This document shows, one piece after another, positions 1 to 64,000 of a stretch of DNA of 64,000 nt; the stretch's first letter is position 1; every line of letters begins with the position of its first letter. Origin of the DNA: a bacterium (GTDB lineage: Bacteria; Hinthialibacterota; Hinthialibacteria; Hinthialibacterales; Hinthialibacteraceae). The stretch lies in contig CAXXMV010000008.1 in assembly GCA_963662285.2 (NCBI GenBank), positions 672,001 through 736,000 of the forward strand, read 5' to 3'. The notes beneath the pieces are model-generated. The model worked only from the letters and a program-made list of their open reading frames with translations, was not told the origin of the DNA and made no database searches. The position numbers and the translations under genes are program-made.

Positions 1-513
1 ATCGTTCTCGATCATAAATTCGACCCTAGATCCTGTCGTCATACAATCAATGGAGAATTGCATGTTCTTCATTGCCACCATTACGCCACTCTGTATACTC
101 GGTTAGCTGATGACTGTGGGATGTTGGATGGAAAAAAACTGTTGGTGGATGTAGCAGAGGATTGTTTCTACGAACTGCTAACAAAATACTATGCCGCACA
201 CAACATCGAATCCATCGATGATCGTTTCTCAATCGCAGAGCAGTACTATGCGGCGGCGGGCTTAGGGCAAATGGAAGTCCTCTGCGCGGGTACTGAGTCC
301 GGCGAAGTGAAATTGCTGCACTCCCACCTGGATGAAGGCTGGATCAACAAATGGGAGAAACGGGACACGCCGGTCAATTTCATGACCTGCGGCTATATCG
401 CAGCCATTTTCTCGGCAGCGTTCGACCGTCCCACCCGTACATTCAGCGTACTAGAAAAAGAGAGCATCATCTCTGGCGCGGAACATTCGCTCTTCGATAT
501 CGTTGCCAAATAA
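1..513 (+). CDS. V4R-like (4-vinyl reductase/4VR) domain protein, 5'-truncated by the window edge
   Basis: Frame 1 is open from base 1 (IVLDHKFDPRSCRHTINGELHVLHCHHY...), upstream of the track's start at 58. V4R-like features: GLG helix-strand junction, PVNFMTCGYIAAIF, and E-x-x-S-I-I-S-G-A-E-H-S-x-F where the E..C...G...C.F motif usually lies. Confidence 0.65.
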   Translation: MVLDHKFDPRSCRHTINGELHVLHCHHYATLYTRLADDCGMLDGKKLLVDVAEDCFYELLTKYYAAHNIESIDDRFSIAEQYYAAAGLGQMEVLCAGTESGEVKLLHSHLDEGWINKWEKRDTPVNFMTCGYIAAIFSAAFDRPTRTFSVLEKESIISGAEHSLFDIVAK

Positions 514-531
514 CTGAAAGGAGGCCTTATA

Positions 532-1143
532 ATGGCTATTGATCGCAAAAAAATCATTCAAAATATGTCTAAAATTGAAATTCTGGGCAATGAAGAAGGG
601 TTGATTCCCGGCTTCAATGTGTTTGTCACCCAGCTGCCAGCCTCTTTCTGGAATGGCTTTGCGGAGAGGTTAACCCGGCAGGTAGGATCAGAACTATTAG
701 AATCAGCAGAATGGCTGCTGGTTAACGCCGCCCATGAATGCGGATACCACACAGGCTATGGCATCATCACCTCGGAAGAATGGAAAGCCGTTGTCGCCCC
801 CATGATTGAAAACGCTCCCGAAGATATTCTTCACGGCGCGTTTGCTGTCTTTACAGCGTGGGGATGGGCCAATAGTGAAATAGTCGAACTAATTCCCAAC
901 GAGAAAATGGTCGTCCGCGCATATAATTATTACGAATCGGACGTCGTTGGATATGGCAAATCTACAAAACCAAGCGCATACATGATTCGCGGCGTAAGCG
1001 CCGCTTTTATGGATCTCGGTTATGGCGGTGAATACGACAAGACGGGTAAAACCGGCCTGCGTACGTTTTCATGCGAACAAACCAAGGGAATTGAATGCGG
1101 CGACGGTTATGGAGAATTTGTCGTTACCAAAAGCAATCACTAA
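532..1143 (+). CDS. V4R-like domain protein
   Basis: SD GAAAGGAGG upstream. Motifs AWGWA, YMIRGVSAAFMDL and C-terminal CEQTKGIECGDGYGEF resemble the V4R fold. Confidence 0.65.
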   Translation: MAIDRKKIIQNMSKIEILGNEEGLIPGFNVFVTQLPASFWNGFAERLTRQVGSELLESAEWLLVNAAHECGYHTGYGIITSEEWKAVVAPMIENAPEDILHGAFAVFTAWGWANSEIVELIPNEKMVVRAYNYYESDVVGYGKSTKPSAYMIRGVSAAFMDLGYGGEYDKTGKTGLRTFSCEQTKGIECGDGYGEFVVTKSNH

Positions 1144-1155
1144 GTTATATTCATC

Positions 1156-1193
1156 CTGATAGACCGGCGCCAAACCGGTCTATCAGATCTTTT
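1156..1193 (+). terminator. Rho-independent terminator
   Basis: Perfect 12-bp stem CTGATAGACCGG / CCGGTCTATCAG with a 7-nt loop, followed by ATCTTTT, 12 nt after the stop at 1143. Confidence 0.7.
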
Positions 1194-1419
1194 AGCGCGA
1201 TTCTCAATATAACGCGAGTTAATGCGGTTGTTCTAAATCCCCAAAAGATGGGACCTTTTACAAATCCAGCGTTTTTAATACGCATATAGTTTTGTTAACC
1301 GCTATAATTCGCGTTTGAATACGATATAGTCTTGTTATAAACCAAAGCGTATTTATAGCCGTTCTTGATTAACTGTAACACAAAAAAAATAAATAATAAT
1401 CTGCCTAGGAGTAAACGAC

Positions 1420-2790
1420 ATGAATTGTAAAAATACAAGTTTCTCCATAAAACTACTGACAATATTACTGATTTTTTTATTCCTTCAATGTATGCTTTTC
1501 TGGAACACAAATCGGGGAATGAGACAAATCACTCAACATGATTCGGCTAGCCTGCTGGCGGATTTTGATAAACTGCAATCTGAAATCAACCAATCACTCG
1601 GGAAGCTGAGTGTTGAAAATACACCCCAGGAACAAACAACTACGCCTGGTGACGCCATATCCATTGTACATTCTATTCAGGCATCTATTAGCAATTTTCA
1701 ATCTGCTTTAAGCGGTGTGGTGGATAATACTGAAGTTGCATCGATTGCAAAAAAAACAAACCAATACAATATTTATCTACTGATTTTATCCATTCTTTTC
1801 TTGATAGCAGTTATGATGACTTTTTCGAAACGAATTTCTAAATCGTTATCTTCTCTCAAACTATTCACACAAAAACTTGTCGAAGGTGATTTAGAGCATG
1901 AAAACCAGACCGGGGGAGAAAACGAACTGGGAATGATTTCTTCGGCCATCAATACTCTACGCCTGAAGATATACAACACCATGAACGATATTCAGGAAGC
2001 ATCCGATCAAGTGGCCGCCAGCGCGGGAGAACTGTCATCTTCAGCTCAAAACCTGGCGCAATGCGCAAGCGTCCAAACTTCAAAACTGGGTGAAACAATG
2101 ACGTCAGTTAATGAACTTACATCATCAATCGAACAAAACGCTGATTATGCGCAGAAAACCACTGAAGCCACTATGATAGCGGCTATGGAATCAGAAGAAG
2201 GTGGCAGTTCCGTTCTCGATATCGTAAAAGCCATGAATAACATCGCCGATAAAACATCCATTATTAACGATATTGCCGACCAAACTAATTTACTGGCGCT
2301 TAACGCCGCGATTGAAGCGGCCCGTGCGGGTGAATCGGGGAAAGGTTTTGCCGTTGTTGCTGTCGAAGTTCGTAAACTGGCTGAACGCAGCCAGGAAGCC
2401 GCCAAAGAGATCACTCAATTATCGAATTCCAGCGTACAACAAGCCAAAGCAATCGGCAACTACCTGATCGATAAAGTGGTTCCTGGAATTCAAAAAGCCT
2501 CTGAAATGGTACAGGAAATTTCTGAAACCTGCACGAAACAATCCTCCAACGCCGATCAGGTCAAAGATTTGATTAGTCAACTCGATCAGATTACCCAGCA
2601 AAATTCAGCCACAAGCGAGGAAACCGCTGCTTCCAGCGAAGAACTGGCGGCTCAAGCCAGTAATCTTCAGCAAATTGTTAAATCATTTAAATCTGTCGAT
2701 AGTCAGGAATCTATGAACCAGCCGGAGTCGGATTGGATTAATCCCTCTAACATAAAACATAACATGATTGATTATACAACTCTTACCTGA
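1420..2790 (+). CDS. Methyl-accepting chemotaxis protein (2 TM, HAMP, signalling domain)
   Basis: Two hydrophobic segments; hairpin-tip motif [40 protein letters not shown]; methylation-like [17 protein letters not shown]; SD AGGAG. Confidence 0.95.
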
Positions 2791-2837
2791 TAATTTTGGC
2801 TTGCTTATTTTTGGTGATATTGATTGTGTAACCTTTC

Positions 2838-3003
2838 TGGAAGCAGGTGATATTATTCCACGAAGAGGATGAAGCGACCTATATCGAGTTGATGCCGCAA
2901 TTGCGCGCGATGTGTTCTGTGAGAACCAGGCTGGTGGGAAAATCTGAAGACTGGCCTTAGAGCAGCACCCGCGCGCAATTGGAGCAAACCGACGAACTGT
3001 TAA
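2838..3003 (+). pseudogene. Degenerate remnant of a REP-associated/Y1 tyrosine transposase (RAYT-like)
   Basis: Manual translation WKQVILFHEEDEATYIELM...SVRTRLVGKSEDWP*SSTRAQL resembles the RAYT N-terminal (RQxxFxxxEDYxxYLxLL) and C-terminal (PVRAGLVxxxEDWPWSSARAH) motifs joined by a deletion, with an internal TAG. Confidence 0.4.
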
Positions 3004-3259
3004 CTCAATCCTCTATTTTTCTGATTGGTATAATAATACTATTTCTTCAAAATCAATTTCACAACTTGGTTTTATTCTTCGAAATTGGGGGAATTGGACT
3101 GATCAGACATAGTATCCCTCATGAGTGCTTTATATTTAACACCGATTTTCTCGCATCCCTGAACCTTAAGAATTGTACCATAGAAAAATGGGTGTTTTTT
3201 AAGTATAGGAAATATTGCTTCCATCCGTTTTGCTCCCAACTAAAAAACAGGTAAACAGT

Positions 3260-6200
3260 TTAATTAAACAACATCCATTGATTTACTTTCGTCTCCGGCG
3301 CCCAGACAGTTAATATCCCGTCTAAATGGTAAATAGGTATTTCATTCAAACCAATGTCATATGCATTAGAATTCTTAAATTCAATTGGATATTCTCCTTG
3401 CTGTGCATTTTGATCCACTTGGAACGCCAGTTGCATTACGTTGCCATTGCCGGTGAAACCTTCCGCGCGAATCCAGTTAAAGCGAACGAGATCGAGATCC
3501 GATGGATAGTGTAATGGATTGTGAGCATAGAGACCGTCTTGCGTAACGGCTCCCATAGGCAGTTCGATTAATTGTAAAATTCCATCGTCGTAATTGATAT
3601 CAAACTCCAGATTGCCCAGATTCTCCGCGTCCAACAGGTCTACGGACAACACAATCGTTTCTCCGGGTTTGGTTTCTCCGGATTGGATGGAAAGCGATGC
3701 GCCACCCTCTAGTTGATATATCTGATTTCCTTTACCGACAGCAAGAACTTTGGCCGCTGTTTGAGGCAGGAGTTCCGGTCCAGAATCGGGCTGAGTGCTG
3801 TCTCCATCCGAATCGGTTAACCTGATAACGTTCAGGCTTGCGAGGTCAATTATATACAGTTCCATTCCATCATCCCTATCAGAACTGAACAGAATACGGT
3901 TTCCTCTCTCATGCCAAACGGGATCAGTGTTAATAGCCGGAGAATCGGTTAACTGTTTGAGGTTTTGCCCATCTGCATCCATGACGAAAATATCTTCATT
4001 TCCACTGCGGGATGAAACAAACGCGATTTGTTTTCCATCCGGTGACCAGGACGGTTTGGTGTTGATGCCCTCTCCTTGGGTTAAGCGGATTGGATTACTA
4101 CCGTCAACGTCCATGATCCAAATATCCATCGAACCTTCACGGTCTGAAGCGAACGCGATTTTGCTTTGATCCGGGGATGCGGCGGGATAGCGCTCTGTGG
4201 AATCTGTGTTTGTCAGGCGGGTTGCGGATGAGGCTTTCAAGAACGCTTTGAACAACAAAATGTTGTAGCCTTTGATCCATTCAACCTTGTCGAAATGCCA
4301 GGTGCGCTTTTTCGATCCGGTAATGACAAGACCCGGGGCGGGTTTGCTATCCGAGAGGAAATACAACGCGACAACGAAATCGGCGGGGACGGAAACTTCT
4401 TCGATATCAAAATAGTTCCAGCCGATCTCCGTGGGTGTTGCGGCGCCTTCGGCCAGTACGGTTTCGCCGGGTTTGCCGCCATCCCAATTTAGAATTTTCC
4501 AGCCGAACTCAGCAAGCCCTCCCACGATATAAAATCCGAGCCGATTTAATTTTCCCGGAGCCGGGGCGGTGAATTGCTGACCGATTGCTTCATCTTTGGC
4601 GGCGAAATCATAACCATAATCGGGTTCCTGGTCAGAATAGGAGATTTCCCCTCCGCCACTGCCGCTAATCATGGCGGCGGGTTGCGTATATATTTCCGGA
4701 TTTCCATCCCGTTCGGAAATATAAATGACACTGTTTCCTATCCAGTTGGGGTCGTAATCCGGGCTTGGGTTGTCCGTTATTTGCTGAGGATTGGAACCAT
4801 TGTTATTCATCAACCACAGATCGGAATTGCCACTGCGTTCGGAAACAAATAGGACCTGGCTGCCGGTCGATGAAAAGCGGGGGCTGTAATCATCTGCGGC
4901 ATCTTTGGTTAACTGGATATGTTCTGACAAGGTTGGATCTTTCAGATAGATATCCTTGTTTGATTCATTACTGTGTGTATAGACATACGAATCCTGTTCA
5001 CCGGTATCGTCAAGCAGTTCCATCAAGCCGAATTCAGACATATTATGTTCCGGATCGATAGCGATGGCGTTGAGTTTGTATCCCGAGGGGATATCTCCAT
5101 ACACAACAAATTCATTTCCAAGAAGACGGCTGCTTCCTACAAAATACCTCCCCTGGTTTCCTCTATCCGCAAAGACTTGAATGATACTGTCCGCTGGCGC
5201 CATGCAGATACCGCTGATCATTCCTTTTGCAGTATCGATTTTCTTCACGGTGGGCGAAGCGACTTTCTTTGCGTCCTCCGAAATGTTAATTCCAGATTCT
5301 TCGTTCTGATAAATACTGTTATTGGATATCCGGTTACCGAGCGTACTTCCCCCTTCAATACGAATTGCGTGCTTCCCATTTCGGCTTATAACATTGTCTA
5401 CAATTTCGTTTCGATTGGCGCCGTCCCGCAATAGGATTCCGTAAGATCGGTTTGCATTGATCGTGTTTTTCGTGATTTTTGCATTGCGTATATTCTTTTG
5501 CAGAACAATGCCTATTTCGTTTCCATTGGAGGTTTCGTTTGAATCTGTATAATCCCCGATCAAATTGCCTACAATTTCAACTCGAGTATCGGCGCCTTCC
5601 GCGAGAATCCCTTCATCCGTATTGAAGGTAAAATTGTTTCCTTCCCCACGCTCGGGGCTGCCGATAACAACATTTTTTCCACCAGTGACATGAACGGCGG
5701 TCGCGCCTTGTTGACCACTGATGGCATTCGCCGTTATCTGGACGTTATTGGTCTCATAGCCTTGAATCAGAATGGCTGGATAGTCTTCTCCGCAGAAATA
5801 GCCGCCTCGATTGTTCTTTCCAATATAAATATTTTTGGAATTATTCATTTGCACCGCATGAAGTCCATTCCCATAAACGAACAATCCTTCCGCGTGATCG
5901 ATTCCATAGAGCCAGAAATTTGTGCACTCATCCAGAGAGAAACCGTTTAATGCATTTTCAAGCGCCTCGCCGGAATAAAATGTTGTATCCAGCGATCCCT
6001 CTCCAACAAAAAGACCGTTCCCTTGATTTTGGTAGTGACGCATATTGTTCATGATTGTGTTGTATGAGTTGATGATGTGGATGCCGTCACCAGTGTTGTT
6101 CGGTCCGATTTGCATGCTGTTCATAGTTGTATGTTCGCAGGAATCGATAAGAATGCCATGCCCTTGATTGGATTGGGACGTCCCCATCATACCGGACATC

Positions 6201-9200
6201 TCAACGTTGCTGGTATTTTTAAATACCATACCATTACTAAGATTATGTGATGTGATGATCGTATTGAGTTCGAATTGATTTCCCCCTTCAATCATCAAAC
6301 CACAGTCTTTGGATTGAAGGATTTCCAAGTCGTAAATGGAAATATGATTTGAGTTTTCTCCACTGATAACTAGCCCTTTATCATGATAGGCCACGTCGCA
6401 ATCGGTAAATGAAAGTTGGCTGGAATCTTCAATTTGGATTCCATTCCCGAATGTTTCGGTAAACGGTTGCGTATGTACTTGATCGCCGTCACTGGTATAC
6501 CCAACGGAAAGGTATTTGACGGTTAATGATTTTTCCTCTGAAAGCGTCCCTTTAATTCCATTTACTAGAAGACCGCCCAACTCGTTGACTCCCAATACAA
6601 CGTCTTTAATAACCGTTCCAAACGCGCCGTCTTGAACGGCAATTCCCCATCCTTTATTGGGATATGGAGGTCCTTCGTTTATGACATTAATTTGGGAGCC
6701 AATTCGAGTTTTGGTCAATCCCCCGCTCGATAGTATTTCATTATAATCGGTCTTTGCGCCGGAAATGGTAATACCATTCCCCTGGCTTTGGCCGATATAA
6801 ACATCGATAAGTTTGTTTTGATTAGCGCCGTTATCGATGCGAATGCCATCTCCCTTGTTGCCGTAGGATTTATCTTCAAGATATTCACCACCATTATACG
6901 AAGGACCAAAATGACTGTCACGAATTACATTAGAATGAGTATTTTCTCCCTCAATATAAATCGCATGGTTTCCATTATCGTAAAACTCACAATCATCAAC
7001 GATGTTGTTGTTTGCGCCATTGCGAATATGAAGGCCGTATTCTTGATTGCCTAATACATCATAAGCGCCTGTTTCCCAATTTACATATTTACCAAAACTT
7101 GAATATTTCAGCGTATTAGAATGAGTATTTTCTCCTTCTAAAATCATCCCGGTGACATTCCCGAAGAGGATAGTCATAAAAATATTACCGACGCAATAGT
7201 CATCAACATAAATACCCGCTTCATTGGCGGTATATGCTCCCCGCATTTCATTTAGTTCAGAATTGCGCAGCATCAAGCCATATTTGCACTCTGATATAGC
7301 GCCTACTGTATTAATTGAATTTCCAATACTGGAAATTAGTTCAATACCCGTATCACAGTTCGCTGCTTCGCACAAGAGTTCGTTATTTTGGGTTGATTCA
7401 AGAATAACGCCAGTTTGTGTAATCGAACCCGAATCAACAATTCTAAGGTCTAGGACATTCCCATGTCCTTCAACAACGTTCATTCCATAGTCTGGACAAT
7501 TGTCGATATGTATGTACAGAGTATTCTCCTGGCTATTTTCCAATCGAACACCGTAAGTTTGAGAATCTGAAATCAATGCCCTTACTGTATTTCCCCCGCC
7601 GCCTCTGATTAATAATCCTCCATTAGCAGGATTTTCAATGGTAATATTTTCAAATAAATTACCGAGACTGTTTTCAATGAGGATTGGTTCGTTTAAGTTA
7701 TTAAATGTACCCGCTTTTATAATGACGTTATTTTTGTCGAGTGTTATTTGAGAGGACGAGGTCACGTTTTCAAACGTATACGTGCAATTATCCTCAAATG
7801 TAATGGAGTTCATGGATAAATCGGCGCCCTTCATATCCAAAACGTCGCCCTGGCCAATATGAAGATTCCCAATCTGAAACGTTCCTTTTTCATCAGAGTT
7901 GGGAGAAATTAATTCAAAATTATCTTCCCCGTTATAGGCGTCTCGATCAAAATATTCTCCTGTCACAAAAACATAATCCGCTTTTTCCGGTAAATCACTG
8001 GCACTCGATGGATTTTCTTCACCCAGTTCCGGACCATCAAGACTTTCAGTAAATTGAAAAGATAATGAATCGTCAACATTTTTTGTATAACAATACCGAA
8101 CTTCTTTCTCGTGCGGATATTTATTGGGAGGTAATTTTTTTGAACTGATTATTCTATAACCTAGCGGACTATCATTATATTCAATTATGGATTCTAGGTT
8201 ATCATCATCGATGGGAATCAAATTTAGTTCTCCACGAGAAAACTGGGCCGCTTCGCTTAACGAAACCTGATAGGATTCAGGATTTGGAAAAATATAAACC
8301 GTCACCGTCGCCGCATTTGTTTGTGGGGGAGTAAACTCAATCCCAGGGCCACGTTTGATTGGCCATTCCCCGGACGGGCCGGAGGGATTCCATATCACAA
8401 GCGTCAAAACTTCGCTTTCATCACCCACCGGCATACCAAACCGGATTCCGGTTTCGCTAATCCGTTCGGAATCTATAAATACATCATCTAAAAGGCATAT
8501 AGCTTCTTGAAAGTTCTTCCCTTTGATCGTTACATATTCACCGCTTTTTGCCTCCGTCTGGTTATCCGCATCAATAACCGGCTTAGCAATAACGGTAAAC
8601 GGAATGGGTTCCGTTGTTTTCCATTCGTTTTCAATGGATAACTCTCCGGGATTTTTTAGATATAATTCCGTCTCTCCAGGTTTTAATCCTGGGGGAACCC
8701 GAACGATGAGTTTTGAATCGCTACGTTCAATTATTGTTCCCAAAGATTCACCGTCTCCATCTTTGAAATATACATACTCGTCAGACGCATCCAGCAAGAG
8801 ATTGATCCCCTCAATCGTCACCAAGGTTCCTTCAAAATCGGGAAATACTTCGTTATCCACTTTGGAGAAAACGTGATCTGGCAACGCGCTCCAAATTTTG
8901 GGGGTCGGCAAATAGGTGAAATCGCCTGAATAACTCCTATAATTTCTGTTCACATCGCCTGAATCGCCCGAACTGGCAGGCGTTCGCACGACGAATTTAT
9001 ACTTTGCCGTCGGATCGAGTCCCGAAGGAATCTTGACCTTTAACTGCTTCTCGGTTGCTTCAACAATCTCCAGTTTCGTCGCCAAATCCAAATCATGCTT
9101 GAAATCGACGTACCCCTTAGTTGATATATAGACGTTTGTCTCCGTGGTATGGAAGCGCTTACCTGTAATGGTGACGATGCTGTCCTGATAGGCCGATTCG

Positions 9201-11980
9201 GGAGAAAACGATTCTACAATTGGCGAAAACGGATCACCCACCACAATTTGAAAAGTCTCAAGCGGAGTGACGCCGTAATCCATATCGTCCCATTCCGCGC
9301 CGAACGCTTGCCCGTTCAGGCCGAAACCACGCTCGAAGATTCGTCCAATGGTTGAGGCTTTGGAAAGAGCGTCCAAAATTAACGTGCTGGAAGTAAGGAT
9401 GGATTTGAGTTGACCCTGCACCTTCTCCTTTGCAATGGATAGTCCATGTTCGCTAAAGGATTGAGCGATGCCTTTACTGGCGTCTTTCAAAACGTTTAAG
9501 AAGAGATCAAGGGCTCTCGCTTTCGATATATCGACGCCATCCAAAGCCATCATTTTTGGGATCAACGTAGCCGTATTATTCTGCACGGCGGAAATCGCCG
9601 CTTTCTTGTATACATCCGTTTCGTTGGTAAATAAGCCCCAGACATCCACCAAGATCAACATCACATTCATAGCTCTGGCTTTGAGGTGTTGGTTGTACAA
9701 TTCTTTGTGACCGGGCTGCACGGCGTTCGTATCCCAATACTGGGCGCCATGTTCACGGAATGCGCCATTGAAACATCGAACGAGATAGACAGCTTCGTCA
9801 TCAAGGAGATTGGCATTGTTTGGATCAGTCTGCAATCGAAGAGTCGATCCAGATACTAAACCATCAAACACCCTATTGAAGCCTTCCCGTACCAAATCGA
9901 TTAATGCCGTCCATTGTTTGGCAGGAATAATAATCGTTTCTTGATAATTCATGTGTGGGTAGCCGGTCATCACAATTTCAGAAGACGGCGTGTTCCATCC
10001 AAGTGGAAAATTCACAGGATCGATTCGATATATCCTGGCGATCCAATCGACTGGACAATAATTATCGTCATAAATATAAATTTCGAATCCCTTACTTTCT
10101 TCATCGTATTGCAACGCCAAATATTCCCGGTCTGGATTGAAGGTTCGAATCTTTGGTTCTTCATCAGATTGCATTACAACTAGCGGTTGTTGATCAGAGT
10201 ACTTCGCTTTTTTCATCGCGGTTGCTGAATTTTGAATGCGCTCTGAGCGTGAATTTTTTGCCGCCTGTAAAACGTGTTCAACGGAGAAAGATACTGTTTC
10301 AGGAATCGCATCGGCGAGCGCTGCAACAGCCTTTGCCCACGCCGATTCAACCTCTGCATCCTCCAGTCCATTGGCGCCCTGGGGATAGCGTTGACTAATC
10401 ACGGCAGTTAATTCATCCAGTTCAGGAAGGTCTTCCATCAAAGTCATAAGCCACTTGGCGACATGCGTTTCTCTGGACATGAAGAATGGATGCATGAATA
10501 CTAGGGCTTTAGCCGTTGTCTCTGCATTAATTATAAATGGTTGATCCGGCTGGTCTGTATAACCTGGAATGGAAACGGCCAAAAAGGAGTTATCTCCATC
10601 GCCTTTTGGAACCGCTCCAATCAGGCTGACAACATCGGGCAGCATCGTTAAGCGAAAAGAACCATTTGCATCGGATACCGTTTCATCCAATCCCACAACA
10701 ATAAAGTCTTCTGGATTGAGGCCATCCCCCAAATCCAGCAATCCATCGGTTTTGGGAATTATGATGAAATCATCACTTGTCCGGGCCGTTCCAATCACTG
10801 TTTCGACTTTAATGGGGCCGTTGATTGCTCCTTCGGGAACTTTGACTGAAATCTCTGCATTGGATACGTCAAGGACTTCCGCCTCTAGATCGTTGAAAAA
10901 GACCTTGGGATTTTCTGCTTCGCCTACCAGGAAGTTTATGCCTTCGAGTACGACCAAGACACCGATCCCTGCGCGACCGGGCAATACATCATCGATCCGG
11001 GGGGAGAGTTTATTGAGATTGCCAGTGAGTTCATCGGCGGAGATTAGTCCAACCGAGTAATTCAGTATTTTCTGGGCGTCGTCACTGGTTAATGCATCAT
11101 CACCTATATGCTTACCATTCAATCCCGGAAATGGAAATACATCTCCCGCCTCTCTATTCTCAGCGGGTATGGTTTCCAGTCCTTTACTATCACGGAGGAT
11201 TTTTAAGGCGTCGCGTCCGTCAACAACAAGGTCTCCGGTTACATCGCCAAGAGTTTTCATTTCAGAAACGGGTTGAGGGCCTCCCAGTGAAGATATTTCA
11301 GCAGGCGTTAATGGTTTGTCGTAGATGCTCACCATCGAGACATCCATTAACTGGCCTTCATTATCGTTATCCGCAAATAGAAGAATGTAGGGAGTGGAAC
11401 TATCGCTTCCATAAATAGAAAAACGCCCATCCACATCCTGCCCGGTTCCCTGATGAATCGAATCACCATTGATAAAATATTCAATATTCCCGGCAACCAA
11501 GTCAATCACGATGGACAGCCGGTACCACTCACCGGGGGAAATAGCATAGTCTGAATATCCGGTTGCGCCGACTCCAATATTGCCAGTTTTATTGATCCAG
11601 CCATCCCCATCATTGGCGTTCGAATCACTGGTGTTATAAAAACAAAACCATGCGCCAATTTCCGGTACTTTAAAATCGAAAACAAGAGAATATTGATTGA
11701 CGTAGTTTCCGCCATTGGGCGTAATCCCATGCCGGGCGATATAGTAGCTGCCCGCACCGATTCGGACAGCGCCGTCCGGGCCTTCGATGCCTGACACGGC
11801 TGTATGTTCTCCAACCAAATTCAGAGGCCCGCCTATTGATGCACGGGTTAAATCGGCGGGATCGTCAAAAGTCCATAAACAAACAGGCTGTGGTTGAGAG
11901 AGTGCTATTCCAGAGGATAAAAGTAGTGTGAAAAGAATAAAAACGAACAGAACTGCCTCACGAGTGATAGGAATTCTCAT
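3260..11980 (-). CDS. 2906-aa secreted multidomain surface protein: signal peptide, LamG/ConA-like, dockerin-like, IPT/TIG repeats, right-handed beta-helix, PD40/TolB-like propeller, cohesin-like domain, short C-terminal tail
   Basis: Signal peptide ([17 protein letters not shown]); [18 protein letters not shown] dockerin-like repeat; IPT-type strands ([16 protein letters not shown]); GIxIxxxxxNxI beta-helix repeats; [29 protein letters not shown] PD40 repeats; cohesin-like [40 protein letters not shown]. Confidence 0.85.
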   Translation of the reverse strand: [2906 protein letters not shown]

Positions 11981-12120
11981 TTTTCTCTCCCTGTATTAAA
12001 TAACTATAGAAAAACTAAAATTAATATCAATTAAGGTGCATATTGCGATAGAATTATTTTATTTTGTCATAAAAAAATGAGGTACACAACCTTACTACCT
12101 GGAAATGGAATTTCATAAAA

Positions 12121-12420
12121 TCATCCATCTCCTCCGGTAGAACCGGAAGTTTGATATTACGTACTGCTCAAAGCGGATTATACTATGCGCCGCATAAAGG
12201 CGACGTCTACTCTTCAAACAAACTCATTTGATCCAAACGATTATCCTCTTTCTCTTGTTTTGGAATATATTTTCGGATCATAGCCTCATCTCTTCCTACC
12301 GTCGAAACCAGATATTGTCACGATTCCAAAAACTCTGTCCAGTAAAATTCTTCTTTCGACCCATATAGGTTCGCGCAATATTTATCGCACTCTTTCCTTT
12401 TATAAAGCCAATCACTTGCG
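12121..12420 (-). mobile_element. tnpA: IS200/IS605-family remnant: frameshifted 3' half of tnpA plus right-end hairpins
   Basis: Minus-strand translation QVIGFIKGKSAINIARTYMGRKKNFTGQSFW / (frameshift) YLVSTVGRDEAMIRKYIPKQEKEDNRLDQMSLFEE* (stop 12207-12209), followed by hairpins such as CTTCCGGTTCTACCGGAGG. The 5' half is absent. Confidence 0.85.
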
Positions 12421-12639
12421 TCCAATATTTATTTAAGCCTTTTATTGAAAATTCTGTTAGAATATTATGAGAGGTTGTATAATTAGAGGATAGGTAATGG
12501 AATATTCATTCATGAAACATATTGTTTGCGCATTATCCGCTTATACATCAGATGTTTTCTTCTTGCACTTCATGGCTCCAATACTACACATTACATCGAA
12601 CACCGGCACGACTATGTCAGATAATAGGGAATCTGAATA

Positions 12640-15600
12640 ATGACTATAAAGTCAAGTACAAAACGTTCTCAAAAAAAGGCCCCGGCAAAAAAAAGCAGTA
12701 TATCCACAAAAAAGACTGCGGCCAAGAAAACTTCTGCGCCAAAGAAAATCTCTAAGCCCGGCGTATCCAAGAAAACCTTGCCGAAAGAGGATGAATCCGC
12801 ACTTATTTCCAAGGATCAAGAGGGTTTTCCGGTTGTCGGTATTGGCGCATCTGCGGGCGGGCTTCAGGCTTTTGAAGAGTTTTTTAATGCCATGCCCTCT
12901 GATAAAGGAATGGCTTTTGTGCTAATCGCTCACCTGGCGCCCAATCATGTCAGCATTCTGCCCGAATTAGTGCAAAAGCGAACTCCGATGAAGGTCGTTC
13001 AAATTGAAGATGGTATGAAGGTCCAACCCAACTGCGTGTATGTTATTCCACCGAACAGAGGATTGGCCATTTTTAATGGGACGTTGCAACTGCTCGATTC
13101 ATCCCCTAGTTTTGGCGCCAATATGCCTATCGATAAGTTCTTTCGTTCTCTCGCAGAGGATCAAGGTTCGAGAGCGGTTTGTATCATTCTTTCAGGAACG
13201 GGATCGGATGGAACCATCGGTCTGAAAGCCATTAAAGGCGAACTTGGGATGGTGATGGTTCAAGATGAAAAATCCGCCAAATATGATGGGATGCCCCGCA
13301 ATGCCATTGCCACCAATCTGGCGGATTACGTGCTTCCTCCCAAAGAGATGCCCGAACAATTGATCAAATACACCAAACACATGGTGAATCATTATCCTTC
13401 AAAAATATTTCATCCCGAGAAGGCATTCCCTGATGCCATGCAGAAAATCCTGCTGATTCTTCGTGATCGAACCCATCACGATTTCTCTCTGTATAAGAAG
13501 AATACGCTATGCCGCAGAATCGAACGCCGGATGAGCGTTCACCAGCTCACAGAAATTTCAGATTATATGCGTTATCTCCAGGAGAATGACGGCGAAGTTC
13601 ATATCCTGTTTAAGGAGCTTCTGATCGGAGTAACGAATTTCTTCCGGGATCCAGATGCATTTGATATTCTCAAAGAAACGATTATACCCGGTCTCGTACA
13701 GAGAAATCAGAATGATTCAACCTTCCGGGTATGGGTTCCCGGTTGCAGCAGCGGTGAAGAAGCCTATTCCATCGCGATTCTGTTGCATGAGTACATGGAA
13801 AAAACTCATAAATCTCTGGACGTTCAAATTTTTGGCACGGACATTGACGAAGACGCCATCAACGTGGCGAGGGCAGGCTTCTATCCAGCAAGTATAATAG
13901 GCGATGTCAGCGAGGACCGCTTGAAGCGTTATTTCATAAAAGAGGATAGCGGTAAATTTCAGATCAAAAAAATAATCCGTGAGATGCTGGTGTTCGCGCC
14001 GCAGAATATTATTAAAGACCCGCCCTTCACTAGACTGGATCTCCTCTGTTGCCGGAATCTGCTTATTTATTTCGGGCCGGAATTGCAGCATAAACTCATT
14101 CCCATCTTTCATTACAGTCTTCGAAACGAAGGTATTCTATTCCTGGGATCATCGGAAACTATTGGGAAAAACACCGAACTATTTTCACTTGCCGATAAGA
14201 AATGGAAACTTTATAAGAGAAAACCATTAATCGAAAACGCCAGGATGACGTTCCGTCTTCCAACATCTTCTTCAGACAAATATATTCAAGAACCGGAAAT
14301 TTCTTCTACGATTCGAAAGGCCGAAGAACTAAGTACTCTTCAGCTGGTCCAAACGATACTGCAACAGAGTCCAGCTCCTCCCTGTGTTATCATCGACGAT
14401 GCCTTGAACTTACTATACGTCCATGGCCATATCAGTAAATTTCTAGAACCTCCCGAAGGAAAAATCAGTTTCAATGTCCTGGACATGGCGCGCCCCGGCC
14501 TAAAAAAAGAACTGCTTGAGGCTATCAGCAAAGTCCGTCACCACAAGCAAGAAGTAATACACCGGGATATTCAAATCGAACAAGACGGAATAAAACTGCA
14601 ACTCACATTGAACGTTAAGCCTATATTAGACCAAAGTCCCATACGCGGTTTAATGATGGCCGTGTTTCAAGAGACTTCATTTGCGCCGCAAACTGGTAAG
14701 TCTAAACCGAAACTGGAATTGAAACCACCAACAGGTATGAGCGTTGAGGAACTGGAAAAGGAGTTACAACACACGAAAGAGGATCTGCAAACAACTATTG
14801 AAGAACTTGAGACATCGAACGAGGAACTGAAATCCGCTAATGAAGAACTTCAGTCTACAAACGAGGAATTACAGAGCACCAATGAAGAGATGGAAACCTC
14901 GAAAGAAGAACTCCAGTCTCTCAATGAAGAAGCTGTTACAGCCAACGCGGAACTTCAGAGCCGGATCGATCAAATGGCTACTGTGAATGATGATTTAAAA
15001 AATCTGCTGGACAGCATGGAGGCGGCAACCATTTTCCTGGATATGGATTTATGCATCCGGCGTTATACGCCCCGGATTACAGATATCATCTCTCTTACAG
15101 GAACGGATATTGGCCGACCCATAAACCATTTTGCCTTGCATTTGGTGGGCGCCATCGAGCTATCCAGCTATGCTGAAAAGGTCATTGCTGATTTGGCCAT
15201 TATTGAGGAAGAAACACAATCTATTGACGGAAAATGTTATAGGATGCGTCTCCGTCCTTACCGCACCATCAATAATGTAATTGATGGCGTGGTTATTACG
15301 TTTCAAGATATTTCGGATATTAAAAAGTATCAACAGGAGAAGGCCAAAGTAAAAGTTAAAGTATTGTCGTATTGCAAAAGTATCGTTAATACCATTCATG
15401 GATCCATGATCGTGCTGGATAGTAATCTCAAAGTGATGTTTGCCAATAACGCATTCTACACCCTATACCAATCACCTGAACAAGATACCGTGAACCATAA
15501 GATTTATAACTTGGGTAATGGCCAATGGAACATTCCAGAATTACGCGATCTGCTGGAGAACGTTCTTCCCCAAAAAACAGTGATTGAAAATTACCGGGTT

Positions 15601-15738
15601 GAGCATGATTTTGAAATCATCGGAAAACGGGTGATGTTGTTGAATGCCAGTAAATTGGTCATGGAAAACCTTGAGGAGGAATTTATCCTTTTAGGGATTC
15701 ATAATATTACAGAAGATTCAAACAATGAAGAAATATAA
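12640..15738 (+). CDS. CheB-CheR fusion protein with coiled coil and PAS domains
   Basis: CheB catalytic motifs GIGASAGG, AHLAP, LSGTGSDG; CheR motifs LLIGVTNFFRD, WVPGCSSGEEAYS, GTDID, LLCCRNLLIY; (E)ELQSTNEE heptads; C-terminal PAS. Confidence 0.93.
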   Translation: MTIKSSTKRSQKKAPAKKSSISTKKTAAKKTSAPKKISKPGVSKKTLPKEDESALISKDQEGFPVVGIGASAGGLQAFEEFFNAMPSDKGMAFVLIAHLAPNHVSILPELVQKRTPMKVVQIEDGMKVQPNCVYVIPPNRGLAIFNGTLQLLDSSPSFGANMPIDKFFRSLAEDQGSRAVCIILSGTGSDGTIGLKAIKGELGMVMVQDEKSAKYDGMPRNAIATNLADYVLPPKEMPEQLIKYTKHMVNHYPSKIFHPEKAFPDAMQKILLILRDRTHHDFSLYKKNTLCRRIERRMSVHQLTEISDYMRYLQENDGEVHILFKELLIGVTNFFRDPDAFDILKETIIPGLVQRNQNDSTFRVWVPGCSSGEEAYSIAILLHEYMEKTHKSLDVQIFGTDIDEDAINVARAGFYPASIIGDVSEDRLKRYFIKEDSGKFQIKKIIREMLVFAPQNIIKDPPFTRLDLLCCRNLLIYFGPELQHKLIPIFHYSLRNEGILFLGSSETIGKNTELFSLADKKWKLYKRKPLIENARMTFRLPTSSSDKYIQEPEISSTIRKAEELSTLQLVQTILQQSPAPPCVIIDDALNLLYVHGHISKFLEPPEGKISFNVLDMARPGLKKELLEAISKVRHHKQEVIHRDIQIEQDGIKLQLTLNVKPILDQSPIRGLMMAVFQETSFAPQTGKSKPKLELKPPTGMSVEELEKELQHTKEDLQTTIEELETSNEELKSANEELQSTNEELQSTNEEMETSKEELQSLNEEAVTANAELQSRIDQMATVNDDLKNLLDSMEAATIFLDMDLCIRRYTPRITDIISLTGTDIGRPINHFALHLVGAIELSSYAEKVIADLAIIEEETQSIDGKCYRMRLRPYRTINNVIDGVVITFQDISDIKKYQQEKAKVKVKVLSYCKSIVNTIHGSMIVLDSNLKVMFANNAFYTLYQSPEQDTVNHKIYNLGNGQWNIPELRDLLENVLPQKTVIENYRVEHDFEIIGKRVMLLNASKLVMENLEEEFILLGIHNITEDSNNEEI

Positions 15739-15747
15739 GTATAAGCG

Positions 15748-18700
15748 GTGATAGATATGGAAAAGAAGAATAATGATTCCACCAGATTTCACGAATTGCG
15801 AAAACGCGCTGAGGCATTGCTCAAAATAAGTGATGAAGATTTACCAAAAATGTCACCGGATGAGATACAAAATCTCGTTCATTCGTTTCGCACTTATCAG
15901 ATCGAAATGGAGTTGCAGAACGAGGAATTGCGGTGCGCGGAGGAAGAACTTTTAGCGTCGCGCGAAAAGTACTCCAATCTCTATGATTTCGCGCCAGTTG
16001 GTTACATCACAGTTAGTGATAAAGGGATGATTCTTGAATCAAATTTAACTTTTGCCAATATGCTGGGAGTTGAACGAAGCCGATTAATCAATCAGCCTCT
16101 ATCTGCTTATATCACTGATGAAGATCAGGATGTTTATTACCACTGCCGCAGGAAATCTCTTGAAACCAAAGAGCAGCAGACATGTGAATTAAGGATCAAA
16201 CTGAAAGAGAATCTCAGCGTTTGGGTTCGAATAGATTTCAAAGTAATCAAAAGTCCGGAGGGCGGCGCGAACCAGTTTTACATGATGATTAGTAATATTG
16301 CGGAACTGAAAAAAAATCAAAATGAACTCACTCAATCGATCAAAGATGTCACTCTGCAAAAGACAGAAATATCCGCTCTGCTCGAATCAGCTCAGGCGGC
16401 GTTGGAATGCCAGACGTTCGAAGAGGCCGCCAGAGAGATTTTTGATGCCTGCCGGAAAGCGACGGGGGCCGTATCGGGTTGCGTGGCGCTTCTATCGGAG
16501 GATGGGAGCGAGAATGAAATTCTGTTTCTTGAGGAAGGGGGTCTGCCCTACTATGTTGATACCGAACTCCCCATGCCGATCCGGGGACTGCGTGAAGAGG
16601 CATACCATAAAAAAATAGCCGTATACGAAAATGATTTCTGGAACAACCAATGGATGGAATATATGCCGGAAGGCCATGTTCCCCTGGAAAATGTTCTCTT
16701 TGCGCCGCTCATTCATAACGATCGGGCAATAGGGCTGATCGGGATTGCCAATAAGCCGGGCGGATTTACTGACAACGACGCCATTTTAGCAATGGCTTTT
16801 GCTCAACAGGCAGCGATTGCTTTGCGTTCGTTCCGAATGATTGATGAAATAATAGAACGAGACCGAATCCTCAATCAAACTGGGAAAATGGCCAGGATTG
16901 GCGGGTGGGAGCACGATCTAAAAAAGGGGAAAGGAATCTGGACTGAGGCTTTATACGACATAATCGAAATCGAACCCAAAACGGAACCACCGGGGCCGCA
17001 AGAGCATTTGAATTACTATCCGCCCGAGCATCGTAAGACGCTGGAAGAGGCCTATCAACGAAGCGTCGAGGATGGAACGCCTTTCGATCTGGAATTGCAA
17101 GTTTATACCGAAAAGAAAAACCTGATTTGGTGCCGCGTGTATGGAGAACCGGTATTTCATAGGGGCGAATGCGTTTCGATGCGAGGGACGCTTCAAGACA
17201 TAACCGACCATAAACAGGCTAGCATTGCTTTAGAAGAAAGCGAACAGCGGTATCGGGAACTATTCAACCATATGAGTGACGGCGTCGCCGTATATCAAGC
17301 GATCGAAAATGCGGAAGATTTTATTTTCAAGAATATAAATGAGTCCGGCGCCAAAATTGGAAAAATTAAAAGTGACGAGGTAATCGGATGTCGGGTGACC
17401 AATGTGTTCCCGGGTATAAAAGATATGGGATTATTTGAGGTGTTCCATCAAGTCTATCGATCTGGAAAACCGATGCATTATCCTGTTTCATTATATAAAG
17501 ACAATAGAGTATCGCATTGGGTTGAGAATTATGTATACAAATTGTCTTCTGGAGAGATTGTCGCGATTTACAAAGACGTAACTAATCGCAAGCAAGCGGA
17601 AGAAAATCTACAATCACAAACCGCTTTTTTGGAATCCTTGCTTTCCTCGATCCCCAGCCCGATTTTCTACAAAGACAATGAGGGCCGCTATTTGGGATGC
17701 AATCCCGCTTTTGAAGAAATTTCGGGGGAAAAACTGCCGAACATCATCGGAAAAAAGGTTTTTGATATATGGAAGAAAGAGTATAGCGGCATATATTATG
17801 ATAAAGATATAGAATTGATACAGCATCCCGGCGTTCAGCAGTATGAATCAAAATTCGAATCACCAGACGGGATTGTCCGGGATGTTATTTTTCATAAATC
17901 CACCTTTTTCGACCAACGGGACGAAGTGGCGGGAATTATCGGCGTTATGACGGACATCACGGAGAGAAAAAAAGCAGAAGAGGCATTGCGGGAAAGTGAG
18001 CGTATGTATCGCAGCGCCATCGAAGTCGCCGGAGCTGTTCCCTATTATCAAAACTATAATGAAAATATTTATGAATATATCGGATCAGGCATCGAACAAA
18101 TGACGGGATATTCTCCCGAAGAATTCACTTGTGAAATTTGGATATCTATAGAGAAACAAATCTGCCTATTAGGCGATTTGCAGGGATTATCCACGGAAGA
18201 AGCAGTAGATAAAGCGAGACAGGAGGAAGGCGTTAGTTGGAAGGCGGATTACCTAATAAAGACCCGCGCGGGAGAAGAACGCTGGCTATCCAACGCAGCC
18301 ATTCAAATTCGTGACGAACATGGCGTCGCCATTGGATCGCTGGGCATCCTTCAAGATATCACTGAGCGCAAACAAACCGAGGAGGCGCTGCGGAAAAGTG
18401 AAGAGAAATTACGCGCCGTCCTCGATGCTTCACCTTTCCCGGTATCGATTGTGGATTTAGAAGATAATAATATTATTTACTGGAGCCGCAGCGCTTATAA
18501 ACTTTTCGGACATACCGCACCCACAGCATCGGAATGGTATCAGATTGCTTATCCGGATATTGATTATAGAAATCAGGTGATTGAACGATGGAAACCTTTT
18601 GTGGCAACAGCCCTTCAAACCCGCAAAGCAGTCAATGCCGGTGAATACCGGGTGACCTGCAGCGATAGCTCGGAACGCATCTGCGAACTCCACATATCGT

Positions 18701-19905
18701 CTCTCGCCGATTGTCTCATTGTCACTTTTAACGATATCACCAAGCGAAAGCAAATAGAAAAAAAACTCGTCGAATCGCAAAAGATAGAATCGATCGGACA
18801 TCTTGCTGGCGGAGTGGCCCATGAATTCAATAACTTAGTGATGGGTGTCAATGGATTCTGTTCGCTTGCATTGGAGCAACTGAGTTCCAGCAATCCGGTA
18901 TACCAGGATATTGAGGAGATCAAGAAATCTGGAGATCGAATGGCTGGTATTACCCGTCAGTTATTGGCCTTCGGACGCAAGCAGATGATGCGGTTGGAGG
19001 TATCGAATCTGAATACGATATGTTCCAATATCATAAAAATGATTAGAAGCCTGATTGGAGAGAATATACGTATAATTACAAAATTTGATCCGAATCTATG
19101 GTTTGTTAAAGTCGATGAAATGCAGATCCATCAGGTACTCATGAATTTAGCCATCAACGCCCGCGACGCCATGCCCAATGGAGGCATATTGACCTTGGAG
19201 ACAGGCAACAAAGATGTAGGAGAGAACCACCATGAGATTGTCGATGTCCCGGCCGGGCAGTATGTACGACTCAAAGTGAGCGATACAGGATGCGGGATGA
19301 ATGAAGAAATTCAAGCACAGATTTTCGAACCGTTTTTCACCACGAAGGACGTTGGAAATGGAACGGGTTTGGGACTGTCAACCGTGCATGGCATCATCGC
19401 GCAGTGCAAGGGGTATATCAATGTTGCGAGTCAACCGGGGAAAGGAACGACATTCTATATCCTTCTTCCACGCGTGACAGAAACTGTGTCTCAATCAAAA
19501 TCGTTGAAAACCGATAAAGATATCTCTAGGGGAACCGAAACGATTCTTCTGGTCGAAGACAATAAGATCGTTCTGGAAATTACAAGCAGGATTTTTCGTA
19601 GTATGGGTTATACAGTATTGGAAGCAAGAAATGGATTGGAGGCTCTCCAGTTGGCGAAGCGCTATGAAGAGCCTATCCATATCCTGTTGACGGATATTGT
19701 AATGCCCTCCATGGGTGGTTTCGAGTTAGCGCAAAAATTACAGCCGCTGCATCCGGAAATGAAAATAACATACATGTCCGGTTATCCAAAGGAAAAGTTT
19801 GTAGATGACAATATAATATTGGATCCAGACATCAATTATATTGAAAAACCAATTTCACCGGATATATTGGCGCAACGGATTCGCGCCATATTGGATACCC
19901 CTTAA
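15748..19905 (+). CDS. Cytoplasmic multi-PAS/GAF hybrid sensor histidine kinase with C-terminal receiver
   Basis: PAS ends (DIT.RK), a GAF domain, H-box AGGVAHEFNN, N-box NLAINARDAM, G-boxes DTGCGM / GTGLGL, receiver ILLVEDN..TDIVMP. The start may be ATG 15757. Confidence 0.93.
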   Translation: MIDMEKKNNDSTRFHELRKRAEALLKISDEDLPKMSPDEIQNLVHSFRTYQIEMELQNEELRCAEEELLASREKYSNLYDFAPVGYITVSDKGMILESNLTFANMLGVERSRLINQPLSAYITDEDQDVYYHCRRKSLETKEQQTCELRIKLKENLSVWVRIDFKVIKSPEGGANQFYMMISNIAELKKNQNELTQSIKDVTLQKTEISALLESAQAALECQTFEEAAREIFDACRKATGAVSGCVALLSEDGSENEILFLEEGGLPYYVDTELPMPIRGLREEAYHKKIAVYENDFWNNQWMEYMPEGHVPLENVLFAPLIHNDRAIGLIGIANKPGGFTDNDAILAMAFAQQAAIALRSFRMIDEIIERDRILNQTGKMARIGGWEHDLKKGKGIWTEALYDIIEIEPKTEPPGPQEHLNYYPPEHRKTLEEAYQRSVEDGTPFDLELQVYTEKKNLIWCRVYGEPVFHRGECVSMRGTLQDITDHKQASIALEESEQRYRELFNHMSDGVAVYQAIENAEDFIFKNINESGAKIGKIKSDEVIGCRVTNVFPGIKDMGLFEVFHQVYRSGKPMHYPVSLYKDNRVSHWVENYVYKLSSGEIVAIYKDVTNRKQAEENLQSQTAFLESLLSSIPSPIFYKDNEGRYLGCNPAFEEISGEKLPNIIGKKVFDIWKKEYSGIYYDKDIELIQHPGVQQYESKFESPDGIVRDVIFHKSTFFDQRDEVAGIIGVMTDITERKKAEEALRESERMYRSAIEVAGAVPYYQNYNENIYEYIGSGIEQMTGYSPEEFTCEIWISIEKQICLLGDLQGLSTEEAVDKARQEEGVSWKADYLIKTRAGEERWLSNAAIQIRDEHGVAIGSLGILQDITERKQTEEALRKSEEKLRAVLDASPFPVSIVDLEDNNIIYWSRSAYKLFGHTAPTASEWYQIAYPDIDYRNQVIERWKPFVATALQTRKAVNAGEYRVTCSDSSERICELHISSLADCLIVTFNDITKRKQIEKKLVESQKIESIGHLAGGVAHEFNNLVMGVNGFCSLALEQLSSSNPVYQDIEEIKKSGDRMAGITRQLLAFGRKQMMRLEVSNLNTICSNIIKMIRSLIGENIRIITKFDPNLWFVKVDEMQIHQVLMNLAINARDAMPNGGILTLETGNKDVGENHHEIVDVPAGQYVRLKVSDTGCGMNEEIQAQIFEPFFTTKDVGNGTGLGLSTVHGIIAQCKGYINVASQPGKGTTFYILLPRVTETVSQSKSLKTDKDISRGTETILLVEDNKIVLEITSRIFRSMGYTVLEARNGLEALQLAKRYEEPIHILLTDIVMPSMGGFELAQKLQPLHPEMKITYMSGYPKEKFVDDNIILDPDINYIEKPISPDILAQRIRAILDTP

Positions 19906-20027
19906 GGAAATACGTTCTTGCGTTTGATGCTAAAGAAGATTTTTCCACGTAAACAACAAGACGTGAAGATAATACGAACTTTCGCAGGTTACATATCTCA
20001 TTCGATATTGAGAGAGCGAGAATATAA

Positions 20028-20768
20028 ATGAGTGATTCTGCCGACATTAAAAATAGCAATAATGCGTTTATCGAAGAAAGCGCAAGGATTCAGAAAACGA
20101 TTCAACAGTTGACATCGGGGTTCGCCCATGAAATCCGAAATCCATTAAACGCCATTCTGGCCATCGTCGAAGCGTTGTATCAGGATTTAAATCAATATGC
20201 GGATTACATAGAATATTTCGATCAACTCAACATTCAAACCATGAAGATTTCAAGTTTAATACAGGACCTTGTGGAAATTGGGAATCCCTATCAACCAGCG
20301 TCATTAAATCTCGATTCTCTTTCGAGATTGTGTGAATCCGCGATGAAATCGTGGATGCGATCGACCCGATATCAAAAACATGCCGTGAAGTTGATTCCGT
20401 CGTTCGAACTGAGTAACGCGACATTAAAGATCGATGTCGCCAAAATACAAAAAGTGTTTTTTGCGATCCTGGAAAACGCCGCCCAGCACTCGCCTGAAGA
20501 CAGCGAAATCCTTATCCAAATCTCCGAACCAAATGAAAAATCGTTGCGAATCAATGTAATCGACCATGGTAACGGCATCCCCGCCGAAATAATGCCTTTG
20601 GTTTTTGATTTTTTCTTTACAACCCTCAGTCATGGCCGGGGACTCGGTTTATGTTTTGTGAGGCAAGCGATGGAATCCCACAACGGCTCTGTTGTGATTC
20701 GGAACAACGATCCGCCTCCCGGATGCACTGTTGAACTGTACTTTCCTGTAGAGGAGGATGGAACATGA
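20028..20768 (+). CDS. Histidine kinase (HisKA + HATPase only, no sensor domain)
   Basis: GFAHEIRNPLNAI H-box, ILENAAQH, DHGNGIP, GRGLGL; stop overlaps the next ATG (ATGA). Confidence 0.88.
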   Translation: MSDSADIKNSNNAFIEESARIQKTIQQLTSGFAHEIRNPLNAILAIVEALYQDLNQYADYIEYFDQLNIQTMKISSLIQDLVEIGNPYQPASLNLDSLSRLCESAMKSWMRSTRYQKHAVKLIPSFELSNATLKIDVAKIQKVFFAILENAAQHSPEDSEILIQISEPNEKSLRINVIDHGNGIPAEIMPLVFDFFFTTLSHGRGLGLCFVRQAMESHNGSVVIRNNDPPPGCTVELYFPVEEDGT

Positions 20769-22087
20769 GACACTGTATCCTTTTAGTTGATGATGATGAG
20801 GGCATACAATTTGGATTTTCTAAATATTTATCCCTCAAAGACTATTCAATTCATAAGAGTACCTGCCTTGCCCAGGCAAAGGAAATGATAAATACCCAAA
20901 AGTATGATGTTGTTATATTGGATAACCAACTACCGGACGGGAACGGAGTGGATTGGATCATAGAATTAAGAGAGAACTATCCGGATACCGCTATTATTGT
21001 GATCACTGCTTTTGGAAATATCCCCATGGCCGTGGACGCCATGCGTAGAGGAGCAGATCATTTTTTAACCAAGCCCGTCAGTATGCCTGACCTTGATTTG
21101 ATAATACAAAAAAGCCTTGAATTATACAACTTAAAGCGAAAGGCCGCCTTTTCCCAGCGTAGATTCAAAAAAGAGGCATTTTTCTGGGGGAAAAATTCTC
21201 TTCATAGAACAGTTAAAGAAATGGCGCTGAAAGCAGCTAACACGGATTCCTCTATTTTAATTACAGGTCGAACCGGTACGGGGAAACGTCTGTTGGCGAA
21301 CTGGATTCACCAGCATAGTTTACGAAGATCGCAGAATTTCGTGGATGTGAATTGCGCCAGTTTGAAAGATGATCTTCTTTCGAGCGAACTCTTCGGTCAT
21401 ACCAAAGGAGCGTTCACGTCTGCCGTGTCGGATAAGAAAGGCTTGTTGGAGTTCGGTCAAGATGGAACATTGTTTTTAGATGAGATCAACGAGATGGATA
21501 TCAAAGTACAATCCCAGATTCTTAAAGTTTTGGAAGAGAAAGTATATCGAAGAATGGGAGATACGAAGATTCGGCATTGCGACATACGATGGATCTGCGC
21601 GTCAAACCGGGATTTACAGAAAGAAATCCATGACAGAAGATTTCGTGAAGATCTGTATTACAGGATCAATGTATTCCCCATTCATCTGCCTCCTTTGAGA
21701 GAGATGAAGGAAGATATACCCGATTTGGTCTATCATATTCTTCATTGCTTGGGCGCTTCTAAGCAGGAACTCTCTCCGGTAATCATAAATATTTTGCAGT
21801 CTTACAATTGGCCGGGAAATATTCGCGAATTAAAAAATTTGTTAGAACGGGCATTGATCCTTGCCAATGGAAATCCCCTTGAACCAATCCATTTCCCCGG
21901 CCTGGGACATCAAATGCCTAACGAAGAAAATACGAAGGCGAATGATAACCTGGTAACTCAGGAAGCATCTCATATTCGGGCTGTGCTGGAGCAATATAAC
22001 CAAGATAAGGAACAAACCTGCCATGCGTTAGGCATATCCCTCTCTACATTATATCGAAAGTTGAAAACTCATGGGATAAAACTATGA
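20765..22087 (+). CDS. NtrC-family sigma54-dependent response regulator (REC-AAA+-Fis HTH)
   Basis: Receiver ILLVDDD..LDNQLPD; Walker A GRTGTGK; SELFGHTKGAFTSA; Walker B LFLDEI; FREDLYYRINV; WPGNIREL; HTH LGISLSTLYRKL. Confidence 0.95.
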   Translation: MRHCILLVDDDEGIQFGFSKYLSLKDYSIHKSTCLAQAKEMINTQKYDVVILDNQLPDGNGVDWIIELRENYPDTAIIVITAFGNIPMAVDAMRRGADHFLTKPVSMPDLDLIIQKSLELYNLKRKAAFSQRRFKKEAFFWGKNSLHRTVKEMALKAANTDSSILITGRTGTGKRLLANWIHQHSLRRSQNFVDVNCASLKDDLLSSELFGHTKGAFTSAVSDKKGLLEFGQDGTLFLDEINEMDIKVQSQILKVLEEKVYRRMGDTKIRHCDIRWICASNRDLQKEIHDRRFREDLYYRINVFPIHLPPLREMKEDIPDLVYHILHCLGASKQELSPVIINILQSYNWPGNIRELKNLLERALILANGNPLEPIHFPGLGHQMPNEENTKANDNLVTQEASHIRAVLEQYNQDKEQTCHALGISLSTLYRKLKTHGIKL

Positions 22088-22280
22088 ACAGAAACTAGTT
22101 TTTCTGCTTCAGTGATAGTGATCTCGGTCAAGGTGTGGCCCGTTTAATCTCCAATCAAGAGCGCTTTTTTCGAAAACTCAGTCTCAACGCACACTAACGT
22201 TCAAGAAAATTAGTGCAAAATCTTCGTTAAATTCTGCAAGCAAGATATAAATCATACTAATCCAATCAATTAACAACCTA

Positions 22281-22318
22281 TTCGCAGTTCTGCGAAAAAT
22301 CATTCGCAAGGTTGCGAA
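22281..22318. promoter_or_regulatory. Tandem palindromic enhancer-like sites (UAS), TTCGCA-N4-TGCGAA x2
   Basis: TTCGCAGTTCTGCGAA (22281-22296) and TTCGCAAGGTTGCGAA (22303-22318), 22 bp apart (about two helical turns), in the intergenic region after the NtrC-type gene. Confidence 0.65.
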
Positions 22319-22390
22319 AATCCCGCCAAAGTCAAATTAATTTTATTTGTTATTCCTATGTTTGTCAGGGACATACAAGGTTCCTTGATC

Positions 22391-22406
22391 TGGTACAAAT
22401 ATTGTA
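22391..22406 (+). promoter_or_regulatory. Putative sigma54 (-24/-12) promoter of the che cluster
   Basis: TGGTAC-AAATA-TTGTA versus consensus TGGCAC-N5-TTGCA. Spacing GG-N10 is correct but -12 reads GT rather than GC. It lies ~75-110 bp downstream of the tandem palindromes. Confidence 0.5.
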
Positions 22407-22561
22407 TAAGTCATGGAAATAATAAAATGCAATTCTTCTCAACATCGAATAAATAATGATTCAATGATTGTTGATTACGGGTGTATTGCAGAAAAGAAAC
22501 AGTTCTATATGGGCAATTGTCATGCGATTCAAGACGGATGATTTATATCAGAAGGTGATTC

Positions 22562-23083
22562 ATGGATAACGGTCAATTATCTGAAGCAATTATGCCAAAC
22601 CGGGAAGAAGTAAAGCCTTCCAACAAAACATTCCTATTGGTTGTCTTTACATTGGATGAGTATGGATTTGCCCTGTCTCTAACAGCAGTGGATCGAGTTA
22701 TCCCCGCCATCGCTGTGCGGCCTTTATCAGATGCGCCAGCATTTGTTCTTGGTGTGATCAACCTTCAAGGCCATATCATGCCGGTCATTGATCTTCGAAA
22801 AAGGTTCAACCTGCCCGGACGTGAACTGCTCATAACCGACCAGTTGATTATTGCGCGGACATCCAAGCAATCCATCGCCCTCGTAGTGGATGAGGTGATT
22901 GATGTTGTGGAACGATCCGAACGGGATGTTTTCAAACCTGACGAGATATTCCCTGGTATCGGGGATATCGAAGGCGTATTCAAACTCGGTGATGAGATGA
23001 TATTCATTCACGACCTGAACAAATGTCTCACGGTTGAAGAAGAGACCAGTCTCAATGAATCCACGGCCAAACAGGAAGGTTAA
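22562..23083 (+). CDS. cheW: CheW adaptor
   Basis: LVVFTLDEYGFAL..VLGVINLQGHIMPVIDLRKRF..ALVVDEV. Confidence 0.92.
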   Translation: MDNGQLSEAIMPNREEVKPSNKTFLLVVFTLDEYGFALSLTAVDRVIPAIAVRPLSDAPAFVLGVINLQGHIMPVIDLRKRFNLPGRELLITDQLIIARTSKQSIALVVDEVIDVVERSERDVFKPDEIFPGIGDIEGVFKLGDEMIFIHDLNKCLTVEEETSLNESTAKQEG

Positions 23084-23086
23084 TTC

Positions 23087-24631
23087 ATGTCCTCTCCCAT
23101 TTCGGATTCCCGGCTTTCCCTTCTTAGTGAAATGATTTCCTCCCGGATGGGGATGAATTTCTCGAACGAACATTTGGTTGATCTCAAGCGTGGAATTGAA
23201 AATGCCTGCCAGGATTTCGGATTTAGTGAAGCTGGACCTTGTATTGAATGGTTGATATCGGCGCCATTATCCAACAACCACATTGAAATTCTGGCCGGAT
23301 ATCTGACAGTCGGAGAAACATATTTTTACCGGGAAGAGAAGTGTTTCGAGATTCTCTCAGAACAGATACTTCCTGGAATTATACGCGCCCGGCAAGGAAC
23401 GGACCGGCATCTTCGAATCTGGAGCGCTGGATGTTGCACAGGAGAGGAGGCTTATACCCTGGCCATTCTAGCCTACCGGTTATTACCGGATATATCAGAT
23501 TGGAATGTCACGATATTGGCCACTGATATTAATCCGGTTTTTCTCCAGAAAGCATCGTATGGGCAGTACGGTGAGTGGTCATTTCGCAATACCCCGCGTT
23601 GGTTCAAAGAGGGATATTTTAAAAAAACGGGGGAAAAGCAGTATGAATTAATCCCTCCAATTAAGAAGATGGTTACTTTTTCGCATCTCAACCTGATGGA
23701 TGACATATACCCATCGCTCTTGAACGAGACGAATGCCATGGATGTTATTTTTTGCCGGAACGTGCTTATGTATTTTGCGCCTACGTGCGCTTCACGAGTC
23801 ATTCAATGCCTTCACCGTTGTTTGGTGGACGGAGGAAGGTTGTTTGTTGGATCTTGTGAAACATTTCAAGAATTGTATACCCAATTTGTTTCCATTAACG
23901 TTCCCGGTCTGACCTATTACCAGAAGGATTCTCACTTGAGTATACCGATAGATTCGGTCAAACCGTCTTTTTTTGACGCCTATCGAATAACGGAAGTGGA
24001 GCGTACTGAAGTAAATTTTCCAGAATTTCCATTACTTGATACCTCCCTCATTCTTGAGGATGCACCCACCGAGCCGATTGAAGAACAATCAGCAGAAGAT
24101 AGCCATCGTACCTTATGGGAAGAATCGACCGTCTTGTACAAACTGGGAGATTACGAGAAATCAACAGAAAAAATGCTTGCTCTTTTGTCACGCGATTGTA
24201 ATGGAACTCAGGGAATTTCTAGAAGTGAAGTGATTACTCTTTTGTCACGTGCATTCGCCAATCAGGGAAAACTGGCGGAAGCGCAGGAATGGTGCAAAAA
24301 AGCGATTGATACAGACAAGATGAATCCAAGCCTTCATTATCTCAATGCGACCATTCAACGGGAGCAACAGAACGATGAAGAAGCGGTGAACTCGCTGCGC
24401 AGGGCATTGTATCTCGACCCCTATTTTTTATTGGCGTATTTTGCTTTGGGCAATCTCTTTCAACAACAGGGCAAGAAACAAGAATCAGTCAAACAGTATG
24501 AGAATGCATTGGAAATTTTACAGGGATTCCAGCCGGAGGAGATCGTCCCCGAATCAGAAGGAATTCCCGCAGAACGATTGGCGGAAATCATCCATTCACT
24601 CATAAGCATGGAGAAAATCAATGGTGGATAA
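23087..24631 (+). CDS. cheR: CheR methyltransferase with C-terminal TPR repeats (WspC-like)
   Basis: LTVGETYFYRE, IWSAGCCTGEEAY, ATDIN, DVIFCRNVLMYF; TPR-like helices (ANQGKLAEAQEWCKKAI, LRRALYLDPYFLLAYFALGNL). Confidence 0.92.
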   Translation: MSSPISDSRLSLLSEMISSRMGMNFSNEHLVDLKRGIENACQDFGFSEAGPCIEWLISAPLSNNHIEILAGYLTVGETYFYREEKCFEILSEQILPGIIRARQGTDRHLRIWSAGCCTGEEAYTLAILAYRLLPDISDWNVTILATDINPVFLQKASYGQYGEWSFRNTPRWFKEGYFKKTGEKQYELIPPIKKMVTFSHLNLMDDIYPSLLNETNAMDVIFCRNVLMYFAPTCASRVIQCLHRCLVDGGRLFVGSCETFQELYTQFVSINVPGLTYYQKDSHLSIPIDSVKPSFFDAYRITEVERTEVNFPEFPLLDTSLILEDAPTEPIEEQSAEDSHRTLWEESTVLYKLGDYEKSTEKMLALLSRDCNGTQGISRSEVITLLSRAFANQGKLAEAQEWCKKAIDTDKMNPSLHYLNATIQREQQNDEEAVNSLRRALYLDPYFLLAYFALGNLFQQQGKKQESVKQYENALEILQGFQPEEIVPESEGIPAERLAEIIHSLISMEKINGG

Positions 24632-25265
24632 AAATACTTGTTTACCCCCACAGTCATCAGAAAATGGGGCAGCGGGAAAATTGAAACAGTTTCGGGGCAG
24701 CGATCATTCGGCGGAAGAGCGGGATATTGTTTATAATCCCGCCGATAACCAGCGGATTCTCGACGCCAGAGCGAAAATACTGGCGGTTGAACCGCAAGAA
24801 ATCCAGATTGATGAACACAAAATAGAAGTTGTAGAATTCCTATTGGCGCATGAACGGTACGCTCTCCAGACGGAATTTATACGGGAAATTTATCCATTGA
24901 ACGATCTCACGCCATTGCCGGGAACGCCGTCGTTTGTGTTGGGCGTTATTAATGTGCGAGGGCGGATCGTCTCTATTGTCGATCTAAAGAAATTTTTCGA
25001 ATTGCCCGAAAAAGGTCTGACCGATCTAAACAAGATCATCATTATTCAATCAGACATCATGGAGTTTGGCATTTTGGCGGATGAGATAGTTGAGGTGCGA
25101 ACGATCCTGGTGAGTGAATTACAGACATCATTTATCACGTTGACTGAGATCCGGTCGGAGTATCTCAAGGGAGTGACCCAGGACCGGCTGGTAGTGCTCG
25201 ATGCGGAAAAAATATTGTCGGACAAGAAGATCGTTGTTAATGATGAAATCGATGAAATGAAATAA
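24621..25265 (+). CDS. cheW: CheW adaptor (WspD-like, N-terminal ILxxRAxxLA extension)
   Basis: RILDARAKILA; VVEFLLAHERYAL; LGVINVRGRIVSIVDLKKFF. Confidence 0.92.
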   Translation: MVDKNTCLPPQSSENGAAGKLKQFRGSDHSAEERDIVYNPADNQRILDARAKILAVEPQEIQIDEHKIEVVEFLLAHERYALQTEFIREIYPLNDLTPLPGTPSFVLGVINVRGRIVSIVDLKKFFELPEKGLTDLNKIIIIQSDIMEFGILADEIVEVRTILVSELQTSFITLTEIRSEYLKGVTQDRLVVLDAEKILSDKKIVVNDEIDEMK

Positions 25266-25396
25266 CACTTAGAGATGTTATGGAGGATCGGTTAGCGATC
25301 CGGAAATACACAGCGATTCATTCGGATGAGAAACTTGCCGCGCAGAAAGCAGCAACCAGTATTCATAAATGAAGAGAAAAAACAAAGGAGACCGTC

Positions 25397-27142
25397 ATGA
25401 AATTCCGGACACAATTATACGCAGGGTATATTATCGTTCTCATATTGATGTTAATTCTTATTGGCGTCATGTATCAAGCCACCAATACGCTTATTGATAG
25501 CCAGAAATGGGTTGCGCATACTCATGATGTTATCGCTAAGGGACGCTTAATTGAGAAATTGCTGGTTGATATGCAAACCGGAGAGCGTGGTTTTGTAATT
25601 GTAGGTAAAGAGGAATTTTTAGAACCTTATACGGCGGCGGTGAACGAATACACGGTTGTCATTACCGATCTCAAATCTCTTGTGTCTGATAACCTCGCCC
25701 AGGTTAAAAAGTTAGAAGAGATCAATGCGATTGTTATGCAGTGGCAAAATGAGATGCTTTTGCCGATAATCGCCTCCCGTAGAGAAATGAATAAAACAGA
25801 AGATTCAGCGAAAAACATCAGCGATATTTTGCAATCGGGAAAAGGAAAAACGATCATGGACTCGCTACGGAAACATCTCAGCGAGTTTGTCAATGTTGAA
25901 GAAGGTTTATTGACTACTCGAAACAATAAAGTGCAAACCTCGGTAACATGGAGTAACAATATCGTACTCTTTGGCACATTGATTTCCATTGTTTTCGGAC
26001 TTATGGCAATGTTTTTAGTAGCACGCAACGTTTATCGTACCGTTGGTGGAGAACCAGCCGTAATTGCGGGGATTATAGAAAAAGTCGCCCAAGGCAACCT
26101 GAATATTAAACTGGAAATGGACGGCACTACAGCAACAGGAATCATGAAATCGATAAGAAACATGATCCCCGTTATGCAAAAAATGGCAGAAGTCACAGGT
26201 GATATTGCTAGAGGTGATTTAACAGTAAAAGTAAATCCGCTTTCGGCGGAAGATGCTTTAGGTAATTCTTTAGTTCACATGCAAAAAAGTCTTCGCGAAC
26301 AGGTACAGGAATTGATTACAGGAATCAACGTGCTTTCCTCATCCGCCAGTGAAATCATGACATCAACGAGCCAATTAGCGACTAGTTCCACTGAGACCGC
26401 CGCTTCAGTTACCGAGACCACAACGACTGTCGAAGAAGCTAAACAAGCTGTTCAAATGTCAAATGAAAAATCCCAGGAAGTGTTCGAAGCCGCAAAGAAG
26501 GCGGCGCAAGTATCCCAAATCGGCAAGCAAGCCTCAGAAAATGCGATTGAAGGCATCAACCGTATACGGGGACAGATGGATTCGATTGCGGAAAGTATCG
26601 TGGGACTCAGTGAGCAGAGCCAGGCAATTGCTGAGATCACTTCGTCGGTCGAGGACTTGGCCAATCAATCCAATCTCTTGGCTGTGAACGCCTCGATTGA
26701 AGCGGCGAAGGCCGGTGATCAGGGCAAAGGTTTTGCCGTTGTGGCTCAGGAAGTAAAAAACCTGGCTGACCAATCAAAGCAGTCTACCGCTCAAGTCCGT
26801 ACAATCCTGAATGACGTCCAGAAAGCGATCGGCAAGGTCGTGATGGCCACCGAACAGGGGAGTAACGCGGTGAAGGAAGGGATTAATTTAGCTAAAGAAG
26901 CAGGAGATGCCATTCAAAAATTAGAGCAAACCGTAACAGGTACGGCGCAAGCATCGAGTCAAATCGCGGTATCGAGCCAGCAACAGTTGATCGGGATGGA
27001 TCAGATCGCTTCCGCGATGGAGAACATTAAACAGGCCACCAACCAAAACGTGTCTGGAACAAAACAAATGGAAGTTTCGGCGCAGAACCTACACGAGTTA
27101 GGACAAAAACTTAAAGATTTAGTGAAACGATACAAAGTTTAA
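25397..27142 (+). CDS. Methyl-accepting chemotaxis protein with CHASE3-like periplasmic domain
   Basis: WVAHTHDVI..LVDMQTGERGF..FLEPY (CHASE3-like), two TMs, [41 protein letters not shown]; SD AAGGAG. Confidence 0.93.
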   Translation: MKFRTQLYAGYIIVLILMLILIGVMYQATNTLIDSQKWVAHTHDVIAKGRLIEKLLVDMQTGERGFVIVGKEEFLEPYTAAVNEYTVVITDLKSLVSDNLAQVKKLEEINAIVMQWQNEMLLPIIASRREMNKTEDSAKNISDILQSGKGKTIMDSLRKHLSEFVNVEEGLLTTRNNKVQTSVTWSNNIVLFGTLISIVFGLMAMFLVARNVYRTVGGEPAVIAGIIEKVAQGNLNIKLEMDGTTATGIMKSIRNMIPVMQKMAEVTGDIARGDLTVKVNPLSAEDALGNSLVHMQKSLREQVQELITGINVLSSSASEIMTSTSQLATSSTETAASVTETTTTVEEAKQAVQMSNEKSQEVFEAAKKAAQVSQIGKQASENAIEGINRIRGQMDSIAESIVGLSEQSQAIAEITSSVEDLANQSNLLAVNASIEAAKAGDQGKGFAVVAQEVKNLADQSKQSTAQVRTILNDVQKAIGKVVMATEQGSNAVKEGINLAKEAGDAIQKLEQTVTGTAQASSQIAVSSQQQLIGMDQIASAMENIKQATNQNVSGTKQMEVSAQNLHELGQKLKDLVKRYKV

Positions 27143-27156
27143 TAGGGGCCATTCTC

Positions 27157-29529
27157 ATGGACAAAAAGGAAGAGTTCCTCAATCGGCTGAGAGAGACATT
27201 CAAGGTAGAAGCGACCGAACGGATGCAGGTATTGACTACTAGCCTGATGGAATTGGAGAAAACGACCAATACGGCAAGGCGGAAGGAACTCATCGAAATC
27301 CTCTTTCGTGAAGTGCATAGCCTGAAAGGATCGGCTCGTTCGGTTGATTTTTCAAGCATAGAACTGATATGTCAGTCTCTTGAGAGCGTATTTCACGCTA
27401 TTAAGGATGGATCGCTAGATTTAACGCCGGCCTTGTTCGATATGCTTCACAATGTCAATGAAACCATTGGAAATCTTATTGCATCTTCCGACAGCCGCAC
27501 GAGTGATATTTCGGAGATTGTGCAAAGTTTGAACAACTGGGTAGCGGGGGATGCCCTTATGGAGCACCAGGAGAAAAAGAGCGGCCTGATTGCTCCCGAG
27601 AAAAAAGAACCACCACCGCTGGCTGAAATGCAAAATTCCATTCAAGAAAATCGAGGTACAGTTGCGGAAATAACATTCAATCCAGCTGTTGATACTGATG
27701 AGTTACCCGATCAAGAGGGGGATTCTGAGCCTAGTAAATCATCCCGGATGGATACGGTCCGAATCTCTACAGCAAAGTTGAATGCTCTTTTTTTGCAAGC
27801 CGAGGAAATGCTGTCGATAAAGCAAACACTGGATCAGCGGTTGACCGATCTCAAGGAGATCGGAGCTGAATTGGAACAGAAGGAAAAGGGATGGAACAAA
27901 ATCCTTCCTGAGATTCATCGTATACAAAAATCTTCCAGCAGCGGGAATGGGCGAAACGGTTGTGAGCAAACCGACTTTCATCCAGAAGAACTAATTAAAT
28001 TTCACCAAGATCACTCTACCCGCTTAAAAGTATTAAACCAACGCTTGAATAAGCTTCGCAAGTCGATAGAGCAAAATCGTAATTCCTTTGGCCGATTGAT
28101 TGACGATCATCTTGATGACATGAAAAAGGCTTTGATGCTTCCGTTTTCTTCGTTACTGGATATTTTCCCCAAACTGGTGAGAGACCTAAGCCGGGACCTG
28201 AAAAAAGATGTGGAATTAGTAAGCAGTGGTGAAAAAATTGAGATAGACAGGCGGATTCTTGAGGAGATGAAGGATCCGCTCATTCATCTGTTACGGAACT
28301 GCATCGATCATGGAATTGAGAAACCGGACGAGCGCGTGCGCCTTGGAAAGCCGCCTTGTGCGGTTGTCACTCTGTCCATATCGCATGTCACGGGCAATCA
28401 AATCGAGATTCTGGTGTCAGACGATGGCGCGGGAATCGACCTGGAGTCTGTGAAAACGGTCGTGGTCAAGCGGGGAATCGTTTCAAAAAAAGAAGCAATG
28501 CATATCAGTCCCCAGGAATTGTTATCAATGATATTCCGGTCGGAAGTCACGACAAGTCCGATGATAACAGATCTATCTGGCCGGGGATTGGGTTTAGCGA
28601 TAGCACGGGAAAAAGTGGAAAAACTCGGAGGACAGATTACGGTAGAGTCGGTTCTTCATACCCGGACTACCTTCCGGATTCTTTTACCTACAACGCTCTC
28701 GACCTTCCGGGGCGTTTTGATCCAAGTATCGGAACGGATGTTTGTCTTGCCCGCTGTAAATGTCGAACGTGTATTGGAAATTGCTCCGAAAGATATTTTA
28801 ACCGTGGAGAATAAGGAGATGATTTCCTTGAGTGGAAAGGCGGTTTGCCTGGTATGGTTGGTGGATGTTCTTGGACTGCCGCGAATCGAGAAGCCCGGAA
28901 AAAGCGTGCGGTCATTTCCAGCAGCTATCGTCGGCCATAAGAACGAGCGGGCCGCTCTGGTTGTGGATGAGGTGTTGCACGAGCAGGTTATGTTAGTAAA
29001 ACAATTGGGGAGACAACTCAAGCGCGTACGCAATATAGAGGGTGTGACAATTCTGGGATCAGGGAAGGTTGTCCCCATTTTGAGCGTTCCTGATTTGATG
29101 AAATCAGTGCAAGAGACAGCCGGTATTTCAAAACACAGTTTCCAAGCGGAAGAAAAACAAAAAAAGCAGAAATCGATTCTGGTGGTTGAAGATTCTATCA
29201 CATCCAGGATGCTTTTGCAAAACATCCTGGAATCGGCTGGGTATGAGGTCAAAACAGCCGTTGATGGGATCGATGCTTTCACGTCTTTGAGAACAGATCA
29301 GTTTGATTTAGTCGTCTCCGATATCGAAATGCCAAGGATGAATGGATTCGATCTGACTGCGAAGATCCGAAGCGATTCCAACTTATCGGCATTGCCGGTT
29401 GTGTTGGTGACCTCCCTTTCATCGCGGGAAGACCGGGAACATGGAATTGATGCAGGCGCCAATGCCTACATCGTGAAAAGCAATTTTGATCAGAGTAATT
29501 TACTAGGCGTCATCAAAAAATTGATTTAA
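27157..29529 (+). CDS. cheA: CheA-receiver hybrid kinase (Hpt-dimer-HATPase-CheW-REC; WspE-like)
   Basis: FREVHSLKGSAR Hpt; HLLRNCIDHGIE; DDGAGID; SGRGLGL; CheW domain; receiver ILVVEDS..SDIEMP. Confidence 0.95.
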   Translation: MDKKEEFLNRLRETFKVEATERMQVLTTSLMELEKTTNTARRKELIEILFREVHSLKGSARSVDFSSIELICQSLESVFHAIKDGSLDLTPALFDMLHNVNETIGNLIASSDSRTSDISEIVQSLNNWVAGDALMEHQEKKSGLIAPEKKEPPPLAEMQNSIQENRGTVAEITFNPAVDTDELPDQEGDSEPSKSSRMDTVRISTAKLNALFLQAEEMLSIKQTLDQRLTDLKEIGAELEQKEKGWNKILPEIHRIQKSSSSGNGRNGCEQTDFHPEELIKFHQDHSTRLKVLNQRLNKLRKSIEQNRNSFGRLIDDHLDDMKKALMLPFSSLLDIFPKLVRDLSRDLKKDVELVSSGEKIEIDRRILEEMKDPLIHLLRNCIDHGIEKPDERVRLGKPPCAVVTLSISHVTGNQIEILVSDDGAGIDLESVKTVVVKRGIVSKKEAMHISPQELLSMIFRSEVTTSPMITDLSGRGLGLAIAREKVEKLGGQITVESVLHTRTTFRILLPTTLSTFRGVLIQVSERMFVLPAVNVERVLEIAPKDILTVENKEMISLSGKAVCLVWLVDVLGLPRIEKPGKSVRSFPAAIVGHKNERAALVVDEVLHEQVMLVKQLGRQLKRVRNIEGVTILGSGKVVPILSVPDLMKSVQETAGISKHSFQAEEKQKKQKSILVVEDSITSRMLLQNILESAGYEVKTAVDGIDAFTSLRTDQFDLVVSDIEMPRMNGFDLTAKIRSDSNLSALPVVLVTSLSSREDREHGIDAGANAYIVKSNFDQSNLLGVIKKLI

Positions 29530-29544
29530 GCACGAGGCGCATTA

Positions 29545-30618
29545 ATGATAAAAGTATTGATTGTTGACGATTCACCGGTAGTGCGTGATTATCTGGCATA
29601 TATCCTGGTTGCGGATCCTGATATAGAGATTGCCGGATTTGCAAAAACCGGAAAAGAAGCTTGTGATTTTGTCCAAAATCACAAGCCGGACATCATCACC
29701 ATGGACATCCAAATGCCCGTCATGAATGGGTATGAGGCCACGCGCTGCATCATGGAATCCAATCCGGTTCCTATTGTTATCGTGAGCGCCAGTTGGGCGC
29801 CTAGCGAAGTCCAAAAGAGTTTTCAATGCATGGACGCTGGAGCCGTTGCTATATTGGAGAAACCCAGAGGGATAGGGTATCCGGGCTTTGAGGAATCAAG
29901 CAAAGAACTCATTCAAACCGTTAAATTGATGTCCGAAGTAAAGGTTGTACGCCGATGGCCCAAGAAACAACAAACCAATGCAGCAGTTTCCCGTGTTTCC
30001 ATGGATCAATTGGAGCGGTCTAAGACGGATATAAAAATCGTTGCTATCGGCGCCTCGACAGGAGGACCGAATGCCGTCAAAACCATTCTTTCGGGACTTA
30101 AAAAAAATTTCCCGGTTCCCATCGTTCTCGTCCAGCACATCTCCCCCGGTTTTCTTCCCGGTATGACCGAATGGCTCGATCAAAACAGTGAATTATCCAT
30201 TCAGATAGCCGCTCAGGGTGTATCGATGCAACCGGGGAACGTTTATATCGCTCCCGATGATCACCATATGGGTGTGACATTGGGTGGGCGGATCGTTCTT
30301 AATCAGGATGAGAAGGAATGTTTGCTCCGCCCTTCGGTATCGTATCTATTCCGTTCGGTCACCAACGTTTACGGGAAAAATGCGGCGGGAATTCTGCTGA
30401 CCGGCATGGGGAGAGACGGGGCGGATGAATTGAATCTGATGAAAGAAAAAGGGGCGGTCACCATGGCCCAGGACCAGGAAAGTTCGGTTGTTTTCGGAAT
30501 GCCGGGTGAGGCAGTCAAACTGGGTGCGGCGAAGTATGTGTTACCACCGAATCAAATTGTATTGATGCTTGAAAAATTATTGCTGGACAACGTATCACCA
30601 GAACATAATCCAGCGTGA
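29545..30618 (+). CDS. cheB: Chemotaxis response regulator methylesterase CheB
   Basis: Receiver VLIVDDS..MDIQMP; IGASTGG, VQHI, RPSV, LTGMGRDG, SSVVFGMP. Confidence 0.96.
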   Translation: MIKVLIVDDSPVVRDYLAYILVADPDIEIAGFAKTGKEACDFVQNHKPDIITMDIQMPVMNGYEATRCIMESNPVPIVIVSASWAPSEVQKSFQCMDAGAVAILEKPRGIGYPGFEESSKELIQTVKLMSEVKVVRRWPKKQQTNAAVSRVSMDQLERSKTDIKIVAIGASTGGPNAVKTILSGLKKNFPVPIVLVQHISPGFLPGMTEWLDQNSELSIQIAAQGVSMQPGNVYIAPDDHHMGVTLGGRIVLNQDEKECLLRPSVSYLFRSVTNVYGKNAAGILLTGMGRDGADELNLMKEKGAVTMAQDQESSVVFGMPGEAVKLGAAKYVLPPNQIVLMLEKLLLDNVSPEHNPA

Positions 30619-30680
30619 GATAGCAGAAGAAATTTCATTCATTTCTGCAAAAGACAGATCGCATGGTATTTCTCTAATAA

Positions 30681-33488
30681 TTGGAGATGAAAAGAATGAA
30701 CATTATGAATCCAAACGGTATGATACAACATGATGAAGTAACAATCTTAATCGTTGAAGATAGTTCAACCCAGGCTGCGTTGTTGCAATTCATATTGGAA
30801 GAACATGGATTCACAGTTGCAGCGGCCTCGAATGGTAAAAAGGCTTTAACGTATGCCCGCGAGAAGAAACCCGCTCTGATCATCAGTGATATTGTTATGC
30901 CAGAGATGGATGGATACGAGATGTGCCGCGCAATTAAAACCTGCGAAGCCACTCAGCGCATCCCCGTAATCTTATTGACCACCTTATCAGATCCGCTGGA
31001 TATCATTCGTGGATTAGAAGCCATGTGCGATGACTATAATATCAAACCGTTTGATGAAGATTATCTTTTGTCTCAAATCGATTATTTCTTGAAAAATCCC
31101 ATTCAGCCGGAGAAATACGCAACACCACAGCAATTCGAATTCACCTATCTGAATGTAAAGCATGTTCTTCATTCAGATCCTGAGCGTATATTAAAACTAT
31201 TACTTTCGACATATGAAAATACCATATTACAAAATAACGAGTTGAAACGCACGAAGTCCGAAGTTCAGAAACTTAACTGTCTCAATGAAAAAAAGATTAT
31301 GGAGTTGCATGTCTCCGAAGACCGCTTCAAAACCCTGGTGATGACGATCCCCGACATCGTATACAAGATTGATGAGCGGGGTATCTTTACGTTCGTAAAT
31401 GATTCGGTCAAACATCTGGGGTATACGCCGGAGGAAATCATCGGTCGGCATTTTAGCGAATTTATCTACCCGGACGATGTGGAATCAGTCAGCCGGGAAT
31501 CGGTCTTATCGCAATACTGGGGGAAGAAGACGGGAGATGCCAATGCTCCCAAATTATTTGACGAGCGAAGAACGGGGGAACGAAGAACGAGTGGTCTGGT
31601 GATCCGGATTTTGCAGAAGGATGGGGGGAAATTAATTCCGGCTTTAATCGATACCTTAAGCAAAGATCATATTATCGCTGAAATCAATAGTTCCGGTTCG
31701 TATGAAATTAATCCTGCGACGAATCATCAAGCATTCATCGGTACGGTTGGCGTCATACGGGACATCACCGAACGGAAACAGTACGAGGATCAAATTCTTT
31801 TTCAAGGCAGTTTGCTGGAATCTATCAGCGAATCCTCTCGAGAGGGAATGCTGATTGTATCAAATGAGATGGAAATTATATCTTACAATAAGCGGTTTAT
31901 TGAAATGTTTCAGATAGATGATGTGGATATCAAGGGTCAACAAGGTCCGGAATTATTTTCCTGGATACAAAAACAACTAATCGAACCGGAATTGTTCTCC
32001 AAAAGTGTAATACACCTGCAAGAGCACAAGGGAGAGCAGTTCCTTTTTGAACTGCAACTGAAGAATGGCGTTTTCTGGGATTGTTACTCTTCTTCCATTG
32101 AAGGAAAAGATAATACTTATTATGGCCGGGGATGGTACTTTCTTGATATAACCGGGCGTAAGAGGTCGGAACAAGCCCTTGAGAGATACCGGGATCATCT
32201 TGAGGATTTGATTATAGAACGCACTGCCGAAATTCAAGAAGTCAATCAAAAAATTAAAAAAGAAATGATGGAGCGGGAACAGGCGGAAGAATATCTCCGC
32301 CAATCCCAGAAGATGGAAGCGATTGGACGACTGGCTGGGGGAGTGGCCCATGACTTCAACAATCTGATTATGGCCATCAAGGGATATGCTAAGTTTGCAA
32401 TCGAAAGAGTGGGACAGGAACATCCCGTGCAAGAGGATCTCCAAGAGATACTTAATGCAGGCGAGCGGGGTTCCCAATTAACCCGGCAGCTTCTGGCGTT
32501 TAGCCGGAGGCAAGTAGCGCATGTGGATAATCTAAATTTAAATCAGGTCATTGAGAACATGAAAAAAATGCTGCAACGCCTGATAGGAGAACATGTAGAA
32601 CTCATGACGGTTCTAGACCCTTCGTTGGGAAATGTGAAAGCCGATACCGGACTCATGGAGCAAGTGCTTTTGAATTTGTCGATCAATGCACGGGATGCGA
32701 TGCCGGAAGGCGGTCGGTTGACAATCGAAACTGCGAATATCGAAATAAACCGGGAGGATGTCAGTCATTTTCAGGGAGTAGTAAATCCTGGCCAGTATAT
32801 CATCCTGCGAGTATGCGATTCAGGAACGGGAATGAATCCAGAGACCCTGTCACGGTTGTTTGAGCCTTTTTATACAACCAAGGAAATGGGATATGGGACG
32901 GGGCTGGGTCTGGCGACGGTATATGGCATTATCCAACAAAACAACGGAGACATTCAAGTGCAAAGCCAACTGGATGAAGGATCAACCTTCACTATCTATC
33001 TGCCCAGATCCAGTGATCCAGATTTCATTCAGGAAGAACAACCCCAACGCGTCAGTCTGACTTCTGAAGGTGAAACAGTTCTACTTGTGGAGGATGATGC
33101 ATCCGTTCGTTCAGTAGTAAACAGAACATTACAATCCAAGGGCTATTCAGTTCTAGTTGCAGAAAATGGAGAAATGGGTCTCAAAATAAGCAATCAATAC
33201 GAAGATAAAATTCATGTCGTAATAAGCGATATAATCATGCCCCAAATGGGCGGCCCCGAAATGATTAAACAAATAATTATGGAAAGACCGGATATCAAGG
33301 TGCTTTTCATGTCGGGATATCCTGGAGATGTCATCACTAAAAAAGGCTCCTTGAGAATATCTACGAATTTTATACAGAAACCCGTCGATCCGGATAAACT
33401 CATTACTAAAGTGCAGGAGATTCTTTGCTCGACATCTTCTGAACCTTGCACTTCAACACTGGATACATTTACCAATGGGGAAGAATAA
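30681..33488 (+). CDS. Hybrid kinase REC-PAS-PAS-HisKA-HATPase-REC
   Basis: ILIVEDS..SDIVMP; PAS; AGGVAHDFNN; NARDAM; GTGLGL; C-terminal receiver. Exact start uncertain (several nearby ATGs). Confidence 0.92.
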   Translation: MEMKRMNIMNPNGMIQHDEVTILIVEDSSTQAALLQFILEEHGFTVAAASNGKKALTYAREKKPALIISDIVMPEMDGYEMCRAIKTCEATQRIPVILLTTLSDPLDIIRGLEAMCDDYNIKPFDEDYLLSQIDYFLKNPIQPEKYATPQQFEFTYLNVKHVLHSDPERILKLLLSTYENTILQNNELKRTKSEVQKLNCLNEKKIMELHVSEDRFKTLVMTIPDIVYKIDERGIFTFVNDSVKHLGYTPEEIIGRHFSEFIYPDDVESVSRESVLSQYWGKKTGDANAPKLFDERRTGERRTSGLVIRILQKDGGKLIPALIDTLSKDHIIAEINSSGSYEINPATNHQAFIGTVGVIRDITERKQYEDQILFQGSLLESISESSREGMLIVSNEMEIISYNKRFIEMFQIDDVDIKGQQGPELFSWIQKQLIEPELFSKSVIHLQEHKGEQFLFELQLKNGVFWDCYSSSIEGKDNTYYGRGWYFLDITGRKRSEQALERYRDHLEDLIIERTAEIQEVNQKIKKEMMEREQAEEYLRQSQKMEAIGRLAGGVAHDFNNLIMAIKGYAKFAIERVGQEHPVQEDLQEILNAGERGSQLTRQLLAFSRRQVAHVDNLNLNQVIENMKKMLQRLIGEHVELMTVLDPSLGNVKADTGLMEQVLLNLSINARDAMPEGGRLTIETANIEINREDVSHFQGVVNPGQYIILRVCDSGTGMNPETLSRLFEPFYTTKEMGYGTGLGLATVYGIIQQNNGDIQVQSQLDEGSTFTIYLPRSSDPDFIQEEQPQRVSLTSEGETVLLVEDDASVRSVVNRTLQSKGYSVLVAENGEMGLKISNQYEDKIHVVISDIIMPQMGGPEMIKQIIMERPDIKVLFMSGYPGDVITKKGSLRISTNFIQKPVDPDKLITKVQEILCSTSSEPCTSTLDTFTNGEE

Positions 33489-33563
33489 AACTGTCAATAG
33501 AAAAACGTATTTGGAAAAATTGTCACTTGCGCCTCTATACAATAGGCAAGGATAGAAAAAATC

Positions 33564-34961
33564 ATGACGTATCATGTACTCATTGCAGACGATCAGGAAT
33601 TAATTCGAAAACTGGTGCAACGAACCTGTTTGGAATTGGGGTGGACTATCGATCAGGCAGCCAGCGGTTACGAAGCGCTGGAGATTATGAAAACCAGGCC
33701 GCATCAGGTGTTTATATTGGACGTCAAGATGCCAGGTCCCTCGGGTATTGAATTGGCGCGGGAAATTTTGAAACATGAAAACTCTCCGGCGATCTTGATT
33801 ATGACCGGATACGCGGAAGTAGGGGACGCTGTCCAGGCTATCAAGGAAGGGATTTATAACTATGTCCAGAAAGATAATATTGATCCGACGGATTTAAGAC
33901 GCATGCTGAGACAAGCAGCAGAGTATCATGACGCCTGCGTACGAAGCCAGGAAGCGGAGCGGGAACGGGAAAAAACAGTTGATAATATCGAGGCGGTCAA
34001 TAAACAATTCCGCTCGCTTCTCGAACTCAGCGGCGATTTGATCCTGCTTTTCGATGTACGCCTGAATCAGATAGTCGATTGTAATGCAGCGGCTTGTGAA
34101 CAAACAAAATACTCCCGCGAAGAATTACTGACCCTTTCCTTGTCCGATATTGACGTCGATCTAACCGATACGGGATGGATTGACATAGTTCAAGATGTAC
34201 GAATCCAAAATCCGTACATGATTGAACGGGTATTTCAGACGGCCCAAGGAGATTTGTTTCCGGTCGAATTATCATTCGCACACATCGCTCTAAAATCCGG
34301 GGAATATATTTCGATTGTTGGCCGTGATATCACGGAACGTAAATTGGCCGAAGAAGAGCGAAAAACTTTCAACCAGAAATTGCACAGTTCATTAATGCAA
34401 ACGATACAAACAGTATCGCTGGCTCTGGAAAAACGAGACCCCTATACCGCCGGCCATCAGCATCGGGTAACGCAAATAGCGTTAGCCATCGCGAATGAAA
34501 TGCACGCGCCAACTGAGGAACTCAACGGGATTCGTTTGGGAGGAATGGTTCACGACATCGGAAAAATCTACATCCCATCAGAAATTCTGACCCGTCCCGG
34601 AAAATTAACTGACATCGAATTCATGATGATTAAAACGCATGCCCAAGTCGGATATGACATATTGAAGGAAGTTGATTTTCCCTGGCCGATTGCGCAAATG
34701 GTATTGCAACATCACGAACGGTTGGATGGATCGGGATATCCACAAGGTTTACAGGGAAATGAAATTTTGCAGGAGGCGAAAATTCTAGCTGTAGCCGATG
34801 TGGTGGAAGCCATGGCATCCCACCGACCCTACCGGTCCGCCCTGGGAATGGAAAAAGCGCTTGAGGAAATCAAGAAGAATAAGGGAGTATTTTACGATCC
34901 AGAGGTGGTTGATATCTGTTGCCAAATAATGGAAAACAATGATTTCATTTTTCAGGCATGA
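33564..34961 (+). CDS. REC-PAS-HD-GYP protein (putative cyclic-dinucleotide phosphodiesterase)
   Basis: VLIADDQ..LDVKMP; RDPYTAGHQHRV; HDIGKI; HHERLDGSGYP; VADVVEAMASHRPYR. Confidence 0.93.
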   Translation: MTYHVLIADDQELIRKLVQRTCLELGWTIDQAASGYEALEIMKTRPHQVFILDVKMPGPSGIELAREILKHENSPAILIMTGYAEVGDAVQAIKEGIYNYVQKDNIDPTDLRRMLRQAAEYHDACVRSQEAEREREKTVDNIEAVNKQFRSLLELSGDLILLFDVRLNQIVDCNAAACEQTKYSREELLTLSLSDIDVDLTDTGWIDIVQDVRIQNPYMIERVFQTAQGDLFPVELSFAHIALKSGEYISIVGRDITERKLAEEERKTFNQKLHSSLMQTIQTVSLALEKRDPYTAGHQHRVTQIALAIANEMHAPTEELNGIRLGGMVHDIGKIYIPSEILTRPGKLTDIEFMMIKTHAQVGYDILKEVDFPWPIAQMVLQHHERLDGSGYPQGLQGNEILQEAKILAVADVVEAMASHRPYRSALGMEKALEEIKKNKGVFYDPEVVDICCQIMENNDFIFQA

Positions 34962-35074
34962 AACATCTTGTTTTGTGAAGCATAGTGATTGTATTTATTG
35001 TTTGTAATAATTATATAGCAGTCGGCAGTATAAATAGAGCTGTTCAATATAGTCGATGATAAAGGAATTAGGAC

Positions 35075-38000
35075 ATGAAATCCATGAATGTTAATCATAT
35101 TGAAAAGATCACAATCCAGGTCGTGGAAGATAGCCCGACGCAGTCGGAGAGATTGAAATATTTATTGGAGGAGCATGGATTCCACGTCAGAATAGCATGC
35201 AGCTGCGAGGAAGGTTTAACCCAAATAAAACTGCAAAAACCAAACCTGATACTCTGCGATATTGTCATGCCTGGAATGGATGGTTATGAATTTTGCCACG
35301 CCATCAAAACGAATGACGAGTTGAAGGCGATTCCCGTGATCCTTCTGACAAGGTTGTCGGATCCGGTCGATATTATTCGCGGACTTGAAGTGATGTCGGA
35401 CGACTATGTAATAAAACCATACGATGATAGTTCTCTTCTTTCAAAGATTGAAAAATGGCTCTATACGTCTGCTTCCTTAGGAATCCAGGTAGAGGAAGAT
35501 TGTTGCAAAGTAAATCTTGGCGGTACTGACTATTCGATCCATTCATCCCGGCAGCAGATGTTGAACGTTCTTCTTTCCACATACGAAAACGCGATTAATA
35601 AGAATCGAGAATTGATAAAAACACAATCAGAACTATCGACTCTCAATCAAAAACTCGAAGGGACAATCCGAGAATTGCAGGTTTCCGAAGACCGGTTTGT
35701 AACTCTGGTTATGACCATCCCCGATATCGTGTACAAACTTGACGAAAAAGGGCGTTTTACCTTTATCAACAATGCTGTCTGTTCGCTGGGATACACGCCG
35801 GAAGAACTGATAGGAGTGCATTTTAGTACGATCGTCAAGCCAGAGGATGCCGATGGAGTGAGCCGTGTTTCTGTTTTGTCTCAACTCGAAGGGAGAGAAA
35901 CGGGTGATGATCGATCGCCGCAGTTATTTGATGAAAGAAGAACGGGCGATAGAAAAACGACGGATTTGGAAGTCCGTATCGTTTGCAAAAATCCAAAAGA
36001 AAAACGGCAAGAAATTTTTGAGCCTCTTAACCAGGATTATATCATTGCGAAAATCAGAAGTTCCGGATTATATGAATTGAATCCCGATACGAATAACAGG
36101 GTGGTGTTTGGTACGGTTGGAGTGATCCACAACATCACGGAACTCAAGCGGATCCAAAGAGAATTACAGCAATCGCATGACGAATTAGAAATACGGATTC
36201 AGAAACGGACTACCGATTTGGTGCGGGTCAACAAGACTTTGAAATCAGAGATATCTATACGCGAGCAAATAGAAGAACAACAAAATTTAATATCCCGCAT
36301 ACTGTCGATACTCAATCAGCCCTACCAAAGTACAAAAGCCATTGAACAAATACTTTTCTTGATTAAAGAGCACATGGGGATTGAAGCGGTTGGTATTCGT
36401 CTGCGTGAGGGAGAGGATTTCCCCTATTATGTGACCAGTGGTTTTTCGGAGAATTTCATAAAGGCGGAAAGATATCTTTGTTCCCATGATTCAGATGGAG
36501 AAATGATTCGTGATTCACAAGGTAATCCTTATCTCGAATGTATGTGCGGCAATATCCTCTGCGGACGAACCAATCCATCGTTGCCTTTCTTTACCAGGAA
36601 TGGCAGTTTCTGGACAAACGATACAACAGAATTGTTGGCTTCCACATCGGAGATAGAACGCCAAACGCGAACCCGAAATAAATGTAATTCCGAAGGATAT
36701 CAATCCGTCGCTCTAATCCCGTTACGGTCGGGCAAATTAATCATAGGGCTGCTGCAACTAAACGATCACAAACCCAACCGGTTTGATGGCAAAAGTATAG
36801 CATTTTTAGAGGAAGTAGGTTTCAGTATTGGAGTCGCACTATCGCGCAAGCAGAGGGAAGAGGTTATTCAAAAAAATGAAGCGCTTTATCGAACATTAAT
36901 CGACTCGCTTCCTCAATATATTTTTCTAAAAAATGATCAATATGAATTCGTATCTGTTAATAGTAGTTTTTGTGATTTACTCGGTATGAAGGCCGATGAC
37001 ATCCTGGGGAAAACAGATCATGACTTATTCTCCAAAACATTAGCGGATAAATACCGGGATGACGATCAAAGAGTTTTTGAAACGGGAGAAATGCAGGAGC
37101 TGATCGAAGAAAATATAGTTGGCGATAATAAAAAATGGGTTGAGGTCGTGAAGGTGCCTATCAAGAATGCTGACGGGCTGGTTACCGGTGTTTTAGGCAT
37201 CTTCTGGGATATCACCGAACGCAAAAATCTGGAAGAACAACTCCGGCAGTCCCAGAAGATGGAAGCGATCGGCCAGTTAGCGGGGGGCATCGCCCACGAT
37301 TTCAACAACCTGCTAATGGTCATCAAAGGAAACTGCTCGTTTGCATCTCAAGGATTGGATCCGGAGGATGCCCGTTTCAAGGATATTGAAGACATCAAGT
37401 TAGCTGCAGAACATGCAACCGCTCTCACAAGACAACTTCTGGCTTTCAGCCGCAGACAGGTGCTGCAACCTGTGGTTCTTTCTATCAACGATCTTCTAGT
37501 AAATATGGACAAAATGCTTCGTCGCCTTATCGGTGAAGATATCGTTCTTGAAACCATTTCAAATCCTTCATTAGGTTTCGTCAAAGCTGATCCCGGACAG
37601 ATTGAACAGATTGTTATGAATTTGGCAGTCAACGCTCGTGACGCCATGCCTAATGGAGGTAGGCTCACCTTCGAGACGGCGAATATAACTTTTGATAAAA
37701 ATTATATACACAACCACCAGGACGCGCTTCTTGGCTCCTATGTCATGTTGGCCGTGAGCGACACGGGGTGCGGCATGGATGAAAAAACCAAAGAACGCAT
37801 ATTTGAACCTTTCTACACCACCAAAGAGATGGGAAAAGGAACCGGTCTGGGGCTTGCCACTATATACGGAATTGTGAAACAGAGTGAAGGTTGTATCTAT
37901 GTGTATAGCGAGTTGGGAAAAGGAACAACTTTTAAGGTATATCTGCCTCGCATAGAAGAAGGCATAGAAATCCGAAAAGAATTTCGTTCCGAAGGTTCCT

Positions 38001-38377
38001 TAATTGGTACGGAAACGGTTCTCCTGGTAGAAGATGACAAGGGAGTACGCCAGTCAGTCACACGGATGCTGCAAAAATATAACTATACCCTTGTAATAGC
38101 GGCTAATGCTAAGGAAGCCATAGAGAATTATGAAAAATATGATGGAAAGATTGATTTTCTCTTGACTGATGTGGTGATGCCTGGCATTAGTGGAAGAGAA
38201 CTGGCCTCTCACCTGTTATCTTTGAATCCGATGCTGAAAGTCCTCTATATGTCAGGTTACACTGACAACGCCATTCTTCACTACGGTATTTTGGATCAAG
38301 GAATCCATCTCATACAGAAACCTTTCGACCACATAAGTTTGGCTCGAAAAATACGTCAGATATTGGATAAAAAGTAA
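35075..38377 (+). CDS. Hybrid kinase REC-PAS-GAF-PAS-HisKA-HATPase-REC (paralog of 30681..33488)
   Basis: N-terminal REC-PAS aligns by eye with 30681..33488; Cys-rich GAF (YLECMCGNILCG); AGGIAHDFNN; GTGLGL; C-terminal receiver. Confidence 0.92.
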   Translation: MKSMNVNHIEKITIQVVEDSPTQSERLKYLLEEHGFHVRIACSCEEGLTQIKLQKPNLILCDIVMPGMDGYEFCHAIKTNDELKAIPVILLTRLSDPVDIIRGLEVMSDDYVIKPYDDSSLLSKIEKWLYTSASLGIQVEEDCCKVNLGGTDYSIHSSRQQMLNVLLSTYENAINKNRELIKTQSELSTLNQKLEGTIRELQVSEDRFVTLVMTIPDIVYKLDEKGRFTFINNAVCSLGYTPEELIGVHFSTIVKPEDADGVSRVSVLSQLEGRETGDDRSPQLFDERRTGDRKTTDLEVRIVCKNPKEKRQEIFEPLNQDYIIAKIRSSGLYELNPDTNNRVVFGTVGVIHNITELKRIQRELQQSHDELEIRIQKRTTDLVRVNKTLKSEISIREQIEEQQNLISRILSILNQPYQSTKAIEQILFLIKEHMGIEAVGIRLREGEDFPYYVTSGFSENFIKAERYLCSHDSDGEMIRDSQGNPYLECMCGNILCGRTNPSLPFFTRNGSFWTNDTTELLASTSEIERQTRTRNKCNSEGYQSVALIPLRSGKLIIGLLQLNDHKPNRFDGKSIAFLEEVGFSIGVALSRKQREEVIQKNEALYRTLIDSLPQYIFLKNDQYEFVSVNSSFCDLLGMKADDILGKTDHDLFSKTLADKYRDDDQRVFETGEMQELIEENIVGDNKKWVEVVKVPIKNADGLVTGVLGIFWDITERKNLEEQLRQSQKMEAIGQLAGGIAHDFNNLLMVIKGNCSFASQGLDPEDARFKDIEDIKLAAEHATALTRQLLAFSRRQVLQPVVLSINDLLVNMDKMLRRLIGEDIVLETISNPSLGFVKADPGQIEQIVMNLAVNARDAMPNGGRLTFETANITFDKNYIHNHQDALLGSYVMLAVSDTGCGMDEKTKERIFEPFYTTKEMGKGTGLGLATIYGIVKQSEGCIYVYSELGKGTTFKVYLPRIEEGIEIRKEFRSEGSLIGTETVLLVEDDKGVRQSVTRMLQKYNYTLVIAANAKEAIENYEKYDGKIDFLLTDVVMPGISGRELASHLLSLNPMLKVLYMSGYTDNAILHYGILDQGIHLIQKPFDHISLARKIRQILDKK

Positions 38378-39475
38378 ATGATCTCTCGGACAGTACAGCG
38401 GGAAATTCGTTCTATTGCGGATATCGACTAATGAACGGCTGGCGTCTCCAAACATGGGATAACCGAGGTCGGGCGTGGCGATCCAGAAAATGTAGTCATA
38501 CATTTTCCTCACGCGATCCTTGTAGGCCGGGGATACGTCAATACCGGCGGATTTCATCCGCCCCATAATCTCCACGGCGTCACGTAAAACTCCGGAATGA
38601 TAGCCACCCGACCACTCCCGCTGCACGCCATCTTCCGTGGTTTGCTCGAGCAGGTTTTCTTCAACGCGCTGTAACGCCAACCTCATCCAACGCTTGCTAT
38701 CTTGGAATTCCGGGAATGTATAAGCAATGTTAATGAATCCACGCTGCTCGAATATGGCCTTGTTGTGCACCTGATTCATAGGAAGCAACTCGGTTTTGAC
38801 TTGGTGATCGTAGAGGCTGGCTAACATAATCCCGAGAAATTCCGGCGTGAATGACTTCGCATGGACAAACGAGAGGAAAACCTGACAAAGGTTGGTGGCC
38901 CGGATTCCGGTCTGGATATCCAACCAGGGGAATCCCCGCCAGTAGGTATACACAGGATGAGTTTGCCGATATTTTTCCAAAGGATGTTTTGTGATCCAAT
39001 CGGTCGTCAATTCAACAAAGGCTTGCGCGTATTTCTCATCCCGCGTACTTTCATAAGCGGAAGCGAGTGTCTTAGCCCAATAAAACCGGTAAATGGCGGC
39101 CACCCATTCAATATCCCCGCGCGGATCCCATTCCCAGTTCATATCTTTTCCATAATCCGCCGCATCATAAGGACCCCACTTAAATATATGGTCGACCATA
39201 TCGTTGGCTTCGGCAATTATCCTCGAATTGGGATTCGGGTTTTGTTGTTGGGGATTTTTTGTTCGATAATAGGTCAGTAATTCAGCAAGCGCTTCAGCAG
39301 GCCGATCTTGTTGGACAGCGCTTTTGACCGATTCCAATTCCTTCTTGTCCAAATCTAATTTACTAAAAAGTTCCTGCGGGGGTAATGAATGCAATTCTAA
39401 ATCTATTGAGGGTGCGCACCATCCAGCTAAAGGCAGTAAGAATATTATGTATGCGTACAATACAGACTTTCGCAT
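38252..39475 (-). pseudogene. Heparinase II/III-family protein, N-terminal domain only (C-terminally truncated)
   Basis: Signal peptide; DEKYAQAF, W.DIQTGIRA.N, HNKAIFE, DGVQREWSGGYH, TPDLGYPMFGD. Family-like sequence stops near 38390 and the ORF runs on antisense 126 nt into the kinase gene. Confidence 0.7.
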
Positions 39476-39511
39476 GATTCAACCTCCTAATACTCTTATT
39501 TTCTTGATTTA

Positions 39512-42070
39512 TCACCACACCACCAGAGTTTGATTGATTGAAGGCGCAGTAGACGGCCACAGAATCTTCTGCCCATCATCCAGTTCGGCCTCCAGGTAGT
39601 ATTCCACTGCGCCTTGAGATTGGGCAGGCAGATTGACTCGGTAAGCCTGTCGGCTGCGATGCGCGGCGATTACCTTCTTAAACGCTCCTTCGCCCAGTGA
39701 ACGCCAATACAGATTGACTCCTGCGCTCTTCCGACTGGAAAGCACGAAGGCCCTGATTTCATACGGCTCATTAGCGCTCATTTGAGAGCCTTTTGACGAC
39801 GCAAAAATGCGTGAAGCCCCACGATAATTTGTGTTGATTACCGTTTCGACTGGCAATGGTTCTCCAAGAATCTCTGCAATGACGGCGTCGTGAGAGGTTA
39901 CAATGCGGGCGCGGGAACCACTCTCGATGCTTGAGATCGTCCCCACTTCGCCTGGCGATTTCGAGCAATTCACGAAAGCCGCAATCGTGTCTTCATAGTT
40001 GCGTGCAATCTCTATCCTGAGTGGAAGGATATCTGTCCGTACAAAATTAGTTTTGTTATCGGTCTCTTGGATCGCCTTTATTTCGTTCATCTTCGATGTC
40101 AGGCGAGCCGCCATCACCCACGTTCGCACGCGCAGGTGAGTGGCGCGAATGAAATTGAGCCAATAATCAAATCGGTCCAGATTCCCGGAGCCTTTAATGC
40201 GGGAGCGCAATGATTCCAATTCGCGCAACGGCGCAAAAAACTCGGCTATACTTGCATCAGTAGTTTTCGCCCCACCTGAAATCAACGCATTGATGCGTGT
40301 ATGACCGCCGTCGAAATTTTGCAGGATTCTTCCAGCTTTCGCTCCTGCGTCGCCACCGAACAAATTACGCCCCCAATCCGCCCAATAATCATCCATGCCG
40401 GGCATCTTGCCATCGACGGAGGAAGAGAAGGCGTTGTCGCCACAATCCCATCCAGCCCTCGCCAGAGCCATGATATTCGGCGATATCGCCGCCGTTCGCC
40501 AATGAATCGCCAACATGCCTTCACAACCGTAGCGATACGCATCCGACGAGTTGACCAGCATACGCTCGACCCAGAGTTGTAGATCCCAACAGGTGCAACA
40601 ATGAGCGCCAGCCGTGCCGTCATCCTCCGCCCAACCGATGACCCATTTGGGACGCTCTTTGATGACACCATAATGTTTTTCCACCGGATCGCCTCCAATA
40701 CCGGTATTAAGAGACGATATCGGCCAACTTTTTGGAGCGCGGCGATCCATCCAAAGCGCGTCATCGCGAGTCCCTAGACGCCAACCGCTGATCGCAAAGT
40801 TGAAAGGAGCGCGAACCGATTCGATCGCCGTTTCAACCAGTTTCAGGTCGCGTTCGACGTTCTCTCTCGTTGTCATTTCCCAACCTTGACAGCCTGGCTC
40901 CATTCCCAGCCAGACCTCCGGCGTCCAAAACCAATAATAGTCAATCGGCATCTTCCGCATAATCCGAAGAAACGTTCCCTCATACAAGCGTTCAATCACC
41001 GAAGGATCGTCCGGTTTCATCCCTTTGGACTCCAAACGAGCGGCTAGTTCTTTGGGAACGCCGAGAGGAAGTTCGGTTCCGATCGCGGTCTTGATGCCAA
41101 GACGCCGGGCTTGAGTGAAAACGCGTTTCTGAAAATCGCCGTATCGGTTAAACATGGCAATGCCCGCTTCCCCGGTCTGGGGCCAATCCAGGCAGTCCAG
41201 CATATAGTCTGGAGCGTAGTCATCGTTTTCAAACAGCAAACCCGCGCCGGAAGCATACTGACTGGTCGGAAAAGGTTTTACGGCCCAGCCGCGTCGGGTA
41301 GTCACGACGCCGGCCTCATAACCGAATCGAACATTGCCCTGGCTATCCACATCTTCGGGCAATCCCGTCCAGACATTGGCCTCAGGTCCTGTGGAAGGGT
41401 TCCAACTCGGATAGGCGTGAAAGCCAATGAAGTTCATCCGTAATTTTGCCATTTGCGCCAAGACAGTCTGATAATCGTTTAGATTCCACCAGTCAGGCCC
41501 GACGGAAAAATCATGAAAAGGCTGAAGACCGCGTAATGCAAAACGAGGCTTACTGGTTTCGTTTAATTCAGACCAGTCGCCAGCCAACAACTCGTCAGGA
41601 ATAACATCTTCATCCAGGCCGAAGCGCACTCCCAGTTTCTCGGCGAACCGGTATGCGCCATACAAAACGCCCCTCTCATCTCCTCCCACGATCCACCAAA
41701 TGGTATCGCCTTTCGATGGACTGGTCTTCAATGTAAATTGCTGCGGCTCCAAGTCCCGCCCCATTTCGCCGCAAAAGGATAGATTCTTAACCGACACGGC
41801 GATACGGTCGCCGCGAGTAGCTCCTTTTTGCACTTGCATCAACTTGCCTGTGCGCAAATAGACATAGCGCCTCACTTCATTAGCCGCTAACGTTTCCATG
41901 GACGAAGCATCTTGCCTGATAGTTATGATCTCAGGTGGGCGCAGGGAGAAACGGTTGACTCGTGGAGCAGTGGCTTGCGTCAAATCCGCTAAGGATTTTA
42001 ACTGCACGATACCCATGCAGATCGTTATTAAAATAAAAACTTCCGATATTTTTTTCAAATGACTCATCAT
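39512..42070 (-). CDS. Secreted putative glycoside hydrolase (GH67/GH20-like N-terminal domain plus TIM-barrel-like core)
   Basis: Start reassigned to MMSHLKK (SD GGAAGG); signal peptide; ETLAANEVRRYVYLRTG and IVGGDERGVLYGAY (N-terminal module typical of GH67/GH20/GH115-like enzymes); PRFALRG..MAKLRMNFI. Confidence 0.65.
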   Translation of the reverse strand: MMSHLKKISEVFILITICMGIVQLKSLADLTQATAPRVNRFSLRPPEIITIRQDASSMETLAANEVRRYVYLRTGKLMQVQKGATRGDRIAVSVKNLSFCGEMGRDLEPQQFTLKTSPSKGDTIWWIVGGDERGVLYGAYRFAEKLGVRFGLDEDVIPDELLAGDWSELNETSKPRFALRGLQPFHDFSVGPDWWNLNDYQTVLAQMAKLRMNFIGFHAYPSWNPSTGPEANVWTGLPEDVDSQGNVRFGYEAGVVTTRRGWAVKPFPTSQYASGAGLLFENDDYAPDYMLDCLDWPQTGEAGIAMFNRYGDFQKRVFTQARRLGIKTAIGTELPLGVPKELAARLESKGMKPDDPSVIERLYEGTFLRIMRKMPIDYYWFWTPEVWLGMEPGCQGWEMTTRENVERDLKLVETAIESVRAPFNFAISGWRLGTRDDALWMDRRAPKSWPISSLNTGIGGDPVEKHYGVIKERPKWVIGWAEDDGTAGAHCCTCWDLQLWVERMLVNSSDAYRYGCEGMLAIHWRTAAISPNIMALARAGWDCGDNAFSSSVDGKMPGMDDYWADWGRNLFGGDAGAKAGRILQNFDGGHTRINALISGGAKTTDASIAEFFAPLRELESLRSRIKGSGNLDRFDYWLNFIRATHLRVRTWVMAARLTSKMNEIKAIQETDNKTNFVRTDILPLRIEIARNYEDTIAAFVNCSKSPGEVGTISSIESGSRARIVTSHDAVIAEILGEPLPVETVINTNYRGASRIFASSKGSQMSANEPYEIRAFVLSSRKSAGVNLYWRSLGEGAFKKVIAAHRSRQAYRVNLPAQSQGAVEYYLEAELDDGQKILWPSTAPSINQTLVVW

Positions 42071-42217
42071 ATTTCCTTCCTGCATTACGTTTTCATGACA
42101 TGCATTTTGCTGTTCTTTGCAAAAATTATATTGTAAGGAATTTACATACTTTATTTCCGTCAAAGAACGATCGGGGCGATTCTGCCAGCAATCCAAATCA
42201 CTACGCTGTTCGATACA

Positions 42218-42720
42218 CTAGTCATCCGTCCATCTCTTATCCAGAGACGGATAGGAATCGAAATAAGGAACTTGCCAGAAATGGCCCCTGTCGTATAAAG
42301 AGCGCGACCTTGGCCCGTAGCAAAAGGTCTCTTTTCGGTAACGCTTCACTTTGCAGAACTTATACTCTATCTCAACAGCCGACTTGTTGGCCCGCATACA
42401 AGCGAAGCACTGCTTCCGCCAATGTTTGATATCAAGCAAACAAGCGCCACGCCACTCAATTCGGTGGGTGGCAGACATAGAATAATCAGATTCTCGCCAG
42501 TCTCCCCGTCATCTGTTGTCTGCAATGTTTCAAAAATCTCGATCGGCTCGATGACCTCTACATTATCCGATACGGGATACGAATCCTTGATCAAATCGAA
42601 AATGTATTTTCTCGATCCCTGTTTTGCGAATTCGGTCGAGGAGATTTCGATCATTTTTCCGATACAGAAAATATCATCCTCTTCGGAGAAGGGATAATGA
42701 ACCTATTCGATCCGTCTTCC
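42218..42720 (-). pseudogene. Fragmented hypothetical gene
   Basis: Two overlapping minus-strand ORFs (42367..42654, 42218..42478) in different frames plus an upstream in-frame stop suggest one decayed gene; family not recognised. Confidence 0.3.
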
Positions 42721-42741
42721 CTCAATATTCATATTGTTTTC

Positions 42742-42966
42742 CTAGAACGAAATTGAATCGTCCCTCTGTTGGGGCCGTTCCGCATCCATAGGGATATAGG
42801 CGTCACACTCAAAAGTCTCCTCATCATCTTGGTCAAGCCGGTTCAAGTTGCACATGGGCTCTTGCGCAGAATCGTCTTTTAGTCGGCATATCACACTGAG
42901 CGAAGGCATTTTTATAAAATCTGGATTGATACAATCACCATCATCATCAAAATATTCAAGAGACAT
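42742..42966 (-). CDS. Small acidic Cys-containing hypothetical protein (74 aa)
   Basis: Start reassigned to MSLEYFDDDGD (SD GGAGAAGG); pattern LSVIC..MCNLNRLDQ..FECDAY. Confidence 0.6.
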   Translation of the reverse strand: MSLEYFDDDGDCINPDFIKMPSLSVICRLKDDSAQEPMCNLNRLDQDDEETFECDAYIPMDAERPQQRDDSISF

Positions 42967-43198
42967 AATTCCTTCTCCATACGTTTCAGAAAATCTACTA
43001 TTGGATTTAGAATAGACCAATCTGCTGATTTTGAAAATCTTTTCGGGAATTGTCGGCTACATGCTCAGTTAAATCCAGGGTCAGATCGAACGTTTCACAT
43101 ATTATAATGATTGCCGAATAGGTTTGTCAGATCACGAAAAGACTCATCTGCGCTTTTTATCTGCTGTTTTGTTTTTTTTACGAATCTTTTGTTCAGGT

Positions 43199-45355
43199 TT
43201 AGCGCAGCATTCCAAGCTGATTTCGTTCCTTACATTCCTGCAGGCCGATACGGTCAAACGGGATCGGTTTGAATCCTGTTTCCCAGGCGGGTGAATCCTT
43301 TGGCAGTTGGAAACCGGTCTTTGGATCTCCAATCTGTTTCCGGTTGTTGGTCACAAAGTTACCATGAATATCAAATAGTGTCTCCTTCGCATGCCAGGTG
43401 ATTTCGATCCAGTCACCCATACAAACATTGTGAGCAATCACATTGCCTTCAGGCGGAACGCCTGTGAAGGCGTCACCGGCGATGGCGGCGCCGCCGGGTG
43501 AACCGTAATAGGCGTCAAGAGTCTTCATTTCGGGATAGCGCTTCCGGTATAGATCGAGAGGAACAGAGTTCAATCTGTCGCGCATGGTTTTATCCACCAT
43601 ATTGCGCCAAACCTGACTTGTATCCAGGCCACGGCCATCCGCCCGAACTGCTGGATCGCAGTCCACAAAAAGATTGTTTTCGACGCGATGATCGCGTCCG
43701 CCGCCAATAAACATCGCCCAATGAGCCTTATAGAACACATTGCCGAACACTTCCGTCCCGCTGATGCAATCATCCATATACACACCCATTGATCCCATTC
43801 CCACGCCGCCGGTTTCGTGGATGTAATTATGGCGTATGCGGTTGCCCCGGAATGTATAGTCCCGTCCTGTGTAGATTGCGCCGACATCACCAGTCTCCAA
43901 AGCTATGTGATGGATGTCGTTAAATTCAATGAGATGATCATTGCCCCAAAACAGGATGGCGCAATGGGGATGGTCATGAATTAGATTGTTCGACGCGCGC
44001 AAGCCAACGCCAGTCATGGAGACGGCGGGTACATAACATTTCGACCAGCGGCCCAGCCTTGCGAAATGGCAGTTCTCCACATAATGACCGCCTGGGGTGA
44101 GTGTTTGACGATCTCCACCCTCCAGGCTGACGCCGCCATCTCCGGTGTCAAAGATATCACAGCTTTGCACTCCGTGGTTCTTGCCGCCGCTAATCATGAC
44201 GGCCCAGTCGCCGATATTGCATACGAGACAACCCGCAATCCGATTGCCTTCTCCGCCGTTGATCTCAAAAGCGTTGCCCCGGGTTCCTTCAAAGACAATA
44301 CCGCGCATTGTGACATGGCTTGCGTCTTTAAGCGTCACAAGGGGCTGTTCCAATAGTGAAAATAACGCTTCGCCTGATTCAATCGGGCTGGGAGGCCAGA
44401 AATAGAGTATGCCCGCCTTTTTGTCCACATACCACTCGCCGGGTTCGTCAAGTTCCTCCAGGATGTTGAGGAAATAAAAACGCTGTTTTTTGTTAAATCC
44501 ATAATTCCCATAAGGTTCCGCTGTTCGGATGAATCGGCGCGTCACGTCTAATTCGGCGATCCGCTCATAACTGTTCGCCCAGTCATAAGCCCAATAGCCA
44601 TGAATCCAAATGTTTTCCTTGCTCTTCCATCGCGCTGGCCGGTCGCTTTCATAAAAAAATCCTCCCTCAAGCGATCCGATGTTCGTTCCGTGGCCATCAT
44701 CTGTACCGGTCTCTCTGGGAAAGTCTTGGATGTGTTCCCAATTACCCGCATTCGGCCAGCGCGCCAGCGTCATCGGCCGACTGTCAAAAAACAACTCTCC
44801 ATGAGCGGGCAGAGTCGGCCTGCCGAATCCGCGTGATTTCAACGCGCCGAAATCATGGATGCCCTGGATGCGTAGATCGGCCTGCAGAACGTTTTCCCGC
44901 GCGGATTCTTCGAGACGTTCGAGCAAATCACTGTCCGTGACCTTTGTGAATCCTTTAAGAACAGTTCCGCCGAGGATTCGCACTCGTTCGTTTTTGTAGG
45001 CTCGCCACACAATAGGCGCATCCGGCGTTCCCGAATCTTCGGCTGAAAGTTCCAGTGATTTGCTTCTGATATAGTCGCCGCCGCGAAGCCAGATGGTTAA
45101 ACCGTTATCGGGCAGGACTGCATTACGCTTGATTTCCCGTACCGCGTCACGGGCTCGTTCCAGCGTAGCAAATGGTTTTTGCTCCGTCCCTGCATTATGA
45201 TCGTCTCCCTTGGGCGATACGAAGATATCCGCGTTAGCGGTTATGCTTAAAAGCCATAACGCCAAAATCCCCATCAAACTCAGCGCCTTCGATGAATGCT
45301 TAATCTCATATATTTTTTCAGACAAACACGATCTGTCACAATACGTTGTCTTCAT
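43199..45355 (-). CDS. Secreted right-handed parallel beta-helix protein (carbohydrate-active-like)
   Basis: Signal peptide; IFVSPKGDD.NAGT..KPFATLERARDAVR; LARWPN; NILEELDEPGEWY; DVGAIY; GVYMDD. Confidence 0.8.
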   Translation of the reverse strand: MKTTYCDRSCLSEKIYEIKHSSKALSLMGILALWLLSITANADIFVSPKGDDHNAGTEQKPFATLERARDAVREIKRNAVLPDNGLTIWLRGGDYIRSKSLELSAEDSGTPDAPIVWRAYKNERVRILGGTVLKGFTKVTDSDLLERLEESARENVLQADLRIQGIHDFGALKSRGFGRPTLPAHGELFFDSRPMTLARWPNAGNWEHIQDFPRETGTDDGHGTNIGSLEGGFFYESDRPARWKSKENIWIHGYWAYDWANSYERIAELDVTRRFIRTAEPYGNYGFNKKQRFYFLNILEELDEPGEWYVDKKAGILYFWPPSPIESGEALFSLLEQPLVTLKDASHVTMRGIVFEGTRGNAFEINGGEGNRIAGCLVCNIGDWAVMISGGKNHGVQSCDIFDTGDGGVSLEGGDRQTLTPGGHYVENCHFARLGRWSKCYVPAVSMTGVGLRASNNLIHDHPHCAILFWGNDHLIEFNDIHHIALETGDVGAIYTGRDYTFRGNRIRHNYIHETGGVGMGSMGVYMDDCISGTEVFGNVFYKAHWAMFIGGGRDHRVENNLFVDCDPAVRADGRGLDTSQVWRNMVDKTMRDRLNSVPLDLYRKRYPEMKTLDAYYGSPGGAAIAGDAFTGVPPEGNVIAHNVCMGDWIEITWHAKETLFDIHGNFVTNNRKQIGDPKTGFQLPKDSPAWETGFKPIPFDRIGLQECKERNQLGMLR

Positions 45356-45445
45356 TTGGATATCGTCTCCCTTTTGTTTGTTCCCGAGTCATGGATCAAT
45401 CACAGATTGTGAATTGAAAGATTTAACTTATTTGTTAACATCCAG

Positions 45446-47374
45446 TCATTTTAATGCATCAGCATTGTACTGATCATATCCCTCTTCCATCCATTTCCAA
45501 ATCGCCTCATTCCATTGTCCGACGCGTTTTTTCTCCTGTTCTGTCTGTGCGAATGATTGAGCTTTATTTATCAGAGCGCCAAGTTGATTCATTCGATCTG
45601 CTGTTCCCAAGCGCGTCCAAGCGACATTTTTCCAATCGATGCCGTTGCGCTTATACAGAGGCGGCGGATAGTTCTTGGGATTGCAGGCGATCTCTTCAAT
45701 TAGTCGATAAAATTTCTCCATCGGTTCTGCAGCCGCGCCGAAATACCGGACAAAAAATTCATTCAAGATGGCGTCCTCATTCTGGTCTGGATCATCCCAA
45801 ATTTTGGCAATCACGTATCCTTCCAGCATGTCCTGTTCGCCGCACACGAAGATCCCCCGAATGCCGTCTTTGATGAACATCCTCATTGTCCGCACGGACT
45901 CATGCACCATCATGTTAGGAAAACATTTCCATTTATAAATCAAGGCTGGTTCCATCGGATGATGGTAGTAGTTCCATAGAAAGATCGGCGCTTTGGTTTT
46001 TTTCAACCAATCCTTATATAATTTCATATCGTTTTCGCGGATATCTTTGTGAATGGCGTAAAGGCACGTGTGCAGACAGGGAGCAACAGATACGTTAGGC
46101 TCAATATCGAAACCTTGGGGCGGCAAGGCGTAGTTCCAATAAGCGAGCGTCGCGATGTATTTATCGGGATGAGTTTTACGCACTTCCCTTGCAACGGCGT
46201 TTACGAAGGAAAAGAAATAGTTGCTGACCGTGCCGCTGCTGAACTGGCCGGTATTCATGTCCTTACCTGAGTTCAACAACGCCTTGCACCGTTCGCATTG
46301 GCAAAAGTTCGAATTGTCATCCGGAACAATCGCGAAATAATCACCTACCGCTTTCCAGCCCTCGGGTGCGTTCTTCTTGCCATCAAAGAAATCCCTCGCC
46401 ATCTGAGCAACTTCTTCGATCAGCAACGGATTGGTATAACAGAGTTGCGTTCCACGACCCGGTCCTTGCGCTTGGTACACGGGATTTTTAAACATGGCTT
46501 GAATGGTCTTGGGGTGGAACGTGTGGTTCCCTGCCCACTTCTCGCCGCCAAGACGCAAGCGCCGCCAAAACAGATATTTCTCAGATTGTGTTGTGGAGCC
46601 CCACTGGCTTTTCATGAACGGCCAATTGCCCGCCCAAAGAGCATCGCGATATTTTAGGGCTGGAGATCGTCGGATGTCTGTTCCCTTGACCGTAAGCGAT
46701 GTCTGCGAGGGAATAACGACGCTCGAGTCGTTTGGCCCATACCAGCGCACATTGCAAAACTGTTCGATAAAATGATATGCGGCGTAACATGTCCCTTGGT
46801 CATCGTAAACTCCCGGAAGTTCCATCTCGCCCGTGCTACGTTCCGGATATCCTACGGTTTTCCAGTAATCGATACGCTGCCGGGTATCTTCCAGAGTATT
46901 CCCGCAATTCATCGGACGGCCAAATTCTCGCCGATTAGACGCTGTATCTTCCCAATCGCGCCCAATAAGGATCAACGTGTTTGGCCGAAAAGCAATGAGA
47001 TATTCCTGTGGAGCGAAATCCTCTCCTTTAATCCCCAACTCACGCGTGGCTGCGCTATCTCCGATAAGCACGCGGTTTCCTTTGATTTTTTTGCTATCAG
47101 TGCGAATGGGCGCTTCAGCGCCCGTGATCTTCAGTATGTGGAATTGAAGTTCCAAGGCCGCCAGGCGAGCCGCCGGTGTCGGATTCTCCGACACGACAAT
47201 AGCGCACATAGGCTTTCCATTATGCGCCAGACAAAATTCGGATTCGGCAGATTCTGAGATCGCAAGCTGGCTGAAAATAGCGAATAAAACGCCTATCAGT
47301 ATGCTGAGAGGCAGAATGTATGATGTTGTTGATTTGAACATTTCCCTAGGCTCCTCGATGTTAGGCGCTACCAA
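45446..47374 (-). CDS. Secreted DUF4838-like protein (glycoside-hydrolase-like)
   Basis: Signal peptide; ARLAALELQFHILKITGA; QLCYTNP; PDDNSNFCQCERC; FVNAVAREV; TLAY; Y.IAKIWDDP; RYFGAAAEPM. The start may be ATG 47341. Confidence 0.75.
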   Translation of the reverse strand: MVAPNIEEPREMFKSTTSYILPLSILIGVLFAIFSQLAISESAESEFCLAHNGKPMCAIVVSENPTPAARLAALELQFHILKITGAEAPIRTDSKKIKGNRVLIGDSAATRELGIKGEDFAPQEYLIAFRPNTLILIGRDWEDTASNRREFGRPMNCGNTLEDTRQRIDYWKTVGYPERSTGEMELPGVYDDQGTCYAAYHFIEQFCNVRWYGPNDSSVVIPSQTSLTVKGTDIRRSPALKYRDALWAGNWPFMKSQWGSTTQSEKYLFWRRLRLGGEKWAGNHTFHPKTIQAMFKNPVYQAQGPGRGTQLCYTNPLLIEEVAQMARDFFDGKKNAPEGWKAVGDYFAIVPDDNSNFCQCERCKALLNSGKDMNTGQFSSGTVSNYFFSFVNAVAREVRKTHPDKYIATLAYWNYALPPQGFDIEPNVSVAPCLHTCLYAIHKDIRENDMKLYKDWLKKTKAPIFLWNYYHHPMEPALIYKWKCFPNMMVHESVRTMRMFIKDGIRGIFVCGEQDMLEGYVIAKIWDDPDQNEDAILNEFFVRYFGAAAEPMEKFYRLIEEIACNPKNYPPPLYKRNGIDWKNVAWTRLGTADRMNQLGALINKAQSFAQTEQEKKRVGQWNEAIWKWMEEGYDQYNADALK

Positions 47375-47526
47375 AACGCTTTTTAATCCTTTTGAGGATT
47401 ATACGATTTGAATTTACTGTCACAACCAATCTCTCATTAAACCAAATCATCTTTACAATAGTTCAAATATCAGATCATAATAACCGTAGATTTCTTATAG
47501 AAAACGTTCAATCAGCAAATCATACA

Positions 47527-47751
47527 ATACATTGTACAACAATTTATCGATGCCTGGAAAAGCAAAAAGCGGGGGATGCAGGTTTACGAAGAAAAACTGG
47601 TAGTGGACGTCCACGGAAATTAAAAGAACTGAATAGTAAACAAATGCAAGACATTATATTGAAGCCAGCTACTGAATATGGCTATGAAACGGATTTTTGG
47701 ACATGCAAACTTCTTCAAGAAGTCATCACGAATGAATTTAATAAGAATTAA
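47527..47751 (+). mobile_element. IS630-family transposase N-terminal (HTH) fragment
   Basis: IHCTTIYRCLEK..GLRRKTGSGRPRKL..ILKPATEYGYETDFWTCKLLQEVI matches IS630 winged-HTH motifs (GRPxKL, WT); no DDE domain; it ends against the WD40 stop. Confidence 0.75.
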
Positions 47752-49713
47752 TCAACGATACAATTCGTAATTCGTTACACCCGATTTAAAATCATTGAGA
47801 TTCCACAAGTACATCGCTGTATTTCTCGTTCCCGTTATAAATCCCGAACCATCGGGGATGAATTCGGTGTAGGTGGATTTCCCATCAAGCGTATGAATTA
47901 TTTCACCTGACGAGGCATTCCATAATTGGATCACATCACCCGTTTCTGTTCTTCCCGATGTTATAACATAGGAACCATCGGGAGAAATAGCGGAGGAAAA
48001 GATTCCTCTATCAAATTCGTCCATACCTTGGCAGAATGCACCAAATTCATGAAGAATCTCACCGGTTATTATGTCGATTAAATAAGCGCGGCTGTTATCT
48101 TCCAGCAGTGCAAGAGATGTTTTATTTACATATCCGGATAATTTCATTTCACTATCCAGGATCTCGTCTCCGGATTGCACATCGAAAATCTTTGTGAAGT
48201 ATAAATTTCCTGAATCCAATACATAGAAAACACCGCCAGCAAGAAGAATCTTGCCATCCTCCGATAAATGAACCGTATCAATGATGGGGTGTATTATCAA
48301 ACCCCATCCCTCAATATTTTTTACAAAAGAAAAATCCCGTATTGTTTCCCCTGTTTCAGCATCCCAAAGAGACACTTTTCCTTTATGCCCGGTCACATTT
48401 AATTTCCCATCAAATGAAGAAGTGAAAGCAAATACATCAAATTTTAAATCAAAGAAAGAAGTAGACTCTTTATTTGACGGGAATGTTTTTGTCAGCATGA
48501 TTTCTCCGCTTGTCATATCTATTGAGTCGAGGATTGTAGATTCGTCATTCAAGGTGTAAACCATCTGCAACAATCCATTGGAAGAAAAGGCGAACATGGA
48601 TGTTTCCGGCTGAATATCGAATGATGGGATAAAACTTGTCTGACCGGTTAAATCCCAAAATAAAATGGTATTTTCACAGTGCATATTGTCGGCTAAAGTG
48701 ATAAAAATCGTACTGTCAGGAGATAAAGCATAAGAATCAATTCCATCAAGATGACCGGCAAAATTCCGTATAACTGTACTGCTGCTCAAATCCCAAAGTT
48801 TCAGGATTCCAATAACCGAACCACAAAAAACCTGATTTCCATCCGTGGCGTATTGGATAAATCGGATAGGAGTTGAATAATCACCAAAGGTTTGAATCCA
48901 TTCTCCGGTTTCAACATCCCATTGGCTGATGGTTCCATCCGAACCAGTCAATACGGTTTTTTCATCTTTCGCGAGAGCGATTGAATTGCAGTTCTCTGTA
49001 TACTGCCGGATAATCTCACCGGTTTCGAGATCCCATAGCAAAGCCAGACCATTCCAACCGCCTGTAAACAATCGTTTCCCATCCGCTGAGAAGTCAGCAA
49101 AAATCGGTCCTCCATGCCCCGTGTGTTTAGATAATGTATGAATCAAAGCCCCGGTTTGCGTATTCCAAACTCTGATAACGTCATGCGCTCCTTCACCTAA
49201 ATGAGGAGTAATAATCTTGCTGCCGTCTGGAGAAAATTTCACGGGTCCTTGCCTTATCCCTTTCTTATAATTAAAAGACATGACAATCTCCAGTGTGTTT
49301 ATATTGATTAACTTGTCTTCCAGGAGTATTTGCTTTCCATCCGGTGAAAAATCGACAGCTCTTGCGGAATATGGAATTGTTAAAATATGCTTACCGGTTA
49401 GAACATCCCATAATGTGGCGTGTTCTTCTCCGCCCGCCAATAGTTGCGTCCCATCCGGTGAAAAAGCGATTCCATAATATTCCACTGGATCTTTAAAATG
49501 CTGAGTGATCTTTCCCGTTTCCAAACTCCAGATAAACACGCCGCCATTGCCGCCTGTGGCAAAGTGCTTACCATCGGAGGAAACATCGATTATGTGAAGC
49601 TCATTGAGACCCGGCATCCAAACCGGCTCGATCTCTTTTGCGTCTACTGAGATTTGAATGAATAGAATGATTGCGGTAATGATTCTATTCATTAAATAAA
49701 TAAATTTGTTCAT
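47752..49713 (-). CDS. Secreted WD40-repeat beta-propeller protein
   Basis: Signal peptide; repeated FSPDG...LWD..TG; C-terminal tail SGVTNYELYR. Confidence 0.88.
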   Translation of the reverse strand: MNKFIYLMNRIITAIILFIQISVDAKEIEPVWMPGLNELHIIDVSSDGKHFATGGNGGVFIWSLETGKITQHFKDPVEYYGIAFSPDGTQLLAGGEEHATLWDVLTGKHILTIPYSARAVDFSPDGKQILLEDKLININTLEIVMSFNYKKGIRQGPVKFSPDGSKIITPHLGEGAHDVIRVWNTQTGALIHTLSKHTGHGGPIFADFSADGKRLFTGGWNGLALLWDLETGEIIRQYTENCNSIALAKDEKTVLTGSDGTISQWDVETGEWIQTFGDYSTPIRFIQYATDGNQVFCGSVIGILKLWDLSSSTVIRNFAGHLDGIDSYALSPDSTIFITLADNMHCENTILFWDLTGQTSFIPSFDIQPETSMFAFSSNGLLQMVYTLNDESTILDSIDMTSGEIMLTKTFPSNKESTSFFDLKFDVFAFTSSFDGKLNVTGHKGKVSLWDAETGETIRDFSFVKNIEGWGLIIHPIIDTVHLSEDGKILLAGGVFYVLDSGNLYFTKIFDVQSGDEILDSEMKLSGYVNKTSLALLEDNSRAYLIDIITGEILHEFGAFCQGMDEFDRGIFSSAISPDGSYVITSGRTETGDVIQLWNASSGEIIHTLDGKSTYTEFIPDGSGFITGTRNTAMYLWNLNDFKSGVTNYELYR

Positions 49714-49753
49714 GTTGACATCACCCCATTATGATTTAGCTGACAAATCCTTC

Positions 49754-51505
49754 TTATTGATAATCCCGATAGTTCGTAACCTCAGAAAGAAATGATGGGG
49801 ATTCCCAAAATCGTATGGTTCCGTCACTGCCAGTGGATAAAATACGCCTGTCCTTGAGTAAGTAGATAGAACTTATTAAACCCAGGTGAGCGCAAAACGA
49901 AGATTGTACTGTCAAGGAATTTACATCTGCGATAAGAATATTATGTTTGAATTCCCAGATTCCTTCTTCTAAGATAATATACCCCGCACCGGGAGAAAAG
50001 GCCGCGGATTCCGTATAGCCCAAAGAGATATGATCGCGAAGTTGGAGCCCCCTGGTTAAATCCCATAATTCTGAATCGTGATTATCATCCATCATGCCAG
50101 TACAAAAAAATAGCCATTGACTGTCGCCAGAAAATACAGGGGGAGGACGGGAAAAACGTCTTGGTATAGCCATAGTGTAAATCGGTGTTTTCGAGTCAAT
50201 GTCCCATAAAATTGCTTCATCGTCATCATCAAAAGTAAGTATCTTTGTACTATCCGGAGTGAAAAAAGCACGGTCTCCTGGAAATGTATGCAAAATGTTT
50301 CCAGAATAATCCAACAATGAGCCACCGTTCAGGATATATTTTCCGTCCGGGCTAAAGCCGATGGATCGATTATGGGAATAAATTGGGATCGCTAAAATTA
50401 TTTCTTTTGTCAATGCATCCATCAGTAACGTTCTAACATTTCCAGAACAAACTTTCAAGAGAACATGGTTTCCGTCTGGAGATAGAGCTAAAGAATACGG
50501 TTGATACTCTTCCCCATTGAATTCTGTGAGAACCGTTCCTGCTTCAAGATCCCAAAGTTTGGCCGTAAAGTCTGCATGACCGGTTAATAATAATTTCTGA
50601 TCGCGGGACAATGACGATGCTGCTATCCCTTCATTATGTCCCTGTATAACACGAATTACTTCGCCGGAATTCACATCCAGAACATGAATATCTCCATTGG
50701 TTTGACCAATGAGTATGTGATTGGATACCGGACAGAGCGCCGAAGGCAGAACGGAATTATAGTAGGAATGATACGATGAGGAAAAAACCGTTTCCATCGT
50801 TTCTGTATTCCATAAAGTCAAAAGTCCGGATTTTGAATTGACCAAAACATGTTTCCCATCCGAGGAAATATGAAGGTAGAATATTGTTCCCGCTAATTCG
50901 GGGAAGAGTCTTTCGGTTTTTCCTGTATTTAAATCCATCAATACCGCGTTTTGATTTTGGATGTAAATAATTTTATTTTCAGAAAAATAAAATTGAGTTG
51001 AGAAACTAAAATCCCCCTCCAACCCTTTATTCACTTTTACATTGTCTGATGTTTCCAGATTCCATATTCGCAGTTCATGAGAACCATGAAATAGAGATTC
51101 ATATTCATTGGTTAAAAAACTCGTTCCATCTGGAGAAAAATCGACAGATCTCACGATTCCAGAAGAGGTGAATCTCTTTAATATCCTACCGGTCATAACA
51201 TCGTATAATGTAATTAGGCCATCCCAACTGCCGGTCAGCAATTGATTGCCATCCGGAGAAAAATCCATGGATTGCACGTCTTCATGAGTTAAATAAAACA
51301 AAATTTCCCCCGTATTAAAATCCCAAAGATATCCTCCTCCATTCCCGCCTGTCGCAAGATATTTTTCATCGGGAGAAACAGCAATCGCCCTTAAATTCCC
51401 TAAGGAATATTGCTTAAGTGGTTTTTGAATTTGGTCTTGAGCGTATAGTTGTGATGATACGAGAAAGACAAGCAGGATAGAATGTGTCAAAAAAACGGGT
51501 TTCAT
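49754..51505 (-). CDS. Secreted WD40-repeat beta-propeller protein
   Basis: SD GAGGTG; signal peptide; FSPDG/LWD repeats; tail SEVTNYRDYQ. Confidence 0.9.
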   Translation of the reverse strand: MKPVFLTHSILLVFLVSSQLYAQDQIQKPLKQYSLGNLRAIAVSPDEKYLATGGNGGGYLWDFNTGEILFYLTHEDVQSMDFSPDGNQLLTGSWDGLITLYDVMTGRILKRFTSSGIVRSVDFSPDGTSFLTNEYESLFHGSHELRIWNLETSDNVKVNKGLEGDFSFSTQFYFSENKIIYIQNQNAVLMDLNTGKTERLFPELAGTIFYLHISSDGKHVLVNSKSGLLTLWNTETMETVFSSSYHSYYNSVLPSALCPVSNHILIGQTNGDIHVLDVNSGEVIRVIQGHNEGIAASSLSRDQKLLLTGHADFTAKLWDLEAGTVLTEFNGEEYQPYSLALSPDGNHVLLKVCSGNVRTLLMDALTKEIILAIPIYSHNRSIGFSPDGKYILNGGSLLDYSGNILHTFPGDRAFFTPDSTKILTFDDDDEAILWDIDSKTPIYTMAIPRRFSRPPPVFSGDSQWLFFCTGMMDDNHDSELWDLTRGLQLRDHISLGYTESAAFSPGAGYIILEEGIWEFKHNILIADVNSLTVQSSFCAHLGLISSIYLLKDRRILSTGSDGTIRFWESPSFLSEVTNYRDYQ

Positions 51506-51515
51506 GTTTCACCTC

Positions 51516-53393
51516 TTATCGGTAATATTGATAGTCAGTAACAGTAGATAAGAATGATGGAACGTCCCAAAATCTTATAGTGCCATCTTCTCCGGTGGAT
51601 AAAATGCGCCGGTCATTAAGGAAATAAATGGAACTGGCAGGCCCTTTGTGAGCGCAAAAGGAAGATTTTGCTCTCATGGAATTGATGTCAAGAAATGAAA
51701 TTTTATGTTTGTTACTCCAGATCCCATCCTCGATAACAAGATATCTTGCCCCCGCAGAAAACGCAGCACTTTCTGTATAACCGGCAGATATGTCTCGGAT
51801 TTTAGTTCCCTTTGTTAAATCCCATAATTGTGAATCGTGGCTATCATCCATCATACCAGTACAAAAAAATAGAAGTTTACTATCTCTCGAAAATACAGGA
51901 GGAGGATAAGAAAAACGGCTCGGTATATCCATAGTATGAATCGGTTTTTTCGATTCTATATCCCATAAAATTGCTTCATCGTCATCATCAAAAGTAAGTA
52001 TCTTTGCACTATCCGGAGTAAAAAAAGCGCACTCTCCTTCAAACGTATGTATAAGATTTCCTAAATAATCCCGTAACGAACAACCGGTCAAGAGATAGTT
52101 TCCATCCTTGCTGAAACCAACCGTTCCACGATAGTGAGATAATGGAAATGTGAATAGTTTTTCTTTTGTTCTTGCATCCAGCATATACGCAGACTTTGGT
52201 TCTGAGCAACTGCATAACAAAACGTATTGTCCATCGGGGGACAGGGCAACATATCCTGATTCATAATTATCATCATTGAATTCTGTGAGAACAAGTCCTG
52301 TATTTAGATCCCATAGTTTCGCATAGCTAGTGAAATGCCCGGTCAGTAACAATTTTTGGTCCAGGGACAATGAAGACGCTGCAATTCCTTCATTATGCCC
52401 TTTAAAGGTTCGAATTACATCACCTTTACGTTCGTCCAAAACATCGATATCGCCATTGCTTTTTCCCGCAATTATACGCATTGAGCTTGGAAGGAAGGCA
52501 GTACAGCATAGATCATTAGAATAATGAGGTTTTGTAAATTCGATTTGGCCTGTACTAATATCCCATTTCGTTAATAGATCATTGGATGAAACTGTTAAGA
52601 GATATTTCCCATCTGGAGAAAAACACACTTCCCTTACAATTACTGAACCAAAAGTTGGAGTATCGTGATCGAAGATTTGGATTTCCTCACCCGTTTGTGC
52701 ATCATACAATATGGCGGCTCCCTTAATTCCAATCACTGCATATTTTTCATCAGAAGAAATATCCACGGAATTGATATTGTAATAATTTCCGCCTTCGTGA
52801 TAGCGCTTAAACGTTTGCAAGATTGTTTGCGTTTCAACATCATATAATTCGGATTTTCCGTATTCGGCAGTGAGAATTTTTGTACCTGAAGGAGTGAATC
52901 GGGCTTCGGAGGGATATGATTCATAGAATTCGTAGTTTTCACCTGTTTCGAGATTCCATATGAGAAACATGCTCGAGCCAAAAATGTACCATCCACAGGA
53001 GAGGAAACTTTTACCATCCGGAGAGAAATCGACAGAGAAAACAACTTCAGGAGAACTGTATTTCTTTTTCACTGTCCCGGTTCTCGTATCGTATAGTGTA
53101 ATTATTCCATTAACATTCCCTGTTAGCAAAAGGGCGCCATCCGGAGAAAAATCCATCGTCCAAACGTCTTCATGAGTGAGATAAAATAATATTTTTCCGG
53201 TATTGAAATCCCAGAGATAAGCCCCCCCGGATCCTCCCGTAGCGAGATATTTTTCATCGGGAGAAACAGCAATCGCCCTTAAATTCCCCAAGGAATATTG
53301 TTTGAGTGGTTTTTGAATGTGATCTTGTGCGTATGATTGTAATGATACGAGAAAGACAAGCAAAAGAGTATGTATCATAAAACCTGATTTCAT
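51516..53393 (-). CDS. Secreted WD40-repeat beta-propeller protein (close paralog of 49754..51505)
   Basis: Start reassigned to MKSGFMIHTLLLVFLVS (ATG 53393) by alignment with the paralog; tail STVTDYQYYR. Confidence 0.9.
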   Translation of the reverse strand: MKSGFMIHTLLLVFLVSLQSYAQDHIQKPLKQYSLGNLRAIAVSPDEKYLATGGSGGAYLWDFNTGKILFYLTHEDVWTMDFSPDGALLLTGNVNGIITLYDTRTGTVKKKYSSPEVVFSVDFSPDGKSFLSCGWYIFGSSMFLIWNLETGENYEFYESYPSEARFTPSGTKILTAEYGKSELYDVETQTILQTFKRYHEGGNYYNINSVDISSDEKYAVIGIKGAAILYDAQTGEEIQIFDHDTPTFGSVIVREVCFSPDGKYLLTVSSNDLLTKWDISTGQIEFTKPHYSNDLCCTAFLPSSMRIIAGKSNGDIDVLDERKGDVIRTFKGHNEGIAASSLSLDQKLLLTGHFTSYAKLWDLNTGLVLTEFNDDNYESGYVALSPDGQYVLLCSCSEPKSAYMLDARTKEKLFTFPLSHYRGTVGFSKDGNYLLTGCSLRDYLGNLIHTFEGECAFFTPDSAKILTFDDDDEAILWDIESKKPIHTMDIPSRFSYPPPVFSRDSKLLFFCTGMMDDSHDSQLWDLTKGTKIRDISAGYTESAAFSAGARYLVIEDGIWSNKHKISFLDINSMRAKSSFCAHKGPASSIYFLNDRRILSTGEDGTIRFWDVPSFLSTVTDYQYYR

Positions 53394-53429
53394 TGTCTCT
53401 CTTCCTTCAGTTTTGGTCTGCCTGAACAA

Positions 53430-55502
53430 TCAAAATTGTATAGATAAATATTTTACAGATTGAGAATAAATCCACGTGTCGTTAACAAATTTACCCCGGT
53501 CTTCTTGAGTGGATTCCCGCCCTCCAAATAAGATAAAACGTTTCCGTTTTGAATCGTAAACCAATTCCGCACCGCTTCTTGGACTGGGGCATTGTTGGGT
53601 TGGAATTTCTTGAAATGATTCTCCATCCCACTCTAACGTGCGATGTTCAACTAAATTCTTTGAATATCCAAGAGATATTGATCCTCCCCCGCCAAACAAA
53701 ACAAGAGCCTTATTCATTGGATCAAATCCATAACAGCTTCCCCACGCTGGCTCTTGATCTAGTTGATAGTTTTCGATGCGAATCCACTCTCCGCCATTCA
53801 GTTCCCATAGTTCACTTTTCCAGCCTGGATCCAAAAAACGGGCGGCAAGAGCCATCACTGCTTTGCGGGTGCTATCAAAATAAAGTCCTGAATAACCGGG
53901 AGGCCCCCCACTCGCAATCTGCGTCCAATTCTGTGCATCCCATTCATACGTGTTCGAATACTGCATAGGATTTTCCAGAGTCCCGCCTCCATGACGGATC
54001 ACTTTTTGGCGAATGGGATCATACGCCAGTCCATGTTCCTGGCCCGGTTCACCGGTGGATTCACATACGAGTTCCCAGTTTTTCCCGTCCCATTGCCAGG
54101 TATCCGAGTTTCCCTCCCACCAAGAGTGACCATCTTTGTATTTGAGGTTATAACCGCCGAAGAAGATGGAAACGCCGCGGGCCTCATCGTATACCATTTG
54201 GATGCCAGACCGGTTTGGACCGGTTGTAGAAACTAGTTTCCACTCTTCACCATCAAATTCCCAGGTATCATTTAGCGACTCGATACGGCCTGTCTCATCA
54301 TTTCTACCGCCGTGCAAGACGGCAACATCCCGCATGGAGTCATAACACATCCCCGGCCAATAACGGACCGGTGGACGTTGATGTTCTTCGATTGGAATTT
54401 CTGTCCAGGCTCTCATTGCCGGAATCGCCGCTTTTCCGCCGTAGGGGAGAATCACAACGGTTAAAGCAATGATTAGCAATATAGAAAAGAATGGCAAACG
54501 GGTTCGCAATGGACGTTGATTGTCTAATATTCGAACCAACCGCTTCTTGATCTGGGTCTGGCTATTGATCATACCGGAGGATGCCATGGCCAACGTGGGC
54601 ATTCCATTGGCGTTTAAGACAACGCCTAGAAATCCTTCACCGCAGTCAATCCGCGGTACATTCACCTCTTTCAATGCGATATCATCACAAGCATACTCCC
54701 GTTGCTGGTCGATAAGCCAATTCAGCAGCCAGACGCCGGGATGAAAGAAAAAGAGAATCTGGAATAACTTTTGAAAAAGCTGAATGAGATTATCATACCG
54801 GCGAATATGGGCGAATTCATGCATGCAAATCCATTCCAACTGATTTTCGGAAAACCGCTTTTTGACATCATTCGGGATCAGCAGCATTGGGCGGAAAAGA
54901 CCCCAGACAACCGGTGATGTAACCCAGGAACCAGTCAATAGCGGTACTTCATTATTGATTCCTGCCTGTTCTTTTAATTTGATAATATAGACAGGCAGTT
55001 CGTCTATTTCGATTAATTTTGTTGCTTTAATCAATTGATTGGTTTTTCTCTGCCTCCCCATAAAGCCTGCCAGCAGCCCCATGACAATACATCCCCAAAT
55101 CATCATTACAATTGTTTGGATATTTAGTTTCCCGGTAATCCATGATTTTTGAGCTGATGGGATTGTTTCTAACCCGGATTCAGATAGATTTCTTGTATCC
55201 AATTCACTGGAAGCCGGAACGGCCATATCTATCTCAGGAATTGGATTGAAATAGTTTACTTCCGGAGGTTTTTCTGGAAGAAGTGGATAAAAGTATCCCA
55301 CAATAGAGAATTGGCCGGGAATAACCAATTTGATCAGCACCAATAAGAACAAGCAATAGCCGAATTGGGCGGGCATTTTTTTGCGGAGCAATACCCACAG
55401 CATTCCAACAAAAAGAAGAATCACGATTGAATCCAAGGTTTGATAGAGCATAAAGGATGCCCAATATTCTCCCCATTGATTCAATAGATCATAGGAAATC
55501 AT
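53430..55502 (-). CDS. BlaR1/MecR1-type M56 metallopeptidase sensor fused to a Kelch-like beta-propeller
   Basis: TM segments; SPVVWGLFRPMLLIP; zinc motif HEFAH; FFFHPGVW; REYACDD; IKKRL; C-terminal repeats YD..R...VL(H/F)GG...DTW.(F/W)DG..W. No penicillin-binding domain. Confidence 0.88.
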   Translation of the reverse strand: MISYDLLNQWGEYWASFMLYQTLDSIVILLFVGMLWVLLRKKMPAQFGYCLFLLVLIKLVIPGQFSIVGYFYPLLPEKPPEVNYFNPIPEIDMAVPASSELDTRNLSESGLETIPSAQKSWITGKLNIQTIVMMIWGCIVMGLLAGFMGRQRKTNQLIKATKLIEIDELPVYIIKLKEQAGINNEVPLLTGSWVTSPVVWGLFRPMLLIPNDVKKRFSENQLEWICMHEFAHIRRYDNLIQLFQKLFQILFFFHPGVWLLNWLIDQQREYACDDIALKEVNVPRIDCGEGFLGVVLNANGMPTLAMASSGMINSQTQIKKRLVRILDNQRPLRTRLPFFSILLIIALTVVILPYGGKAAIPAMRAWTEIPIEEHQRPPVRYWPGMCYDSMRDVAVLHGGRNDETGRIESLNDTWEFDGEEWKLVSTTGPNRSGIQMVYDEARGVSIFFGGYNLKYKDGHSWWEGNSDTWQWDGKNWELVCESTGEPGQEHGLAYDPIRQKVIRHGGGTLENPMQYSNTYEWDAQNWTQIASGGPPGYSGLYFDSTRKAVMALAARFLDPGWKSELWELNGGEWIRIENYQLDQEPAWGSCYGFDPMNKALVLFGGGGSISLGYSKNLVEHRTLEWDGESFQEIPTQQCPSPRSGAELVYDSKRKRFILFGGRESTQEDRGKFVNDTWIYSQSVKYLSIQF

Positions 55503-55894
55503 TTGTTCTTTTCACCGTCTTTATGCCTTTTAAGAAGTGAAATCAGTTCCTCAATATCTTCTCCGGATAACTTGCTGTTCTTGACCATGTAAGAAAGAAG
55601 CGGGCCTGTTGTACCTTCCAGAGTGTTTCCCAATAGATTATCCGCTGCACTGGTCAGCGTTTTAATGGCGGAACGCGCTGGCTTGTATAGAAAACTGTTT
55701 CCAATCTGAGTCGTATTCAGAAATCCTTTATCAACAAGGCGCGCCAAAATAGTTTTTACCGTGCTAACAGACCAATTGTTGGGTTGACAAAGATCTTCAC
55801 AAATATCCCGGGCGGCGCAAGATTTCTTTTCCCAAACTGTTCTCATCACTTTCCACTCCGTCTGCGTTAATGGATCAACGGGTTTTCTTGCCAT
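55499..55894 (-). CDS. blaI: BlaI/MecI/CopY-family transcriptional repressor
   Basis: LTQTEWKVMRTVW, WSVSTVKTILARLVDKGFL, FLYKP, LSGEDIEEL; start reassigned to MARKP (SD AAAGGAG); ATGA overlap with the M56 gene. The symbol is family-level only. Confidence 0.92.
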   Translation of the reverse strand: MARKPVDPLTQTEWKVMRTVWEKKSCAARDICEDLCQPNNWSVSTVKTILARLVDKGFLNTTQIGNSFLYKPARSAIKTLTSAADNLLGNTLEGTTGPLLSYMVKNSKLSGEDIEELISLLKRHKDGEKNK

Positions 55895-55926
55895 GGTTCT
55901 CCTTTCCATACGTGGATATGCATATC

Positions 55927-55961
55927 ATCTACAATATTAGATAAACACAATGTTATGTCAA
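55927..55961 (-). promoter_or_regulatory. Sigma70-type promoter with overlapping putative BlaI-type operator
   Basis: Minus strand TTGACA (55961-55956), 16 nt, TAATAT (55939-55934); imperfect palindrome ATCTA-ATATTG-TAGAT (55927-55942) over the -10; direct repeat TAAcATTGT / TAAtATTGT. Confidence 0.6.
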
Positions 55962-56214
55962 TAGGGAATTTCATAATCCAGGAAATAGATGAACTTCTGA
56001 TAATCTTGTATTATTAAGAACCGAAAGAGCGTTTGAGTGTAGCATTAGGCCCGATTTAAGCCTTATTTATTATGTTTGAACGAATAATTGTTGTATTTTT
56101 GCTGTATCCCGAAATGTTGTGATTTGCAACCCACTCAAAATATTTGATTTATAGATCAAAGTACACGTTTGCAAAATAAGTGTACCCAAATCATTTCAGA
56201 TTAGAGATAGCTTT

Positions 56215-56400
56215 TTTATAACTCCCTGCCTAAAATTGTTGGTGTTACTGACGGGGACTTCTGCTTTTTCTCAAATGACCGCATTTTCCTAACACAGAAA
56301 GACGTCTTTTTTACTCTGAAGATTCCAAAGCCGCGTATTTCAATTCGTCCGTCGCTTGCCAGGAGGTCAACAAATGTTTCGAGAATACATTCGGTCTGTA
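56215..56400 (-). pseudogene. HU/IHF-family DNA-binding protein remnant
   Basis: Manual translation ECILETFVDLLASDGRIEIRGFGIFRVKKT (HU/IHF signature GRIEIRGFGxF), then frameshifted *EKAEVPVSNTNNFRQG; no start or N-terminal helices. Not in the ORF track. Confidence 0.75.
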
Positions 56401-56576
56401 TTTATATCCCAACAAGAGAAAATGAAAATGCCCTGAAAAGTCACTGTGCAAACGTATCCCGAGTAAATACAGATATTTCTGCTTTCAGGTGACAAATCCT
56501 GATCTCTTGACTGGTTTACACAACTCTGTGAGTATGTAAAAACTCTTGTCGAATTATCTAACACAGCCCATACGAA

Positions 56577-57113
56577 TCAATAGAGATCATCAAGCATGGC
56601 TTCATACGTCTGACGTTCTTGATGCTTTTTGATATCCGTCCAATGTTTGAATTTACGTTTCTCCGGCGGAGTGCGGAAATGTTTATCTTCCTCGCTGTAC
56701 AACCAGTCACCTATCCATTTCCCTAAATTGGACGAGAAACGAGTGACTACATTCCGGGATTTACGCTCCTGGCCAACCATGCGGGAATTCTCCGCAGCAG
56801 AAGTGAAAACTGTTCGATCGATTATTTCCGCCCATGAAATCGCGCCCGAGACAAGAAAAGCTGCGGTCGAAATACGTCCTGCCCACTTGACTGTGTTAAA
56901 CGCCTTCATCGGGATGCGAGAGAGTTTGTTCATTTCAATTCCCGTCAATCCCATGTATTTCCATATTTTGGGAGTGATATTTAACCACCAACCCATCCGG
57001 CTGGTTCCAGCAATATAAGAGAGATATTCAAGATAGCCTGTGACTTTTTTAGGCCAACGAAGCCACCACAAATGCTTAGAATACGATGAACGCAGGCTGA
57101 AAATCGGGAATAC
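56577..57113 (-). CDS. In-frame continuation of the RHS gene: putative C-terminal cargo/toxin domain beyond a single TGA
   Basis: The 164-aa ORF 56577..57071 plus 14 upstream codons (VFPIFSLRSSYSKH) is in the same frame as the RHS ORF, separated only by TGA 57114-57116. Confidence 0.7.
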   Translation of the reverse strand, partial: VFPIFSLRSSYSKHLWWLRWPKKVTGYLEYLSYIAGTSRMGWWLNITPKIWKYMGLTGIEMNKLSRIPMKAFNTVKWAGRISTAAFLVSGAISWAEIIDRTVFTSAAENSRMVGQERKSRNVVTRFSSNLGKWIGDWLYSEEDKHFRTPPEKRKFKHWTDIKKHQERQTYEAMLDDLY

Positions 57114-60100
57114 TCAACCAATATCATCCATCATCATCGCACCACCAACCAGGACGCCGGCGACGAGTGTTGTAACATCACCGACGAATAAGCCCGACGG
57201 ATCTGAAAAACAAACCGGATTATGCTGCGCATACGCGTAAGGATTGATCTCCAGCGGATTTTCCGGACTGGGCCAGGCCGGATCACGGCTGAGAAAACAG
57301 CTGTATTCCGCGTCGTAATAACGGGCTTGCATCTGAAACAAATTTCCGTTGCCGCCCTCCTCCCGAACACCGTGACGACCCACAAATGTGAAAGGCTGAG
57401 TTGAGTTCCCTTCATGTGCGAGACGTTTCCCATAAGGCGTATACGAATAGGCGTCAGTGATCTGTCCGGCCTGATCGGTCAGCGCCAAAGTCGAACCAAG
57501 CCTGTCGAAATGGAAGAAGAAAACCTTATTGCCATTTGCTGAGTCAATCATGTAAAGGAGTTCGCCAGTCGGGCTCCAGACATAATATCGAACAAATGTT
57601 TCATTCTCCACATCGCGTTCACCGACGATGGGTGTATGGATAATGCCATAATTATAGTAATATTCCAAAGTTTGACCGTCTTCGGTACGCGAGATTAAAT
57701 TATCCATACCATTGTATTGCAAGGAAACATCGTCGATCGTAATAAGACGCGAGGCTTCATCCCACGAATACGCTCGCGAGGAGGATTTTGTCTGACGGCC
57801 TTGCGCATCATAGACAAAATTCGGTGATGCGATTTGGCTGGCGTTGTCGAATAGCAGAGAATTCGTCGCTAACGATAGATAATCTTCAGGGGAGAGCGGA
57901 GTCTGCATATCCACTTGTGTAATTTCGCCAGCGGTATTGAGCGTGTAGCGGAGATCGGCGAAATCTCCTTCCATGATTCCAGTTAGACGGTTCGCATCAT
58001 CCCACGCAAAATCAGTACTGACGCCGTTGGAGCGCACCAAGCCGGTCAGTCGTTCGTCGCTATCATAAACGAATTGAACTTTGGCGTTGGTGAGGTTATC
58101 CGACACCATTTCCAGAAGACCGGTTGTATCATTGTATGTATAGGAGATTATGACTGCACCGTTGTTGTAGGCAACTGTTTGCAACCTACTATTGTCATTA
58201 TAGGTCGCGTCGAAATTCAATCCATTCTGTTTGGTGTTCGTGATTTTTCCTTCAGCGTCATATTCGAATGCAATCTCATTGGCATCAGTGAGTCTATTGA
58301 GCGCATCATATTGAAAATCGAGTTGCAAACCACCGGAGTAGGATTTCTGTATCATGTTTCCTGCAGGATCAAATTGATGTTTCATCAATTGGCCATCGGG
58401 ATACATCACTTGGGAAAGTCGGCCGCATGAATCGTAGGAATAGTGGATAGTTTGGCTCAAGGGATCGGTTTGTGAAAGCAAGTTGCCCATCGGACTGTAC
58501 TGAAAGGCCCAAAGGCGGCCATTCATATCTTCCATACCAGTGACGTTACCCAATGCATCCCGCTGATACTTCACCGAGCCTATCCCGGCTTTGGTGATCT
58601 CGATAAGATCACTGCGACTATCATAGACCATCTCCATCGACCGCCCGAGTGGATCGGTAATCCGGGTGATACGGTTCATCGCGTCCCAAGTGAATGCCAT
58701 ATTGTTACCTAAAGGATCAGTAACTGCTTTAACCAGTCCGAAAGCGTCGCTTTTGAAGGTCGTTCTGCGACCTTCTGGAGTACTTTGGTTTGTAGGAATC
58801 GTTTCGTCATCATTCTCCATCGACCAGGTTTTTCCACCCTTCTGGACTGAGGCGATCGAACTGTGCTGATCGTAACCGTACTGGGTAACATTTCCGCCAG
58901 CATCCTGGGTTTTTGCAAGACGACCCATCGAATCAAAAGAAAAGGTGGTACTCTTCCCTAATCGGTTGGTTTCCACTATCCGTTGATCCATGTCGTTATA
59001 GCCATAGATTTGAGTATTACCGAGTGGATCGGTGATTCTTAAGAGATTGTCATTGGCATCATAGGTTAGTATTTGCATATGGCCATTTTCATCTGTATGG
59101 TTGATGACATTGTCATTCTCATCGTAAATTGTTTTTGAAGCGGCGCCATCTGGATTAGTGACCTGAATTACTCGTCCAAATGGATCATATTGATAGGTTG
59201 TTGTACCAATATCGGAATTGGTGGTGCTAATGAGATTTCCTTCATTGGTATAAGTATTGAGTAAAACGCCCCCAGCCGGATTGATTTGGGATAGCATCTG
59301 TCCATGTGCGTTATACGTGTACTGCCATTCGAATTGAGCCTGATCGATTTTGGAGAGAAGATTGCCTTTGCCATCATATGAATAGAGTTCCTTCGTACCG
59401 TCTGGGAACGCTTTTGAGGATGGTGGATAAAAGGAAAAAGTAACCGATCCGAATGCTTGTTCTTGCTTTAGGTAAGTCAGCCTGGTTGAATCTCCCCGTA
59501 CGTTTGTTACACCGGCAATCTGACCGGAAGCCTCATGATATTGAACACCGCTGGCGGCGCCCAGACGGTCGGTAACCTGGGTTCGGCGGTTGTTTTGATC
59601 GTATTGGACATTGACTTTTGCCCCAGTGGAGTCCGTGGTTCCGGTGAGGTTTTGCTGATTGGCGTGGGTATGGATTTCCGTGGAACCGTCCGGATAGGAA
59701 ATGAGCGTATCACCAGAATTCCCGTTGGCTTCGAAATTCAGTTCGGTAACATTTCCATCTCCATCCAATTGTTTATATACATGGCCTTTTTCATCATAGA
59801 ACTGAGTGGTGTGACAGTTCCCTTTCGGATATATCGCCTGGGTAATAAGTCCAATATACTTGTTATTTTCATCGTAGGAAAAGCGGGTGACGTGATCCAT
59901 AGGATCGGTAAGGGATGTAAGCCGGGCTTCATCATGGGTGAATGTCCAGGTCCTCCCCCTTCCATCATGGATCGAGGAAAGACGATTGTCGTCTCCGTAC
60001 GTATACTGGAGGGTGCGTCCCAAACCATCCTCGACTGAAAGCAGAAAGCCATCCGTATCGTAGGTGAGAGTATGAGCGTTTCCGTTCCGGTCTTCCAGAC

Positions 60101-63100
60101 GTTCCAGGCGGCGGTCGGCGTTAAAAGTATAAACCAGGTTTTTGCTTGGATCCAACATGTAAAATTTGCCATCCGGTCCGGTTTTAAGTTCGTAAGGAAT
60201 CTCTTCGTTGTTCTCCAGATTCCATCGCACGCTATCATGCTTGAATGTGATAACTCGACCGAGATCGTAAATGATCTTGGTGGTAGTATCCCCCTTATAG
60301 AGTCGAATGATCTGGTAATTGTGCAGCCAGTTCACCCCCGTAATATGGCCAAACGCGAGATCTACGTCGTGTTTTCTCGAAACAGCGCTTCCATAATAGA
60401 GACTGGCAGAAAGCGGGAGTGGCCCCCCAAGATCGAAGAGGGGTATCTCAAAATAGTATTCACCTGTTGCTGTATTTACAGGATCTTTCAAACGCCCGTG
60501 GTTCTTATTATTCGATGGAGGCGTTTCCTTGAAATGGGCGATGAATTTCCTGGTTTCGCCCGGTTCCCAGTCGACTGTGATCGTGACGGGATTCTTGGCG
60601 CCCACGCCCGAACTTCCCGAGAATTTATTGAACACATAACCGGGATTGGCGGAGGCCATCAGCATTACCGTATCGCCTGGCGAATAGCAGTCTTTAGCGG
60701 GATTGAGTGCGGCCACGCCCGCCTCAGATGGTTCGGAGGAAATCTCAATCATGCATCCTTTTTTGCGGATAGACCCAAAAACAGTGACGCCATCCAGGAC
60801 GATCGATTCACCGGCGACCTCAACCTGTTCCGGTGAAATGCCCGCTCCATAGGTGACGCAGGACGGATCGTCCATTTGGATCGTGTACTGGAGCAGGTAA
60901 CAGCGGCTTTCACCGGGCTGCAGTATCTCGCCAAGGTTGCTGAAAATCATCTTGTCCTTGCCCGGAGACTGCCCGAGAATCTTTCCCGCCTTCCCGCTGC
61001 ATTCTTCATCGCTGACGAGTGACGTCATGCTGATATCGGAGGGATTTCCCGTACCTTTGAAATCGAACTGCATCGAATTTACCGTACAGGGAGAATCCGC
61101 CTTCTTGTCCAAGATTAGTTGGACATGCAGGACCGATACAGTCTCCTCCTCGGCGGGAGCAACAGCGATCTCCTTCTCGATGGGATTGGATGAACCGGGA
61201 GCGAGACGCAGGGTTGTCGGGCCAATGAGGGGCAGAGGATCATAAACGTAGAGTTCTCCGTCAATAATACTTTCGTAGGGAGTGTCGCCGATCAGATCGC
61301 CGTCCTCATCCTCCCCGTCGTAATCGTTCCAATAATTCCCTCCTAGCGAAGGACCGCCTACTATGTTTTTCCCTTCCTTCTTAGGAACGTTCCAGTCGAT
61401 GCCGATGTCGTAGCCGCGTGCGTTTTCCGTCCATTCATTCGCACTGGCAAAAATGTTATTGAATACTATTACATCATTTCCTTTCACTGAGAGGCTTAAC
61501 CGCTTGTTGTCCAGGAACTGGTTGTCTTGGATGGTGGAATTCTGGAAATTTTCCAGCCAAACGCTGATTTCATCATTCCTCTGCGCCTTATTATCCCGGA
61601 TTGTGAATTCGTCCCCTTCTTTGACATAAAGCAGGCTGTTCGAATCGATACTTTGGTTGTTCACAATCTGGGCGTTTTTACCATTTTCGATCGAGATTCC
61701 GTAATCGCCGTTGTTGATGAATTCATTATTGGCGATGAAAAGATCTTCAACATTCAGAAGAAAGAATCCCGCAGTATTGTCATGGATAGTGTTTTGATCG
61801 ATCTTGATATGAAGGCCGTTGTCTATATAGGAGGCTTTCTTATTCTCGGTAAACTTGTTGTACTGAAGAAGAAGCGTGTTGACGAGTTCTTCGCCTTCCT
61901 GCCACGTATTTCCGCTCCAGAGATAACTTTGGGATGAATCTCCGCTCTCCACCGCGCGCACCGTGTTGGTGATAGTGTTGTTCTTGATGCGGACATCGTT
62001 TCCGACGAGTGAGATTCCTTTGGCCATGTTAACGTTCCAACCGATGGTCTGATAACCAGTGGCCATACCATCAATATGGTTGAATTGAATATCGCTATTG
62101 ACCAAATTGATGCATTCGAGCAAGTAGGGGAACGAGGGAGTAAAAATATCCATAGGTGGATTCATCGAGTCGAAGCGAAGCGTATTGTTTTCTATCATCA
62201 GGCTGTCACAGCCGGTGATGCGCGCCCACCCATACGCGTTACTGGTAAAATAGTTACCCGCTAGGATCAGGTGGGAAGAATTTTCTGCATTGACGGAAAG
62301 ATCGTAACTCTGGGGAATAAACTCTTCCTCAAAGGAAAACGTGCTATCGCGAATTTCGATTTGAGAGGCATAACTTAGAAAGATTTTTGAATCCGTGAAC
62401 CAACAATCTTTGAGCACTGCACCGTCAACCGGATAATCCACGCCGTCTCCGATGAGATTCAAAGCCGCGCTCTTGTAATCCCGCGAGTCGCTGAAACGCA
62501 AACGGGCGGCGGATTCCGCCGTGACGCCGGTTAATTTCCTTCGGACGGTAACGTAACAATTTTCGAAATTGGTGTCTTCCGTTTTCAGGTTGTAAACGTC
62601 TATCTCCGCATCATGGATTTTTAACTGATCGCCTCGAAGGACAAGAGTACAGCCTGGGTATCCATAGATGATTCCTTCATAATTACCCGTAAACGTTGTG
62701 AGTTCGCCAGCATCCTCGTAAAGATTAAGAACGCACTGAAGAGTACAATCATTGATTTTTACTGCGGAGGCGTTATTGATATTGATTTGGTTCTCTCGAT
62801 AACCATCAGAGGGAAGGTGGCCAGGTTTGTAAGTCATCGAAACTTGGTTGAACTCAATCGGAGAATCGCTTGTGCAGTCGAAGGTATAAGCACAACTCTC
62901 ATTGATCGCTGCAGGCGTATTCTCCAAAAGTAAATCACAATGATCGAATTCGGCGGATTGAGCAGATAAATTCTTGGCGTTCTTGCAACGTAAGGAAACG
63001 TTGGCAATCGATGCACCATCAATATCAAGGCTTGATCCTTCTGCAAAACTAATGATGGGACATTCCATTATATCGAGATATTCCTCAAGAAAATTCAACT

Positions 63101-63734
63101 TGACATTGTTGCCTAGATGGAGAGTAGAATTTGAAACGGATAGCGAAGATAAAATAGTGATATTTCCATTTAAGGCTAAAGTACCTCCATCGGAAATATA
63201 GATTTCACCTTCTTGCACTTTGACGCCATCCATGATTGACAAATTACCACCTTGTTCAATATTTAGAAAACTCACATTGTATTCGCCAACACTCCAAAGG
63301 CGACTCCAGGTCAAAAGTCCATAGGTAGCGCGGACCCATCTACCATCCGGAGTACTTACCATTTGGACGTTTGTCGACGTCGAACTCATCAGTACTCCCA
63401 CTTCAATCTGTATCCCATCAACTTCCTGCGATTCAAAACGGTACCACTCGAGTTTGTACGTGATCGATTCGGAAATATCCGGCAAATCCGCATCAAGATA
63501 CGACTTATCAGCCGGATTGGCGGATTCAAAAATCTGTTGGCCGTTTCGATATAGAATCCATTTTTCAAATTTGGGATCAGCGCTTTCCTCCCACGTCAAG
63601 TATGATTGCTGGTTGTCGGTGTATTCGATTTTGAGATTCGAGGCGGACGAGGATTGCATGAATCCCCAAAAAAGAATAAATAAACATGTAAAATGACATA
63701 TGACGTATTTTTTCCATTTCTTCTGTTTTGGCAT
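57114..63734 (-). CDS. Secreted RHS/YD-repeat protein: signal peptide, beta-helix (NosD-like), InlB-B-repeat-like domain, DUF6531-like domain, YD repeats, RHS core
   Basis: Start reassigned to MPKQKKW (SD GGGGAG); GGNYWNDYDGEDEDGDLIGDTPY (NosD-like); ASANPGYVFNKFSG; DPVNTATGEYY; many YD..G repeats; HFDRLGSTLALTD, YTPYG, ARYYD, SRDP, NPYAYAQHNPVCFSDPSGL. Confidence 0.92.
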   Translation of the reverse strand: MPKQKKWKKYVICHFTCLFILFWGFMQSSSASNLKIEYTDNQQSYLTWEESADPKFEKWILYRNGQQIFESANPADKSYLDADLPDISESITYKLEWYRFESQEVDGIQIEVGVLMSSTSTNVQMVSTPDGRWVRATYGLLTWSRLWSVGEYNVSFLNIEQGGNLSIMDGVKVQEGEIYISDGGTLALNGNITILSSLSVSNSTLHLGNNVKLNFLEEYLDIMECPIISFAEGSSLDIDGASIANVSLRCKNAKNLSAQSAEFDHCDLLLENTPAAINESCAYTFDCTSDSPIEFNQVSMTYKPGHLPSDGYRENQININNASAVKINDCTLQCVLNLYEDAGELTTFTGNYEGIIYGYPGCTLVLRGDQLKIHDAEIDVYNLKTEDTNFENCYVTVRRKLTGVTAESAARLRFSDSRDYKSAALNLIGDGVDYPVDGAVLKDCWFTDSKIFLSYASQIEIRDSTFSFEEEFIPQSYDLSVNAENSSHLILAGNYFTSNAYGWARITGCDSLMIENNTLRFDSMNPPMDIFTPSFPYLLECINLVNSDIQFNHIDGMATGYQTIGWNVNMAKGISLVGNDVRIKNNTITNTVRAVESGDSSQSYLWSGNTWQEGEELVNTLLLQYNKFTENKKASYIDNGLHIKIDQNTIHDNTAGFFLLNVEDLFIANNEFINNGDYGISIENGKNAQIVNNQSIDSNSLLYVKEGDEFTIRDNKAQRNDEISVWLENFQNSTIQDNQFLDNKRLSLSVKGNDVIVFNNIFASANEWTENARGYDIGIDWNVPKKEGKNIVGGPSLGGNYWNDYDGEDEDGDLIGDTPYESIIDGELYVYDPLPLIGPTTLRLAPGSSNPIEKEIAVAPAEEETVSVLHVQLILDKKADSPCTVNSMQFDFKGTGNPSDISMTSLVSDEECSGKAGKILGQSPGKDKMIFSNLGEILQPGESRCYLLQYTIQMDDPSCVTYGAGISPEQVEVAGESIVLDGVTVFGSIRKKGCMIEISSEPSEAGVAALNPAKDCYSPGDTVMLMASANPGYVFNKFSGSSGVGAKNPVTITVDWEPGETRKFIAHFKETPPSNNKNHGRLKDPVNTATGEYYFEIPLFDLGGPLPLSASLYYGSAVSRKHDVDLAFGHITGVNWLHNYQIIRLYKGDTTTKIIYDLGRVITFKHDSVRWNLENNEEIPYELKTGPDGKFYMLDPSKNLVYTFNADRRLERLEDRNGNAHTLTYDTDGFLLSVEDGLGRTLQYTYGDDNRLSSIHDGRGRTWTFTHDEARLTSLTDPMDHVTRFSYDENNKYIGLITQAIYPKGNCHTTQFYDEKGHVYKQLDGDGNVTELNFEANGNSGDTLISYPDGSTEIHTHANQQNLTGTTDSTGAKVNVQYDQNNRRTQVTDRLGAASGVQYHEASGQIAGVTNVRGDSTRLTYLKQEQAFGSVTFSFYPPSSKAFPDGTKELYSYDGKGNLLSKIDQAQFEWQYTYNAHGQMLSQINPAGGVLLNTYTNEGNLISTTNSDIGTTTYQYDPFGRVIQVTNPDGAASKTIYDENDNVINHTDENGHMQILTYDANDNLLRITDPLGNTQIYGYNDMDQRIVETNRLGKSTTFSFDSMGRLAKTQDAGGNVTQYGYDQHSSIASVQKGGKTWSMENDDETIPTNQSTPEGRRTTFKSDAFGLVKAVTDPLGNNMAFTWDAMNRITRITDPLGRSMEMVYDSRSDLIEITKAGIGSVKYQRDALGNVTGMEDMNGRLWAFQYSPMGNLLSQTDPLSQTIHYSYDSCGRLSQVMYPDGQLMKHQFDPAGNMIQKSYSGGLQLDFQYDALNRLTDANEIAFEYDAEGKITNTKQNGLNFDATYNDNSRLQTVAYNNGAVIISYTYNDTTGLLEMVSDNLTNAKVQFVYDSDERLTGLVRSNGVSTDFAWDDANRLTGIMEGDFADLRYTLNTAGEITQVDMQTPLSPEDYLSLATNSLLFDNASQIASPNFVYDAQGRQTKSSSRAYSWDEASRLITIDDVSLQYNGMDNLISRTEDGQTLEYYYNYGIIHTPIVGERDVENETFVRYYVWSPTGELLYMIDSANGNKVFFFHFDRLGSTLALTDQAGQITDAYSYTPYGKRLAHEGNSTQPFTFVGRHGVREEGGNGNLFQMQARYYDAEYSCFLSRDPAWPSPENPLEINPYAYAQHNPVCFSDPSGLFVGDVTTLVAGVLVGGAMMMDDIG

Positions 63735-63788
63735 GATATTTCTCTCCCCGTGATCTGGCAAAAAATGTTGTCAGGCGGCTATGCAGGA

Positions 63789-64000
63789 TTAATGACTTTG
63801 CCAATTTTGCACATTGGTTGTACCGCGTGTGATTTTCCTCTCCAGGAGATTTCCTGCAGAATCGTAGGTGTAAAGGATCTGGAGATCGTCCCGATAGATG
63901 ACTTTGAGCAGACGACCCGCAGAATCGTATTGATATGAGATAGTGTGGATCGATTCTGATTCAGTGAGTGGCATTTGCGCTGAGAGCAAATCAGGAAATA
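63789..64000 (-). CDS. Small YD-repeat protein (5' end beyond the window) ending in the shared C-terminal motif
   Basis: The frame is open to the window end; ISYQYDSAGRLLKVIY..ILYTYDSAGNLLERKI followed by TRGTTNVQNWQSH*; the stop lies 54 nt upstream of the RHS start. Confidence 0.75.
   Translation of the reverse strand, partial: FPDLLSAQMPLTESESIHTISYQYDSAGRLLKVIYRDDLQILYTYDSAGNLLERKITRGTTNVQNWQSH

Follow-up and report, generated by a model that had tools for sequence, protein, structure and literature searches.

Do the similar C-termini of several unrelated proteins encoded at this locus represent a sorting signal, and if so, of what kind? The window, that is, the whole 64,000-nucleotide stretch of a Hinthialibacterota genome that was analysed, contains five genes whose products were noted in a sequence-only reading to end in a common short tail. 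All five tails were confirmed residue for residue; they lie on the minus strand, and their stops are at 3260, 47752, 49754, 51516 and 63789. They are listed here with their scores on the genome-wide matrix described below and their chance rates, the chance rate being the frequency of an equal score among random internal 12-mers on that matrix.

3260-11980, minus strand: gene of an exported protein of 2906 aa with TIG, beta-helix, PD40 and cohesin domains
3263..3295, minus strand: its translated tail, ETKVNQWMLF plus an extra Asn; 20.9 bits, chance rate 5e-6
47752-49713, minus strand: gene of an exported WD40 protein of 653 aa (WD40 by Pfam)
47755..47787, minus strand: its tail, KSGVTNYELY plus an extra Arg, a Tyr-for-Trp variant; 13.0 bits, chance rate 3e-5
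49754-51505, minus strand: gene of an exported WD40 protein of 583 aa
49757..49789, minus strand: its degenerate tail, LSEVTNYRDY plus Gln; -1.8 bits, chance rate 0.010
51516-53429, minus strand: gene of an exported WD40 protein of 637 aa
51519..51551, minus strand: its degenerate tail, LSTVTDYQYY plus Arg; 3.1 bits, chance rate 0.0015
63789 to 64067 (C8:735789-736067), minus strand: gene of a 92-aa protein, with its start 67 bases beyond the window
63792..63821, minus strand: its tail, TTNVQNWQSH, with no extra residue; 15.7 bits, chance rate <3e-5

On the basis of these scores and chance rates, three of the tails are strong (3260, 63789 and 47752) and two are degenerate (51516 and 49754). 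The two WD40 proteins with weak tails are paralogs (54.6% identity over 630 aa), and the third WD40 protein, 47752, shows only 26-27% identity to either. The folds preceding the tail do differ, as had been claimed: Pfam places a cohesin domain directly before the tail of the 2906-aa protein (residues 2763-2875) and WD40 propellers in three proteins, and an NCBIfam/Pfam search found an RHS/YD repeat within the last 40 residues of the 92-aa protein. The gene of this last carrier, correctly recognised as truncated by the window edge, is complete in the genome, and its product has two YD repeats and the tail behind a clear signal peptide. It lies directly upstream of the gene for a 2215-aa RHS protein (57114-63761). 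The signalling proteins and carbohydrate enzymes of the window lack the tail, also in agreement with the earlier observation; no other predicted gene there scores above -4.8 bits.

The tail was then followed through the genome, which is 92.5% complete and for which genes and signal peptides were called with home-made heuristics. A 10-position matrix with a cut-off of 12 bits or more, allowing the tag to end 0-2 residues before the stop, showed that 195 of 5276 predicted proteins end in the tag. The same matrix matched only 21 of 2,035,842 internal positions, a rate from which about 0.16 terminal matches would be expected, so the predicted C-terminal excess is borne out and the tag is real and terminal. 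The motif is T(-9) x V(-7) x [DN](-5) W(-4) [SEM](-3) [LIM](-2) [YFH](-1), compared with which the consensus first proposed, [ST]-x-V-x-[NDQ]-[WY]-x-x-[YFH], proved too loose. Trp occurs 246 times at -4 vs about 81 expected and is the only near-invariant residue; at -5, any of D, N, E, G, S and H may stand. Replacement of Trp at -4 by Tyr or Phe is a real minor variant, found in 15 C-terminal matches vs 0.12 expected. The carriers end in Tyr, Phe or His in 155 cases, whereas the tag is followed by one residue in 38 and by two in 2, and no protein among the 5276 has 3-5 residues after it. The trailing residues in these 40 of 195 carriers are polar, mostly Glu, Asn, Asp, Arg or Lys, and a free carboxylate at a fixed distance is thus not required. 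A reversed-pattern DNA control gave no match in the genome vs 28 with the real pattern.

The carriers fall into 94 single-linkage clusters, or 103 at a coverage of at least 50%. The original estimate of about three independent observations thus fell far short of the actual 195 carriers in about 100 unrelated families. A signal peptide by the strict heuristic is present in 164 of the 195, compared with 1520 of 5276 proteins overall (odds ratio 14.5, p = 2e-60), and a hydrophobic N-terminal region is visible in most of the remaining 31. The tag is therefore modular and signal-peptide-associated, and both its anticipated enrichment among signal-peptide proteins and its description as a modular, lineage-specific C-terminal tag on exported proteins hold. 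Of 40 carriers scanned, 20 have no Pfam family; the families in the other 20 are CBM9, CBM11, LamG, S8, C1 and S15 peptidases, carboxylesterase, FG-GAP, BNR and an MtrC-like multihaem cytochrome. Proteins of these kinds are typically secreted or found on the surface, and some of them must fold before leaving the periplasm. None of the 46 sulfatase genes in the genome carries the tag. Tagged genes lie scattered: no stretch of 12 genes holds more than 5 of them, and no common neighbour was evident in the four densest neighbourhoods listed.

The tag is also lineage-restricted and conserved. In a survey with a DNA pattern for the tail, matches were found in 32 of 35 genomes of the window's own class, to which the OLB16 genome (Hinthialibacterota) belongs, in keeping with the suggested tie to that group. 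A second phylum, in which some genomes bear the NCBI label Sumerlaeota, likewise had matches in 32 of 75 genomes, whereas only 4 of 366 other genomes had a match, one each, which is the control level; the reversed pattern gave 6 matches in the first genome set and 1 in the second. The second phylum has runs of consecutively listed genomes with matches and runs without any, the list being assumed to follow kinship. The tail was observed there on 14 open reading frames in 9 of 10 fetched loci; only 4 of these 14 frames have any homologue in the window's genome, and no common neighbour was evident around these 14 genes. Of the 30 homologues closest in the S8 peptidase family, which reach down to about 36% identity, 27 have the tag directly after the last helix, compared with none of the next 90, and Trp is invariant in all 26 aligned family sequences. 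In an AlphaFold2 model of a tagged protein (mean pLDDT 80.3), residues 727-737 have no secondary structure after a helix at 716-726, and the last block has a pLDDT of 57. The tail is thus predicted to be a free, exposed coil.

What does the tail do? We take it, with moderate confidence, to be probably a modular, lineage-specific address label that acts after export and directs proteins to the cell surface or outer membrane. The tag would mark a subset of the proteins that have already passed the inner membrane via Sec or Tat. The carrier would fold in the periplasm with its last nine residues remaining exposed and flexible, and a dedicated reader would bind these residues, most likely as an added beta-strand gripped on both faces. 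The reader would then direct the folded protein either through the outer membrane or onto it, so that tagged proteins would be found on the surface or outside the cell, and untagged exported enzymes, such as the sulfatases, would remain periplasmic. The original proposal of a tag for outer-membrane export or surface attachment stands as far as the tag is concerned; its destination we infer from what sorts of proteins carry it and which classes do without it, and the binding mode and a dedicated reader are likewise putative. In favour of the label, searches of the genome for a rival sorting system, namely a T9SS C-terminal domain (with a silent control) and an exosortase, gave no match. One carrier with two periplasmic-binding-protein domains (Pfam) would fit a periplasmic location and is a point against a surface label.

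A machinery co-distributed with the tag had been expected from phylogenetic profiling, but none of six reader candidates profiled over tag-bearing and tag-free genomes of the second phylum follows the tag. The N-terminal TPR-STN part of a 1057-aa secretin (C8:420-424 kb) and the T2SS marker GspK (PF21687) occur in 70 and 62 of 75 genomes, respectively, regardless of the tag. A 975-aa T2SS secretin has matches in all 5 test genomes, the best being in a tag-free one, and the 642-aa protein adjoining it has matches in 0 of 5, which allows no discrimination. The tagged, well-conserved S8 peptidase, considered as a possible PorU-like enzyme, was found at E 1e-50 or better in only 5 of 75 genomes, 3 with the tag and 2 without, and a 2163-aa protein without a Pfam family, which has a signal peptide and a barrel-like C-terminus, gave one weak match in 5 genomes. 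TonB-dependent transporters were rejected as docking sites, only 7 being present in the genome, as were internal motif copies as tag-reader fusions, the best copy preceding an apparent nuclease domain (by eye). Lineages with and without the tag coexist in the second phylum, which makes finding the reader a well-posed problem of comparative genomics.

More tentatively, the tail may be the linear export signal of an as yet unrecognised system that translocates folded Sec or Tat substrates across the outer membrane or attaches them there, in Hinthialibacterota and part of the second phylum. Such a system would be a new secretion pathway whose cargo tag is the shortest known in bacteria, and its components would lie among the many unannotated envelope proteins of these genomes.

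It is rather unlikely that the tail is instead a docking peptide, whose carriers leave by a general route such as T2SS and are then held non-covalently on a surface scaffold, outer-membrane protein or polymer, as by a tiny dockerin. Many carriers are indeed binding modules (CBM9, CBM11, LamG and FG-GAP), the genome has three T2SS-like clusters, 8 secretin genes and ten cohesin-like modules, and both faces of the peptide are conserved, as for a tightly held ligand. However, no scaffold with repeated receptor modules was identified, the largest carrier of the window itself has a cohesin module, and T2SS components are equally present in tag-bearing and tag-free genomes, which is compatible with docking but lends it no support.

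Improbable, too, is a cleaved sorting signal, in which a periplasmic or surface transpeptidase would read Trp-x-Leu-Tyr, cut within T-x-V and link the new C-terminus covalently to lipid, lipopolysaccharide or wall in a PorU-like manner. The motif does have two parts, [P]-T-x-V and [DN]-W-x-[LIM]-[YFH], and remote S8 homologues end in transmembrane-plus-basic tails of the sortase-substrate kind. Yet a motif in which no residue but Trp is near-invariant would be unusual for a cleavage site, and no candidate enzyme, exosortase included, was found in the genome. Asn/Asp-specific cleavage in particular was rejected because position -5 is too variable.

Aromatic or hydrophobic C-termini of the Leu-Tyr or Leu-Phe type are the kind of ligand bound by the PDZ domains of DegS and Prc, with a free carboxylate directly after the hydrophobic last residue. 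By analogy, the end of the tag might be such a ligand and serve a periplasmic protease or chaperone in turnover, activation or folding and not in location. This reading has equally little probability: polar residues follow the motif in one-fifth of the tags (40 of 195), conservation extends nine residues back, beyond usual PDZ ligands, no PDZ domain was found among 48 secretion-cluster proteins scanned, and no PDZ partner was identified. A degradation tag common to about 100 families yet absent from whole classes, such as the sulfatases, would also be hard to explain. That there is no signal at all, only chance, common ancestry or a gene-calling artefact, might be suggested by the window, where three of five carriers are WD40 paralogs and two of their tails weak, but is refuted by the terminal, cluster, reversed-control and second-phylum counts given above.

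How does the address label that we favour compare with known sorting signals? No paper describing the tail was found in the literature, and none of 23 forty-residue tails matches an NCBIfam or Pfam sorting model at E up to 10, which upholds the view that existing models do not cover it. The bacterial C-terminal sorting signals described to date take one of two forms, a folded domain (T9SS) or a motif plus membrane helix (sortase family). A tag of nine residues that lacks a helix and is carried by about 3.7% of a proteome would add a new form to these, implying undescribed machinery. It makes it easy to list candidates for surface or secreted proteins in two uncultured polysaccharide-degrading phyla, and a tag so short is also attractive as a tool for surface display.

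The tripartite sortase-type signals, as outlined in a preprint, include LPXTG/sortase, PEP-CTERM/exosortase, GlyGly-CTERM/rhombosortase and MYXO-CTERM/myxosortase, in all of which a transmembrane helix and a basic tail come after the motif and a membrane enzyme cleaves the signal (bioRxiv 10.1101/2023.06.07.544157). Like the tag, they are short C-terminal motifs on many unrelated exported proteins of particular lineages. However, the tagged protein stops 0-2 residues past the motif, without hydrophobic helix or basic tail, as had been pointed out for LPXTG and PEP-CTERM. The 31 exported proteins of the genome with a transmembrane-plus-basic C-terminus are ordinary-looking membrane proteins with no common motif. 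Exosortase (PF09721), the only sortase-type enzyme covered, had no match in the genome, its control being positive in 1 reference genome. The C-terminal signal of type I secretion, which acts without a signal peptide by export straight from the cytoplasm, was rejected in view of the signal peptides of most carriers.

In the OMP beta-signal, which is read by BAM and forms the last strand of a membrane barrel, hydrophobic residues occupy -1, -3, -5 and so on. The signal shares with the tag a length of about 10 residues, a position at the very C-terminus of Sec-exported proteins and an aromatic last residue. The tag, however, is polar at -3 (Ser/Glu/Met) and -5 (Asp/Asn) and hydrophobic at -4 (Trp) and -2 (Leu), and its carriers are soluble domains (S8, CBM9, LamG, WD40 and cohesin), so the loose likeness once suggested is not supported. 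The dockerins of cellulosomes are likewise C-terminal modules, docking secreted carbohydrate-active proteins on a cohesin scaffold, and cohesin-like modules occur in this genome too. However, a dockerin is a duplicated calcium-binding module of about 70 residues (PF00404), compared with 9 for the tag, and had no Pfam match among the 23 tails.

In its proposed function, the tag would resemble the T9SS C-terminal domain of Bacteroidota and allies (type A, TIGR04183/PF18962), which is likewise C-terminal, modular, lineage-restricted and found on numerous unrelated proteins. Its cargo is also similar, with Sec signal peptides, peptidases, carbohydrate-binding modules and adhesin-like repeats, and can be folded. 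That domain folds about 70-100 residues into a beta-sandwich; the tag is 9 residues of coil (conserved part 9-10), far too short to be such a domain, as had been recognised. Neither TIGR04183 nor the SprA translocon (TIGR04189) had a match in the genome, which is weak evidence of absence since both controls were silent, that for SprA in all 14 reference genomes. In form, it would resemble the eukaryotic peroxisomal tripeptide PTS1, SKL-COOH, whose free carboxylate is required and which is read by the TPR receptor PEX5; PTS1 may serve as a model of the way in which the tag could act, although the one TPR-bearing secretin profiled here does not follow the tag. PTS1 belongs to another domain of life and another compartment, but it too is a very short C-terminal tag, exposed after folding, on folded cargo of many unrelated families.

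The tag, a C-terminal motif of about nine residues containing Trp, is real, modular and strictly terminal, and it marks a subset of the exported proteins in two candidate phyla. In the assembly of the window's own genome (G000; 7.29 Mb in 8 contigs, the window lying at C8:672001-736000), a home-made hexamer model predicted 5276 genes, which take up 87% of the DNA. The consensus proposed in the sequence-only reading, with Trp additionally allowed at position -1, matched 57 of the 5276 proteins, and the matching proteins showed a much sharper consensus. Trp was found fourth from the end in 246 predicted proteins, compared with about 81 expected. A 10-position matrix, built iteratively from the tails and applied with a cut-off of at least 12 bits, matched exactly at the C-terminus in 155 proteins, with one residue beyond in 38, with two in 2, and with three to five in none of the 5276; internal matches numbered just 21 in 2,035,842 positions. 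In all, the genome-wide C-terminal scan suggested with that reading gave 195 carriers, 3.7% of the predicted proteome, where chance alone would give about 0.16. Their consensus reads [P]-T-x-V-x-[DN]-W-[SEM]-[LIM]-[YFH], with Trp the strongest position (5.8 bits). Tyr or Phe in place of this Trp is a real minor variant (15 terminal matches versus 0.12 expected), and where a further residue follows the motif it is polar, with counts of 14 for Glu, 5 each for Asn, Asp and Arg, 4 for Lys and 3 for Gln.

The five tails quoted for the window were all located as claimed, on the minus strand.

Tails of the window, with scores against the genome-wide matrix and chance rates for a random internal 12-mer
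Stop 3260, minus strand: cohesin protein, 20.9 bits, chance rate 5e-6
Stop 63789, minus strand: YD-repeat protein, 15.7 bits, chance rate below 3e-5
Stop 47752, minus strand: WD40 protein, 13.0 bits, chance rate 3e-5
Stop 51516, minus strand: WD40 protein, 3.1 bits, chance rate 0.0015
Stop 49754, minus strand: WD40 protein, -1.8 bits, chance rate 0.010

The weak tails (51516 and 49754) belong to paralogous proteins with 54.6% identity, to which the third WD40 protein (47752) is only 26-27% identical. The folds said to precede the tail were recovered by Pfam: in the 2906-aa protein a cohesin domain (residues 2763-2875), in all three WD40 proteins WD40 propellers, and in the fifth protein a YD/RHS repeat within its final 40 residues. 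The fifth gene is whole in the genome (C8:735789-736067), and its product has just 92 aa: a clear signal peptide is followed by two YD repeats and then by the tail. None of the remaining window genes scored above -4.8 bits; in agreement with the earlier claims, the matrix scan found no tag on the carbohydrate enzymes or on the signalling genes, the run at 12640-38377 being untagged throughout.

Other features of the window
12640-38377, plus strand: about 13 co-oriented genes without signal peptides, cytoplasmic signalling according to the sequence-only reading
53430-55502, minus strand: BlaR1-type M56 peptidase fused to Kelch repeats, directly upstream of the WD40 genes
55499-55909, minus strand: BlaI-like repressor gene, upstream of the three exported WD40 genes
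within 57114-64000, minus strand: 2215-aa RHS-repeat protein with beta-helix and DUF6531 domains

The BlaI-like, BlaR1-type and three WD40 genes (47752-55909) may together be an operon in which a sensor regulates exported propellers. The 92-aa tagged YD protein precedes the RHS gene, and its stop overlaps the listed start region of the large open reading frame.

With their tails removed, the 195 carriers (median length 520 aa) fell into 94 single-linkage BLAST clusters, the largest of 59 proteins, or into 103 at a coverage of at least 50%, the largest of 38. The expected enrichment of signal peptides was confirmed: by a strict heuristic they were present in 164 of the 195 carriers and in 1520 of the 5276 proteins overall (odds ratio 14.5, p = 2e-60). 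Among the other 31 carriers, most show a hydrophobic stretch near the N-terminus and at least one a twin-arginine motif. Lipobox-like sites are rare in carriers (8/195, versus 134/1356 untagged signal-peptide proteins). Among 40 carriers taken from different clusters for a Pfam scan, 20 were assigned a family and 20 were not. The families are CBM9, CBM11, LamG, periplasmic-binding-protein domains and a tyrosine phosphatase with LRR; beta-lactamase-type esterase, carboxylesterase, and S8, C1 and S15 peptidases; and MtrC-like multihaem cytochrome, FG-GAP, BNR, PGA_cap, PrcB_C and DUF5123. None of the genome's 46 sulfatase genes is tagged.

Two regions of contig C2 were also noted.
G000:C2:537179-539590: 803-aa exported protein with a strong internal tag copy that scores 21.9 bits and lies 139 residues from the C-terminus, followed by a domain judged by eye to be staphylococcal-nuclease-like
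G000:C2:1568724-1590589: five adjacent large proteins (1035-1522 aa), flanked by two tagged genes
In the 803-aa protein, a tagged protein may have become fused to a gene lying downstream. The C-termini of four of the five large proteins are identical (VNDGQIRINLNYPE) and that of the fifth is a variant; three of the five match a cohesin model.

The lineage distribution was surveyed in 401 genomes with the DNA pattern T-x-V-x-[DN]-W-x-[LIMF]-[YF]-stop and its reversal as control, which gave 28 and 0 matches, respectively, in the window's own genome and, for the control, 6 matches in total. In the window's class, 32 of 35 genomes (the window's own counted) matched; the three pattern-free genomes are 77%, 84% and 68% complete. 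With a looser pattern, two low-count genomes (G023 and G028) still gave 0 matches and three others gave 5, 1 and 4. Elsewhere, 4 of 366 genomes matched, once each, and the two of these matches that were listed end in TGG rather than a stop. The suggested occurrence of such tails in OLB16/Hinthialibacterota held, as the genome of 'Candidatus Hinthialibacteria bacterium OLB16' belongs to this class and has five matches; a close homologue of the tagged S8 peptidase comes from Candidatus Hinthialibacter antarcticus. Across the whole collection, with one genome per species, the strict pattern gave 32 loci against an estimated 13 or so chance matches. Thirty lie in MAGs titled Hinthialibacteria, 'Omnitrophota', Sumerlaeota/Sumerlaeales or 'bacterium', one 'Omnitrophota' MAG being identical to a member of the window's own family (G019); the other two are single matches in a Lachnospiraceae and a Bacillaceae MAG. 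The Sumerlaeota-labelled genomes fall in a second phylum of 75 genomes, 32 of which have at least one match and 22 two or more (control, 1 match). If list order follows kinship, as was assumed, the matches cluster in related genomes (for example, G426-G434 and G448-G457), with tag-poor runs at G406-G424 (one match in 19 genomes) and G468-G475 (none). Of ten second-phylum loci, 9 contain tagged open reading frames, 14 altogether; many of these frames have a visible signal peptide, and just 4 have any homologue in the window's genome.

The tag is under purifying selection. Of the 30 closest homologues of the tagged S8 peptidase, which range from 100% down to about 36% identity, 27 end in it, directly following the final helix of the catalytic domain; in the other three its place is taken by a linker rich in Pro and Thr and by an additional domain without a Pfam match. 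None of the next 90, more distant homologues is tagged, and several remote ones end in a hydrophobic helix and a basic tail. The tag Trp is invariant across 26 aligned tagged members, in which mean column identity is 40%. An AlphaFold2 model from this alignment (mean pLDDT 80.3, pTM 0.83) has its last helix at 716-726. Because residues 727-737 were modelled without secondary structure, with a pLDDT of 57 in the last block, the tail is predicted to be an exposed, free and flexible extension. Read as a strand, it would place T-9, V-7, D-5 and Y-1 on one face and W-4 and L-2 on the other; such two-faced conservation suggests a ligand gripped from both sides.

On balance, the tag is probably an address label, recognised after export and folding, that directs its cargo onto the cell surface or out of the cell. 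The carrier would be exported and then folded before recognition, and reading of the tag would route the cargo. This reading is favoured because carriers resemble surface or secreted proteins, because some of them (a multihaem cytochrome, a Tat-type precursor) must fold in the periplasm, because the tag is missing from entire enzyme classes that are likely periplasmic, and because the genome yielded no other sorting system. That the tag is a docking peptide, likewise compatible with a tail gripped by a partner, is an unlikely alternative. A cleaved sortase-like signal is quite improbable, and a protease or chaperone tag is doubtful to the same degree. An artefact is practically out of the question.

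In the search for a reader, 8 secretin genes were found in the genome, and Pfam was applied to 48 proteins from five loci. Three of these loci are T2SS-like clusters, one is the TPR-STN-secretin operon listed below, and one combines two short secretins with a TPR protein; none of the 48 proteins showed a PDZ domain. Two further secretin loci were read from gene order alone as type IV pilus and Tad-like clusters. The genome has only 7 TonB-dependent transporters.

Loci noted during the search
G000:C8:416000-433000 (L044): unusual operon encoding a 1057-aa secretin (TPR repeats at the N-terminus, plus STN), a PilM-PilN fusion, a FliG-like protein, a sigma-54 activator and two signal-peptide proteins carrying cohesin modules
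G000:C1:564048-566764 (L041): T2SS-like cluster with the secretin split across two adjoining genes, one for the N0 and Secretin_N domains (485 aa) and one for the secretin pore domain (414 aa)
G000:C2:3068-9559 (L088): 2163-aa signal-peptide protein of no Pfam family, ending in Phe like outer-membrane barrels
G000:C6:1102000-1113500: six tandem TonB-dependent transporter genes, of the genome's seven Plug-domain genes

The profiling proposed for co-distributed machinery came out negative: none of six candidates follows the tag across the second phylum. The N-terminal part of the TPR-secretin has homologues in 70 of the 75 genomes and GspK in 62, neither tracking the tag. A 975-aa secretin was matched in all 5 test genomes, best in a tag-free one, and the uncharacterised 642-aa protein adjoining it in 0 of 5. 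The tagged S8 peptidase was matched in 5 of the 75 genomes (3 tag-bearing, 2 tag-free), and the unannotated 2163-aa protein gave 1 weak match among 5. Tagged genes are scattered, with no common neighbour among the gene neighbourhoods listed.

Among the papers listed as containing tag motif strings, none was relevant, and keyword searches turned up, in listings and abstracts, only the known sortase-type panel. In the passages searched, the Hinthialibacterota naming paper (PMC9324843) does not use the terms 'C-terminal', 'sorting' or 'secretion system', and the Sumerlaeota paper (PMC8092238) uses neither 'C-terminal' nor 'sorting'. As to known signals, the suggested comparison with NCBIfam and Pfam models gave no match over the tail for any of 23 forty-residue tails at E up to 10. 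Neither the T9SS C-terminal domain model nor the SprA model matched in the genome, which is weak evidence of absence because both positive controls were silent too. No exosortase was found in the genome, with a positive control that did match. At the C-terminus of 31 exported proteins a transmembrane segment is joined to a basic stretch; these proteins share no common motif and resemble ordinary membrane proteins.
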